From NCBI GenBank assembly GCA_004431415.1, contig QPMI01000107.1:62001-126000 (forward strand): a stretch of 64,000 bases of DNA, written 5' to 3'. Each line of letters starts with the position of its first letter. The first letter of the stretch is position 1. The stretch is from Cyanophora paradoxa CCMP329. Its lineage: Eukaryota > Plantae > Glaucophyta. A model generated the notes under the pieces. The model was not told where the DNA came from and made no database searches. It saw nothing but the letters and a program-made list of their open reading frames with translations. Made by a program: the position numbers and the translations under genes. Of this stretch, positions 1 through 64,000 are shown piece after piece.

Positions 1-1600
1 CCGTGAAGGCGTCCGGCGTGACGGGCGTGATCCCGAAGACGCTCTCCATGAGATCGTTGAAGTCGGTCTGCGGCTTGATGCCCGAGTTGAGCCCCGTCGC
101 CGTCGGGTCCGTCTGCCGCCCGGGCAGGTCCCCGTCCGCGAAGATGGGCACGCCTGCGCCGGGGGCGCCCCGTCGGCCGGCGCGAGGGCGCGGGGAAAGC
201 CCCGCGCACCGTTTGCGCGGGCCCTGTCGACGATTTGCTGCAGTTCTCCGACGGCCATCCGCTGCGGCAGCGTCAGTGTCGACGCGCGCGGGGCCGCGGG
301 CAGCGCCGGCGGCGCTTGCGCACGCGGTTGCGGGGCAGTACGACGGCCTTGGGGCGCTGCGTGTTGCTGCCGAGGCGGGTGGTGAGCTGCGACGCGTCCG
401 CGAAGGTGCAGTCGAAGCCGAGGCGCGTGAGAGCGCCAAACATGCCCTGCGCCCGCGCGTCGGGCGGCGTCGGGGGCGCGAGGGTGCGGCCGGCGCACCG
501 CCGTCTGGGACATGTAGCGGCCGATCATCTCTGCGAGGGGAGAAGAGCGTCGGGTGCCGGGACGGGTGTCGAGGCGCGGGGGCGGGGCGCACGGTCGGCG
601 GCCGAGGTCCAGAGGAAGACGATCTCGGGGCGCGGGTTGCGGGTGGACTTGGGGAGGAGGCTGCAGAACTCGCGCCGGGTGGGGCACTCGGTGGCGAGGT
701 CGTCGATGGAGTCGAAGACGGAGGTCACCGCCGAGAGCGACGTCTTCGAGAAGCGGTCCGACGTCACCAGCCCGAACCCCCGCTCCGCCTGCCCGCCCCG
801 CCCCGTCAGCCGCCGCCCCGCGCAGGGGGGCGCAGGGGGGCTCGGCCGGGCGCGCCAGGGGGAACCAGACGCGGTCGTTGAAGTTGAAGACGTGGACGCC
901 GATGGCGCCGGTGAGGACGGCCTCCCAGACGGCGCTGCGCAGGTACAGGCCCTGGATCTGCGCGCCGGCCCGCCCCGCTCAGCCGCCGCCCGCGCGACGC
1001 CTTCGGACGGCGACGGGCGCACGGCCTGCGGGTCGCTGGTCTTGGCGAGGGCGGGGTCCGTGGAGGAGACGCCGATCTCGGTGGCCATGATGGGCAGGCC
1101 CGTCTGCCAGCGGACGCGCTCGAAGGCCCAGCGCGTCGAGCGCAGCTCGCTCCCCGTCGTCATGTTCGGGTAGATGTTCAGCCCGATGAAGTCTGGCCGG
1201 CCCCGGCGCGCCCCCGGCCGTCGGCGGCGGGCAGAGCGGCGGCAGGAGGCTCCCGCGCACCGAGCTTGGCGTTGGCGGAGGCGCATTCATCGGCGATCTT
1301 CTTCAGGTCCTCGGCGTTGTAGCGCCAGTCCTCCGGCCCCAGCGGGACCGCCCGCGTGGCGTAGCCGATGACGTGGTTCGGGTCTGCGGGGGGGGAGGGG
1401 GGGGGGGGGGGGGGGGGGGCGTTGGCGGGGCAGGCGGGGCGGGCGGGGCGGCGGGCGGCGGGCGGGCGCACCGAACTGCTTGACGGTGACGGCGGCGTCG
1501 CGGACGAAGCCGGCGAGGGAGTCCTCGCGCCACGCGATGAGGTCCGCCCAGCGCACGCTCTCCCGGTCGTACGACTGCCCCCCCCCGCCCCACTCAGGCC

Positions 1601-1633
<33 letters not shown>

Positions 1634-2957
1634 TGGGGCGGGGCGGCGGGCACCTCGGGCATCCGCACGGTGGTGAAGGAGCCGAAGGTGGAGCCCCAGC
1701 GGGCGTTGAGGGCGCTGATGGCCCCGCCGAAGCGGCGCTGCAGGTGCAGCCGGAACGCCTCCTCCGACGGCGGGTCGTAGCCCTGCTGCCGTTGCGTCAA
1801 CCTGCCCCACCCCCGTCATCAGCCGCCGGCGGCGCCCCGGGGGGCGGAGCGGGGCGTGGGGGACGCGGCCGCCGCGCACCCCCCGATGTAGCCCATCTGG
1901 TTGCCGATGATCCACCCCCCGATCGTCTCCTCGTTGCTGTACCTGCTGACCACCGCCTGCAGGTACTCCTTGAACTGCGCCCGCGCCTGCCGCGCCGCGC
2001 CGCGGCCGTCGGCCAGCTGCGCGCCGCGGGCCGGCCGGGGCGCGGACCTGCGTGTTCTCGAGGCTGATCTCCTCGGAGACCCAGCGCTGCCGGAAGGTCT
2101 GCAGCGGCTGGATGAGGGCCGGCCCCGGCCCCGGCGGCGACATCGTGTAGCTGCGGTGCCGGCCCCGTGAGGCCCCAGCCGGCCCGGTGGCGGGGCGGCG
2201 GGCTCACACGCCGTAGTCGGGCACAGTGTTGATGGTGGGCGACTCCATGTAGACAGAGCCTTCCACCCACTCCGGTGGCCACTGCCGCGCCGTCGGCCCC
2301 CGCGCAAGCGGCGCGGACCGGGGCAGGCACCTGGTAGCCGATGATGGGGAAGAGTCGTATGCCGTAGCGCTTGCACACGCCTGCCGAGGCGCGTCGCGTC
2401 AGCTGCGCATGGCCGACGCAGCGCCGTTCGATACGCACTGATGAGCTGGTCCGTGTTGTTCCAGTTGAACTTGTTGTCTTCGTACTCTGCCACGCGGCGA
2501 GTGAGCGCCGCCCGTGCGGCGGGCGGGCGGGGCGGCCAGGTCTGAACCGATGGATTTCCAGACGAAGTCGACTCGTATCTGCCGGAAGCAGTTAGCGTCA
2601 CATTGGTCGGAAGGCGAAGCCAAGCGTTCATCGCATGCGCACCGAGTTCACGTTCGACATCATCATCTGTCGAACATCAACCTCCATTTGCAAAGGCGTT
2701 TGCCACTCGCCGACAATGCTGAGGCGGGGCGGGGCGAGGCGATTAGACAGGACGCAAGCGGACGGCGGTCGGGGTCCGCACTCGGAGATCGATGTCTGAT
2801 AAACCATGCCGTGAAGGTAGATCGATTCGGACGTAGATCTATCCACGAAGTAGCCGTCCTGAATCCCCAGAAAACCGGCCAAGCAACCTCCGCATAGCCC
2901 AGCGACGACCACGAAGGCGAGCGCGGCCGCTGGGCTGCTTCTCCTCCTCTTCACCAT
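1..2957 (-). CDS. Multi-exon glycoside hydrolase, clan GH-A, GH42 beta-galactosidase-like, with signal peptide/anchor (3' end beyond window start)
   Basis: Spliced translation gives MVKRRRSSPAAALAFVVVAGLCGG (signal), IRVDFVWKSI..EYEDNKFNWNNTDQLIS, YLQAVVSRYSNEETIGGWIIGNQMG and AFRLHLQRRFGGAISALNARWGSTF (GH42-type insert). It continues DFIGLNIYP, LPIMATEIG (nucleophile) and ERGFGLV, then a C-terminal ALTRLGFDCTF..KAVVLP segment resembling the GH42 trimerisation domain. Many short G(T/C)-AG introns. Confidence 0.8.
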
Positions 2958-3247
2958 GTCTGCCGCTCGCAAGGTCTCAGGCTCGACGCCTGGCCTGCAG
3001 CGGTCTCACCCCCGCCGAACACTGCGCGTAACTGAATCGCACTGCCAGCCGGTCGAACAACAGGGCGACTTCGTGGGGCCCAGAAACTGCGGGCGGAGCT
3101 GCTGGAAGCTTGGCGAAGGCCGACGAGCGGCTGTTTGAGCGGCCGGCCGTCGGAGGTTCGCGGTTCGGGGGTACAATGAACAGGAAGATGCTGCCCGCGC
3201 TCCAGTGTGATCTGCTGGCGATGTACTCAGCTAGGATAGCTATCTAG
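2958..3247. promoter_or_regulatory. Putative bidirectional promoter / 5' UTR region
   Basis: Only ~290 bp separate the divergent start codons at 2957 (-) and 3248 (+). Confidence 0.4.
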
Positions 3248-6200
3248 ATGGATGCTGGCAGCGATGCGGGGGCGCCCTCGACGCAGGTGCGCGGAACGGC
3301 GCGGTTCGGCGCCGGGCGGCTCTCGCACGGCGCTTGATAGCAGGCATGCTGCGCAGGAGATCGTGTCCTTCGCGAGGTACCTCGGCATCGATCCCGTGAG
3401 GGAGCCTGGTCTGCTATGGCTGGTGCGCCCGGTGGCCTGTCGGCTCAGGCCTGTCGGCTCCGGGCGAGTCGAGGCTAGCCTCTTCGCGTCGTCTCATACC
3501 TCGCGCAGGCGGAGGAGGCGCTGCTGGCCCCTGTGCCGGCAGGGTGGGACGAGCTGCAGGACGAGGGGGGCAACTGTTACTACTACAACAGGGCCACAGA
3601 CGAGAGCTCGTGGCAGCACCCGCTGGAGGCGCACTTCCGGGGCCGGATCGAGGCGGCGCGCCGCAGCGAGCCGCTCGCCCGCTCCGACAGCCGCTCCTCC
3701 GCGGGGTGCGCCCCGCCGGCCGGCCCTCCCCGGCGAGAGTCCCGGCCGGCGCCGAGACGGGCGCAGGGGCGGCGGGGCGGGGCTGAGCTCGCGCGCATCT
3801 TCGGTGCGGGGGCGGCTGGGTCCGCCCACGGTTATCCCCGAGGAGGGGAGGACGAGATGCAGGCCTGCCCCGCCCCGCCCCGCCCCGCCCCGCCCCGCCC
3901 GCCGCGTGCTGAGCCGTGCGGCAGGTGGAAGACTTAGAGAGGGCCTCGCGTCGCTCTTCCGCCGTCCCGCGGGGCCCTGGTCCCGTGCGCGCGCCCCGGC
4001 CCGCCCCGGCCCGCTCGCGACCCGCCCGGCAGGGTCCAGCACGCCCCGCTCCGTGCCGGCGGCCTCGCGCGCCGCCCCGCGGATCCGACCCTCATCGCCG
4101 TGTGGAGGGACCCCTTCGCCCTGCAAGGCCCGGGCCCCGCGGGCCCGGCCCGCCCCTCCCGGCCCCTCCCGCTCCCCGCCCCTGCCCTGCATCGCGGGGC
4201 GGCCGTCGCCCCGCGCTGCCCCCGCCGCCCGCCTTTCGAGCGCCTGGTCCCGCCCCTCCTCCGCCCGCTCCGCACGCTCTGCTCGCTCCGCCGCCTCGCC
4301 CCGGCCGGGCCCCGGCCCGGCCCCGCCTCCCGCCGGCGCCCCCGCCGCCGGCGTCGGGCCCGCAGCGGCGGCAGTGGGCGGCGCTGGCGCTGCAGAGCGC
4401 GTACCGGATGTACCTCGGGCGACGCTGGGCCGAGTACTACCGGCGCGCCCTCCCTCGCCGGCCCCCGCTGGCCTCGCTGAGGGGGCCCCCGCAGGTACCA
4501 GGACGGCATGTGGGCCGCCCAGGACGACGCCCCCTCCGCCCGCTCATCGGTCCTCTCCCGCCGCTCCCTCCCTTCCCTCCCCGCCGCCCCCTCCCCGGCC
4601 CCGCAGCCCCGGCCCCGGCCCCAGCCCCAGCCCGCCCCCAGCCCGCACGACCCCCCGCCCATCCCTCCCCCCGGCCGTCCTCCCCGCCGTGGTGCCCGAA
4701 CCCGCGCCGGCTTCTCCCATGGTGGCGGCGCCGGCCGGCTCGGCGCTGCGGCGGGCGCTGTACCCCAGCCCCGCGCACGGCGGGCGGCGGGTGACGGAGG
4801 TGCAGGCAGCGGCGGCTGCTCTCATACAGGCCCGTCCCGCCCCGCCCCACTCCCGCGCTCGCGCGCTGGGCCGGCGCCTGAGGGCCCGCAGGCCCTCGCC
4901 CGACGTTGGCGCGCCCGCCGCGCCCTCGGCCTCCTCGCCGCCCTCGCCCCCTCTCGCCCCGCTGCCCCAGCCGCCCCATCTCGCCCGGTGCGCCCTCTGA
5001 GTGCCGGTCCTCGCTGCCCCGTCGCGGCCGACGCGGGGCCAGCGTATGGCGCCCGCGCAGGCGGCCACAGCCATCCAAGCCCTCGTCCGTGCCCGCCGCG
5101 CCCGCCGATCCTTCCTCGTGCGCACTCCCCCCTCTTCACCCCGTCCCCGCGTTCCGACGGCGTTGGCAGGCCGCGGCGCGGCAGCGGCGGCGGGAGCGGG
5201 CGGCGCTGGTGATCCAGTGCGCGGCGCGGCGCCGGGCCGCGGCGCGGGAGGTCGAGATCGCGCGCCGTGAGGACCAGGCCTTTGGGGCCGTCCGCCGGGC
5301 CCAGGCGCGCCCCGCGGCCTCGCCCGTCCGTCCGTTGCAGTTCTTCTTCTTACGCGGGGCGCAGCGAGCGTGCGCGGCGCGCATTCAGGCGGCCTTTCGG
5401 GCGTGGCGCGCCCGGCGGGCCCTCGCCCCGCGCCTCGCCGCCCTCCGCGCCCGCGCCGCGCAGGCGGCCCGCCGCGCCGCCGCCGCCGCCGCGATCGTCG
5501 CTGCGGCGCGGCGGCGGGCGGCGCGGTGGCAGCTCGCCCGCCTGCGCGCTGCGAGGGAGCCGCGCGCGGCCCCCGGGCCCGCCCCCCTCGTCGACCGCGG
5601 GCAGGTCCCTGCGGCCAACGCCGGGGAGGAGGCGGCCAGGAAGCGGGCAGAGGAGGAGGCCGCTGCAAAGGCGCGACAGCAGGAGGAGAGACGGCTGGAA
5701 GAGGAGGCCGCGGCGAAGACGCGAGCGGAGGAGGAGGCCGTGGCAAGACGGCGGCAAGAGGAGGAGGCTGCTGCGAAGAAGCGGCAGGAGGAGGAGACCG
5801 CGAGAAGAAGGCAGGAGGAGGAGGCTGCGGCCAGGAGACGGGAGGAAGACGAGGCGGCGGCTGCGAGGAGGCGGCAGGAGGAAGCGGCTGCGGCGAAGCT
5901 GCGTCAGGAAGAGGCTGCGAGGCGGAGGCAGGCGGAGGAGGCCGAGAGGCGGCGCGTGGAGGAGGCGGCCGCTGCGGAGCGGCGGCGGGCGGAGGAAGAG
6001 GCGGCGGCGGAGCGGGGGCGGAGGGAGGAGGAGGCCGCGCGCACGCGGAAAGAGGAGGAAGCGGCCGCGGAGCGGCGGCGGCGGGAGGCCGAGGCCCTCC
6101 GGCGCGAGGCGGAGGAGCGGCTGCGCAAAGCGGAGGCGGCGCGGCGGGCGCGGCGGGAGGCGCAGCGCGGGCCCGAGGAGGGCGCGGCGGCGGGGGCGGC

Positions 6201-7419
6201 GGGGGCGGCGAGGCGGAGCGGCGGCTGCGCGAGGCGGCGGAGGCGGCCGCGGCGGGGGAGATCGAGCGGCGGAAGCGCGAGGTGGCGGCCGAGGAGGCCG
6301 AGGCTCGCCGCCGCGAGGCGAAGCGCGCCGCTGCGGAGGAGGAGCGGCGCCGCCGCGAGGCGGCCGCGCGCACCCGCCCCCGCCCCGCCCCTCCCCCGCC
6401 CCCGCCCCCGCGCTTGGACAGCCCCAGCTCCGCGTGCGCCCAGACCACGCCGTGCCTGTTTTGCGGGCCCCTCGTGACGCCGGCGCAGGGGGTCGGCCTT
6501 CGAGGAGGGAGAGGGCCTCGCGCCCCGCACGCAAGGCCGCCTCGGCCCGCAGGCCCCCGCGGCGCGCCCCGGCCAGCCCCTGCGCCCGGCCGGCCGCCCG
6601 CGCCCCGGGGTGGCCTCGGGCTGGGGCCCCTGCCGCCGCCCGAGGAGGCCGACACGTGGCCGCCGCCGCCGCCGCCGCCCGGCGGGACGCGCGCACGTCG
6701 CTGGCGCTGCGACACCGGATGCACGTCGCGCGGGCCCGCGACTCGCGCTCAGAGCCGCCGCCCGACCTCTTCAGCCCCGCCGCCCGCGGCGGCCGCCCGG
6801 GCACCAACCCCGACGGGCGCGCCCTCGCCTTCGGACACGGCAGGGGCCCGACCCCTTCCCGCCCCCGAGGCCCCGCTCGCCGCCGCCGGCTCGGGGCTCG
6901 CCGCCGTGCAGGCCTCGCGCGGGCCCGCCCGCCTTCTTACGAACCGACCCACGTCTGCCCCCTCCGCCCCGCCCCAAGCTGCCCACGCGGCTGCTGACGT
7001 TGCCTGCGCAGCTGCGGCCCGTGCCGGGGGGTCCCCTGCCGCCGGCGCCGCTCCAGGGGCCCAACGCGGCGCCTGCGCTGCGCGGCGCCTTTGCGGAGGC
7101 GCTGCGTTCCGCGGCGGGGACGATGGGGCCCCGCCCCGCCCTCCGGCCCTCGCCCACGCCCCCGCCCCGCCCCGCGCCGCCCCCCGCCCTCGGCGCGCCC
7201 TTCTTGCCCGACGCCGCACCTGGCGGGAAGGGGCGGATCGTCGGCGGCAACGCGCTACCGCACTCCGGAAGCGGCGCGGGCCGCCCCGCGGCGTCCGAGC
7301 TGCCGGCTGCGGACCCGGGGCCGGGCCGGTGGCCTCCCGCCGCCCCGCGCATCGTGCAGCCCGGGAACGTGGGGCCAGATGCCCGCCAGCCTATCTTAGG
7401 TACGCTGCTGTTCTCGTGA
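3248..7419 (+). CDS. Multi-exon WW-domain (CEP164 N-terminus-like) protein with multiple IQ motifs and an E/R/A-rich charged helix
   Basis: ATG at 3248 and intron 3287-3356 give EIVSFARYLGIDPVREPGLLWL|AEEALLAPVPAGWDELQDEGGNCYYYNRATDESSWQHPLE, the CEP164-type helix plus WW domain. IQ-like motifs: ALQSAYRMYLGRR, AIQALVRARRARR, VIQCAARRRAAAR, RIQAAFRAWRARR. EEEAAARRRQ repeats at ~5620-6370. The 3' end is approximate. Confidence 0.7.
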
Positions 7420-8321
7420 CTCGTCTTCAGCGAGGGTATCCCTCTAGATCTTGAGAGTTGTAGATGTGTAGGTTCTTGTTTTCTTTCAAATTCCGTTCAA
7501 CGGTTCCAATTGAAGCTTGGCTCATGATCAGCGCGGCTTGCGACGGGGCACCACGCCGTGACGGTGATCCATTGATCATGAGTAGCACTGCGGCAGATAT
7601 CATAGTATCGATCCGCGATCTAGATCTAGAGCCTCGGAGTGGCCCATATATCTCAGAGCCTCCAGCTCGGACTGGAGCGACTGCTAGGCTCGTGATCAGC
7701 GGCTGGCCCCTGGCCTCGCGGGGCCGACCGTCGGACCGCCGCGACCTTTCAAGTTTTAGGGCCCACTGAACTGTTCCGGAGCCTCGGAGATGAGAGTCAC
7801 TTTTTACACAGTCTCTCAGAGTCTCGCCCGCCACTGGGCCATTTTACTCAGTCTCGTACTCACACGGTCAAACTTAAAGGCTTGAGAGGAAGTTGAGACT
7901 TCACAGTTAATAGGGATATGGAAGCCTTAGAAACTTGTTTTATTGATCTCAGATTCACCGCCACAATACTGGGGCATTCTTCTTTGAAAAGCACTACGGG
8001 AACTGAACACAAAGACTACGCCACGATACCGATGATACCTGTCGAGCGGATGAAGGTACGGGAATTCGCAAAATAACTCAGAGAAATTGTGAATAGGCTC
8101 TCTAAAAAGTACATAGAGTTTCTGCAGGCGTATCTCTACACTCTTATAAAGCTGCGCGCACTAAGTTCTCCTGAAAACGATTGCACTACGTACAGTGACC
8201 CAAGCCTGCTCGCGAGCGGGGCGCCCTCTCCACGGGGCGGCCGCGCGCGGGGCGGCCTGGCCTACGGAAGAGGCTGCACAGGGCCCTAGGGGGGCGGGGG
8301 CGGGGGCGGGGGCCCGCCCCC

Positions 8322-11300
8322 TCAGACGAAGACGTGGACGTTGAGGTTCTTGGCGGAGGGGGCGTAGGGGACGCCGTGGTCCCCGGCGCGGCGCGCGGCG
8401 ATGCGCTTGTGGCGCGCGTAGACGCGGTTGGGGTCGGCGCCGCGGCGGGCGGCCTCGCCGAGGGCGGCGGCGGCGGCGGTGTCGTCGAGGAACGAGTCGT
8501 CCGAGGAGACCGAGTCCCACGTCCCCTCCGCGATGTCCCGCGCGTCCGCCGCCTGCTGCGCCGCCCGCGAGATCGCCGCCCGCGAGTACGGCTGCAGCCC
8601 GAACGACCCCGGGCCCGGGATGGCGACCGGCGGCTGCCGGTTGACGCGCCGGCCCTGCGCGTCGAAGACGTTCGTGGTGGTCTCGGGGCGGGCAAAGGGG
8701 TAGTGGCGCAGGTCCTCGTCGTCGGTCGACTCGAGCACGCGCGCCGCCGCCCCGATGAGCTCGCTCGCCGAGGCCCCGCGGCGCACGCCGGGCGCCCCGC
8801 CGGCGGGGCGGCGCTGGCGGGGGCCCTCCTCCTCCTCGGGCGCCAGGTCCCACTGGCGGTAGCGCGAGGCGTTCATCGCCCGCTGGTCCGCCTCCCGCTT
8901 CGCCCGGCGCCGCACGTCGAGGTGCTCGACGAGCTGCCCGTTGACGAGCTCGGGGCGCACGCGGGGGCGCTGCTTGGCCGCCTCGTCCCACGGGAGGCCG
9001 CTCGGGGCCGGGGCGACCATGCCGCCGACGCCCCCGCCGTCGTCCGAGGCGTCGTCGCCGAAGAAGGCGGCCCCGCCCTCCTCGTCGTCCGACATGTGCG
9101 CCTTGGAGCCCGGCGTGGGGGGGAACTGGGCCTTCTGCGGCGACCCGCCGAAGATGGCGTAGCCGGAGCGGGGGTGGACGTGGCGGCGGAGGCGCGTGCC
9201 GAGCTTGCCGACCTCGCGGTGCACGGCCTCCAGCGAGGCGGTGAGGAGCGGCACGCCGATCTGGAAGCGCTCGTGCTCCTTGACCTGCACGTTGAACTCG
9301 TTGCGCAGGTCGATGAGGCCCTGCCCGACAAGCATGAGCCGCTCCGAGATGGAGGGCAGCGCCAGCTCCGCCCCGACGCCCTGCGTCCACTGCGGCCTGC
9401 GCGCGCGCAAGTCTCAGCGGGGCGGGGCGGGGCGGGGCGGGGCGGGGCACCCGCGGGGGTCGAAGAGGAGAATCACAGCGATGGCCTCGGCGAGGAAGCG
9501 GGTGAGGAGGAGCACGATGATCCCCTCGATGACCTTGGGCGCCGTGTCGTAGAACCAGAGCAGCCGCGTGCGGAAGCCGGCGACGCCCTTCTTGAACTTC
9601 CCCCACGCCGACTTGCGGGTGTTGCGCAGCGCCTCGGGGTTGAGGGAGAGGCTCTTGACGAGGCTCTGCCGGCGGTTCTTCTGGAAGAGGGCGGCGGCGA
9701 CGAGGGCCTTGGCCTGGATGGACGAGCGGCGCTGGGTCTTGAGCTTGGAGATGGCCTTGCCGGCCTCGTCGACCATCAGTTCCTCCTCGTCCTGCCCCGA
9801 GAGCGCCGTCCCCTGGAAGTTGGTCTCGACCAGCTGCCCGTCCATCGTCGCCGCCTGCGACGAGACCGTCTGCTGCGCCCCCAGGTCCGTCGAGATGCCC
9901 CCCACGAGCTTGCCCCCCGAGATCGAGATCGGGTTCTTCTTGCGCGTGAACTTGGCGCGCTTCAGCTGCCGCTTGATCTTCGTGAAGAAGCGCTTGCGGA
10001 ACGCGATGAGGTCGATCTGGTACAGCAGCCGCACGTACTCCATGTTGTACCCCGCGACTGCAGCCGGGCCGTCAGGTGCGGCTCGGCGGGGGCAGAGGAG
10101 GGGCGGACGCACTCGGCAGGCTCCCCGGGTTGAACAAGAAGAGCACGAGGAAGTCTGGGGCGGGGGCGCGGGGCGCGGGGCGCGGTCAGCAGGCGGAACG
10201 GATCGAAGGCAAGGAGCGGGCGGCGGGCGCACTGGAGAGGAAGATGAGGTAGACGGGGACCATGCCGTTGTCGAAGATGGCGTTGTAGTTGGCCTGCGCG
10301 ATTCCGATCCCCGGGTTGCGGAGGGTCATCTCGGTGACGACGGAGCACTGGGAGAGGACGACGAGCATGATGGAGAAGAAGAAGTGGGAGCTCGTGTACG
10401 TGTCCAGCGTCTCCACGATGTTGATGTGGGAGAGCCCGAAGGCGCGCCCCGAGGCGATGTACGAGGCCTGCGAGAGGAGCCCGTTCCAGAAGCCGGCCGC
10501 CGACGTGATCATGTGGAAGAGGTGGAAGGCCGTCATCGGGCCGAACCACTTCGCCGTCTTGATCGTCCCCTTGATGATCCCCTCCTCCAGCACCAGCTCG
10601 CACATCAGGGGCACCGTCATCGGCAGCCCCAGGTACACGTACTGTGCACAGACAGGCGGCCGCGTCAGGCGAGGGCGGGGCGGGGCGGGGCGGGGGTGGC
10701 GGACCCAGGGGAACACGAAGGCGGAGGTCCAGATGTCGGAGCGGTTGGTGCCGACCGTCAGCATCGGCACGAATGTGAGGGCCTTGGAGAGCGCCAGGAT
10801 GAGGATGCCGTACCTGCGTGCCGCCGCCGCGGGTCAGAGCGGCAGCGGGGGAGGCGGGAGGGGCGGGGCGGGGCGGGGAGGCACTTGAGGAGGAAGCCGG
10901 ACTTGAAGAACTGGTGGACGGTGGTGGCGAAGAGGAACTCGCGCTTGATCATGCCGATGTTCGTGCACGTCATCAGGTACTGGTACTCGCGCGACATCGA
11001 CACCTGCGCGCCGCCCTGCGAGATCTTCGTGTAGAACTTGGTCGACGAGAGCATCGAGCAGTCGCGGGCCTTCCCCGCCTGCAAGTACTCCACGTGCAGG
11101 CTTCGGTACCCGTGCAGGTGCTGCCCGCCGGCGCCCCCGTCGGCAACGGGGCGGGGCGGAGGGAGAAGCGGGGCGGCTGTTGGGAGCGGGGGCGCACGCA
11201 GTATATGCCCATGAAGATGTCCTCGGACACGTAGCTGGGGCACGAGAGGCCGCTGTGCGTTCGGATGTAACGCGCGTCGATCAGCTGCGCGCGCGGCCCC

Positions 11301-14300
11301 CGTCGGCGCCGTCAGCCGAGCAAAGGGCGGACGGCGCGGGCGGGCGCGGGCGGGGCGGACGTCGGGGTGGCCGTAGTGGCAGCGGACGCCCATGAGGGCG
11401 TAGCCGCGGTGCGTGAGGGTGACGAAGACGCGCTCGGTGAGGCCGGAGAGGTGCCCCACGATGTTCCAGTTGGTCGTGAAGAGGTGCTCGGGGTAGCCGA
11501 CGATGACGGCGCGCTTGTCCAGCGCGAACTCGCGCAGCGCCGACGGCACCTTGAACGCCTCCTCCACGTAGAAATCCTGCCCGACGCGGTGAGCCGGCCT
11601 GCGGCAGTTCACAAGACGAGCAGCAGAGCCCGCACCTGGTTGCAGTCGATGGCCATGATGTACTGGTGGTCCACGAACGGCATGCAGTGGTTCTGGTTCT
11701 CGCCCTTCGGGTACATGAGGATGGGCCTGCCCCGGCAGGCGGGCGTCAGCGCGAAGCGGAGGGGACGTACTGCATGCGCACCGACCACCACTTGAGGCCC
11801 TCGCCCTCCCCCGTCGTGTCGATGAAGACCATCTCCATGTCCGGGTTCGACTTGAGCACGATGCAGCAGTCGTGGTACTTGGAGCGCTCGAAGGCCTTGC
11901 GCTTCCGCTCCTCGGGGTCCTTGGGGATCGTGCCCCGCGTCTCGTGGGCGCGCTTGTACTTGCGGAACTCCTGGTAGCCCCAGACGAGCTGGTACTTGTC
12001 GCGCACGGCCTCGTGCACCTGCTCGTCCGTCCACTCCGGGTGCGAGGCGCGGCAGAGGACCTCGTACGCCGTGTGCATCCCCTTGAGACCGTGCAGCGAG
12101 CGCGCGATCGGCTGGAAGCGCATCGAGGCCCACACGCGGATCGACTCCTTCTCGTCCTGGCTCAGCTGCGGAAAGATGCCGCGGATGTCGCCGGGGAGGT
12201 TGGAGCTGAGGACGGACTTGAGGAAGGCCTCGGCGCTGGGGTTGAACTTCTGGCGCTCGAGGAAGGCGTCCCACTCGTACTGGTGCTTGGTGATGATGTG
12301 CTCGAGGACGCAGTGGCCGGAGGACTCGCGCTGGAGGAGGTCGTCCTCGGTGTAGATGACGGCCTCCTCGCCGCAGGGGACCAGCGTCGTGATGGTGGGG
12401 ATGCCGTCGAAGCCGAGGGTCGTCGCCTCGGGGAACTCCATGAGGAGGCCCGAGATGAAGGTGAGGATGCGGCGGCGGGCCTCGTGCGACTCCACGATCG
12501 AGATGCGGGGGACGGCGTCCAGGCGGCCCTCCCGCAGCAGCAGCGCGTCGTAGTGCGCCGTGTTCAGGTAGTTCCGGTCGTAGAGGTCCTTCATGAAGAG
12601 GTTCCACGCCTGGGCCCAGTACTTGAGCTTGAGGTGGTCGGGGAGCCACTTGGGCAGTATTCGGTCGACGAAGCGCCAGCGGGCGAGGCGGAACTCGGCC
12701 ATCGCCTCGAGCTTGTGCTTGACGTCCATGAAGCCCTTGAACTTGCCCGTCACGAACGCGACCAGCGAGAGCAGCACCGTGTACACGATGTACGACGAGA
12801 TCTGTCGGGGCCCCGCGTCGGCGCGGCGAGCTCGAGGGCGGGGGCGGGCCGGCGGGGGCGCGGCGCGCGCGCACGATGAAGAGGAACGAGGCGGGGAACC
12901 AGAGGAAGATGAGGCACTGCGCGATCTCCGCGTTGTTGCCGGTCTCGAAGATGGTGATGGTCGGCTCCTTGATGTTCTCGAAGAGCGTGAACTGGTCGAT
13001 GACGGTCGTGACGGCGTGCACAACGATGACGAAGGGGATGCGGATGATGAGCGAGATGAGCTCCTTCTTGTCCATCGGGGCCTGCCGGTGGTCCGAGCGC
13101 ATGAAGGCGCCCAGGTTGCCGACGTCGATCATGAAGCAGAGGCGGAGGAGGATCTCGAGGGAGACGCCGGCCGCGTGCGTCAGCATCATCACGTTGAACC
13201 AGTGCCACTCGCGCGTGTCGAACGTGTAGCAGATGTGGCCCATGAAGCGCATCAGGCCGAGGTGCCCCAGGTTGCTGTAGTTGCGGAGCACGGTGAAGAT
13301 GCCGGGGAGCCAGAGGCGGCGGCGGGAGCGCTCCTTGTAGGTCTTGAGGATGGTGTGCGGCTGGTACGGCTTCTCCGAGTCGTCGGAGAGGATGTTGAAC
13401 TTCTTGAGGACGTGGACGACCTTCTCGCCGGGCACCATCGCGAGCTCGTTCACCGTGTCCGTGAGCTTGCTCAGCTTCTTGCTCTTCCGCATGGTCTTGA
13501 TCACGTTCGCCTCCGCGTTGGCGCCCACGACGGCGCGCTTGCCGCCGACGATCTGCACGAAGTCGAAGCCCTTGCCGATGTTGAGGCCGAGCTGCGAGAT
13601 CTGCTCCGCGAGCTCGAGGTCGCCGTCGGTGTCGGGCGGCGTGCGCTGCCGCCACTCGCGCTCGCAGTTGAGCTTGCCCGTGAAGGTGGTGGCCCAGCGG
13701 GACCACCAGTCGAGGGCGGCGCGCTCGTGGTAGACCTCGACGCCCGACTGGATGCGGAGCGAGACGGCGAACGCGATGTCGTCGCGCCCCACGTCCCACA
13801 CGATCTCCGGGTTCAGGTGCATCTCCGAGATGTCCTGGTACTGCGCACCGCCCGTTCTCTGTTGGCCGGCGCGGCGCGCAGGGGAGCGGGGCGGGGCGGG
13901 GCGGCGGGGGCGCACGATGACGTAGTCCTGCTGGGAGCGGTTGCGGATGCGGAACTCCTTGCTGGCCTCCATGACACGGTACCAGAAGCCGATCTCCGCC
14001 CGCACGTAGTCCCCCGGCCGGCACGTCAGCGGCTTTCCGTCCTTCTTGGCCTTTAAAATCCTCTTACCTGCCGCGGCGCGTCGGCGAGGCGAGGCGCGGC
14101 GGCGGCCGGGCGTAACGGGGCGGGGCGGGGCCGGGCGGACATGCGAAGTAGAGGAAGGCGAGTATGGGGGCGTGGCGGAAGTTGGCGGCGGCGCAGTAGA
14201 TGTGCTCGAAGAGGAGCAAGTCCTCCATGATCTGCCGGCAGTCTGCCGCCCCGCCCCGCGTCAGGCGACGCGCGCGGAGGCGGGCGGGGCGGGGCGGGGG

Positions 14301-15912
14301 CGGGGGCGGGGCGCGCCGTTGCCCTCCTCGGAGAGGTCCTGGGCCTCGGTGGAGAAGCCGATGGCGCCGGCGTGCTTTCCGGCGCGGATCCAGAGGTAGA
14401 GGGAGAGGATGAACGTGCACGTCGTGCGCGGCGCGTCCAGCAGGAAGATGTTGCAGATCCACCAGATCGACCCTGCGCACCCCGCGCCTCGACCCTCGCC
14501 CCGCGGCCAAGGCGAGGCGGCACGGCGCACCGGCGGCGCGGCGGAGCCAGACGGGGATGCGCGCCGTCTTCCGCATCGTCTCGCGCCACTGCATCGAGGC
14601 CCTGCGGCGGCAACGGCGCCGGCGGCTCGGCACGCGGACGGGCGGGCGGCGGGCCGAGGGCGGCGGGTCGCACTCGAGCATGCGACGGTGGTGGTCGATG
14701 AGGGCGGCCTTGGCGGTCACGCCGAGCGGCGCCGTCACCACGGCGTCGCGCACCGCCTTCTTCACGCGCCGCCGCGCCCGCTGCCGCACCTCCTGCGCGA
14801 ACCCTGCGCGGCGCTGCGTCGGGCGGCGCGGCGGGGCGGGCGCGGGGGGCGCACCCCAGCCGCCGTCGGCGTCGATGACGTTGGACTTGGCGATGAGGAG
14901 CGCGACGAAGTCCTTGCGCTCCTCGGGGTGCACCGCGCTCTCCCCCTTCGGCCACGCGCCCCGTGTCGCGTCGTCGCCGGCCGCGAGCGCCGCCCACCGG
15001 TTCTTGGCGCCCCCCTTGAAGGCGTCCAGCGCCTGGCCCAGCTTGGCGTTGGGGTCGCGCTCGGCGCCCATGCCCTGCTTGCCGCGCGCGTTGGGGTTGC
15101 CGGCCGGCGTCATGCCCCACGAGCTGCGCGCGTCGGGCTCCGAGAGCTGCGCCACGGTGAACTCGTCGACCAGCGGGATGAAGTGCTGCAGGTTCTCGGT
15201 CGGCTCCACGTTCGATCCCGAGCCGCTCGTCGAGGGCACGACGATCGCCCGGTCGTCGCCCTCGAGCCCTGTCGACCCCTGTCAGCCAGCGGCCCGCACC
15301 ACACTCTGCGGCACGCAGAAATCTGCGCGACGGGGCGGCCTGCGCACCTCGATGGAAGCGATTTGACACCGGCATAGCGAAAAAGCGCTCCGCGGCGGGC
15401 ACTGGGGCGGCGGTTGGCACGCTGACGGGCTCGGAGGCCGTCAAGAAAAGTCAGACGGACCTTTGGGACCGTCACCGTCGGCATCTTCAGCTTCATTCGA
15501 CTGTGCCATGGCGGCTGTCAAAGTTGCCGGTGTCTCCGCGAACTTGACCGAAGGCGGTGCCGGTCCGGCCGGACTGGCGGCCGCAACTGACGTGGCAGCG
15601 AACGAGGACACCGCGCTTTGTGACGTTGCAACAAGCGGGGGAGGTCTCTTTGATAGGTTTCGAGAGCGGACGTTAGCGGATCGCTGGCCGGAAGATTGTG
15701 GGCCAGCGTACCGGAGGTGCGAGTGCCGACTTCAGCGGGGCTACGCCAGCCCCTTGTAGGGAAGCGGGCGCAGGTGCAGGCGTCGAAAAGCCCGCGAAGC
15801 CCAGAGCGTCGGCCGACGCGGCCGGTGCGACGGGCGCTGCCGGCGTGTTCTGGGCGGATGCGGCCGCCTCCTGTGCCGCGACCTCCCGGAGGCGAGCCAG
15901 CAGGCTCGCCAT
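8322..15912 (-). CDS. 1,3-beta-glucan synthase (GT48; FKS/callose synthase family), multi-exon
   Basis: Family motifs WASMRFQPIARSLHG, KGENQNHC..IDCNQ|DFYVEEAFK, HYGHPD, SEDIFMG, YLQAGKARD, KISQGGAQVSMSREY and YIASGRAF, with N- and C-terminal TM clusters. The start at 15912 is joined in frame through an intron (GTACGC..GCTAAC..AAAG). Stop TGA at 8322. Confidence 0.9.
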
Positions 15913-16537
15913 CTTTGGCTGAGCCTGTCGCATCGAAGTCAGACACGTCTGCGGGCGCCCCACAAAATGCTGTCTTTCGGAGGATTGTGTCCGACGCACC
16001 GCCGACATCGTCTCGTCTGTAGGTTCCTCTTCTCAGGCGGTTGCGACCATGCAGTGTGCTGCGAGAAGAACTGCCCGCTGCCCTGTGCGGAGCGAGACGT
16101 CGACAAGCTGGCACTCTTGGGGGGTACCGCACGCTCCGAGTGTAGGGAGGGTCTTCTGGAGCTTTTTGGGGTGCGCTAGATTGTGTTCTAGATTGATCTT
16201 AGCAGTGTTCGGCGCCGGCCGACCGCCGGCTTCCAGAATCTAGAATCTAGATGAGATCTAGAGTCATGAGACCTAGTAGCGCTAGCGCGCTAGCGCTGCT
16301 GCGCAGTGCGCAGTGCGCACTGCGGCACACGACCCTGCGGCGGCAGGCACGCGGCTGCGTCGCGGCATGCGCACTGCCGCAGTGCCAGGCTGCGGCGGCA
16401 GGCGCTGAGCTGCGCATGCATACGACAGTGTGATCATGACCAATGCAGCAGTGCGCGCTCACGTCAATCGATATCAGCCCCGATATCGATTGGATCCGGA
16501 GTTACCATGGTACGTACAGGAGTCCAGATGATGAGCG

Positions 16538-18689
16538 CTAGCGCACCACGAGCAACCGTTGAACATCTCGACGGGCGGCGGGCTGGGGGCAGAGGCGGCG
16601 GGCGCGGGGGCGTCCACTGTGGCCGGACTTCGTGTGCGGGAGGAGGAAGACGGCAGCGATGCGAGGGTGCAGGGGCGGGGTTGGGGCGGCGGGGGCGCCC
16701 CCGGTAGGCAGGATCCGGAGGAGGCCTAGAGTGAGGCGGCGGAGGCGCGGGGCCGGCGGGGCGACGGGAGGTCCCCAGCGTTCAGCACGGCGGCGGGAGC
16801 GCGCACCGCAGCGGACGTCTCCCGGGCGTATCGCGGCCCCGGGGCGGCGGGCGGCGGCGAGGGCGGCGGCCGCGAGGGCCGCCCGCAACTCCGCCGCGGT
16901 AGGGACGGAGTACGAAGCGAGCCAGGACGCGGGCCGCACCTCCCTGCCGGAAATTCGATCAGAATGCAGTTTCAAGGGAAGTCGGGCGGGCGCCGAGCGC
17001 GGGCGGTGCGCACTTTGCGGGGCAGGCGGCGGGGCCAGGGGCCGGGGGCGTGGTGAAGGAACTCGCGGTGGATGCAGCGCGCCGCGTCCTCGTGCCCCGC
17101 CTAAACCCCGTCAGCCGCAGCGCGGCAGGGGCGCCGGCGCGAGGGGCGGGCGCGCCGCCAGGACGAGGTGGCGGAGGAGGCCGCAGGCCGTCCGGCGGCG
17201 CTTCGGCGCGCGGCCGGCGGCGGCGGGGCGGGCGGGGGCGGCGGGTCGCCGAAGAGGCGGCGGTCGGTGAGGCGGGGCCCGAACTTGGCCCGCAGCGCCG
17301 CCGCCTCCAGCAGCCTGTCGCACGCGCCCGTCGGCCGCCGGCGGGGCCGGCAGCGAGGCCACAGCGCACCACGCCGCCTCGGGGCCCGTCATCACGTCGA
17401 AGAAGTGCCCGGCCGGCGGGCGTGCGCCCGGCGGTGCGGGCGGGGCCGGGCCGGGCCCAGGCGGCGCAGGCGCGAGCAGCTCGACCGAAGTGCGGGCGCA
17501 GCAGAGGTACCCCTGCACCCGCCGGGCCCCGTCAGCCCGGGGGAGCGGGGAAGGGAGGGGAGGGCGACGAGCGCGCCAGCAGGCGGCCTGCAGGCGGAGG
17601 GCGTGGACGGGGGCGAGGCGGACGCGGGCGCCGGGCGGAAGGCGGCGCCCAGGCCCCGAGGGGCACGTGCGTCAGGTAGACGCGCGTGGGCGGGCCGCCG
17701 CCCGCGGGGGCCACCCGCCAGACCGCGCCCCCGCCCCGGGGAGCTCCTCCGCCCCTCCAGGCGCCCCGCCACGCCCAGCAAGGAAGGCTCCCCGGCTCCT
17801 CGTCGGGCGGCGGCGCCAGGGCGTCCGCGGCGAGCCCGCAGGCGGCCGCACACGCGGCGGCGGCCTCCGGGAGGAGGCGAGCGGGGACGGGAGGAGGAGG
17901 GAGGCGGGGCGGGCCCCGAGGCGGGCGAGTCGACGAGGGCGGGCGCCGCGTGGGGCCGCCCGGCGAGGAGCATCGCCGGCCGCAGGCGCGTCGCGTAGAG
18001 AACGAGGCCCGGGTGCAGGAGGGGCCGCTGCCGCACGCCCGCCTCGCCTCTCACCACGACCTGCAGCGGCCGCGCGGGGCCGAGCTCCGCACCGAGGGCC
18101 GGGGCGGCCTCGAGGAAGAAGAAGGGGCGCGGCCCCTCCGCCGTCTCGGCGACGTACGCGGCGCTCACCGCCGCGACCCGCACGAGGCCGCTCAGCAGTG
18201 GCCTCCGCCCGCCGGCCGCGAGCTCCGGCAGGCGCCGCAGGGCGTCGGCGAGCGCCGCGGGGCTCGTCGGCGGGTGATCGCGCAGGACGCGCCCGAATGC
18301 CGCCGCGAAGTCGAAGTCGCCGTCGGCGGGCTGTGCGCCGCAGAGCTCGAGCGCCGGCGGGTCGCCCGCAGCGCGGCACGCGTGCTTAAAGGACCACAGC
18401 CGATCCAAGGGGAACGGGTGCTCGACAAGCTCGCGCGCCACGACGAAGCACGGCTCCGCGTCCTCAACATTGTCGCAGGTGCCCTGGCCGGCCCCCTCGT
18501 CTCCAACCTGCGTTTCAAGTTCGAATCAATTGCAAGCGCGTACGTGCTGCGGCAACGCCGGGCAGTCACCGATGCGCGTACGAGCGCGTATGGAGCCTCT
18601 CCCCGTGCAATACAAGCTGCTGGTCGCGTCAGCAGCCGCCCTGTCGTCGTCTGCAGCTCGAGTGTGGTCGTGTTCGCCGTCGTCTGCAT
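16538..18689 (-). pseudogene. Truncated inverted duplicate of the 5' part of the CTC1-like gene
   Basis: Its reverse complement matches 27830-~30290. It is near-identical over ~17100-18689 and more diverged distally, with an internal deletion. It lacks the C-terminal half, and its upstream region is cut by the transposon at 18775. Confidence 0.75.
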
Positions 18690-18774
18690 TCCAATTGCCT
18701 GTGGCGCTTGCGCTCGTGCACGCTGGAGCAACGCGGAAGCTGCATGGCCAGTTGTTACTCGCGAAAATGCGTAT
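16540..18774. repeat. Left arm (distal part) of large inverted duplication
   Basis: Reverse complement of ~27745-30292. Confidence 0.9.
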
Positions 18775-20129
18775 CACAGGGACGAATAGCTAGTTGACAG
18801 CTAGTTGACAGCTAGTTATCTATCTCACGAGGTTTGCAAATCCTAGATATTATCTAGTTGTTATCTAGTGGTCATCTAGACGTCATCTAGTAGTTATCTA
18901 GACGTCATCTAGAGACGCCTTCCCACCTATCATTCCCACCCTACCGCCAGCAGCAGCACGGTGATTACAACAGCCTTCATTCACACTGACACACTTGGCT
19001 AGCTAGCGCTATGCTAGGCTACGCTAAGCTAGCTAGGCTGCACAACCTGCACTACGCTAAGTTGCCGCCTTCGCCGCGCCTTGCCAGCGCCATTGAGTCG
19101 CCCGCTAAGAAATGGCCGTGTTGCCGCCCAGGAAGGCCGCCGCCGCCGCCGCGCCGCCGCCGCCGCGCCGCCGCCGCCATCTCTCTGACCTGCAAGCCAT
19201 GTGAACGTCGTGCAACGGACAAGCTAAAGGGCGTAGCTACGCACTAGAACACTCATAAAGACTAGGTCTACGAGGGATGTGCGCTCCTATAACGCGAGCA
19301 AGCGCAATCGCAAAGTGACACGCACCAGATGCGGAGATGCCTGCGCGGAGCGATCAGATAGCTGAGCATTTCCGACGGTCATGAAGCCTTGTGGGGCACC
19401 GTGGCACACGTTAGTCACGGCTCGGCGGCCACGGCTGGTCGGACCTGACAAAGACTTCGGAGAATGCATCTTCGGGTCGCTTGTCCGTCCTGAAGAGATA
19501 GTCAGCCAGTGTGGCACACGCTGGGACAACCGGACGGCCGCAGACCGACTGCGGTCGACGTCCGTTAGTCCGACCTGTGCGTGAACAAGACAGGACCTGC
19601 GCGTGAAAAGAACGCAAACACGCGCTAGGGGCCGCAGCTGAACGCTGCTGCTCGTGCGCGGGTTAGCTGATGCAGCTTTTGGAAGCTGAGGCCGTTGCCG
19701 AAGGTTTGTGGGATGTGTACCCTTGCTTCAAGCCTGCTACCCCTGCGAGACTGCCAGTCTAGTGTGTCAGACAAGCCTGCTACAGAGACCGCGGCACCCG
19801 CAGGCGCAGCCACGCAGCACGACCGAATGGGCGAGAGAGTCCAAGAACACCAAGAACTGGCGCGGCGCGCTATGGCGAGAGGCAACCGATACACAGCCCG
19901 AGCCGCTAGCGAGCGAAAAGCTTTGTGCGGGCCACTTCTAGTACAATGTCTCCTACGAGTCCCCAGGGCTGAGTACTCCGTGGCGCAGGGCGACTCGGCG
20001 ACACAGCGCAGGTGCTGACGCAGCGCGATCCATGCGGGGACCCGCCCTTGCGGCAAGCGACATGAACAGTTCGTACCACGCTTAAAAGTTTTCTCATAGA
20101 CAAGTCATGGGGCCGCCGCATGGGGCCGA

Positions 20130-20910
20130 CGCGCGGGCGGGCGGAGCAGAGGCGCAGCGGCGCGGCTCGCCGGGCGGGCGGCGGCGCGGCGGGCGGAGGC
20201 GCGGCTCACTGAGAGGGTTGCAGGACGGGGCGAAGGCGCGGCGGGCGGCTCGGCGGTGCGGCATCTCGCCAGGCGGCGCGGGAGGCGCGGCGGGCGGCGG
20301 CGGGGCTCGCCGGGCGGGCGGAGGCGCGGCGGCGGGGCTCGCCGGGCGGGGCGGAGGCGCGGTGGGCAGCGGCGCGGCTCGCCGGGCGGGGGCGGAGGCG
20401 CGGCGGGCAGCGACGGGGCTCGCCGGGCGGGGCGGAGGCGCGGCGGGCGACGGCGCGGCTCGCCGGGCGGGGCGGAGGCGCGGCGGGCAGCGACGGGGCT
20501 CGCCGGGCGGGGAAGGCGCAGCGGGCGGCGGGGAGGCTCGCGGGCGGGGCCCAGCTCTGGCGCGCGGCAGCGGGCTTCGTCGCACGGGGCGGAGGCGCGG
20601 CGGGCGGCGGCGGGGCTCGCCGGGCGGGCGGAGGCGCGGCGGGCGCCGGCGCGGCTCGCCACACGAGGCGGGAGGCGCGGCGGGCGGCGGCGCGGCTCGC
20701 TGCACAGGGCGGGAGGCGCGGCGGGCGGCGGCGAGGCTCGCCGCACGCGGCAGAGGCGCGGCGGGCGGCGGCGAGGCTCGCCGCACGCGGGGAGGCACGG
20801 CGGGCGGCGGCGGGGCTCGCCGGGCGGGGCGGAGGCGCGGCGGCGGGGCTCGCCGGGCGGGGCGGAGGCGCGGTGGGCAGCGGCGCGGCTCGCCGGGCGG
20901 GGGCGGAGGC
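20130..20910. repeat. GC-rich minisatellite, ~40-bp unit (GGCGGAGGCGCGGCGGGCGGCGGCGGGGCTCGCCGGGCG-like)
   Basis: Degenerate tandem copies visible directly. Confidence 0.85.
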
Positions 20911-21304
20911 GTACTTTAAGAGGTTTCTCAGGGTAAGTTCGCACTCTCCAATGTGATTGGCTAGCGCGCGCGGCGTCCTCCCTCGCGACCGCGCTCGTGC
21001 CCGGCCTCGTTCCTGCAGAACGAAATGTCAAGCATGATGCAAGCATTGACCTCGAACTGGTCTGGCCCGTATATCTGCTCCCTGTGCGTCGCTGGACCCA
21101 TTTTTGTCCCGGGTGTTGGTGCCTGTTCCTGGATCACCCTTTGGTCGGACGGGACCGGGAGACACGGTTTCGGGGTCCCCTGGGGATGGGCTTTCAGGGT
21201 GTATCGCGCGGCCCGGGTTTTGAGGAGGTCGGGGAAACGCGATTTGGGGTAGGGTTGGGCCCAAAGGAGAGGGACAGGGGAAGTGTTTTACCCTTCCCCA
21301 ATAA
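20911..21304. repeat. Dispersed diverged repeat, copy 1 (partner at 24438-24785)
   Basis: Both copies start GTACTTTA, end CCTTCCCCAATAA and share internal blocks (TTCCTGG, GACGGGACC, CCCGGGTTTTG..GGAGGTCGGG). Confidence 0.65.
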
Positions 21305-22053
21305 ACTGAATCCCAATGTAATCGGCCTTGGGGAAAGGAGAGGCCCTTAGGTCTGTGCCTGTCTTGTCAGTGGATTCAAAATGCGATTCAGGTCAAAATT
21401 TTTGGACCTAGGTACCCATTTTTGACCCTAGGGAACACGATGGCGGCGCTACTTTTCAAATGTGACACCTCTAACATGCACTAACAGCACGTACGAACGA
21501 AATTGTTCGCGTCAAGCCCGATCGCCATTTGCACAAAAAGTCAATTCACCCATTCACGGACAAGCGCGATTTTCATTGGTTCCAGCTTGCTTCCCCTTCG
21601 CCGATGGAAATTGCAAAGAGCCTCTGTACCCGGCTGGAAGGCTGGAGTCACTAGGCGCTTCGCCGGCGGAATCGCCGCGCGTCGCTTCGCAAACGATCGC
21701 GATCAACGTTAACGATCGAGCGCCAGCGCTAGCGCTGTAGCTAGCATGCGCCGGCGCCGGGCGCCGACGTCGACGTCGACGTCGCGATCGATATCGACGC
21801 CGGCGCCGCGGCCGCGCCAGAGGTGTTAGAGGCGTTGCTATACGACGAAGCCTAGCTATCGGCGTATACGTACGCGTATACGTGTCGCTGGCGCTAGCTA
21901 GCGCTAGACCAAGCTAGAAGCTACTAGGCGGCGTAGTCCTCTCAACAGTAACCGCGCGCGGTTGCGGGCCCCGTTTTAAAACAAAGAGCGGCCACCCTCA
22001 CCCCTTGAAACCCCAAGACCCAAGGCCACTCCTGCTCCGCAGGGACTCGCTTG

Positions 22054-22721
22054 TAGATGTTGGTTCTCAGGGCTCGGATGCAGGCGCGGGGCCCGCCCTG
22101 GGGAGGACGGGCGTGGTTCCGCGGGCCCATCATTCTCAGGTGCCCCCCTCACTCCCTCGAGGCGATTCTTCTGTGTCGCGCCCGGCGGCCCCGGCTCACC
22201 TTATATAAACTGAATCCCAATGTAATAGATGTTGGTTCTCAGGGCTCGGATGCAGGCGCGGGGCCCGCCCTGGGAGGACGGGCGTGGTTCCGCGGGCCCA
22301 TCATTCTCAGGTGCCCCCCTCACTCCCTCGAGGCGATTCTTCTGTGTCGCGCCCGGCGGCCCCGGCTCACCTTATATAAACTGAATCCCAATGTAATAGA
22401 TGTTGGTTCTCAGGGCTCGGATGCAGGCGCGGGGCCCGCCCTGGGGAGGACGGGCGTGGTTCCGCGGGCCCATCATTCTCAGGTGCCCCCCTCACTCCCT
22501 CGAGGCGATTCTTCTGTGTCGCGCCCGGCGGCCCCGGCTCACCTTATATAAACTGAATCCCAATGTAATAGATGTTGGTTCTCAGGGCTCGGATGCAGGC
22601 GCGGGGCCCGCCCTGTGGAGGACGGGCGCGGTTCCGCGGGCCCATCATTCTCAGGTGCCCCCCTCACTCCCTAGAGGCGATTCTTCTGTGTCGCGCCCGG
22701 CGGCCCCGGCTCACCTTATAT
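22054..22721. repeat. Tandem array of ~172-bp units (3.9 copies)
   Basis: Units start at 22054, 22226, 22397 and 22569 and are nearly identical. Confidence 0.95.
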
Positions 22722-23029
22722 GAACGGAACAGGGACACTGCTGTCGCAGTGGCCCTGTTGGAGGGGAAGGACCTCTAAGTTCTGAGCAGGAAATCATTGA
22801 ATGGCAGGTTTAGGTTACAATTACGAAGTTGCTCTGAGACATGGAGTCGTCTGATCATGAGTCTCTACCTATCCTAGCCTTAGAGGAGCATGTGGAACAT
22901 ATGACCTTGGCACTGCGTGAACGGGGAGAGATCTAGATCTAGAGCTGGGAAATTTGGGGGGGGGGGGATCCGGAGGGGGGGAGGGGGGGAGGGGGGGGGA
23001 GGGGAGGAGGATCCCGGAGGAGGAGGGAG

Positions 23030-23257
23030 GCGGGGGGAGGGCTCTTGTGGGCTGGGTGAAGAGAAAGGAAAGAAGGGAGGGGCGGAGTCGGGGGGAGAAA
23101 GGGTCTCGGAGGCCAATGAATCGAAGCTAGCTGTCTCGGCCCGAGGCGGGGGGGAGGGCTCTTGTGGGCTGGGTGAAGAGAAAGGGAAGAAGGGAGGGGC
23201 GGAGTCGGGGGGAGAAAGGGTCTCGGAGGCCAATGAATCGAAGCTAGCTGTCTCGGC
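23030..23257. repeat. Tandem duplication, 117-bp period (2 copies)
   Basis: GCTCTTGTGGGCTGGGTGAAGAG...GCTAGCTGTCTCGGC at 23041 and 23158. Confidence 0.9.
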
Positions 23258-24437
23258 TATACCACCGCCGCCACCGCCTTTAGCGTGCACGTGGGGAAGC
23301 GTGCGATGGCGGATAGGTCGCGCTCCAGGAGCGGGAGGAGCCGCGCCGCCGCGCCGGCGTTGGCCGAGGAGGGGCCAGCGACGGGGGCGCGGGCGGGGGC
23401 GGCGCCGGAGGCGGAGGCCGCAGTCTTGGAGATGATGTGATGCTTGCTAGAGGCTCGACCCGGTCGGGTGCGGTGCAAGACTGAGTGAGGGTGGCAAACA
23501 TGAGTCGTGGGACGCGAGCACAGCTGTACAGCATGCGCACCGATGGAACAGATGCGATGTTGATGCCCAGCTGCGACGCTTGCTGCCGCGCTTCGCGGGA
23601 AGTGAGAGGGTGGCGGGGCGGTCGAAGCCTGCCGCTGCAGCTGGAGGTAGATAAGTTCGTAGCTGGTGCGGCCGGAATCGGTGCCCGATGTGCACACTGC
23701 GCTAGAGTTCCGAAGGCAGCGCCGCGGCGAGCGCGAGAGCGAGTGAGGTTCGAGCGGACTACATCCGGACGTGAGCTCCAGGAGTCGTTGTGCCGGCCCG
23801 GTCCGGGCGAGCGATTCATGCAGCAGAGCATTGCAATTGTTTAGCTAACGTGCTCCGACGAAGCGCTAAGACAGGAGCTGAGAACCAGACGACAGGCCAT
23901 GATCTGCTCGACAGCATATCGCATGCAGCGCGCGGCCTTCGGCCGGTCACGCGCGCGCGGAGCAAGGGATGGCATCTGACCATGTGGTTGGGCACGGAAG
24001 AGAAACAAACGGAGAGATCGCACACGCCGGGCGGGATCTGCTCGCGGCGGGCGCGGGGCGGTCATGATCAGATGTAGAACCATGCATGTGGGCGCACACT
24101 CGGCCAAGCGGCGCGCACTGGAACGCGCAAAGGTTCGCCAGCTAGAGCAGATCTAGAGCTCAACTTCGCTGGGGCAGCTCTGTTGCACCGCGCTAGCCGC
24201 TGAGCGCTGTCACCGGTGGAAGCGTAATGCAGCTAGAGTTTTGATGCGCCGTGCTGAGGACGAACGGTGAAAGCGTCGGCGCCGGCGCCGATCGATGGCT
24301 GGCAGCTCGCTCGAGTGACGAGTACCCGGTTCACGGCTTGATGGGGGGCCAGCCGCTGCAGGGGTGCCGAGAAAAACCCCATTCCAAACTCGCAGGAGCT
24401 CGGAGCCAGATCGAGTCTCGGACTAGCTAGTACAAAG

Positions 24438-24785
24438 GTACTTTAGGCGGCCTAGCGGGCCACCCTGTGCTCCTCCGGTCACGGCATGTATGACATGAAT
24501 CGTCGGGCTCATCACGCGCGTTTAGGCGCACTTGGTCCGGCAGATATACCGCCACTTGGTGAGGCGCTAGATTGCATTTTTCGAAAATGTGTTACTGCCC
24601 ATTCCTGGTCAACCCGACGGGACCCGGATCTCCCGGAACATGTCTCCGGACTCCTAAGGACATGTCTTGCTAGGATCCGGCGAGAAAACCCGGGTTTTGG
24701 GAGGTCGGGACATTTCATTTTGGCCTAGGGTGGGCACCCGAACACCCCCAAGTGGGGGAAGGGGAAGGGGGTCCTTCCCCAATAA
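24438..24785. repeat. Dispersed diverged repeat, copy 2 (partner at 20911-21304)
   Basis: See copy 1. Confidence 0.65.
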
Positions 24786-25054
24786 GAGTAATAGTATCAG
24801 CTTCTGGAATGCCCGGTATTAACTTGGCCTTCGCGGCCCGCTTTATAGCTAGCTAACTGTAGTGAATTGTGGACGGCAAAATGTCAAAAATGTCAAAATC
24901 GGCAAACGCTTTGGCCCGGCCCCGAGTTCGAATCCCAAAATTTTATCGCCGGCCTCGCTCGTCGCGAATTTTCGCTCTCGCTCTTCCGTATTTTCTGTAT
25001 TTCTGTAGTGTATGTGCTCGAGTGTGGTTTTCAAGAAGGACAGGGATGCAAGGC

Positions 25055-26020
25055 GGGGTGCGCCGCGGCGGGGCGGGGCGGGCAGGGGCCGGCGCGGGGC
25101 GCGATCCGGCCTGTGCGCGGGCGTCAGCGCGGCTCGCGGCGGGCGGGAGGCGGCGGGGGCGGCGCGGACCTGGCCTCAGCCCCGTCGGCGAGGCGGGGCG
25201 CGCCGCGGCGGGGCGGGGCGGGCAGGGGCCGGCGCGGGGCGCGATCCGGCCTGCGCGCGGGCGTCAGCGCGGCTCGCGGCGGCGGGGAGGCGGCGGGGCG
25301 GCGCGGACCTGGCCTCAGCCCCGTCGGCGAGGCGGGGCGCGCCGCAGCGGGGCGGGGCGGGCAGGGGCCGGCGCGGGGCGCGATCCGGCCTGTGCGCGGG
25401 CGTCAGCGCGGCTCGCGGCGGGCGGGAGGCGGCGGGGCGGCGCGGACCTGGCCTCAGCCCCGGCGGGGCGCGCCGCGGCGGGGCGGGGCGGGCAGGGGCC
25501 GGCGCGGGGCGCGATCCGGCCTGCGCGCGGGCGTCAGCGCGGCTCGCGGCGGGCGGGGAGGCGGCGGGGCGGCGCGGACCTGGCCTCAGCCCCGTCGGCG
25601 AGGCGGGGCGCGCCGCGGCGGGGCGGGCGGGCAGGGGCCGGCGCGGGGCGCGATCCGGCCTGTGCGCGGGCGTCAGCGCGGCTCGCGGCGGGCGGGGAGG
25701 CGGCGGGGGCGGCGCGGACCTGGCCTCAGCCCCGTCGGCGAGGCGGGGCGCGCCGCGGCGGGCGGGGCGGGCAGGGGCCGGCGCGGGGCGCGATCCGGCC
25801 TGCGCGCGGGCGTCAGCGCGGCTCGCGGCGGGCGGGAGGCGGCGGGGGCGGCGCGGACCTGGCCTCAGCCCCGTCGGCGAGGCGGGGCGCGCCGCGGCGG
25901 GGCGGGGCGGTCAGGGGCCGGCTCGGGGCGGGATTCGGCTTGTGCGCGGGCGTCAGCGCGGCTCGCGGCGGGCGGGAAGGCGGCGAGGGCGGCGCGAACC
26001 TTGCCTTAGCCCCGTCGGCA
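25055..26020. repeat. GC-rich minisatellite, ~140-bp unit, 7 copies
   Basis: GCGATCCGGCCTG anchor at ~25101, 25241, 25380, 25511, 25650 and 25790, with a degenerate copy at ~25931. Confidence 0.92.
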
Positions 26021-26508
26021 CGCGCGAGGCGGGTCGCGCAGCGGCAGGGCGGGGCGGGCGGGGCATGATGTGCCTAGATAGCGCGCTATACAGCTGTACT
26101 ACGGTAGGCCATCGGCTCCGGATCCAGTGAGCAACTACCGCAGTATCACGAGCGCGCGCGGCTAGGCTAGGACGAAAGCACTTCTCTGAAGCTTTTGCAT
26201 GTCTTCTGACGGGCTAGCTTGCGCGGAGCGACACGTTGTAGGGCGATCGTACTCGCGCCACTTCCCCGGCGCCGCTACCTTGCGCTGTCGTCGCTTCGTA
26301 ACAAGTCCCAAGGCTCGCCGGTACCAAGGCAGCATCGTAACACAGTCCCAAGGCTCGCCGCTGCTTGCAGCCGCGGCTGAGCCGCCACGGGCCGGGTACG
26401 CAACCGCCTGTTATCTAGAGGTTAACTAGGGAGTCCCGGTTAACTAGTCGCTAACTAGGCTCTAGCTAGCGAATTTCTCTAGCGAATCTCTAGCTAGTGG
26501 TCCCTGTG

Positions 26509-26811
26509 TATGCATAAGATCGCCGAGACGCCCAGAGGCCAGTCGTTGCTGCGGCCGGATCTGTAACAGCTAGCGGCTCTATCTGCCGACTTGTATCGCG
26601 TGTGAGTCGGCGCTGGTGAGCTGCAGGAGTGGTGACCGGCGGCGCGAGGGCTGCGGGGCGGAGGCACGAATCATCGGGAACGGGCCCCGCCCGGATTCGA
26701 AGAGAGGGCAAAATGGGGTGAAATGAGCGAAGTGGGACTTGAACCCACGCCTCCGAAGAGACTGGTGCCTTAAACCAGCGCCTTAGACCGCTCGGCCATC
26801 CGCTCGATGAA
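26509..26811. repeat. Left arm (proximal part) of large inverted duplication
   Basis: Reverse complement of 27445-27747. Confidence 0.92.
26724..26805 (-). tRNA. tRNA-Leu(AAG)
   Basis: GAGCGGA acceptor stem, TGGCCGAGCGGTCTAAGGC A-box/D arm, CTGGT-TTAAGGC-ACCAG anticodon arm, long variable arm CTCTTCGGAG, GTGGG-TTCAAGT-CCCAC T arm; 82 nt. Confidence 0.95.
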
Positions 26812-27299
26812 AAAGTGGCGCAGACGCGTCTGGTCGACGCCGGGCCCGGGCAATTTGATGCGGTAGCTCAGTTTTTTTGGTGAAGGTTGAGCGGTAGCCC
26901 CGGCCACGCGCCAGGCCGGGGCGGTCAGACCGCCGCGGAGCTCGAGGGGGGCTCGTCATTGCCCGCGGCGGGGGGGAGCCTCGGAGGCGGTCGGCGCGCG
27001 GGCCCGGGGCGGCTAGCGCTGGCCATGGAAGCCCGGCGGAACGCGCCACTGGCCATATGCATATGCATGGCGCCGGCATGGAACGTTAACGTTAACCTCC
27101 GGATCCCTCCCCCCGACCGCGGCCTCGAGCTCCGAGCTCCCGACCCGGTCCCTTCCCGCCCCCTTAAATCTTCCACCGTCCCACGCCATCCCACTCCATA
27201 TACCCCTCGTCCCCCTCTTCCGAAGTTCCCCGACCAAACCTTCCCCGATATCGATATCGATACCCTGCAGCTGATCGTGATGATCATATGCATGAGCCC

Positions 27300-27380
27300 G
27301 CGGCGCGTGAGGCCTAGGTGCGCGTGAGGCCTAGGTGCGCGGCGCGTGAGGCCTAGGTGCGCGGCGCGTGAGGCCTAGGC
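27300..27380. repeat. Short tandem repeat of GCGCGTGAGGCCTAGG (4 copies)
   Basis: Visible directly in the spacer of the inverted repeat. Confidence 0.8.
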
Positions 27381-27444
27381 GCCGGCGGCGAGGTGCGCGC
27401 GAGAGGCAATGCCTGGGGTGCGGAATACGCATTCGCGCCGACCC

Positions 27445-30292
27445 TTCATCGAGCGGATGGCCGAGCGGTCTAAGGCGCTGGTTTAAGGCACCAGTCTCTT
27501 TGGAGGCGTGGGTTCAAGTCCCACTTCGCTCATTTCACCCCATTTTGCCCTCTCTTCGAATCCGGGCGGGGCCCGTTCCCGATGATTCGTGCCTCCGCCC
27601 CGCAGCCCTCGCGCCGCCGGTCACCACTCCTGCAGCTCACCAGCGCCGACTCACACGCGATACAAGTCGGCAGATAGAGCCGCTAGCTGTTACAGATCCG
27701 GCCGCAGCAACGACTGGCCTCTGGGCGTCTCGGCGATCTTATGCATACGCATTTTCGCGAGTAACAACTGGCCATGCAGCTTCCGCGTTGCTCCAGCGTG
27801 CACGAGCGCAAGCGCCACAGGCAATTGGAATGCAGACGACGGCGAACACGACCACACTCGAGCTGCAGACGACGACAGGGCGGCTGCTGACGCGACCAGC
27901 AGCTTGTATTGCACGGGGAGAGGCTCCATACGCGCTCGTACGCGCATCGGTGACTGCCCGGCGTTGCCGCAGCACGTACGCGCTTGCAATTGATTCGAAC
28001 TTGAAACACAGGTTGGAGACGAGGGGGCCGGCCAGGGCACCTGCGACAATGTTGAGGACGCGGAGCCGTGCTTCGTCGTGGCGCGCGAGCTTGTCGAGCA
28101 CCCGTTCCCCTTGGATCGGCTGTGGTCCTTTAAGCACGCGTGCCGCGCTGCGGGCGACCCGCCGGCGCTCGAGCTCTGCGGCGCACAGCCCGCCGACGGC
28201 GACTTCGACTTCGCGGCGGCATTCGGGCGCGTCCTGCGCGATCACCCGCCGACGAGCCCCGCGGCGCTCGCCGACGCCCTGCGGCGCCTGCCGGAGCTCG
28301 CGGCCGGCGGGCGGAGGCCACTGCTGAGCGGCCTCGTGCGGGTCGCGGCGGTGAGCGCCGCGTACGTCGCCGAGACGGCGGAGGGGCCGCGCCCCTTCTT
28401 CTTCCTCGAGGCCGCCCCGGCCCTCGGTGCGGAGCTCGGCCCCGCGCGGCCGCTGCAGGTCGTGGTGAGAGGCGAGGCGGGCGTGCGGCAGCGGCCCCTC
28501 CTGCACCCGGGCCTCGTTCTCTACGCGACGCGCCTGCGGCCGGCGATGCTCCTCGCCGGGCGGCCCCACGCGGCGCCCGCCCTCGTCGACTCGCCCGCCT
28601 CGGGGGCCCGCCCCGCCTCCCTCCTCCTCCCCGTCCCCGCTCGCCTCCTCCCGGAGGCCGCCGCCGCGTGTGCGGCCGCCTGCGGGCTCGCCGCGGACGC
28701 CCTGGCGCCGCCGCCCGACGAGGAGCCGGGGGAGCCTTCCTTGCTGGGCGTGGCGGGGCGCCTGGAGGGGGCGGAGGAGCTCCCCGGGGCGGGGGGCGCG
28801 GTCTGGCGGGTGGCCCCCGCGGGCGGCGGCCCGCCCACGCGCGTCTACCTGACGCACGTGCCCCTCGGGGGCCTGGGCGCCGCCTTCCGCCCCGGCGCCC
28901 GCGTCCGCCTCGCCCCCGTCCACGCCCTCCGCCTGCAGGGCCGCCTGCTGGCGCGCTCGCCTCGCCCTCCCCCTCCCTTCCCCGCTCCCCCGGGCTGACG
29001 GGGCCCGGCGGGTGCAGGGGTACCTCTGCTGCGCCCGCACCACGGTCGAGCTGCTCGCGCCTGCGCCGCCTGGGCCCGGCCTGGCCCCGCCCGCACCGCC
29101 GGGCGCACGCCCGCCGGCCGGGCACTTCTTCGACGTGATGACGGGCCCCGAGGCGGCGTGGTGCGCTGTGGCCTCGCTGCCGGCCCCGCCGGCGGCCGAC
29201 GGGCGCGTGCGGCAGGCTGCTGGAGGCGGCGGCGGCGCTGCGGGCCAAGTTCGGGCCACGCCTCACCGACCGCCGCCTCTTCGGCGACCCGCCGCCCCCG
29301 CCCGCCCCCGCCGCCGCCCGCCGCGCGCCGAAGCGCCGCCGGACGGCCTGCGGCCTCCTCCGCCACCTCGTCCTGGCGGCGCGCCCGCCCCTCGCGCCGG
29401 CGCCCCTGCCGCGCTGCGGCTGACGGGGTTTAGGCGGGGCACGAGGACGCGGCGCGCTGCATCCACCGCGAGTTCCTTCACCACGCCTCCGCCCCTGGCC
29501 CCGCCGCCTGCCCCGCAGCGTACGCACAGCCCACGCGCGGCGCCCGCCCGACTTCGCTTGCGTTCTGATCGGATGTCCGGCAGGGAAGTACGGCCCGCGT
29601 CCTGGCTCGCTTCGTACTCCGTCCCTACCGCGGCGGAGTTGCGGGCGGCTCTCGCGGCCGCCGCCCTCGCCGCCGCCCGCCGCCCCGGGGCCGCGATACG
29701 CCCGGGAGGCGTCCGCTGCGGTGCGCGCGCCCGCCGCCGCCGCCGCGCGCCCGCCGCCGGCGACGGCCCTGCAGTCGTGCTGGACGCTGGGACCTCCCGT
29801 CGCCTCCGCTCCTCGTCCTCGCCGCCGACGCCGCCGGCCCCGCGCCCGCCCCGGCGAGGCGGCTCCGTCCCGGGCCCGGCCCTGGCTCCCTCAGCCTCCA
29901 CGACGCGTCGGGCGCGATCGAAGCCCTCTGGCCGGCCGTGCGTGCTCCTCGGCCCGGCACCGGTCCGCCCCGCCTCGCGTCACTTCCTCCGCAGGGCGCC
30001 GCAGATGCGCTGCGGGGCGGGCGCGCCGTCGCCCTCACTGAGTTCGCTGCGCTCGCGGAGCTCGAGGCGGGCGAGGCGGGCCCCGAGGACGCCGCCCCGC
30101 CGGCCTCGCGCCTCCGCCGTCTCACCCTCCTCCTGCCCGCTCCCGCCGACCCCGCCGCCCCGGCCCCGCCCCGCTCTCTGCCCCCTCGCACCCTCTTCCT
30201 CCTCCCGCGGAGTTCGCCCGCGACCGCCGCGCCCGCCGTCGACGCCGCCGCTTTCGGTCCGCCGCCCGTCGAGCTGTTGTTCTTGGTGCGCT
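27445..30292. repeat. Right arm of large inverted duplication
   Basis: Reverse complement of 16540-18774 plus 26509-26811. Confidence 0.9.
27451..27532 (+). tRNA. tRNA-Leu(AAG)
   Basis: Same cloverleaf as the minus copy, with one difference in the variable arm (TTTGG vs TTCGG). A TTTT run lies ~10 nt downstream. Confidence 0.95.
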
Positions 30293-32594
30293 TCCGTCCT
30301 CGGCCCCCGACCCTGCTCCCGCCGTCCGACGAGGCGGCCGCAGGTGCAGCACCGGACGGGCCTTTTCCGCCGCGGGGGCGGCGAGCGCCCGCCGCGGCTC
30401 GTGCTCGCCGGGGCGGCTCTCGCCGAGGACGGCGTGCCGCTCGCCGCCCCGGCACCCCGCCTGGTTGCTCTCGAGTGCACCGCAGAGGGCGCCCCGCTCG
30501 CCGCCCTCCTCCTCGCCACCGCCACGCCCGGCAGGTGCCCGCTCCGCCCCACGTTCCCCGGCGCGGCGCCGACCGAGTGGCGCGGCAGGGTGCTCGTGCT
30601 GCGGGGCCTGCGGCCGATGCGGGACCCGGACCGGTCCCGCGCCCGCCGCATCGCAGCCGAGGCGGGGCTCGACCCCGCCGACCCGCCCCGCCCTCCTCAA
30701 GGCCGGCCCCGGCGGTGCCTGCCCGCGCCGCCCGCGCAGCGCCTCCTGACGGGCGCGGCAGCCTCGTTCTCCTTCGCCACACTGCAGCGTCTGGGCGCCG
30801 AGCCCGCAGCGGGCCTCTCCCTCGCCTTCCCCCCCTCGCCCGCCGCCCCCGCGCCGCCCGAGCCCTGCTCCCGCTGCGACGACGGCCGCCCCAACGGGCT
30901 CGACGCGCTCGGTGGCACCGTTTGCGTCGCCCTCCCGCCGGCCGCCCTCGCCGCGGCGGCCGCCCTCGCCGCCGATGCCAGCAATGCCGGCGCCCCGCTC
31001 GGGTGCGCCGCCCCCGGGCCTTCTTCTATCGCCTCTGGCGGGGCCACCGGCGATGGGCGAGGCAATCCCCTCGCAGGCTCCGCGCGGCGCTCGACGCGCT
31101 CGACGCGATGGAGCCGCCGGAGGAAGGGCGGCCGGCGCCGCGCCTCTCGCTGCGGGCCTTCGTTGCGGAGAAGGGGACGCGCCTGGCGCCCCCGGCGGCC
31201 TCCGGGGATCCCTCGGAGCCCGCCGGGCGCCCCCTGGTGTGCTACCGGTGCGCAGAGCCGCCGGCGGGAGGCGGGGGCGGCGGGCGCGCCCACGAGTCCA
31301 TCCTCCTCTACCTGGACACCCGCGAGTGCGCGCCCGCCCGCCCGCAGTGCCTGCAGCCACTCGCCCCTTCTGACGACGACGCCGGCGCCGCCCGCGCAGG
31401 TCGGTGGAGCCTGCGGGCCTCGCCGCGGGGGCCCTCGTCCTCTTCCGCCGCCTCGCCGCCCGCCCGTCCCCCGTGCGTGGCCCGCCCGCGCCGCCCCGCC
31501 CGCCCGGTCGTTGTCGAGCCAAGGCGCAGTCCGGTTGTTCAGTTCTCTTCCACGACAGCGCGAGCTCCGCCGAGGCACCCAGTCCGCCCCTCCGCGCTTC
31601 CTTTGACGCTCACGACCGCCCGCCCCGCAGGTGCTTTCCCCCCCGAGCGCCGCCTCGGTCGCCCTCGCGGCACGCCTCCTCGACCCCACCGACTGGCACG
31701 AGTGCGCCGCGCCCGCGTCCCTCGCCGCATGCCGACGGCCCACGGCGGGCGACTGCAGGTCGGCGGCGGAGGCTCTACCCGAGCGGCGCCTCGCGGCCCT
31801 GTACTCGTCCCCCCCTCGTCCCTCCCGGCGCCCCTTCCTTGCCCGCTGCGCCCTCCCCGCCGTCCTCTCCCTCCGCCTCCGCTGGCGCTGCGCCCGCTGC
31901 GGGGCGGAGCCGGTGCCGGATGACCCGCGCTGCCCCGCCTGCCGCGCTACGCTCCCCGCCGCCCCTCCCGCGCCCCGCATCGGCGCCGGTGCTAGCGGGG
32001 CCACGACCGGCGGTGTGGAGCTCGCCGCGTCGGCCCGCCTCCTCATCGACGACGGGAGCGCCGCCGCCGAGGCCGCCTGTGAGGGGCCCCTGCCCCTCCT
32101 CGCCCGCCTCCTCGCCGTGCCCCTCCCGTGCGCTCTGCCCCGCACCCACCCGGCTCGGCCCGCGCCGCTCATGCCTTGAGCCCGTCGAAGTGATCTGGAG
32201 GCGGCGGCGGCGGCGGCTTGGCGGGGTGGAACGTTCGCCTACGACTTCGGTGTGCCCTTCGCCCGCTGCGGCCTGATCCCGTCCTCCCCGCCCCTCAGCT
32301 CCAGCCCGGCCGCGCGGCTGCACGCGACCCTCGCCCGCCGCACGGCCCTCCGCGAGCTGCGCCTCGTCCTGCAGTCCGCGCCCGCCCGTCCGCCCCGCCC
32401 TGCCCGAGGCGCTCGCTCCGGTCGAGGTGCTGGACGCGGGGCCGCGCGCCCCGTGCGCCGCCGACGCCCGCCGCCTCCTCGAGCTCGCCGCCCTCGAGCT
32501 CGGCCCCGCCGCGGGGCTTCCGGGCCCTCCCGCCCCGAGCTCGCCCTCCCGAGCGCGATCAATGCTGCAAGATCGCGACGGGCGCCGATCATGA
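27830..32594 (+). CDS. CTC1: CST complex subunit CTC1-like multi-OB-fold protein, multi-exon (ends approximate; apparent homopolymer frameshifts)
   Basis: RVYLTHVPLGGLGAAFRPGARVRLAPVHAL resembles the CTC1 'RPG..L.L.DVHL' OB segment. The C-terminal VLSLRLRWRCARC...CPAC...ARLLIDDGSAAAEAAC matches the CTC1 OB-G Zn-ribbon and 'RLLVEDGTAEAVVTC' signature. Gene size is consistent. Confidence 0.7.
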
Positions 32595-33458
32595 GAACTC
32601 GAATTTCTGAAAGAATTTGTGGAGGGCCAAGACGAAATTTGATTTGCCAATCATTTCCGCAACTTGCACTGAGAGGTCGCGGACTCCCGGGACCCGAACC
32701 CCGGAACTCGAGCTAGAGAAGCCTTGAAGCTTAGATGAGAAGACGATCCGTTCGACTCGGCGAGGGCCCGACGGTCCGACGGTCTGAACGGTGGCCCAGC
32801 GTGGCAGTTGGTTCTGATCATCGGATGTCCGACGGTCTGAACATCGGCGGTTGGTTCTGAGTTCAGAATTGCAGCCTGAAGTCACCGGGCCGCTGACTCA
32901 GTGAACATTCACTGATTCCCACCGTGGCACAATCAGACCCCGGGCCCTTGGCAAGGCACAATCAGACCCTTGAAGGCAAGGCCCTGACTCAGTGAGGCAT
33001 CATGACGTCATGCCGCAATGCCAGACCGCCGAGCTGCCCAGGCTGGTTCACAGTTTCCCAATTTCTGAACTAGGAAACCCGGTGACCGTCGACAATTGAA
33101 CCCGGAACAGATATCGAACCCGGAGTCCGGATCTAGGGACTTGACTTCAACCTGCGCCTGCTGCGCCGCATGCATGCGAAGTGCAAGACATGCTTATTGA
33201 GTGATGCATGTATTGAGACAGGCGCGTGCACCTAGAACAACAAGACTACATCTATCGACTACATCAAGAGAACTACATGGAGGCGCAAGGCAATACTGTT
33301 CCTAGCCTGTGTCTAAGAGCAGGCAGGCAGGCAATACACAATCCTAGGCGCAATCTAATAAATAAGATGACACGCGCTGGCGAAAAAAAGGGGGCGACTA
33401 GACGTTGTATCGAGTCGTGAGCCGCCCCGTGACAGAAACAGAACCGGTAAAGTCGCGC

Positions 33459-36400
33459 CTAGAGCGCGATGGTGGGCACGGGCTCGACAACGCCGCCCTG
33501 CACCACTGACGAGCGCTCCGACACGTTGGAGAGCTGCCGCGCGGAAATCAGGCGGGAATTCAGGCGACGAGGCGCGGCAACGCGCACCCGCGGCGCGGGG
33601 AGGGCCTCGCCCTCGTCCGCCTCGGCGTCAACGGGCATGGCGAGCATCACGTCGCCCTCACTCACGGTCTCCGCCGTCGCGACGACCGCCGGCGTCGCCA
33701 GGGCGTTGAAGGACGGCTGGGCGCTGAGGGCCGGCGTGGCTTGGCGGATCTCGGTAGAGGCCCGCACGGAAGTCGGGTGCGAGACAGGCATGCCCTCCGA
33801 GACGTGGACGAGCTCGTGCGACGCGCGGTCCGAGCCGATCGCGTACACCTGGTCGCCGCGGTTCGTGACCGACTTGATCGCCGCTGCGGGAGGAGCGTGA
33901 GACACGAGGAAGAGGTGCAACGAGCGCAGAGAGGGCGCCCGCGCACATTTGCGGAGGTAGCGGATGCGGGCGGCGTAGGCGACTACGACGGCGACAGCGA
34001 CGAAGGCGACACCGCCGATGACAGCGCCGACAATCACGCCGATGTTCGAGGACGAGCTCGAGCGAGCGGCGTCCGCGCCGCCCGTAGCCGGCGGAACCAC
34101 GGGGACGGGGTTAGGCGCCGGGAGGGCTGCCTTAGGAATCGCGGGCGGCACGCTCTGGATGAGGGTGACGACCTGCGCGACGCATGCACAGTCAGCCCTG
34201 ACCGGAAGAAGGGCGGGCGACGGGGCGCACGTCGATCGAGTCGCATGAGCAGGAGGTGACGCTCCAGCCCAGGTCGTTCCAGTTCATGGTGCCGGTCGCG
34301 AACGACTGGCGGCCCGAGACGTACGCCTCGTCGATGACGCCGACGGGGCCGTCCGAGCCGGGGATGGTCTGGCACGACGGGCCCGTGCACTCGTACGTCG
34401 ACGAGCAGCCGGCCGACGAGAAGCCCTTCACGCTGCTGTCGTAGCGTGCGCACACGGAGACTGCGAGGGGGTCAGTTGGGCACGCGGCGCGGAGCGACTG
34501 CAGCGGAAGACGCACTGGTCGGCGCCGTGCAGACAGGGGACGGGCACTTCGAGCCGGCCGGGCACTTGATCGTGAGCGTCATGCCGCGCGTGTACGCGTT
34601 GCCCGCGTGCATGCGGCGGCCCGTCTGCAAATCGAGAGATCAGTATAGTCGAGTGTGCAAATGACCGAAGGCGGCTCACAGATTCGAGGCGGAAGAACGA
34701 GCTCGACGTCGAGTACCCGTCAAAGAGCTGGTAGCTCGTGGCCAGGCTCTCGGGGTCGATGACGACGTTGTTGTCTTGTTGCCTGCAGCAAAGCAGTCAA
34801 CAACTGAAATAAACGACTACTCGATCAATCGCAAAAGCGGACCAGCAGACGAGAGGGACCGCCTGCTTCTCGGCGACCTCAGTGCGGTCGATGCCGGTGA
34901 TCTGGTACGTGATCGAGCGGAGCATGAACTGCCCGTCGCTGCTCGACGACGTGTACACGATCGTGCCCCCGTTCACCATCACCGCTGTGGGCAGCTGGGC
35001 GCCGGGCCACAGCACGCGCTTCACGGAGACCGCGCTGGTACCCAGCATGCGCCGGCGGGGCAGGCTCAGCTGCGTCTGGATTAAGGACGGCAGCTGGGCC
35101 GTCGGCAGTGCTCCTTGAGGCTCGATGGATGCCGAAAGCGACGGCTTGATTGCCTTGAGACGGCGCGATGACGACTGGCGAAGAGCGCGGTACTCCGCAT
35201 CTGGTTCAGACCCGAGAATCGCGCGGCGCTTTGAGGCCAAGGTTCTCGTGCTTTCCAGGTCGGGCATCTTCGCGAAACCTGGGCACAAGTTAGGTCGATC
35301 TGTATCACGTAAAGAAAAGAGATATAAATTTACCATTCGGGCAGTAGCAAGTTGGCAGAGATGTTACACCGCAGTTTCCGCCTGGACAGCTGACGCGGAG
35401 CCTGAACGTGCCAGTCCCACCCTTGGCAGCAATCTTGGTTCCGTCCGCAGTCCCACCTGATCCGGAATAAGAACTTCGATTGACCTTGCAGATCAAAACA
35501 TGGTCGCCGAAACGCACCAACATCCCAGAGGCCAACGACACGATTGCCGTCCACAATACGCGAGTACATCGGGGCCTTGAAAGATGAATCAAGGCGCTGG
35601 AAGTACCAGTTCGCATTTTGCGCAGGTGTCAGTCTCGTGTACATGGTCTGATTGCCCAGAGCGCTCGGATCAAGGAAGCTGTTGTTTAACCGCGGGTCAA
35701 CTGTTACGCCTGTCGCCCACGTGTTGTACGGGGCTGTCCCGTAGAGCTCGTACGGGGTGCCAGAGAAGTTGCACTGGACGTAGGACACGAACGGGACGCC
35801 AAACGATCCCCAGTTTGTGACAGTGTAAGTGCCAGTGACATGTTGATTGACGGAGTCGACCACAGCAGTCGGCGTCGCGCCCACTCGGCACGGAACAGTT
35901 GTGCCATTGTTTTCAAAGAAACGGTTCCCGAAGCCAGGGCACGGCTGGAAAGTGCTTCCACCAGCAGTAATGTCGCAGCTCACCCAGTCATTGAAGCCGT
36001 CGTAAGTACCGCCTCGCGCGTCCTCAAAGACAAAGTGAGTGCTGTGCAATCAACCCTAATCAGCGCATGGATGCCCAAGCAGATGAGAAAAGTGCACCGA
36101 TAATAGTAAGTGTAGGAGGTGCCACCAGCACGGTTCAGATCCCAGGCGTCGTTACCAGTCAACCCCAACAGCGCCCAGTTCGGGGGCGTGATGATGACAG
36201 GATCAAACATGTCCATCGTGTACAGCGGGGGGGGATTGGTACTGTTGCGGGCCGTGAAGTCCGGAATGTAGAGCCCGTACGAGTTCGGGAAACGCGAGAA
36301 TTGGCCCCAATTATTCGGGGCCGTATTCGCAATGTCGGTAGGATTGATGACCGTGTCGTAAGTTTCGGGATCGCAATCAGTGTCCGCCTTGAGGCAGTCG

Positions 36401-39400
36401 CCCATATTGTTGTGGAAGCTGGTGCACGTGTTAAGTGAATTCTTGTTGCATTTGTAGCCGACTCGCCCATCTGGGGTAAATGTGCATTGGTCAGACTTGC
36501 AATTCGTGCGGTATATCTGCACGCCCTTGATCCCGCCATTCCTTCCTAGATTCTTGTAGCTCTCTGGAACCAGGACGCGGAACTCGTGGCGCTTGATGTT
36601 CGTGACCTTGCGGATGAGGCTGTACGTCCGAAGCGGAGTGACGTTGGGGATCTTGGGGTTCGGTCCGCACGGCCCGTAAGGATCGTCCGTGCCTCCAAGG
36701 CGGCAGCCCGTGTCGTCGGTGTCGTAGATTGCCTCCTGTGCGCTATCAGCACCTTTGTTGTCGTATAGCATACACGCAGAGCTGTGCAGCGAGATCAGTG
36801 ATCGGAATTTCGCAATCTCAAAAAGAATGACAAGCGAGGTACGCACCGCCAGTGAATGACATCCAGGGATGGAAGCTCTTCGTCGCCTCCTGACACTTCG
36901 TAGAACTGCTGCAGTTGATTGCTTGCGTCTCTGTACAGCGTGAAATCCGCTGTATTTCGACTCAATGAGGTCCACGGTGAGCAAGACCGTGCCTGGAGTC
37001 CGAAGCAGGTCTTGCGAATTGGCGAGTAGCACTGCCCGATGCCGCACCCTTCAATGTCAGCATCCGCCTCCGAACAGGGGGTGACCTTGGGGAGAATGCC
37101 GTCCTTCGCTGAACTCCAAGGGCACCGCATCCGCTTGATGATGATGCCCTTGATCTTGTCCCGAGCCGCGGCGGGTTCGTACGAGAGTGCGAACTTCATG
37201 CGGCGGTACGTCAAATTCAGCTGCAGCTCCACGAGCTTCATCGAGCACGTGTACGAAGCGAGCCTATATCGATTCTCCGCAGATCTGCTCGCGTTGCGAT
37301 AGAAGACGCTCGCGTTCATGGCGCCGATGTCGAGCCATTCGTAACCCACGAAGAGATCCGTGATGTTGACGTGGTACCAGGCCCTGCGAGACCATTAATA
37401 GAGAAATCACGTGGAACGCAAAAAGACACGCACTGGTAGCAATAGTAAACGCCAAGATTATCCGGAACCGTATCAATAAAGCTCGTCTGATTCCCTTCGA
37501 AGGAGAAGAATCTGTATTCCGTCTTCTTGGACGGGTCGGAGCAACGCCAGCGCTCAACGTAGGTGTTCATGATCTTGCTCCAGGACGGGATCCACGAAGG
37601 CGTGATTCTGACGGCTACAGTCTTCGAACCCCAGTCCGATAGCGTCGAGTTGAAGCTGACGATCGGCTGCGGCTCGATGCCATCGTAGACCATGCCCAGC
37701 GGGCCCGGCATCCCCGAGCACGTCATGTTCATCCTTCCGAACGTGACTTCAGCTCCACCTGCACAAGAGTCACTAGCCACTGAGAGAGCATAAAAGTACA
37801 GAACGCACTCGTGTTGAAGAATCCAATGTCCGAGATGGGCTGGCCTCCTGCACTGCCCGCTCCTGAGCAGTCCGTTATCTTGTACTCGGCCTGGCAAAGC
37901 GGGGCATTCGGGTTGATGCCGTTGGCCGTGAAGTTGTAGTTGGGGTCTGCAAATTTGCGGCCTCAGGAAAACGCGACCAAGAAACGGAATCAGAATTCAC
38001 GGACCAATGCTACAAGTCAGGTTGCCAGTGCGCTGCAGGCCCTGCTCCTGAAGCTTGGCCGGCGTGGTGAACGTGACTGTGAGGAAGGAATCAGTTCATA
38101 ACCCGACGAAAGGGATGGTGGCGAAAGCGCACGGTTGATCTGAATGTTCGGCGTGAGCCACGTGACTCCACTCTTCCCGGACAGTGCAGCCATTTCAGTT
38201 GTGCACGAGCTCTGCAAATGTGTACATGAGTGACTCTGAAAACATCACACTAATTCCGATTGAGCCAGACCTGGACGACACTCCTGACAATGTTGTACAG
38301 GACGTCGCAGATGTCTCCGTTGCCATCGGGCTGATCGTTCTTGTCATCGTCGTAGTCCGGAATAGGAATCTTGGACGGCGACGGCGATGGGCTCGGGCTC
38401 GGGGACGGCGAGGGCGTCGGAGTGGCCAGCACGTCGACGCGCGAGGCGCTCGACATGAACGAGTCCTTCGAGTTCGTCGAGACGAAGAAGGCCCTGCGCG
38501 GAAAGAGGTTAGGGCACGATTGAGAAGCAAGGCAAAAGCGAGCCGCGCACTTGTAGTTGTACGAGGACGGCCGCGGGACGTTCGTGTCGACGAAGGACTC
38601 TTCCGCCGCGCTCGACTTCGCGATGTTCTTGACCTGAGTGGTCGTGCAGCCCCTGCTCGACACGCACGACGAGTAACTCGACGTGTTGAATGCCGACTCG
38701 GCGCACACGCTCGTGTTGCAGTTGTCGCGGAAGACAAGCGTGCTGGCGATGACCGCCTTGAGGCCGGTATCCGTGGGATAGGTCGTGGTCACAGTGATGT
38801 CGTCCTGGTTCTCGTACGAACCCGTTCCGGCGGTCGCGTTGATACCCGGGGCGTTGAGCCGCGTCGTGGTCCCGAAGCAGCTGTTCGACGCCGGGCTCGT
38901 GGTCTCCTGATCGGGTCCGCCAGTGACAGTGACATGGTACTCGTACGTCTCCTCTGGGAACAGCCCGGTGCTGTCCGGCTTGGTGCTAACCCGAGTGAAG
39001 GAAGCGCCAGATTTGATGTAGAGCTCCCATCCGGTGCCCTTGCTCTTGGTATCCGCGGCCAGAGTCATCTTGACCGGCGTGATGCTTGAAACCGTCACGG
39101 AGCAAGTCGGCCGAGGCCACGTGCTCGCGGTGTAGATCACAGCCGAGGTCGAGACGTAGCCGTCGTCGTACGCCATGACGTACGCGAATGTGAAGCTGTA
39201 AGACACGCCGTCCGGCTGGATCGAGTTACCGGCGTATGAGCTGAGGACGATCGTCGGAGACCCGCTTGTCAGATTCGCCACCCAGTTGCCGGAGCTGTCG
39301 GTCACGTAGACGGCGGCCACATTCGGCGCCCCTGCCGCAATCGCGGCTGCAGCGTCGAGCTTGATCTTGGTCCAGGACGGAGACAAGACAGCCGCGTTTG

Positions 39401-42400
39401 AAGTGCCCGACGGCGGGAACGGCAGGTCCGGAGTGCGCAGGGAGAGCTCCGCCGAGACGTTGGAAGGATTGCCGCTCGTGTTGAACTTGGCCGTGTACGC
39501 GTACCATGTGCTCGGGCGCACAGCCGTGTCGGTCCAGGCCTGAAGCGCGCTCGTTGCATCGGCCTCGCGCACGACCACGTTGTCCCGGTAAATGGTCGCG
39601 CCAGTAATGGTCTGCGCGTTGTAGCCCAGGGCCACGTCCTGCTCCGAGTACCACACCTTGATCTCGATTGCCGTCGTCGTCGGCTCCCTGACCTTGAGCA
39701 CGACGGGCGTGGCAACCGGGACCACGATCTCGACCGGAGCCGACTCATCACCGACCGCGGTAACCACATCGTTCGGCGCAACCACGAAGACCGCCGTGTA
39801 CCTGTAGGCGACGCCCGCATCCGAGAAGCGGTTCGCGTCAACGACCGGAGGAAGTCCTCGGAGGGTCGTCACGAGCACGCCATCCCTCATCAGGCGAGTG
39901 TGCGTAATGCGGTTGTCCACGCCGTCGGACGGCAGGCTGATGCGGACGGAAATCCCGATGGGCGTCACCAACACCGGGGTGATGACCGGCTTCGGCGGGG
40001 ACGTGTCCGCCTCGCACGGATCCGAGCGGAACGAAAGCGCGCCAGTGGTCGTGTAGTCCACTGAGAACACGTACGACGAGCTCGCGTTGAGGCCGGTCAC
40101 GATTCTCTCCAAGGAGCTCGGCGCAATGGCTCCGTCCTTCGAAATAGCGCCGTCCAAGAGGAGGTCGCTCCGGAAGAGACGGAGCTTGTCCGCGAGGGTG
40201 GTGGCCACCGCGGGGATCTGGAGCGCGAGCTTCACCGTCGTGGACGTCGAGTTGACGTACGTGCACGTGGGCTTGGGGGCCGTCTTGGTCCACGCGAGCG
40301 TGAGGGGCGACATGTCGGACTCCGAGAGAAGCGTGAGGACCTTGGCGGTGTAGTTGTACGCGGTGCCCGGCAGGCGGTCCGCGTGCGTGAACGTCAACGA
40401 GACCGAGCTGTTCCGGTGCACCTCGACGGGCCCGGCATCGGTGACGAGGTAGACGACGAAGCCGGTAATCACTCCAGGCGGCGCGTACGGCGGCGAGATC
40501 ATCAGGGTGACCGAGGTCAGCGTCGCGAGAGTCGTCATCGCCGGCTCGGTGAAGTAGAGCGCCGGCGGGTTCGGGCGGCCAAGCGTCACGACAAGGTTCG
40601 AGGACCACTCCGAATCCTCGCCGAGCGTGATGGCCTTCGCCCGGTAGGTGTACGTCTGACTCGCGTTGAGCCCCGTATCCGTCGGGCACGTGTAGGTCTG
40701 CGGGATGCTAGCCGGCTCATCCTTCACGCACGACAGCTCCTTCACACCGAAGTCGCGCTGCAACAGCACCTCCGTGACTGCCGACTCGGTGCCGTCCTGC
40801 GCAAGCGTGACCTGGATGGACACCCTGTCGAGGTCCATCGACGTGTTCCTCAGGGACGGCGCCCCGGGCACGAGCGTGGTCATGGTCACGGGGTTGGAGA
40901 AGTCGCTCCTGAGGTCGCCGAGGCCGTCCGGAAGCTGCTGCACGATTCGCGCGTAGTACGTCCTCGTGTCGCCGGGCTGCAGGCTGGTCTGGTTGTGGGT
41001 GCGCACGTCCACGTCGGGGTACTCCCACTGGTACGTGGCCAACAGGGCTGCGTCGGTGTCGCTCTGCTCCTTGAGCACGCGGAGGGCAGCGCCGTTCCCT
41101 GAGGCGTCCATGTCCGTGAAGACGAACTGGAGCCACTGGGCGCCCCGCGTCCCGTTCGTGCCGATCGGCGGGGACGGGCGCGTCCACGTCCTCGTGAGGT
41201 CGGCGAGCACGGAAGGCGCGCCTTGCGTGTCGTACCGCGCAGTGTAGTTGTAGTTCGTGAACGAGTTCAGGCCGCCCGGACACTTCTGCGTGTCGCCCGA
41301 GCCCCACGCTCCGGAGACCACCGTGGACAGGGTGCCATCCGACTGGACGAGGTACAAGTACACGTTTCCGATCGTGATGCCCTCGGTCGCGGGGACGTAG
41401 ATGTTGACGCAGACCGACTGGTTCGTCGTCGGGTCACGCTTCCAAGTCACAGTGGGCTTGGGCGGGTACTGCGTCTGGACCACCACCGGATCGCCCTTCT
41501 GGCCGTTGCTGGAGTCGCTGTCGGACTTGTCCGACTTGCCTGCCGGTGAGTCGAGGACTGCGTTGCAGGAGATGACCTCGCCGGGCAGCACGGTCAAGTA
41601 GACGACGGTCACGCCGGACGGGCTGGGCGCAATCGTCTGCGTGCCAGCAGTGCCGTTGCACACGAGGATCGTCGAGTTCGTCAACGCCTTGCTGGCGTCA
41701 TTGTCGATGGTGACGGTGACCATGATGCTTGTCGAGTTCAGCGGGGTCATCTCGAGGTTGGGCGCCGCCGGCGGCAGCGTCGGATCCACCTGGCCCGTCT
41801 GGCTGGTCGTGCCTCCCTTGCCCTTGAACTCGCACACCCAGACGTACTGGACGGCGAAGTCGACCGTGTACGGCGCGCTCGAGCTCGTGAAAGTGAACTG
41901 GCCGTTCGAGACCGTGAACGTCGTGCCCGGCGTATTCTCCTCCCAGCAGACCGTGCTCGTGACCACCCCCTCCAGACCGGCTGGAAGAGGCACACTCACG
42001 GTGACCGACGGGCCCGTCGTGGTCGAAACCAGAACAGGCTGGGGCGCGGGAAGGGCGGTCCAGAGCTCCTTCGGATCAGACAGCGGCGACTTCACAACCA
42101 CGCCGTCGTTGTCAACCGTAAGCAAGGCAGTGTAGTTGTACGCGCGGCCCGCGGCGAGACCGGTGTCGTTGAAAAGCAGGCAGCACCCGCTCGGCGCGCT
42201 GCAGGGCGTGCACGTGTTCGGCAGCGTTGCGATCAGCTGGCCGTCGCGGTACAGCTCCGTGCCGTTGCTCTCCACCCACTTCTGAGGGAGCTCAATCTGG
42301 ACGCTCGTGGTCGTGGTGGTGGCCGGGTGCGGGCCCTGAGCCACCGTCGGCGATCCCGGCGGCGTCGTGATCGTGATGTTCACGCGCGTGCTCTCCATGC

Positions 42401-45400
42401 CGTCCTTGCCGATGTAGTACGCAACGTACGTGTAAGTCGTCCCAGGGGACGCGTTGTCGTCAGTGCAGTCGGTCACGCCCGGAGTCTCACCAGCCCAGGA
42501 GCTGTTCACCTTGCAGAGGAAGCCTCCAAGGACACGCTCGAGCACGAGCACTGTAATGTCGTCATCCGGAGTCGACGGCTCCACGTGCAGGATGCTCGTC
42601 GACGCGTCGCCCGAGGACGCAGTGGTGGACGAGGTGAGCGACAGGACTGGCGGGTTCGGCGAGGTCCAGGCACTGTCGGCAGTGCTGTTCGGCGAGTCCA
42701 CGCCCGGTGTCTGACTCGGCTTGCCGGCCGTGGTGTAGTCCGCCTTGTACCAGTACTCCGAGCCTGCCGCCAGGCCACTGTGAGTGTACTCGTAGGTGGC
42801 CGACGTCCTGAGAATCTCGGTGAGCTTGCTGTAGGGGCCCTCCTCCGAGGCTGCGGTGTAGATGCGGATTGCGACTGCCGCGTCCTGCTCGGGCACAGGC
42901 TTCGCCACCGTCACCTTGACGGACGTGGCATCGATGCCCTTCGCCGAGAGCGTTGGCGCCGCGGGGTCCTTAGTCTTGGCAGACAGCGACCCGTTCGGCG
43001 ACTTGGAGTAGAGCGTGATGAGGGCTGCCTCGTAGGCGAAAGTCAGGCCTGGCGGGAGACCGGAGTCCGTGAACACGAAGAAGTTGACGTTGCGCGGTGC
43101 AGCCATAGTCTGAGAGGCGGCCAGCATTCCATCGCGGTACAGATCGATCCTCGTGACGACAGGCCTGAGGTCCTCTCCAGGGATCGTGTTCACCTCGGGC
43201 GCACGGGTAGGATAGGCGACCTTGACCTTCACGACGGTCGCGGTGGGGTAGCTCGGAGAGGAGTCGACCGAGTCCAGCGTGAGGACGGGGGCAGCAGGAA
43301 TGGCCTGCGTGACCTGAAGGACGTCCGAGGTCGGCGAGTTCAGCCCCGTCGTAGTGTAGTACGCCGTGATGTTCGACGTCGTCGCCGGCTCCAGGCCCGT
43401 GAGCGTTATGCAGTCCTCGAACTCGTCCTCCTTGGGGATGGAGAACGTGAAGGGGGTGCTTGTCGGAAGGTACAGGCGGGAGAACTCCGTCGTCTTGATC
43501 TCAGCGTGGCTGAGGTTTCGCGGGTACGTCACGCAGATCTTCACGGTCGTCGCGGTGACCAGCGTGTACGAGATGGTCGGCTTCACCACCAGCAGCGCCG
43601 TCACGTGGAGCGGATCCGAGATCAGGCCCCTCTCATTGCGCTCCAAGCCGTTGTAGAAGACCAAGCCCTCGTACTGCGCCGTGTACTCGTACGTGATGCC
43701 GGGGTTGATGGCCCCGGTGCCATCAACGCACGACGCGAGCCAGTTGTCCGACGCCTCGCTGCACACTCGCGACGAGTTGCGCAACAGGAACGTCTCGGAG
43801 ACGCGGAGCTTGTTGAGGTCGGTCTCCGCGAGGTCCACCCTCAGGTCGAATTCCGTCTTGTAGCCCAGGGACAGCTGGGGCGCCGGCGGGCCGGTGCGGG
43901 CCTGCTTCGATTCGCTCTCCTTCGAGTCCGCAGGCGTCAGGTACACCGCCTTGTACCAGTAATCCGTCTGGTGCGCGCGGCCCGTGTCCACGTGGCGGTA
44001 CACCCCATCACTGTCCGCCGTCGGGACCGTCGCGACCGTCGTCCACTCACTCCCCGCCGCGCTGGACATCGCCCGGGAGATCCGCACCCCCGTCACATTC
44101 ACCACGGGGTCGAGCGTCGGCAGCTCGACCTCCAACCACACCGCCGTCGCGTTGACGGCAGTCGTCGTGAGGGTCGGCTGCGGCGAGTCGTCCGTCGTCA
44201 CCGACGCCGTGTTCGAGTCCTGCGAGGGGCCCACCCACGAGGTCGCAATCGCCCAGCACGAGTACGTCGTGCTCGGCTGCAGGGACACGAGGACCTCCTC
44301 CGCCAGGCCCATCCGCTCGATGGCCACCGTGCGCGCCGTGTTCGTGTCATTGCAGGTCAGCTGGTAGTTGTCGGCAAGCACGTTGCTCGCGTCGTGCTCG
44401 ATTTCGATGTGAACCTTGATGGTGTTCGAGTCCACCATCGTCATCGTCACGGCGGGGGCCTTCGGCGGCAGCGTCACCGCCACGTCGCCCACCTCGCTTC
44501 TCGTGCCCCTTGGCCCTCGAACACGCACTTCCACACGTACGCCGTCGCCCAGTCCACCTTGTAGCCCGTCGCGCCGTTTTCACTCGAAACGACGAACTGC
44601 GCGCCCGAGACGGTGAAGGTGACCGCCGACGCGTTGGCCAGCAGACCGTCCTCACGACGACGCTCTCGAGCCCCAGCGGCAGGGAAACGTTCACTGTCAC
44701 CGACGGGTAGTTCGTGTTCGCGTGGATGACCGGCACAGGCGCAGGCAGGGCGGTCCAGAGCTCCTTCTTCGCCGACTCCGGCGACGTGACGCGCACCCGC
44801 CATTGTCGACCGTCAGCAGCGCCGTGTAGTTGTACACATGGCCCTCGGCCAGGCCGGTGTCGTTGAATCGGAGACAGCAGCGGCTCGGATCGTCAAGGCG
44901 ATGGCACGGCCCGCAGCTCGACGGCGAGAGCGGGATCGTCACGATCGGGCTGGAGCCGGCGCCGTCGCGGTAGAGCTCCGTCCCGTTGCTCTTCTCCCAC
45001 CCCACAGGGAGCTCAATCTCCACGCTGATGGTCGAGGTCGTTGCCCGGTACGGGCCCTTGACGACCAGCGGTGCTTCTGGTGGCGTCGTCACGTTGAAGT
45101 GCGCGCGTTCGCTCGTCAGCCCCTCCTGGCCAATGTAGTGCGCCGTGTACGTGTACAAAGTCGCGGGCCTCGCCCCTGCGTCCACGCACGTGGCCGTGCC
45201 GCCCACCCCGCCCAACCATCCGATCGGGTTCGGCGCCGAGCAGCTGAAGCTGAAGCTGTCGCGCGACACCACCAAGCCGGTGACGGAGCTGTTCGCCACC
45301 GACGGCGCCATGTGCAGGCTGACAGTGACCGCGCTGGAGCCCGTCACCGTGGCCGAGTTCAGGCTGAACGCCGGCGGCGACGGCGCGGTCCACGCCCCGT

Positions 45401-48400
45401 CCGCAACGCTCAGATCCGAGTCCTTCCCGGCGATCCCGTCCGGCTCGCCGGACGTCGTGTAGTCCGCCTTGTACCAGTACTGCGTCCCCGCCACGCGAGC
45501 CGTGTCGGTGTACACGTAGTCACCCTCCGGCTCCGGCTTGCTGTTGATCTCCGCGATCTCCTGGTACGTCCCGTCGACCGACGGCGCGCGGTAGATGCGA
45601 ATCGTCACTGCCGCCGCCTGCTCCGGCACCGGGCGGTCCACCACCAGCGTGATCGCCGACGTGTTGCGGTCGATGCCCGTCGCCGTGATCTTGGGTCTGG
45701 CGGCGATGTCCGTCTCCGCCAGTGCCGACCCGTTCGGCGAGTTCGTGTACAGCGTGAACAGCGTCGCCTGGTAGAAGTAGAGCAGGCCAGGGGCGAGCTC
45801 GTCGTCGATGAACTCGTACGTGTCCAACGTGCTGACTGCGCCCTGCGAGCCAACGAGCGAGCCGTTGCGATACAAGTCGATCCGCTTGATGACCGGCAGG
45901 AGGTCCTCGGCCGGGCTGGTCTGCATCGCCGGGTCCGCCGGCCTGTTCGGGTACACCACCTGGACCTTCACCGCCGTCGCGTTCGGGTAGGCCGGCTCGA
46001 AGCTCACATACAGCTTCGGCGCTGCCGGGCTCGCCTGCGTCACCTGGAGGACGTCCGAGGTCGGCGAGTTCAGCCCCGTCGTAGTGTAGTACGCCGTGAT
46101 GTTCGACGTCGTCGCCGGCTCCAGGCCCGTGAGCGTTATGCAGTCCTCGAACTCGTCCTCCTTGGGGATGGAGAACGTGTAGGGGGTGCTTGTCGGAAGG
46201 TACAGGCGGGAGAACTCCGTCGTCTTGATCTCAGCGTGGCTGAGGTTTCGCGGGTACGTCACGCAGATCTTCACGGTCGTCGCGGTGACCAGCGTGTACG
46301 AGATGGTCGGCTTCACCACCAGCAGCGCCGTCACGTGGAGCGGATCCGAGATCAGGCCCCTCTCATTGCGCTCCAAGCCGTTGTAGAAGACCAAGCCCTC
46401 GTACTGCGCCGTGTACTCGTACGTGATGCCGGGGTTGATGGCCCGGTGCCGTCAACGCACGACGCGAGCCAGTTGTCCGACGCCTCGCTGCACACTCGCG
46501 ACGAGTTGCGCAACAGGAACGTCTCGGAGACGCGGAGCTTGTTGAGGTCGGTCTCCGCGAGGTCCACCCTCAGGTCGAATTCCGTCTTGTAGCCCAGGGA
46601 CAGCTGGGGCGCCGGCGGGCCGGTGCGGGCCTGCTTCGATTCGCTCTCCTTCGAGTCCGCAGGCGTCAGGTACACCACCTTGTACCAGTAATCCGTCTGG
46701 TGCGCGCGGCCCGTGTCCACGTGGCGGTACACCCCATCACTGTCCGCCGTCGGGACCGTCGCGACCGTCGTCCACTCACTCCCCGCCGCGCTGGACATCG
46801 CCCGGGAGATCCGCACCCCCGTCACATTCACCACGGGGTCGAGCGTCGGCAGCTCGACCTCCAACCACACCGCCGTCGCGTTGACGGCAGTCGTCGTGAG
46901 GGTCGGCTGCGGCGAGTCGTCCGTTGTCGCCGACGCCGTGTTCGAGTCCTGCGAGGGCCCACCCACGAGGTCGCAATCGCCCAGCACGAGTACGTCGTGC
47001 TCGGCTGCAGGGACACGAGGACCTCCTCCGCCAGGCCCATCCGCTCGATGGCCACCGTGCGCGCCGTGTTCGTGTCATTGCAGGTCAGCTGGTAGTTGTC
47101 GGCAAGCACGTTGCTCGCGTCGTGCTCGATTTCGATGTGAACCTTGATGGTGTTCGAGTCCACCATCGTCATCGTCACGACGGGGCCTTCGGCGGCAGCG
47201 TCACCGCCACGTCGCCCACCTCGCTTCTCGTGCCCCTTGGCCCTCGAACACGCACTTCCACACGTACGCCGTCGCCCAGTCCACCTTGTAGCCCGTCGCG
47301 CCGTTTTCACTCGAAACGACGAACTGCGCGCCCGAGACGGTGAAGGTGACCGCCGACGCGTTGGCCCAGCAGACCGTCCTCACGACGACGCTCTCGAGCC
47401 CCAGCGGCAGAGAAACGTTCACCGTCACCGACGGGTAGTTCGTGTTCGCGTGGATGACCGGCACAGGCGCAGGCAGGGCGGTCCAGAGCTCCTTCTTCGC
47501 CGACTCCGGCGACGTGACACGCACCCCGCCATTGTCGACCGTCAGCAGCGCCGTGTAGTTGTACGCGCGGCCCTCGGCCAGGCCGGTGTCGTTGAATCGG
47601 AGACAGCAGCGGCTCGGATCGTCAAGGCGATGGCACGGCCCGCAGCTCGACGGCGAGAGCGGGATCGTCACGATCGGGCTGGAGCCGGCGCCGTCGCGGT
47701 AGAGCTCCGTCCCGTTGCTCTTCTCCCACCCCACAGGGAGCTCAATCTCCACGCTGATGGTCGAGGTCGTTGCCCGGTACGGGCCCTTGACGACCAGCGG
47801 TGCTTCTGGTGGCGTCGTCACGTTGAAGTGCGCGCGCTCGCTCGTCAGCCCCTCCTGGCCAATGTAGTGCGCCGTGTACGTGTACAAAGTCGCGGGCCTC
47901 GCCCCTGCGTCCACGCACGTGGCCGTGCCGCCCACCCGCCCAACCATCCGATCGGGTTCGGCGCCGAGCAGCTGAAGCTGAAGCTGTCGCGCGACACCAC
48001 CAAGCCGGTGACGGAGCTGTTCGCCACCGACGGCGCCATGTGCAGGCTGACAGTGACCGCGCTGGAGCCCGTCACCGTGGCCGAGTTCAGGCTGAACGCC
48101 GGCGGCGACGGCGCGGTCCACGCCCCGTCCGCAACGCTCAGATCCGAGTCCTTCCGGCGATCCCGTCCGGCTCGCCGGACGTCGTGTAGTCCGCCTTGTA
48201 CCAGTACTGCGTCCCGCCACGCGAGCCGTGTCGGTGTACACGTAGTGGCCCTCCGGCTCCGGCTTGCTGTTGATCTCCGCGATCTCCTGGTACGTCCGTC
48301 GACCGACGGCGCGCGGTAGATGCGAATCGTCACTGCCGCCGCCTGCTCCGGCACCGGGCGGTCCACCACCAGCGTGATCGCCGACGTGTTGCGGTCGATG

Positions 48401-51400
48401 CCCGTCGCCGTGATCTTGGGTCTGGCGGCGATGTCCGTCTCCGCCAGTGCCGACCCGTTCGGCGAGTTCGTGTACAGCGTGAACAGCGTCGCCTGGTAGA
48501 AGTAGAGCAGGCCAGGGGCGAGCTCGTCGTCGATGAACTCGTACGTGTCCAACGTGCTGACTGCGCCCTGCGAGCCAACGAGCGAGCCGTTGCGATACAA
48601 GTCGATCCGCTTGATGACCGGCAGGAGGTCCTCGGCCGGGCTGGTCTGCATCTCCGGGTCCGCAGGCTCGTTCGGGTACACCACCTGGACCTTCACCGCC
48701 GTCGCGTTCGGGTAGGCCGGCTCGAAGCTCACATACAGCTTCGGCGCTGCCGGGCTCGCCTGCGTCACCTGGAGGACGTCCGAGGTCGGCGAGTTCAGCC
48801 CCGTCGTAGTGTAGTACGCCGTGATGTTCGACGTCGTCGCCGGCTCCAGGCCCGTGAGCGTTATGCAGTCCTCGAACTCGTCCTCCTTGGGGATGGAGAA
48901 CGTGTTGGGGGTGCTTGTCGGAAGGTACAGGCGGGAGAACTCCGTCGTCTTGATCTCAGCGTGGCTGAGGTTTCGCGGGTACGTCACGCAGATCTTCACG
49001 GTCGTCGCGGTGACCAGCGTGTACGAGATGGTCGGCTTCACCACCAGCAGCGCCGTCACGTGGAGCGGATCCGAGATCAGGCCCCTCTCATTGCGCTCCA
49101 AGCCGTTGTAGAAGACCAAGCCCTCGTACTGCGCCGTGTACTCGTACGTGATGCCGGGGTTGATGGCCCCGGTGCCGTCAACGCACGACGCGAGCCAGTT
49201 GTCCGACGCCTCGCTGCACACTCGCGACGAGTTGCGCAACAGGAACGTCTCGGAGACGCGGAGCTTGTTGAGGTCGGTCTCCGCGAGGTCCACCCTCAGG
49301 TCGAATTCCGTCTTGTAGCCCAGGGACAGCTGGGGCGCCGGCGGGCCGGTGCGGGCCTGCTTCGATTCGCTCTCCTTCGAGTCCGCAGGCGTCAGATACA
49401 CCGCCTTGTACCAGTAATCCGTCTGGTGCGCGCGGCCCGCGTCCACGTGGCGGTACACCCCATCACTGTCCGCCGTCGGGACCGTCGCGACCGTCGTCCA
49501 CTCACTCCCCGCCGCGCTGGACATCGCCCGGGAGATCCGCACCCCCGTCACATTCACCACGGGGTCGAGCGTCGGCAGCTCGACATCCAACCACACCGCC
49601 GTCGCGTTGACGGCAGTCGTCGTGAGGGTCGGCTGCGGCGAGTCGTCCGTCGTCACCGACGCCGTGTTCGAGTCCTGCGAGGGGCCCACCCACGAGGTCG
49701 CAATCGCCCAGCACGAGTACGTCGTGCTCGGCTGCAGGGACACGAGGACCTCCTCCGCCAGGCCCATCCGCTCGATGGCCACCGTGCGCGCCGTGTTCGT
49801 GTCATTGCAGGTCAGCTGGTAGTTGTCGGCAAGCACGTTGCTCGCGTCGTGCTCGATTTCGATGTGAACCTTGATGGTGTTCGAGTCCACCATCGTCATC
49901 GTCACGGCGGGGGCCTTCGGCGGCAGCGTCACCGCCACGTCGCCCACCTCGCTTCTCGTGCCCCCTTGGCCCTCGAACACGCACTTCCACACGTACGCCG
50001 TCGCCCAGTCCACCTTGTAGCCCGTCGCGCCGTTTTCACTCGAAACGACGAACTGCGCGCCCGAGACGGTGAAGGTGACCGCCGACGCGTTGGCCCAGCA
50101 GACCGTCCTCACGACGACGCTCTCGAGCCCCAGCGGCAGGGAAACGTTCACTGTCACCGACGGGTAGTTCGTGTTCGCGTGGATGACCGGCACAGGCGCA
50201 GGCAGGGCGGTCCAGAGCTCCTTCTTCGCCGACTCCGGCGACGTGACGCGCACCCCGCCATTGTCGACCGTCAGCAGCGCCGTGTAGTTGTACACATGGC
50301 CCTCGGCCAGGCCGGTGTCGTTGAATCGGAGACAGCAGCGGCTCGGATCGTCAAGGCGATGGCACGGCCCGCAGCTCGACGGCGAGAGCGGGATCGTCAC
50401 GATCGGGCTGGAGCCGGCGCCGTCGCGGTAGAGCTCCGTCCCGTTGCTCTTCTCCCACCCCACAGGGAGCTCAATCTCCACGCTGATGGTCGAGGTCGTT
50501 GCCCGGTACGGGCCCTTGACGACCAGCGGTGCTTCTGGTGGCGTCGTCACGTTGAAGTGCGCGCGCTCGCTCGTCAGCCCCTCCTGGCCAATGTAGTGCG
50601 CCGTGTACGTGTACAAAGTCGCGGGCCTCGCCCCTGCGTCCACGCACGTGGCCGTGCCGCCCACCCCGCCCAACCATCCGATCGGGTTCGGCGCCGAGCA
50701 GCTGAAGCTGAAGCTGTCGCGCGACACCACCAAGCCGGTGACGGAGCTGTTCGCCACCGACGGCGCCATGTGCAGGCTGACAGTGACCGCGCTGGAGCCC
50801 GTCACCGTGGCCGAGTTCAGGCTGAACGCCGGCGGCGACGGCGCGGTCCACGCCCCGTCCGCATCGCTCAGATCCGAGTCCTTCCCGGCGATCCCGTCCG
50901 GCTCGCCGGACGTCGTGTAGTCCGCCTTGTACCAGTACTGCGTCCCCGCCACGCGAGCCGTGTCGGTGTACACGTAGTGGCCCGCCGGCTCCGGCTTGCT
51001 GTTGATCTCCGCGATCTCCTGGTACGTCCCGTCGACCGACGGCGCGCGGTAGATGCGAATCGTCACTGCCGCCGCCTGCTCCGGCACCGGGCGGTCCACC
51101 ACCAGCGTGATCGCCGACGTGTTGCGGTCGATGCCCGTCGCCGTGATCTTGGGCTTGGCGGCGATGTCCGTCTCCGCCAGTGCCGACCCGTTCGGGGAGT
51201 TCGTGTACAGCGTGAACAGCGTCGCCTGGTAGAAGTAGAGCAGGCCAGGGGCGAGCTCGTCGTCGATGAACTCGTACGTGTTCAACGTGCTGACTGCGCC
51301 CTGCGAGCCAACGAGCGAGCCGTTGCGATACAAGTCGATCCGCTTGATGACCGGCAGGAGGTCCTCGGCCGGGCTGGTCTGCATCTCCGGGTCCGCCGGC

Positions 51401-54400
51401 CTGTTCGGGTACACCACCTGGACCTTCACCGCCGTCGCGTTCGGGTAGGCCGGCTCGAAGCTCACATACAGCTTCGGCGCTGCCGGGCTCGCCTGCGTCA
51501 CCTGGAGGACGTCCGAGGTCGGCGAGTTCAGCCCCGTCGTAGTGTAGTACGCCGTGATGTTCGACGTCGTCGCCGGCTCCAGGCCCGTGAGCGTTGTGCA
51601 GTCCTCGAACTCGTCCTCCTTGGGGATGGAGAACGTGTAGGGGGTGCTTGTCGGAAGGTACAAGCGGGAGAACTCCGTCGTCTTAATCTCAGCGTGGCTG
51701 AGGTTTTGCGGGTACGTCACGCAGATCTTCGCGGTCGTCGCGGTGACCAGCGTGTACGAGATGGTCGGCTTCACCACCAGCAGCGCCGTCACGTGGAGCG
51801 GATCCGAGATCATGCCCCTCTCATTGCGCTCCAAGCCGTTGTAGAAGACCAAGCCCTCGTACTGCGCCGTGTACTCGTACGTGATGCCGGGGTTGATGGC
51901 CCCGGTGCCATCAACGCACGACGCGAGCCAGTTGTCCGACGCCTCGCTGCACACTCGCGACGAGTTGCGCAACAGGAACGTCTCGGAGACGCGGAGCTTG
52001 TTGAGGTCGGTCTCCGCGAGGTCCACCCTCAGGTCGAATTCCGTCTTGTAGCCCAGGGACAGCTGGGGCGCCGGCGGGCCGGTGCGGGCCTGCTTCGATT
52101 CGCTCTCCTTCGAGTCCGCAGGCGTCAGGTACACCGCCTTGTACCAGTAATCCGTCTGGTGCGCGCGGCCCGTGTCCACGTGGCGGTACACCCCATCACT
52201 GTCCGCCGTCGGGACCGTCGCGACCGTCGTCCACTCACTCCCCGCCGCGCTGGACATCGCCCGGGAGATCCGCACCCCCGTCACATTCACCACGGGGTCG
52301 AGCGTCGGCAGCTCGACCTCCAACCACACCGCCGTCGCGTTGACGGCAGTCGTCGTGAGGGTCGGCTGCGGCGAGTCGTCCGTTGTCGCCGACGCCGTGT
52401 TCGAGTCCTGCGAGGGGCCCACCCACGAGGTCGCAATCGCCCAGCACGAGTACGTCGTGCTCGGCTGCAGGGACACGAGGACCTCCTCCGCCAGGCCCAT
52501 CCGCTCGATGGCCACCGTGCGCGCCGTGTTCGTGTCATTGCAGGTCAGCTGGTAGTTGTCGGCAAGCACGTTGCTCGCGTCGTGCTCGATTTCGATGTGA
52601 ACCTTGATGGTGTTCGAGTCCACCATCGTCATCGTCACGACGGGGGCCTTCGGCGGCAGCGTCACCGCCACGTCGCCCACCTCGCTTCTCGTGCCCCCTT
52701 GGCCCTCGAACACGCACTTCCACACGTACGCCGTCGCCCAGTCCACCTTGTAGCCCGTCGCGCCGTTTTCACTCGAAACGACGAACTGCGCGCCCGAGAC
52801 GGTGAAGGTGACCGCCGACGCGTTGGCCAGCAGACCGTCCTCACGACGACGCTCTCGAGCCCCAGCGGCAGGGAAACGTTCACCGTCACCGACGGGTAGT
52901 TCGTGTTCGCGTGGATGACCGGCACAGGCGCAGGCAGGGCGGTCCAGAGCTCCTTCTTCGCCGACTCCGGCGACGTGACGCGCACCCCGCCATTGTCGAC
53001 CGTCAGCAGCGCCGTGTAGTTGTACGCGCGGCCCTCGGCCAGGCCGGTGTCGTTGAATCGGAGACAGCAGCGGCTCGCATCGTCAAGGCGATGGCACGGC
53101 CCGCAGCTCGACGGCGAGAGCGGGATCGTCACGATCGGGCTGGAGCCGGCGCCGTCGCGGTAGAGCTCCGTCCCGTTGCTCTTCTCCCACCCCACAGGGA
53201 GCTCAATCTCCACGCTGATGGTCGAGGTCGTCGCCCGGTACGGGCCCTTGACGATCAGCGGTGCTTCTGGTGGCGTCGTCACGTTGAAGTGCGCGCGTTC
53301 GCTCGTCAGCCCCTCCTGGCCAATGTAGTGCGCCGTGTACGTGTACAAAGTCGCGGGCCTCGCCCCTGCGTCCACGCACGTGGCCGTGCCGCCCACCCCG
53401 CCCAACCATCCGATCGGGTTCGGCGCCGAGCAGCTGAAGCTGAAGCTGTCGCGCGACACCACCAAGCCGGTGACGGAGCTCTTCGCCACCGACGGCGCCA
53501 TGTGCAGGCTGACAGTGACCGCGCTGGAGCCCGTCACCGTGGCCGAGTTCAGGCTGAACGCCGGCGGCGACGGCGCGGTCCACGCCCCGTCCGCAACGCT
53601 CAGATCCGAGTCCTTCCCGGCGATCCCGTCCGGCTCGCCGGACGTCGTGTAGTCCGCCTTGTACCAGTACTGCGTCCCCGCCACGCGAGCCGTGTCGGTG
53701 TACACGTAGTGGCCCTCCGGCTCCGGCTTGCTGTTGATCTCCGCGATCTCCTGGTACGTCCCGTCGACCGACGGCGCGCGGTAGATGCGAATCGTCACTG
53801 CCGCCGCCTGCTCCGGCACCGGGCGGTCCACCACCAGCGTGATCGCCGACGTGTTGCGGTCGATGCCCGTCGCCGTGATCTTGGGCTTGGCGGCGATGTC
53901 CGTCTCCGCCAGTGCCGACCCGTTCGGGGAGTTCGTGTACAGCGTGAACAGCGTCGACTGGTAGAAGTAGAGCAGGCCAGGGGCGAGCTCGTCGTCGATG
54001 AACTCGTACGTGTCCAACGTGCTGACTGCGCCCTGCGAGCCAACGAGCGAGCCGTTGCGATACAGGTCGATCCGCTTGATGACCGGCAGGAGGTCCTCGG
54101 CCGGGCTGGTCTGCATCTCCGGGTCCGCAGGCTCATTCCGGTACACCACCTGGACTTCACCGCCGTCGCGTTCGGGTAGGCCGGCTCGAAGCTCACATAC
54201 AGCTTCGGCGCTGCCGGGCTCGCCTGCGTCACCTGGAGGACGTCCGAGGTCGGCGAGTTCAGCCCCGTCGTAGTGTAGTACGCCGTGATGTTCGACGTCG
54301 TCGCCGGCTCCAGGCCCGTGAGCGTTATGCAGTCCTCGAACTCGTCCTCCTTGGGGATGGAGAACGTGTAGGGGTGCTTGTCGGAAGGTACAGGCGGGAG

Positions 54401-57400
54401 AACTCCGTCGTCTTAATCTCAGCGTGGCTGAGGTTTCGCGGGTACGTCACGCAGATCTTCGCGGTCGTCGCGGTGACCAGCGTGTACGAGATGGTCGGCT
54501 TCACCACCAGCAGCGCCGTCACGTGGAGCGGATCCGAGATCAGGCCCCTCTCATTGCGCTCCAAGCCGTTGTAGAAGACCAAGCCCTCGTACTGCGCCGT
54601 GTACTCGTACGTGATGCCGGGGTTGATGGCCCCGGTGCCGTCAACGCACGACGCGAGCCAGTTGTCCGACGCCTCGCTGCACACTCGCGACGAGTTGCGC
54701 AACAGGAACGTCTCGGAGACGCGGAGCTTGTTGAGGTCGGTCTCCGCGAGGTCCACCCTCAGGTCGAATTCCGTCTTGTAGCCCAGGGACAGCTGGGGCG
54801 CCGGCGGCCGGTGCGGGCCTGCTTCGATTCGCTCTCCTTCGAGTCCGCAGGCGTCAGGTACACCGCCTTGTACCAGTAATCCGTCTGGTGCGCGCGGCCC
54901 GTGTCCACGTGGCGGTACACTCCGTCGCTGTCCGCCGTCGGGACCATCGCGACCGTCGTCCACTCACTCCCCGCCGCGCTGGACATCGCCGGGAGATCCG
55001 CACCCCCGTCACATTCACCACGGGGTCGAGCGTCGGCAGCTCGACCTCCAACCACACCGCCGTCGCGTTGACGGCAGTCGTCGTGAGGGTCGGCTGCGGC
55101 GAGTCGTCCGTTGTCGCCGACGCCGTGTTCGAGTCCTGCGAGGGGCCCACCCACGAGGTCGCAATCGCCCAGCACGAGTACGTCGTGCTCGGCTGCAGGG
55201 ACACGAGGACCTCCTCCGCCAGGCCCATCCGCTCGATGGCCACCGTGCGCGCCGTGTTCGTGTCATTGCAGGTCAGCTGGTAGTTGTCGGCGAGCACGTT
55301 GCTCGCGTCGTGCTCGATTTCGATGTGAACCTTGATGGTGTTCGAGTCCACCATCGTCATCGTCACGGCGGGGGCCTTCGGCGGCAGCGTCACCGCCACG
55401 TCGCCCACCTCGCTTCTCGTGCCCCCTTGGCCCTCGAACACGCACTTCCACACGTACGCCGTCGCCCAGTCCACCTTGTAGCCCGTCGCGCCGTTTTCAC
55501 TCGAAACGACGAACTGCGCGCCCGAGACGGTGAAGGTGACCGCCGACGCGTTGGCCCAGCAGACCGTCCTCACGACGACGCTCTCGAGCCCCAGCGGCAG
55601 GGAAACGTTCACCGTTACCGACGGGTAGTTCGTGTTCGCGTGGGTGACCGGCACAGGCGCAGGCAGGGCGGTCCAGAGCTCCTTCTTCGCCGACTCCGGC
55701 GACGTGACGCGCACCCCGCCATTGTCGACCGTCAGCAGCGCCGTGTAGTTGTACGCGCGGCCCTCGGCCAGGCCGGTGTCGTTGAATCGGAGACAGCAGC
55801 GGCTCGGATCGTCAAGGCGATGGCACGGCCCGCAGCTCGACGGCGAGAGCGGGATCGTCACGATCGGGCTGGAGCCGGCGCCGTCGCGGTAGAGCTCCGT
55901 CCCGTTGCTCTTCTCCCACCCCACAGGGAGCTCAATCTCCACGCTGATGGTCGAGGTCGTTGCCCGGTACGGGCCCTTGACGACCAGCGGTGCTTCTGGT
56001 GGCGTCGTCACGTTGAAGTGCGCGCGTTCGCTCGTCAGCCCCTCCTGGCCAATGTAGTGCGCCGTGTACGTGTACAAAGTCGCGGGCCTCGCCCCTGCGT
56101 CCACGCACGTGGCCGTGCCGCCCACCCCGCCCAACCATCCGATCGGGCTCGGCGCCGAGCAGCTGAAGCTGAAGCTGTCGCGCGACACCACCAAGCCGGT
56201 GACGGAGCTGTTCGCCACCGACGGCGCCATGTGCAGGCTGACAGTGACCGCGCTGGAGCCCGTCACCGTGGCCGAATTCAGGCTGAACGCCGGCGGCGAC
56301 GGCGCGGTCCACGCCCCGTCCGCATCGCTCAGATCCGAGTCCTTCCCGGCGATCCCGTCCGGCTCGCCGGACGTCGTGTAGTCCGCCTTGTACCAGTACT
56401 GCGTCCCCGCCACGCGAGCCGTGTCGGTGTACACGTAGTGGCCCTCCGGCTCCGGCTTGCTGTTGATCTCCGCGATCTCCTGGTACGTCCCGTCGACCGA
56501 CGGCGCGCGGTAGATGCGGATCGTCACTGCCGCCGCCTGCTCCGGCACCGGGCGGTCCACCACCAGCGTGATCGCCGACGTGTTGCGGTCGATGCCCGTC
56601 GCCGTGATCTTGGGCTTGGCGGCGATGTCCGTCTCCGCCAGTGCCGACCCGTTCGGGGAGTTCGTGTACAGCGTGAACAGCGTCGCCTGGTAGAAGTAGA
56701 GCAGGCCAGGGGCGAGCTCGTCGTCGATGAACTCGTACGTGTTCAACGTGCTGACTGCGCCCTGCGAGCCAACGAGCGAGCCGTTGCGATACAGGTCGAT
56801 CCGCTTGATGACCGGCAGGAGGTCCTCGGCCGGGCTGGTCTGCATCTCCGGGTCCGCAGGCTCATTCCGGTACACCACCTGGACCTTCACCGCCGTCGCG
56901 TTCGGGTAGGCCGGCTCGAAGCTCACATACAGCTTCGGCGCTGCCGGGCTCGCCTGCGTCACCTGGAGGACGTCCGAGGTCGGCGAGTTCAGCCCCGTCG
57001 TAGTGTAGTACGCCGTGATGTTCGACGTCGTCGCCGGCTCCAGGCCCGTGAGCGTTATGCAGTCCTCGAACTCGTCCTCCTTGGGGATGGAGAACGTGTA
57101 GGGGGTGCTTGTCGGAAGGTACAGGCGGGAGAACTCCGTCGTCTTGATCTCAGCGTGGCTGAGGTTTCGCGGGTACGTCACGCAGATCTTCGCGGTCGTC
57201 GCGGTGACCAGCGTGTACGAGATGGTCGGCTTCACCACCAGCAGCGCCGTCACGTGGAGCGGATCCGAGATCAGGCCCCTCTCATTGCGCTCCAAGCCGT
57301 TGTAGAAGACCAAGCCCTCGTACTGCGCCGTGTACTCGTACGTGATGCCGGGGTTGATGGCCCCGGTGCCATCAACGCACGACGCGAGCCAGTTGTCCGA

Positions 57401-60400
57401 CGCCTCGCTGCACACTCGCGACGAGTTGCGCAACAGGAACGTCTCGGAGACGCGGAGCTTGTTCAGGTCGGTCTCCGCGAGGTCCACCCTCAGGTCGAAT
57501 TCCGTCTTGTAGCCCAGGGACAGCTGGGGCGCCGGCGGGCCGGTGCGGGCCTGCTTCGATTCGCTCTCCTTCGAGTCCGCAGGCGTCAGGTACACCGCCT
57601 TGTACCAGTAATCCGTCTGGTGCGCGCGGCCCGTGTCCACGTGGCGGTACACTCCGTCGCTGTCCGCCGTCGGGACCATCGCGACCGTCGTCCACTCACT
57701 CCCCGCCGCGCTGGACATCGCCCGGGAGATCCGCACCCCCGTCACATTCACCACGGGGTCGAGCGTCGGCAGCTCGACCTCCAACCACACCGCCGTCGCG
57801 TTGACGGCAGTCGTCGTGAGGGTCGGCTGCGGCGAGTCGTCCGTCGTCACCGACGCCGTGTCCGAGTCCTGCGAGGGGCCCACCCACGAGGTCGCAATCG
57901 CCCAGCACGAGTACGTCGTGCTCGGCTGCAGGGACACGAGGACCTCCTCCGCCAGGCCCATCCGCTCGATGGCCACCGTGCGCGCCGTGTTCGTGTCATT
58001 GCAGGTCAGCTGGTAGTTGTCGGCGAGCACGTTGCTCGCGTCGTGCTCGATTTCGATGTGAACCTTGATGGTGTTCGAGTCCACCATCGTCATCGTCACG
58101 ACGGGGGCCTTCGGCGGCAGCGTCACCGCCACGTCGCCCACCTCGCTTCTCGTGCCCCCTTGGCCCTCGAACACGCACTTCCACACGTACGCCGTCGCCC
58201 AGTCCACCTTGTAGCCCGTCGCGCCGTCTTCACTCGAAACGACGAACTGCGCGCCCGAGACGGTGAAGGTGACCGCCGACGCGTTGGCCCAGCAGACCGT
58301 CCTCACGACGACGCTCTCGAGCCCCAGCGGCAGGGAAACGTTCACCGTTACCGACGGGTAGTTCGTGTTCGCGTGGGTGACCGGCACAGGCGCAGGCAGG
58401 GCGGTCCAGAGCTCCTTCTTCGCCGACTCTGGCGACGTGACGCGCACCCCGCCATTGTCGACCGTCAGCAGCGCCGTGTAGTTGTACGCGCGGCCCTCGG
58501 CCAGGCCGGTGTCGTTGAATCGGAGACAGCAGCGGCTCGCATCGTCAAGGCGATGGCACGGCCCGCAGCTCGACGGCGAGAGCGGGATCGTCACGATCGG
58601 GCTGGAGCCGGCGCCGTCGCGGTAGAGCTCCGTCCCGTTGCTCTTCTCCCAGCCCACAGGGAGCTCAATCTCCACGCTGATGGTCGAGGTCGTCGCCCGG
58701 TACGGGCCCTTGACGACCAGCGGTGCTTCTGGTGGCGTCGTCACGTTGAAGTGCGCGCGCTCGCTCGTCAGCCCCTCCTGGCCAATGTAGTGCGCCGTGT
58801 ACGTGTACAAAGTCGCGGGCCTCGCCCCTGTGTCCACGCACGTGGCCGTGCCGCCCACCCCGCCCAACCATCCGATCGGGTTCGGCGCCGAGCAGCTGAA
58901 GCTGAAGCTGTCGCGCGACACCACCAAGCCGGTGACGGAGCTGTTCGCCACCGACGGCGCCATGTGCAGGCTGACAGTGACCGCACTGGAGCCCGTCACC
59001 GTGGCCGAATTCAGGCTGAACGCCGGCGGCGACGGCGCGGTCCACGCCCCGTCCGCATCGCTCAGATCCGAGTCCTTCCCGGCGATCCCGTCCGGCTCGC
59101 CGGACGTCGTGTAGTCCGCCTTGTACCAGTACTGCGTCCCCGCCACGCGAGCCGTGTCGGTGTACACGTAGTGGCCCTCCGGCTCCGGCTTGCTGTTGAT
59201 CTCCGCGATCTCCTGGTACGTCCCGTCGACCGACGGCGCGCGGTAGATGCGAATCGTCACTGCCGCCGCCTGCTCCGGCACCGGGCGGTCCACCACCAGC
59301 GTGATCGCCGACGTGTTGCGGTCGATGCCCGTCGCCGTGATCTTGGGTCTGGCGGCGATGTCCGTCTCCGCCAGTGCCGACCCGTTCGGGGAGTTCGTGT
59401 ACAGCGTGAACAGCGTCGCCTGGTAGAAGTAGAGCAGGCCAGGGGCGAGCTCGTCGTCGATGAACTCGTACGTGTCCAACGTGCTGACTGCGCCCTGCGA
59501 GCCAACGAGCGAGCCGTTGCGATACAGGTCGATCCGCTTGATGACCGGCAGGAGGTCCTCGGCCGGGCTGGTCTGCATCTCCGGGTCCGCAGGCTCATTC
59601 CGGTACACCACCTGGACCTTCACCGCCGTCGCGTTCGGGTAGGCCGGCTCGAAGCTCACATACAGCTTCGGCGCTGCCGGGCTCGCCTGCGTCACCTGGA
59701 GGACGTCCGAGGTCGGCGAGTTCAGCCCCGTCGTAGTGTAGTACGCCGTGATGTTCGACTTCGTCGCCGGCTCCAGGCCCGTGAGCGTTATGCAGTCCTC
59801 GAACTCGTCCTCCTTGGGGATGGAGAACGTGTAGGGGGTGCTTGTCGGAAGGTACAGGCGGGAGAACTCCGTCGTCTTAATCTCAGCGTGGCTGAGGTTT
59901 CGCGGGTACGTCACGCAGATCTTCGCGGTCGTCGCGGTGACCAGCGTGTACGAGATGGTCGGCTTCACCACCAGCAGCGCCGTCACGTGGAGCGGATCCG
60001 AGATCAGGCCCCTCTCATTGCGCTCCAAGCCGTTGTAGAAGACCAAGCCCTCGTACTGTGCCGTGTACTCGTACGTGATGCCGGGGTTGATGGCCCCGGT
60101 GCCGTCAACGCACGACGCGAGCCAGTTGTCCGACGCCTCGCTGCACACTCGCGACGAGTTGCGCAACAGGAACGTCTCGGAGACGCGGAGCTTGTTGAGG
60201 TCGGTCTCCGCGAGGTCCACCCTCAGGTCGAATTCCGTCTTGTAGCCCAGGGACAGCTGGGGCGCCGGCGGGCCGGTGCGGGCCTGCTTCGATTCGCTCT
60301 CCTTCGAGTCCGCAGGCGTCAGATACACCGCCTTGTACCAGTAATCCGTCTGGTGCGCGCGGCCCGCGTCCACGTGGCGGTACACCCCATCGCTGTCCGC

Positions 60401-63400
60401 CGTCGGGACCGTCGCGACCGTCGTCCACTCACTCCCCGCCGCGCTGGACATCGCCCGGGAGATCCGCACCCCCGTCACATTCACCACGGGGTCGAGCGTC
60501 GGCAGCGCGACCTCCAACCACACCGCCGTCGCGTTGACGGCAGTCGTCGTGAGGGTCGGCTGCGGCGAGTCGTCCGTCGTCACCGACGCCGTGTCCGAGT
60601 CCTGCGAGGGGCCCACCCACGAGGTCGCAATCGCCCAGCACGAGTACGTCGTGCTCGGCTGCAGGGACACGAGGACCTCCTCCGCCAGGCCCATCCGCTC
60701 GATGGCCACCGTGCGCGCCGTGTTCGTGTCATTGCAGGTCAGCTGGTAGTTGTCGGCGAGCACGTTGCTCGCGTCGTGCTCGATTTCGATGTGAACCTTG
60801 ATGGTGTTCGAGTCCACCATCGTCATCGTCACGACGGGGCCTTCGGCGGCAGCGTCACCGCCACGTCGCCCACCTCGCTTCTCGTGCCCCCTTGGCCCTC
60901 GAACACGCACTTCCACACGTACGCCGTCGCCCAGTCCACCTTGTAGCCCGTCGCGCCGTCTTCACTCGAAACGACGAACTGCGCGCCCGAGACGGTGAAG
61001 GTGACCGCCGACGCGTTGGCCCAGCAGACCGTCCTCACGACGACGCTCTCGAGCCCCAGCGGCAGGGAAACGTTCACCGTCACCGACGGGTAGTTCGTGC
61101 TCGCGTGGATGACCGGCACAGGCGCAGGCAGGGCGGTCCAGAGCTCCTTCTTCGCCGACTCTGGCGACGTGACGCGCACCCCGCCATTGTCGACCGTCAG
61201 CAGCGCCGTGTAGTTGTACGCGCGGCCCTCGGCCAGGCCGGTGTCGTTGAATCGGAGACAGCAGCGGCTCGCATCGTCAAGGCGATGGCACGGCCCGCAG
61301 CTCGACGGCGAGAGCGGGATCGTCACGATCGGGCTGGAGCCGGCGCCGTCGCGGTAGAGCTCCGTCCCGTTGCTCTTCTCCCAGCCCACAGGGAGCTCAA
61401 TCTCCACGCTGATGGTCGAGGTCGTCGCCCGGTACGGGCCCTTGACGACCAGCGGTGCTTCTGGTGGCGTCGTCACGTTGAAGTGCGCGCGCTCGCTCGT
61501 CAGCCCCTCCTGGCCAATGTAGTGCGCCGTGTACGTGTACAAAGTCGCGGGCCTCGCCCCTGTGTCCACGCACGTGGCCGTGCCGCCCACCCCGCCCAAC
61601 CATCCGATCGGGTTCGGCGCCGAGCAGCTGAAGCTGAAGCTGTCGCGCGACACCACCAAGCCGGTGACGGAGCTGTTCGCCACCGACGGCGCCATGTGCA
61701 GGCTGACAGTGACCGCACTGGAGCCCGTCACCGTGGCCGAATTCAGGCTGAACGCCGGCGGCGACGGCGCGGTCCACGCCCCGTCCGCATCGCTCAGATC
61801 CGAGTCCTTCCCGGCGATCCCGTCCGGCTCGCCGGACGTCGTGTAGTCCGCCTTGTACCAGTACTGCGTCCCCGCCACGCGAGCCGTGTCGGTGTACACG
61901 TAGTCACCCTCCGGCTCCGGCTTGCTGTTGATCTCCGCGATCTCCTGGTACGTCCCGTCGACCGACGGCGCGCGGTAGATGCGAATCGTCACTGCCGCCG
62001 CCTGCTCCGGCACCGGGCGGTCCACCACCAGCGTGATCGCCGACGTGTTGCGGTCGATGCCCGTCGCCGTGATCTTGGGTCTGGCGGCGATGTCCGTCTC
62101 CGCCAGTGCCGACCCGTTCGGGGAGTTCGTGTACAGCGTGAACAGCGTCGCCTGGTAGTAGTAGAGCAGGCCAGGGGCGAGCTCGTCGTCGATGAACTCG
62201 TACGTGTTCAACGTGCTGACTGCGCCCTGCGAGCCAACGAGCGAGCCGTTGCGATACAGGTCGATCCGCTTGATGACCGGCAGGAGGTCCTCGGCCGGGC
62301 TGGTCTGCATCTCCGGGTCCGCAGGCTCGTTCCTGTACACCACCTGGACCTTCACCGCCGTCGCGTTCGGGTAGGCCGGCTCGAAGCTCACATACAGCTT
62401 CGGCGCTGCCGGGCTCGCCTGCGTCACCTGGAGGACGTCCGAGGTCGGCGAGTTCAGCCCCGTCGTAGTGTAGTACGCCGTGATGTTCGACGTCGTCGCC
62501 GGCTCCAGGCCCGTGAGCATTATGCAGTCCTCGAACTCGTCCTCCTTGGGGATGGAGAACGTGTTGGGGGTGCTTGTCGGAAGGTACAGGCGGGAGAACT
62601 CCGTCGTCTTGATCTCAGCGTGGCTGAGGTTTCGCGGGTACGTCACACAGATCTTCGCGGTCGTCGCGGTGACCAGCGTGTACGAGATGGTCGGCTTCAC
62701 CACCAGCAGCGCCGTCACGTGGAGCGGATCCGAGATCAGGCCCCTCTCATTGCGCTCCAAGCCGTTGTAGAAGACCAAGCCCTCGTACTGTGCCGTGTAC
62801 TCGTACGTGATGCCGGGGTTGATGGCCCCGGTGCCATCAACGCACGACGCGAGCCAGTTGTCCGACGCCTCGCTGCACACTCGCGACGAGTTGCGCAACA
62901 GGAACGTCTCGGAGACGCGGAGCTTGTTCAGGTCGGTCTCCGCGAGGTCCACCCTCAGGTCGAATTCCGTCTTGTAGCCCAGGGACAGCTGGGGCGCCGG
63001 CGGGCCGGTGCGGGCCTGCTTTGATTCGCTCTCCTTCGAGTCCGCAGGCGTCAGGTACACCGCCTTGTACCAGTAATCCGTCTGGTGCGCGCGGCCCGCG
63101 TCCACGTGGCGGTACACCCCATCGCTGTCCGCCGTCGGGACCATCGCGACCGTCGTCCACTCACTCCCCGCCGCGCTGGACATCGCCCGGGAGATCCGCA
63201 CCCCCGTCACATTCACCACGGGGTCGAGCGTCGGCAGCTCGACCTCCAACCACACCGCCGTCGCGTTGACGGCAGTCGTCGTGAGGGTCGGCCGCGGCGA
63301 GTCGTCCGTCGTCGCCGACGCCGTGTTCGAGTCCTGCGAGTCGCCCGCCGACGACGTCGTCTTCGCCCAGCACGAGTACGTGGTGCTCGGCTGCAGGGCA

Positions 63401-64000
63401 GTGATGGTCACCGTTGACGGCCCAGTCAGCTCGATGTCCATCGTGCGCGCCGTGCTCGTGTCGTTGCAGGTCAGTCGGTAGTCGGTGGAGAGCTGCTTGC
63501 TTCGGATGTGATTCAGGATGTCGACTGTGACGGTGATGTTGTTCGAGTCCGCCATCGCCATGGTCACAACGGGGGCCTTCGGCGGCAGTGTGACCGTGAC
63601 TGCTCCTGATGCACTGGTCGTGCCTCCCTTTCCATCAAAAACACACGTGTATGAGTAGACTCCCATGTAGTCCACAGTGGTCTTTGTCTCCACAATAACT
63701 TCATCCAACACTATTGCATGTGTTGTTGTTTGCATGGTGACTTCGTCTGTGCGAGTACAGCGTGTTGCGGTTACCACGTCCCTTGTGTAGTCACTTGGCA
63801 GAGGGACACTGATGTTTACAGAAGGGTCGGCTGATTTGCTAGCCACATAGGGAGTGGGAGCGTCGACAGCGGTCCAGGCAATAATGCTGACTGATGGCTC
63901 TGATTCTACGATCACTCCCCCGGTCCTAACAGAGCGTCGCATTGCTGCTCCAAGCATTGTCGGCATAATGAGCTTCGCGTAATACTCGTATGGTGTCCCT
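33459..64000 (-). CDS. Giant single-pass (type I) cell-surface protein: tandem FN3-like domains, PS linker, Cys-rich region, GPS-like motif, TM helix, cytoplasmic tail (5' end beyond window)
   Basis: ORFs of 2094, 1633, 2020 and 1045 aa with ~100-aa P..P.L..TS.TV/DTGL.PG..Y.Y FN3-like modules. The frame is open to the window end (GTPYEYYAKL). The region below 38551 is spliced. TM IGVIVGAVIGGVAFVAVAVVVAYAA followed by RIRYLRK at ~33950-34045; stop at 33459. Confidence 0.88.
43310..63350. repeat. Intragenic tandem repeat, 2733-bp (911-codon) unit, ~7.3 near-identical copies
   Basis: The TDDSP(Q/R)PTLTTTAVNAT anchor recurs near 63300, 60570, 57840, 55105, 52380, 49645, 46920 and 44190. Spacing such as 55263 to 57996 is 2733 bp. 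Confidence 0.97.

Follow-up and report, generated by a model that had tools for sequence, protein, structure and literature searches.

A giant single-pass FN3-chain protein of Cyanophora paradoxa as a candidate membrane-anchored spacer

Here, we propose that a giant gene on the minus strand of Cyanophora paradoxa contig tig00000431 encodes a type I membrane glycoprotein that acts as a long spacer or tether, a reading to which, with the mechanism set out below, we give somewhat better than even chances. Read from its N-terminal side, the part of the protein encoded in the window (the 64,000-nucleotide stretch analysed) starts with some 85 FN3 modules, which are followed by a Cys-rich neck, then a GPS-like domain, and finally a single transmembrane (TM) helix with a tail of 129 aa (Table 1). 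Single-pass eukaryotic proteins in which roughly 100 FN3 domains form a homogenised higher-order repeat do not appear to have been described before, since we found no homologue outside C. paradoxa (queries being single exons or the stored protein of a paralogue) and no description of such a protein in the literature. Searches with the C-terminal 960 aa and with model g691, both limited by a length filter, added nothing new and a metagenome scan gave no homologue. In agreement with the sequence-only reading, which recognised no named family, the searches assigned the protein to none.

Once single-base deletions had been filled from sister copies and the introns taken out by script, the resulting model was open over 9,881 aa (1.057 MDa), in keeping with the roughly 10,000 aa and more than 1 MDa first claimed. 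The public models tig00000431_g687 and g689 are pieces of this one gene, and model g691 probably adds 12 more modules N-terminally. Long plus-strand ORFs over the array were discarded as antisense shadows of a coding frame with a GC3 of 0.92. The sequence-only reading had about 85 modules followed by a TM helix and tail; 84-85 modules, helix and tail are indeed there, but the neck and GPS-like domain lie between them, so that FN3 modules do not extend into the last ~1,370 aa, and the gene runs past the window.

Table 1. Features of the giant gene within the window
Feature	Position	Strand	Basis or remark
In-window part of the giant gene	33459..64000	-	9,881 aa after correction; 5' end beyond 64000
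Cut module and two non-homogenised FN3 modules (M8-, M9-like)	63298..64000	-	
Seven nine-module units, 2,733 bp / 911 aa each	44184..63297	-	k-mer period, unit alignment
Unit starts	63297, 60565, 57832, 55099, 52371, 49638, 46912	-	
Clean unit taken as reference; its modules M1-M9 measure 94-112 aa	57833..60565	-	HMM, AlphaFold model
Last three homogenised modules M1-M3, end of concerted array	43296..44183	-	
Diverged M4-M9	41463..43295	-	35-61% to array modules, 92-98% to paralogue g677
FN3-like modules outside the repeat, about ten; 93-100% identity with paralogue	38429..41462	-	First intron 38494-38550 inside
Pro-Ser repeat hinge and acidic linker	38322..38428	-	
Cys-rich neck, ~850 aa, 32 Cys, 17 sequons	35264..38321	-	
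Basic Cys-free linker with KRRAIL, RRLK, RRRML; candidate processing sites	35037..35263	-	
GPS/GAIN-like membrane-proximal domain, 220 aa, 10 Cys	34151..35036	-	Motif pattern
Pro/Ala/Ser-rich juxtamembrane linker	34044..34148	-	
Single TM helix, Arg/Lys after it	33965..34043	-	
Low-complexity cytoplasmic tail, 129 aa, three exons	33459..33962	-	TAG 33461-33459 = stop
16 GT-AG introns, 50-65 nt	33534..38550	-	
Introns	33534-33587, 33884-33946, 34173-34230, 34461-34515, 34625-34679, 34783-34842	-	
Introns	35279-35333, 35457-35517, 36042-36097, 36782-36846, 37384-37433	-	
Introns	37759-37808, 37947-38004, 38077-38132, 38212-38270, 38494-38550	-	

The gene is real, transcribed and spliced over its C-terminal 10 kb. 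Three RNA contig sets show fifteen of the 16 introns as spliced joints, which a DNA run lacks, with intron 34461-34515 resting on matching loose ends. One RNA contig links the FN3 exon with neck exons, including the part that diverges from the paralogue, with 0 mismatches in the listed pieces, and 0.80-0.85 of the sequence words of 34000-43400 are present in the RNA runs, the ceiling for spliced RNA being 0.87. Transcription presumably extends through the array itself.

The dominant k-mer distance is 2,733 bp, and the nine module starts originally named do recur in order on the minus strand, with variant letters in some copies. The seven full units are 98.5-99.2% identical to unit 2 and are accompanied by an incomplete one at the right edge and by an eighth that has diverged (76%); the homogenised array thus comprises 7 units and 3 modules, or 66 modules. 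A self-built HMM, which matches all nine modules of a unit, picked up 82 modules and left two module-sized gaps and one cut module, hence the total of 84-85. The array is under coding constraint (omega ~0.41, p=1.3e-4), its 69 variable sites comprising 32 synonymous and 37 non-synonymous changes and no stops, while the diverged units are only weakly constrained (dN/dS ~0.57).

The modules are predicted to have the FN3 fold, as was first suggested. In an AlphaFold model of one unit (pLDDT 83.7) all nine form seven-stranded sandwiches, and the best VIA-align matches, whose rows cover mainly residues 1-404, are almost all FN3 chains (Z 12-16), topped by fibronectin and other FN3 chains at Z 16.1; a single-domain match reached Z 13.3 (rmsd 2.0 Å over 94 aa). 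The top Foldseek matches are cardiac thick-filament structures. Pfam fn3 scored 21.8-23 bits on the window ORFs against a gathering score of 25, which relatives exceed (25.2, 29.9 and 36.7), and among single modules it matched M9 alone. Pfam hits of the unit to DUF2808, Peroxidase_2 and SWM were set aside as weak repeat scores summed up, and PDB sequence searches with the unit gave no significant match, titin included.

What would place this chain outside the cell? An extracellular topology is suggested by the sequon excess, the paired Cys and the single TM helix with positive charge after it, which together give the predicted type I glycoprotein layout that had been anticipated. Per unit, 17 of 35 Asn lie in sequons where 7.3 are expected (p=2.6e-4), so the described richness in N-X-S/T holds; the paired Cys hold for six of the nine modules and fail for the three that have none (0, 2, 2, 0, 0, 2, 4, 2 and 2 Cys in M1-M9). 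The helix has a mean hydropathy of 2.9, and the next-best windows are the same helix. In addition, relatives carry the same modules beside LamG, subtilase, Kelch and PKD/TIG/TRP-like domains, which are typical of extracellular proteins.

As a spacer, the FN3 chain would be N-glycosylated and disulfide-stiffened and would form a thin, beaded filament. At 3.5-3.9 nm per module, the 85 in-window modules would span ~300-330 nm, and the 12 of g691 would bring the total to 340-380 nm. The filament would keep an N-terminal binding head, encoded outside the window, at a distance from the plasma or flagellar membrane. The basic linker may be cut by a secretory-pathway subtilase, yielding shedding or a two-chain form, a route proposed because the GPS-like domain seems unable to cut itself. 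KRRAIL, RRLK and RRRML are the sole RRL/RRxL matches in the 9,881 aa, and the first and last also occur in the paralogue; such motifs are presumably an imperfect fit to known subtilase sites.

The membrane-proximal domain is called GPS-like on the strength of a motif and a language-model lead. Its GPS-like Cys pattern, with a ~50-residue insert, lies directly before the TM helix, and 22 of the 30 named Atlas language-model matches fall in GPS-family clusters (best 0.92, at a low recognition score). Both paralogues have Ser-Ile-Asp in place of the His-Leu-Thr/Ser autoproteolysis triad of GAIN/GPS proteins (PMC4810088), and with these residues absent the domain is predicted to be incapable of self-cleavage. 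Pfam GPS or GAIN gave no match to it at E up to 10, a PDB sequence search nothing significant, and a single-sequence AlphaFold model (no alignment) a pLDDT of 28.5. Pfam likewise matched nothing in the neck and GPS-like parts, whether these were queried as single exons or by way of the paralogue's stored protein, and found no REJ domain in the window; the neck is the region that diverges most from the paralogue.

Could the protein instead be a mechano- or chemosensory receptor in the style of polycystin-1 or adhesion GPCRs, in which force or ligand on the stalk would act through the GPS-like domain on a partner channel or the tail? The position and family matches of that domain speak for it, as do a relative that shares the modules, has PKD and TIG domains and terminates in a multi-pass TRP-like region, and a tail well conserved between the two paralogues. 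Against this stand the one TM helix, the lost triad, the Pfam result and a tail in which no catalytic or signalling domain is recognisable and whose conservation gene conversion alone may explain, and we consider a receptor unlikely. The base of the giant protein shows no similarity to the ectodomain of the TRP-like relative. A C-terminal VxPx ciliary motif in the tail was rejected, being absent from the paralogue.

In comparing the gene with its paralogue (g677) on the same contig, we found flanks 92-100% identical and arrays 66% identical, with ~99% array identity within each gene and a sharp switch to the flank pattern at the M3/M4 boundary; each gene therefore homogenises its own array. 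The array has a GC3 of 0.92 and the unhomogenised head one of 0.5 (0.44-0.62 over the first 150 codons, at 63298..64000); GC3 follows paralogue identity with a rho of 0.82, though the windows are not independent. We infer that the homogenisation, of the array inside a gene and of the flanks from one paralogue to the other, is due to GC-biased conversion, and that stalk length changes by unequal crossing-over in nine-module steps, the period of nine being a self-perpetuating duplication unit and not a ruler mark. Of the 69 variable sites, 45 are common to two or more copies. The assembly was polished with Illumina reads by majority rule (PMC6704402), which could have scrambled variants among copies, so the mosaic pattern may be partly artefact.

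A true molecular ruler or scaffold, in which each nine-module unit (~32-35 nm) would dock a partner and unit number would set the length of a composite filament, is distinctly unlikely. At least four arrays, each homogenised on its own, do share the period (units of 911, 926, 904 and ~830 aa) and have position-specific Cys patterns, and there is a precedent in MST3 of Chlamydomonas (8,572 aa, 42 repeats), the proposed setter of mastigoneme length (PMC11015965). However, unit length differs by ~10% between arrays, paralogue g23718 has the M1-M2 pair three times in a row, breaking the period, and the diverged units are weakly constrained, all of which argues against a lattice-matching function; moreover, array units diverge more than flanks between paralogues, and the period would perpetuate itself under unequal crossing-over with no function at all. 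The likeness to titin and a molecular ruler drawn by the sequence-only reading is thus retained as geometry only.

We draw a distinction between this protein and several known giants. Titin too is a giant FN3 chain in super-repeats (11 domains, ~43 nm, in the A-band C-zone; PMC10665226) whose same-position domains are most alike, but it is intracellular, mixes Ig with FN3, bears a kinase and has old, diverged repeats, whereas the Cyanophora protein is membrane-anchored, rich in sequons and Cys, purely FN3 and 99% identical among units; membership of the titin family was rejected on the TM helix and the lack of Ig or kinase Pfam and titin sequence matches. By analogy, the closest functional counterparts would be the giant bacterial stalk adhesins, also above 1 MDa and with a long run of beta-sandwich repeats as extender, such as the 1.5-MDa Marinomonas RTX adhesin of >130 domains (PMC5550230), and the structure matches include Aureispira GhpA (9flp, 9fly). 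Those adhesins have prokaryotic secretion and anchoring, and the RTX ones Ca-stiffened Ig-like repeats, whereas the Cyanophora gene is eukaryotic and spliced and encodes a TM anchor, sequons and a higher-order repeat of nine modules; spliceosomal introns, the TM helix and the absence of an RTX Pfam match exclude an RTX or type I-secreted adhesin. Polycystin-1 and adhesion GPCRs would share a long ectodomain ending in a GPS-like Cys motif at the membrane, and relatives with PKD and TRP-like parts, but have 11 or 7 TM helices, PKD repeats in place of an FN3 stalk, and neither the motif insert nor the triad loss; polycystin identity was rejected on the helix count and the triad. Among animal proteins, ROS1/Sevenless, receptor phosphatases and contactins are extracellular FN3 chains, mostly with one TM helix, that appear among the structural matches, and usherin is another FN3-rich single-pass protein; they have several-fold fewer FN3 domains and no homogenised super-repeat, and several have a kinase or phosphatase inside. 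MST3, like the Cyanophora protein, is a giant, repetitive, membrane-linked algal protein able to span a flagellar hair, in this case as a poly-hydroxyproline axis coated by MST1 (PMC11015965); a folded FN3 chain with a Pro fraction of 0.07 per unit and a single TM helix is not such an axis with its poly-proline repeats and PKD2-like membrane domain, and no homology was found.

We regard it as very unlikely that this is a structural protein, lumenal or secreted, of mucocysts, alveoli or mucilage, which would sit in an internal membrane until cleavage at the basic linker set it free as a fibre: its topology would equal that of a surface protein, the linker offers candidate processing sites and Cyanophora does have mucocysts and alveolar cisternae (PMC6704402; PMC6212826), but a deep-etch study saw the alveolar lumen without material (PMC6212826). 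Finally, a decaying or mis-assembled locus, suggested by 17 frameshifts in the assembly and by an average insert of ~15 kb against a 21-kb array, is highly improbable, since all 17 are single-base deletions in G/C runs (which cover 10%, for runs of 3+, to 31%, for 2+, of the unit) and are confined to the array (units 1, 4, 6 and 7), the 10.2 kb of coding sequence between 44579 and the stop being free of them; the stop-free shared variants, synonymous excess, spliced RNA and a paralogue with its own array all speak against it. The deletions are thus probably assembly errors, and the array copy number would be that given by the assembly.

If the protein is a membrane-anchored spacer, where might it be found? 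Cyanophora has no cell wall (PMC6212826), and its flagella bear long narrow and short flat mastigonemes (PMC6704402), for which the Cyanophora literature gave us no length figure. The most concrete candidate is the long, narrow hair that deep-etch EM has shown on the flagella. We suggest, while holding it to be rather doubtful, that these hairs are single molecules or small bundles of the FN3-chain protein family, with length given by the number of nine-module units, and paralogues that share anchor and flanks by gene conversion while homogenising their stalks privately. If true, this would be a flagellar hair type built unlike those of Chlamydomonas and stramenopiles.

Bacterial adhesins and smaller animal receptors already offer examples of a long beta-sandwich stalk held by a membrane anchor. 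What our findings add is a protein hidden in public annotation as unnamed fragments, and a clear example of concerted evolution on two tiers in coding DNA, with arrays homogenised within a gene and flanks between genes, GC3 following both. The protein is also a candidate, named and open to test, for the flagellar hairs or surface fibres of glaucophytes.

We find that the giant gene, on the minus strand and with its 5' end beyond the window, has an in-window open frame of 9,881 aa (1.057 MDa) once introns are removed and deletions are filled from sister copies. This spliced, frame-corrected model was used within scripts only, the searches and folds being run without the joined model. In this model an HMM finds 82 FN3 modules, besides one truncated module and two gaps each the size of a module. 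The sequence-only reading had counted about 85 modules in some 10,000 aa, recognised the nine-module unit and put the mass above 1 MDa; these figures are correct, the feature is real and the description of it was good. Within 33-64 kb the commonest repeat distance is 2,733 bp, and on the minus strand nine module starts (M1-M9) recur in order. The eighth unit is 76% identical overall, with M1-M3 belonging to the homogenised array and the last six modules diverged, and about 10 more FN3-like modules follow it. In a protein search, C. paradoxa proteins in EukProt (EP00741) matched the repeat unit; the models tig00000431_g689 and g687 fall in the window, and these matches identify it as a stretch of tig00000431, a contig in the PacBio assembly of this glaucophyte. 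None of it is human or viral, or codes for a toxin. Elsewhere in the window lie a large inverted duplication and a gene for a 1,3-beta-glucan synthase component, probably reaching as far as position 15.4 kb or so.

Features of the window, with positions counted within it
Feature	Position	Strand	Remarks
Seven full units	63297 to 44184	-	98.5-99.2% identity to unit 2, the reference
Partial unit	right edge of window	-	
Match to g689	60820-55019; 52785-48304		100%
Neck stretch	about 35570-36380	-	250 aa; transcribed in the giant gene, missing from the model of its paralogue g677
Clustered base differences, read contigs vs assembly	37602-37619; 33741-33760; 38706-38710; 39201-39208		full depth, in some runs
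Inverted duplication	16788-18774 / 27745-29739; 26505-26829 / 27427-27751		869 nt at 100%, further arms 88-100%
Sequence unique to left arm of duplication	18775-26504		about 7.7 kb; internal tandem arrays, periods 40, 172, 117 and 140 bp
tRNA-Leu(AAG)	26724-26805	-	within the duplication, head-to-head with the next
tRNA-Leu(AAG)	27451-27532	+	
1,3-beta-glucan synthase component	10761-12161	-	Pfam E 5e-20

The assembly was built with Canu, then Quiver, then majority-rule Illumina correction (PMC6704402). The frameshifts, 17 in all and spread over 14 alignment columns, are without exception deletions of one base in a run of G or C, and none lies outside the array, whose units 2, 3 and 5 are free of them; the coding sequence between 44579 and the stop (10.2 kb) has none. 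Such a pattern is typical of long-read error remaining where short reads were unplaceable. The 69 substitutions among unit copies include no stops, show a synonymous excess (32/69, omega about 0.41, p=1.3e-4) and in 45 cases are common to two or more copies, which argues that the copies are distinct coding sequences. The four-gamete test is failed by 456 of 990 informative pairs of sites; this mosaic suggests exchange between copies and may partly be a product of polishing.

In read contigs compared over 5,951 letters, those from three runs, whose RNA nature is a guess, leave out 15 introns of the GT-AG type, each 50-65 nt long; those from a DNA run skip none. A sixteenth intron was deduced from matching loose ends of contigs. 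One 6,485-nt RNA contig links the long FN3 exon to the exons of the Cys-rich neck with no mismatches in its listed pieces, which include the region differing from the paralogue (g677, on the same contig with its own array). The giant gene itself is therefore transcribed, as seen for its C-terminal part, the contigs being uninformative across the near-identical array. Judging from its length, we infer that the 6,485-nt contig extends to about 41.9 kb. The RNA runs contain 0.80-0.85 of the words of 34000-43400, for a spliced-RNA maximum of 0.87. The clustered base differences (see table) may be local consensus errors, strain differences or paralogue contigs.

Upstream, the model g691 (1,303 aa, 12 modules; two gene numbers above g689) probably continues the giant gene, since it breaks off inside a module, in a motif that would be completed by the first codons of the window. 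With g691 included, the full protein would probably reach at least 11,200 aa and about 97 modules. This model contains another nine-module repeat, 904 aa long, which shows about 30% identity to the window unit and 97% self-identity in its repeated part. Two short, apparently frameshifted EukProt models, tig00000431_g693 and tig00000470_g1175, have 75-91% identity to the repeat unit and would represent a further array copy upstream on tig00000431 and a copy on another contig, respectively.

The modules had been described as FN3-like, with structure prediction of one unit proposed as a check. Given an alignment in which units and relatives filled 20 rows, the prediction (mean pLDDT 83.7) bears this out, with nine sandwiches of seven strands each and best matches to FN3; at a pTM of 0.39, the domains are not packed against one another in a fixed way. 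Foldseek ranked thick-filament structures, the bacterial GhpA stalk, contactin, cytokine receptors and ROS1 at the top, and a second structural comparison gave Z 16.1 for fibronectin FN7-9 and Z 13.3 for a single FN3 domain (rmsd 2.0 Å over 94 residues). In the Pfam check, fn3 scores on window ORFs were slightly below cut-off. Pairwise identity among the nine modules is merely 14-33%.

The last FN3 module is followed by a Pro-Ser hinge, the neck, a basic linker, a domain of 220 aa, a second linker that is rich in Pro, one TM helix and a tail. The neck (about 850 aa, 32 Cys) is without a match to a known family; the 250-aa stretch missing from the g677 model may have been inserted here, or the annotation of g677 may be incomplete. 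The basic linker (75 aa) carries the motifs KRRAIL, RRLK and RRRML, which we take to be candidate secretory-pathway subtilase sites from their resemblance to these. RRL/RRxL is matched only twice in the whole 9,881-aa protein, both times among these motifs, and the paralogue retains KRRAIL and RRRML. In the 220-aa domain, GPS-family clusters account for 22 of 30 named Atlas matches (best 0.92, with a low recognition score) and the Cys pattern is GPS-like with a long insert; neither Pfam nor folding gave confirmation of a GAIN domain there. Ser-Ile-Asp occupies the position of the His-Leu-Thr that GPS self-cleavage needs (PMC4810088). The TM helix and cytoplasmic tail, which had been read from the sequence, are both present, with basic residues behind the helix and a low-complexity tail of 129 aa.

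Strong homologues are C. paradoxa proteins only, the other match being one generic FN3-rich protein (E 5e-11), in keeping with the earlier failure to recognise a named family. For g677 the comparison covered the C-terminal 5,035 aa: from M4 in the last unit to the end of the non-repeat flank it shows 92-100% identity with the giant gene. Within the arrays the two share 40-80% per module and 66% per unit, whereas units within each gene's own array are about 99% alike, and the switch is abrupt at the M3/M4 boundary. GC3 stands at 0.92 in the array and 0.82-0.95 in the flank that the paralogues share, drops to 0.63-0.77 in the neck, where they diverge, and is about 0.5 in the unhomogenised head. 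It follows paralogue identity (rho 0.82 over non-independent windows). The pattern fits GC-biased gene conversion, within arrays and between paralogue flanks; alternatively, it may reflect recent duplication with fast array turnover.

The same ordered modules occur at other loci beside LamG and subtilase, Kelch, or PKD/TIG/TRP-like parts, a reuse that marks the FN3 stalk as a mobile spacer. The nine-module period is old, and it is not strict: unit lengths range from about 830 to 926 aa among arrays, and g23718 has M1-M2 three times consecutively. Other split giant genes with these modules (EukProt tig00000269_g23717-g23725, tig00021282_g19944-g19947 and tig00021504_g21967-g21968) have subtilase, LamG, Kelch, or PKD/TIG/ephrin-like/TRP-like multi-pass ends; one of them, g21967, comprises 30 modules that repeat about every 830 aa.

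What might the giant protein do? Its FN3 chain would lie outside the cell, as indicated by the excess of sequons, the paired Cys and the charge behind the helix. If each domain measures 3.5-3.9 nm, the lower figure being that of fibronectin, one unit would span about 32-35 nm and the in-window part about 300-330 nm. The upper figure comes from titin, with 11 domains in 43 nm (PMC10665226). By the features tested, the protein falls outside the titin, polycystin/adhesion-GPCR, RTX and MST3 families, and the label "titin-like" holds for the geometry only. As the tail has no signalling domain and the GPS-like domain lacks a working site, the simplest reading, of moderate confidence, is a structural tether or adhesin-like filament, which would work like giant stalked adhesins. 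A polycystin-like sensor, to which the GPS-family matches could point, is improbable beside that same tail and site. Rather less probable is a ruler-scaffold, although in Chlamydomonas the length of the hairs is proposed to be set by a repeat protein of 8,572 aa (PMC11015965). An internal or secreted fibre is also doubtful, and an artefact, as the frameshifts might suggest, is very improbable with stop-free copies and a transcribed C-terminal part.

For the tether or adhesin-like filament, a flagellar hair is a concrete if rather unlikely candidate location, by analogy with the Chlamydomonas protein and because C. paradoxa is without a cell wall (PMC6212826) and bears flagellar hairs of two kinds, long and narrow or short and flat (PMC6704402); we found no protein assigned to these hairs in the literature consulted. 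The giant gene, apparently unreported, is notable for its size and its repeat dynamics.
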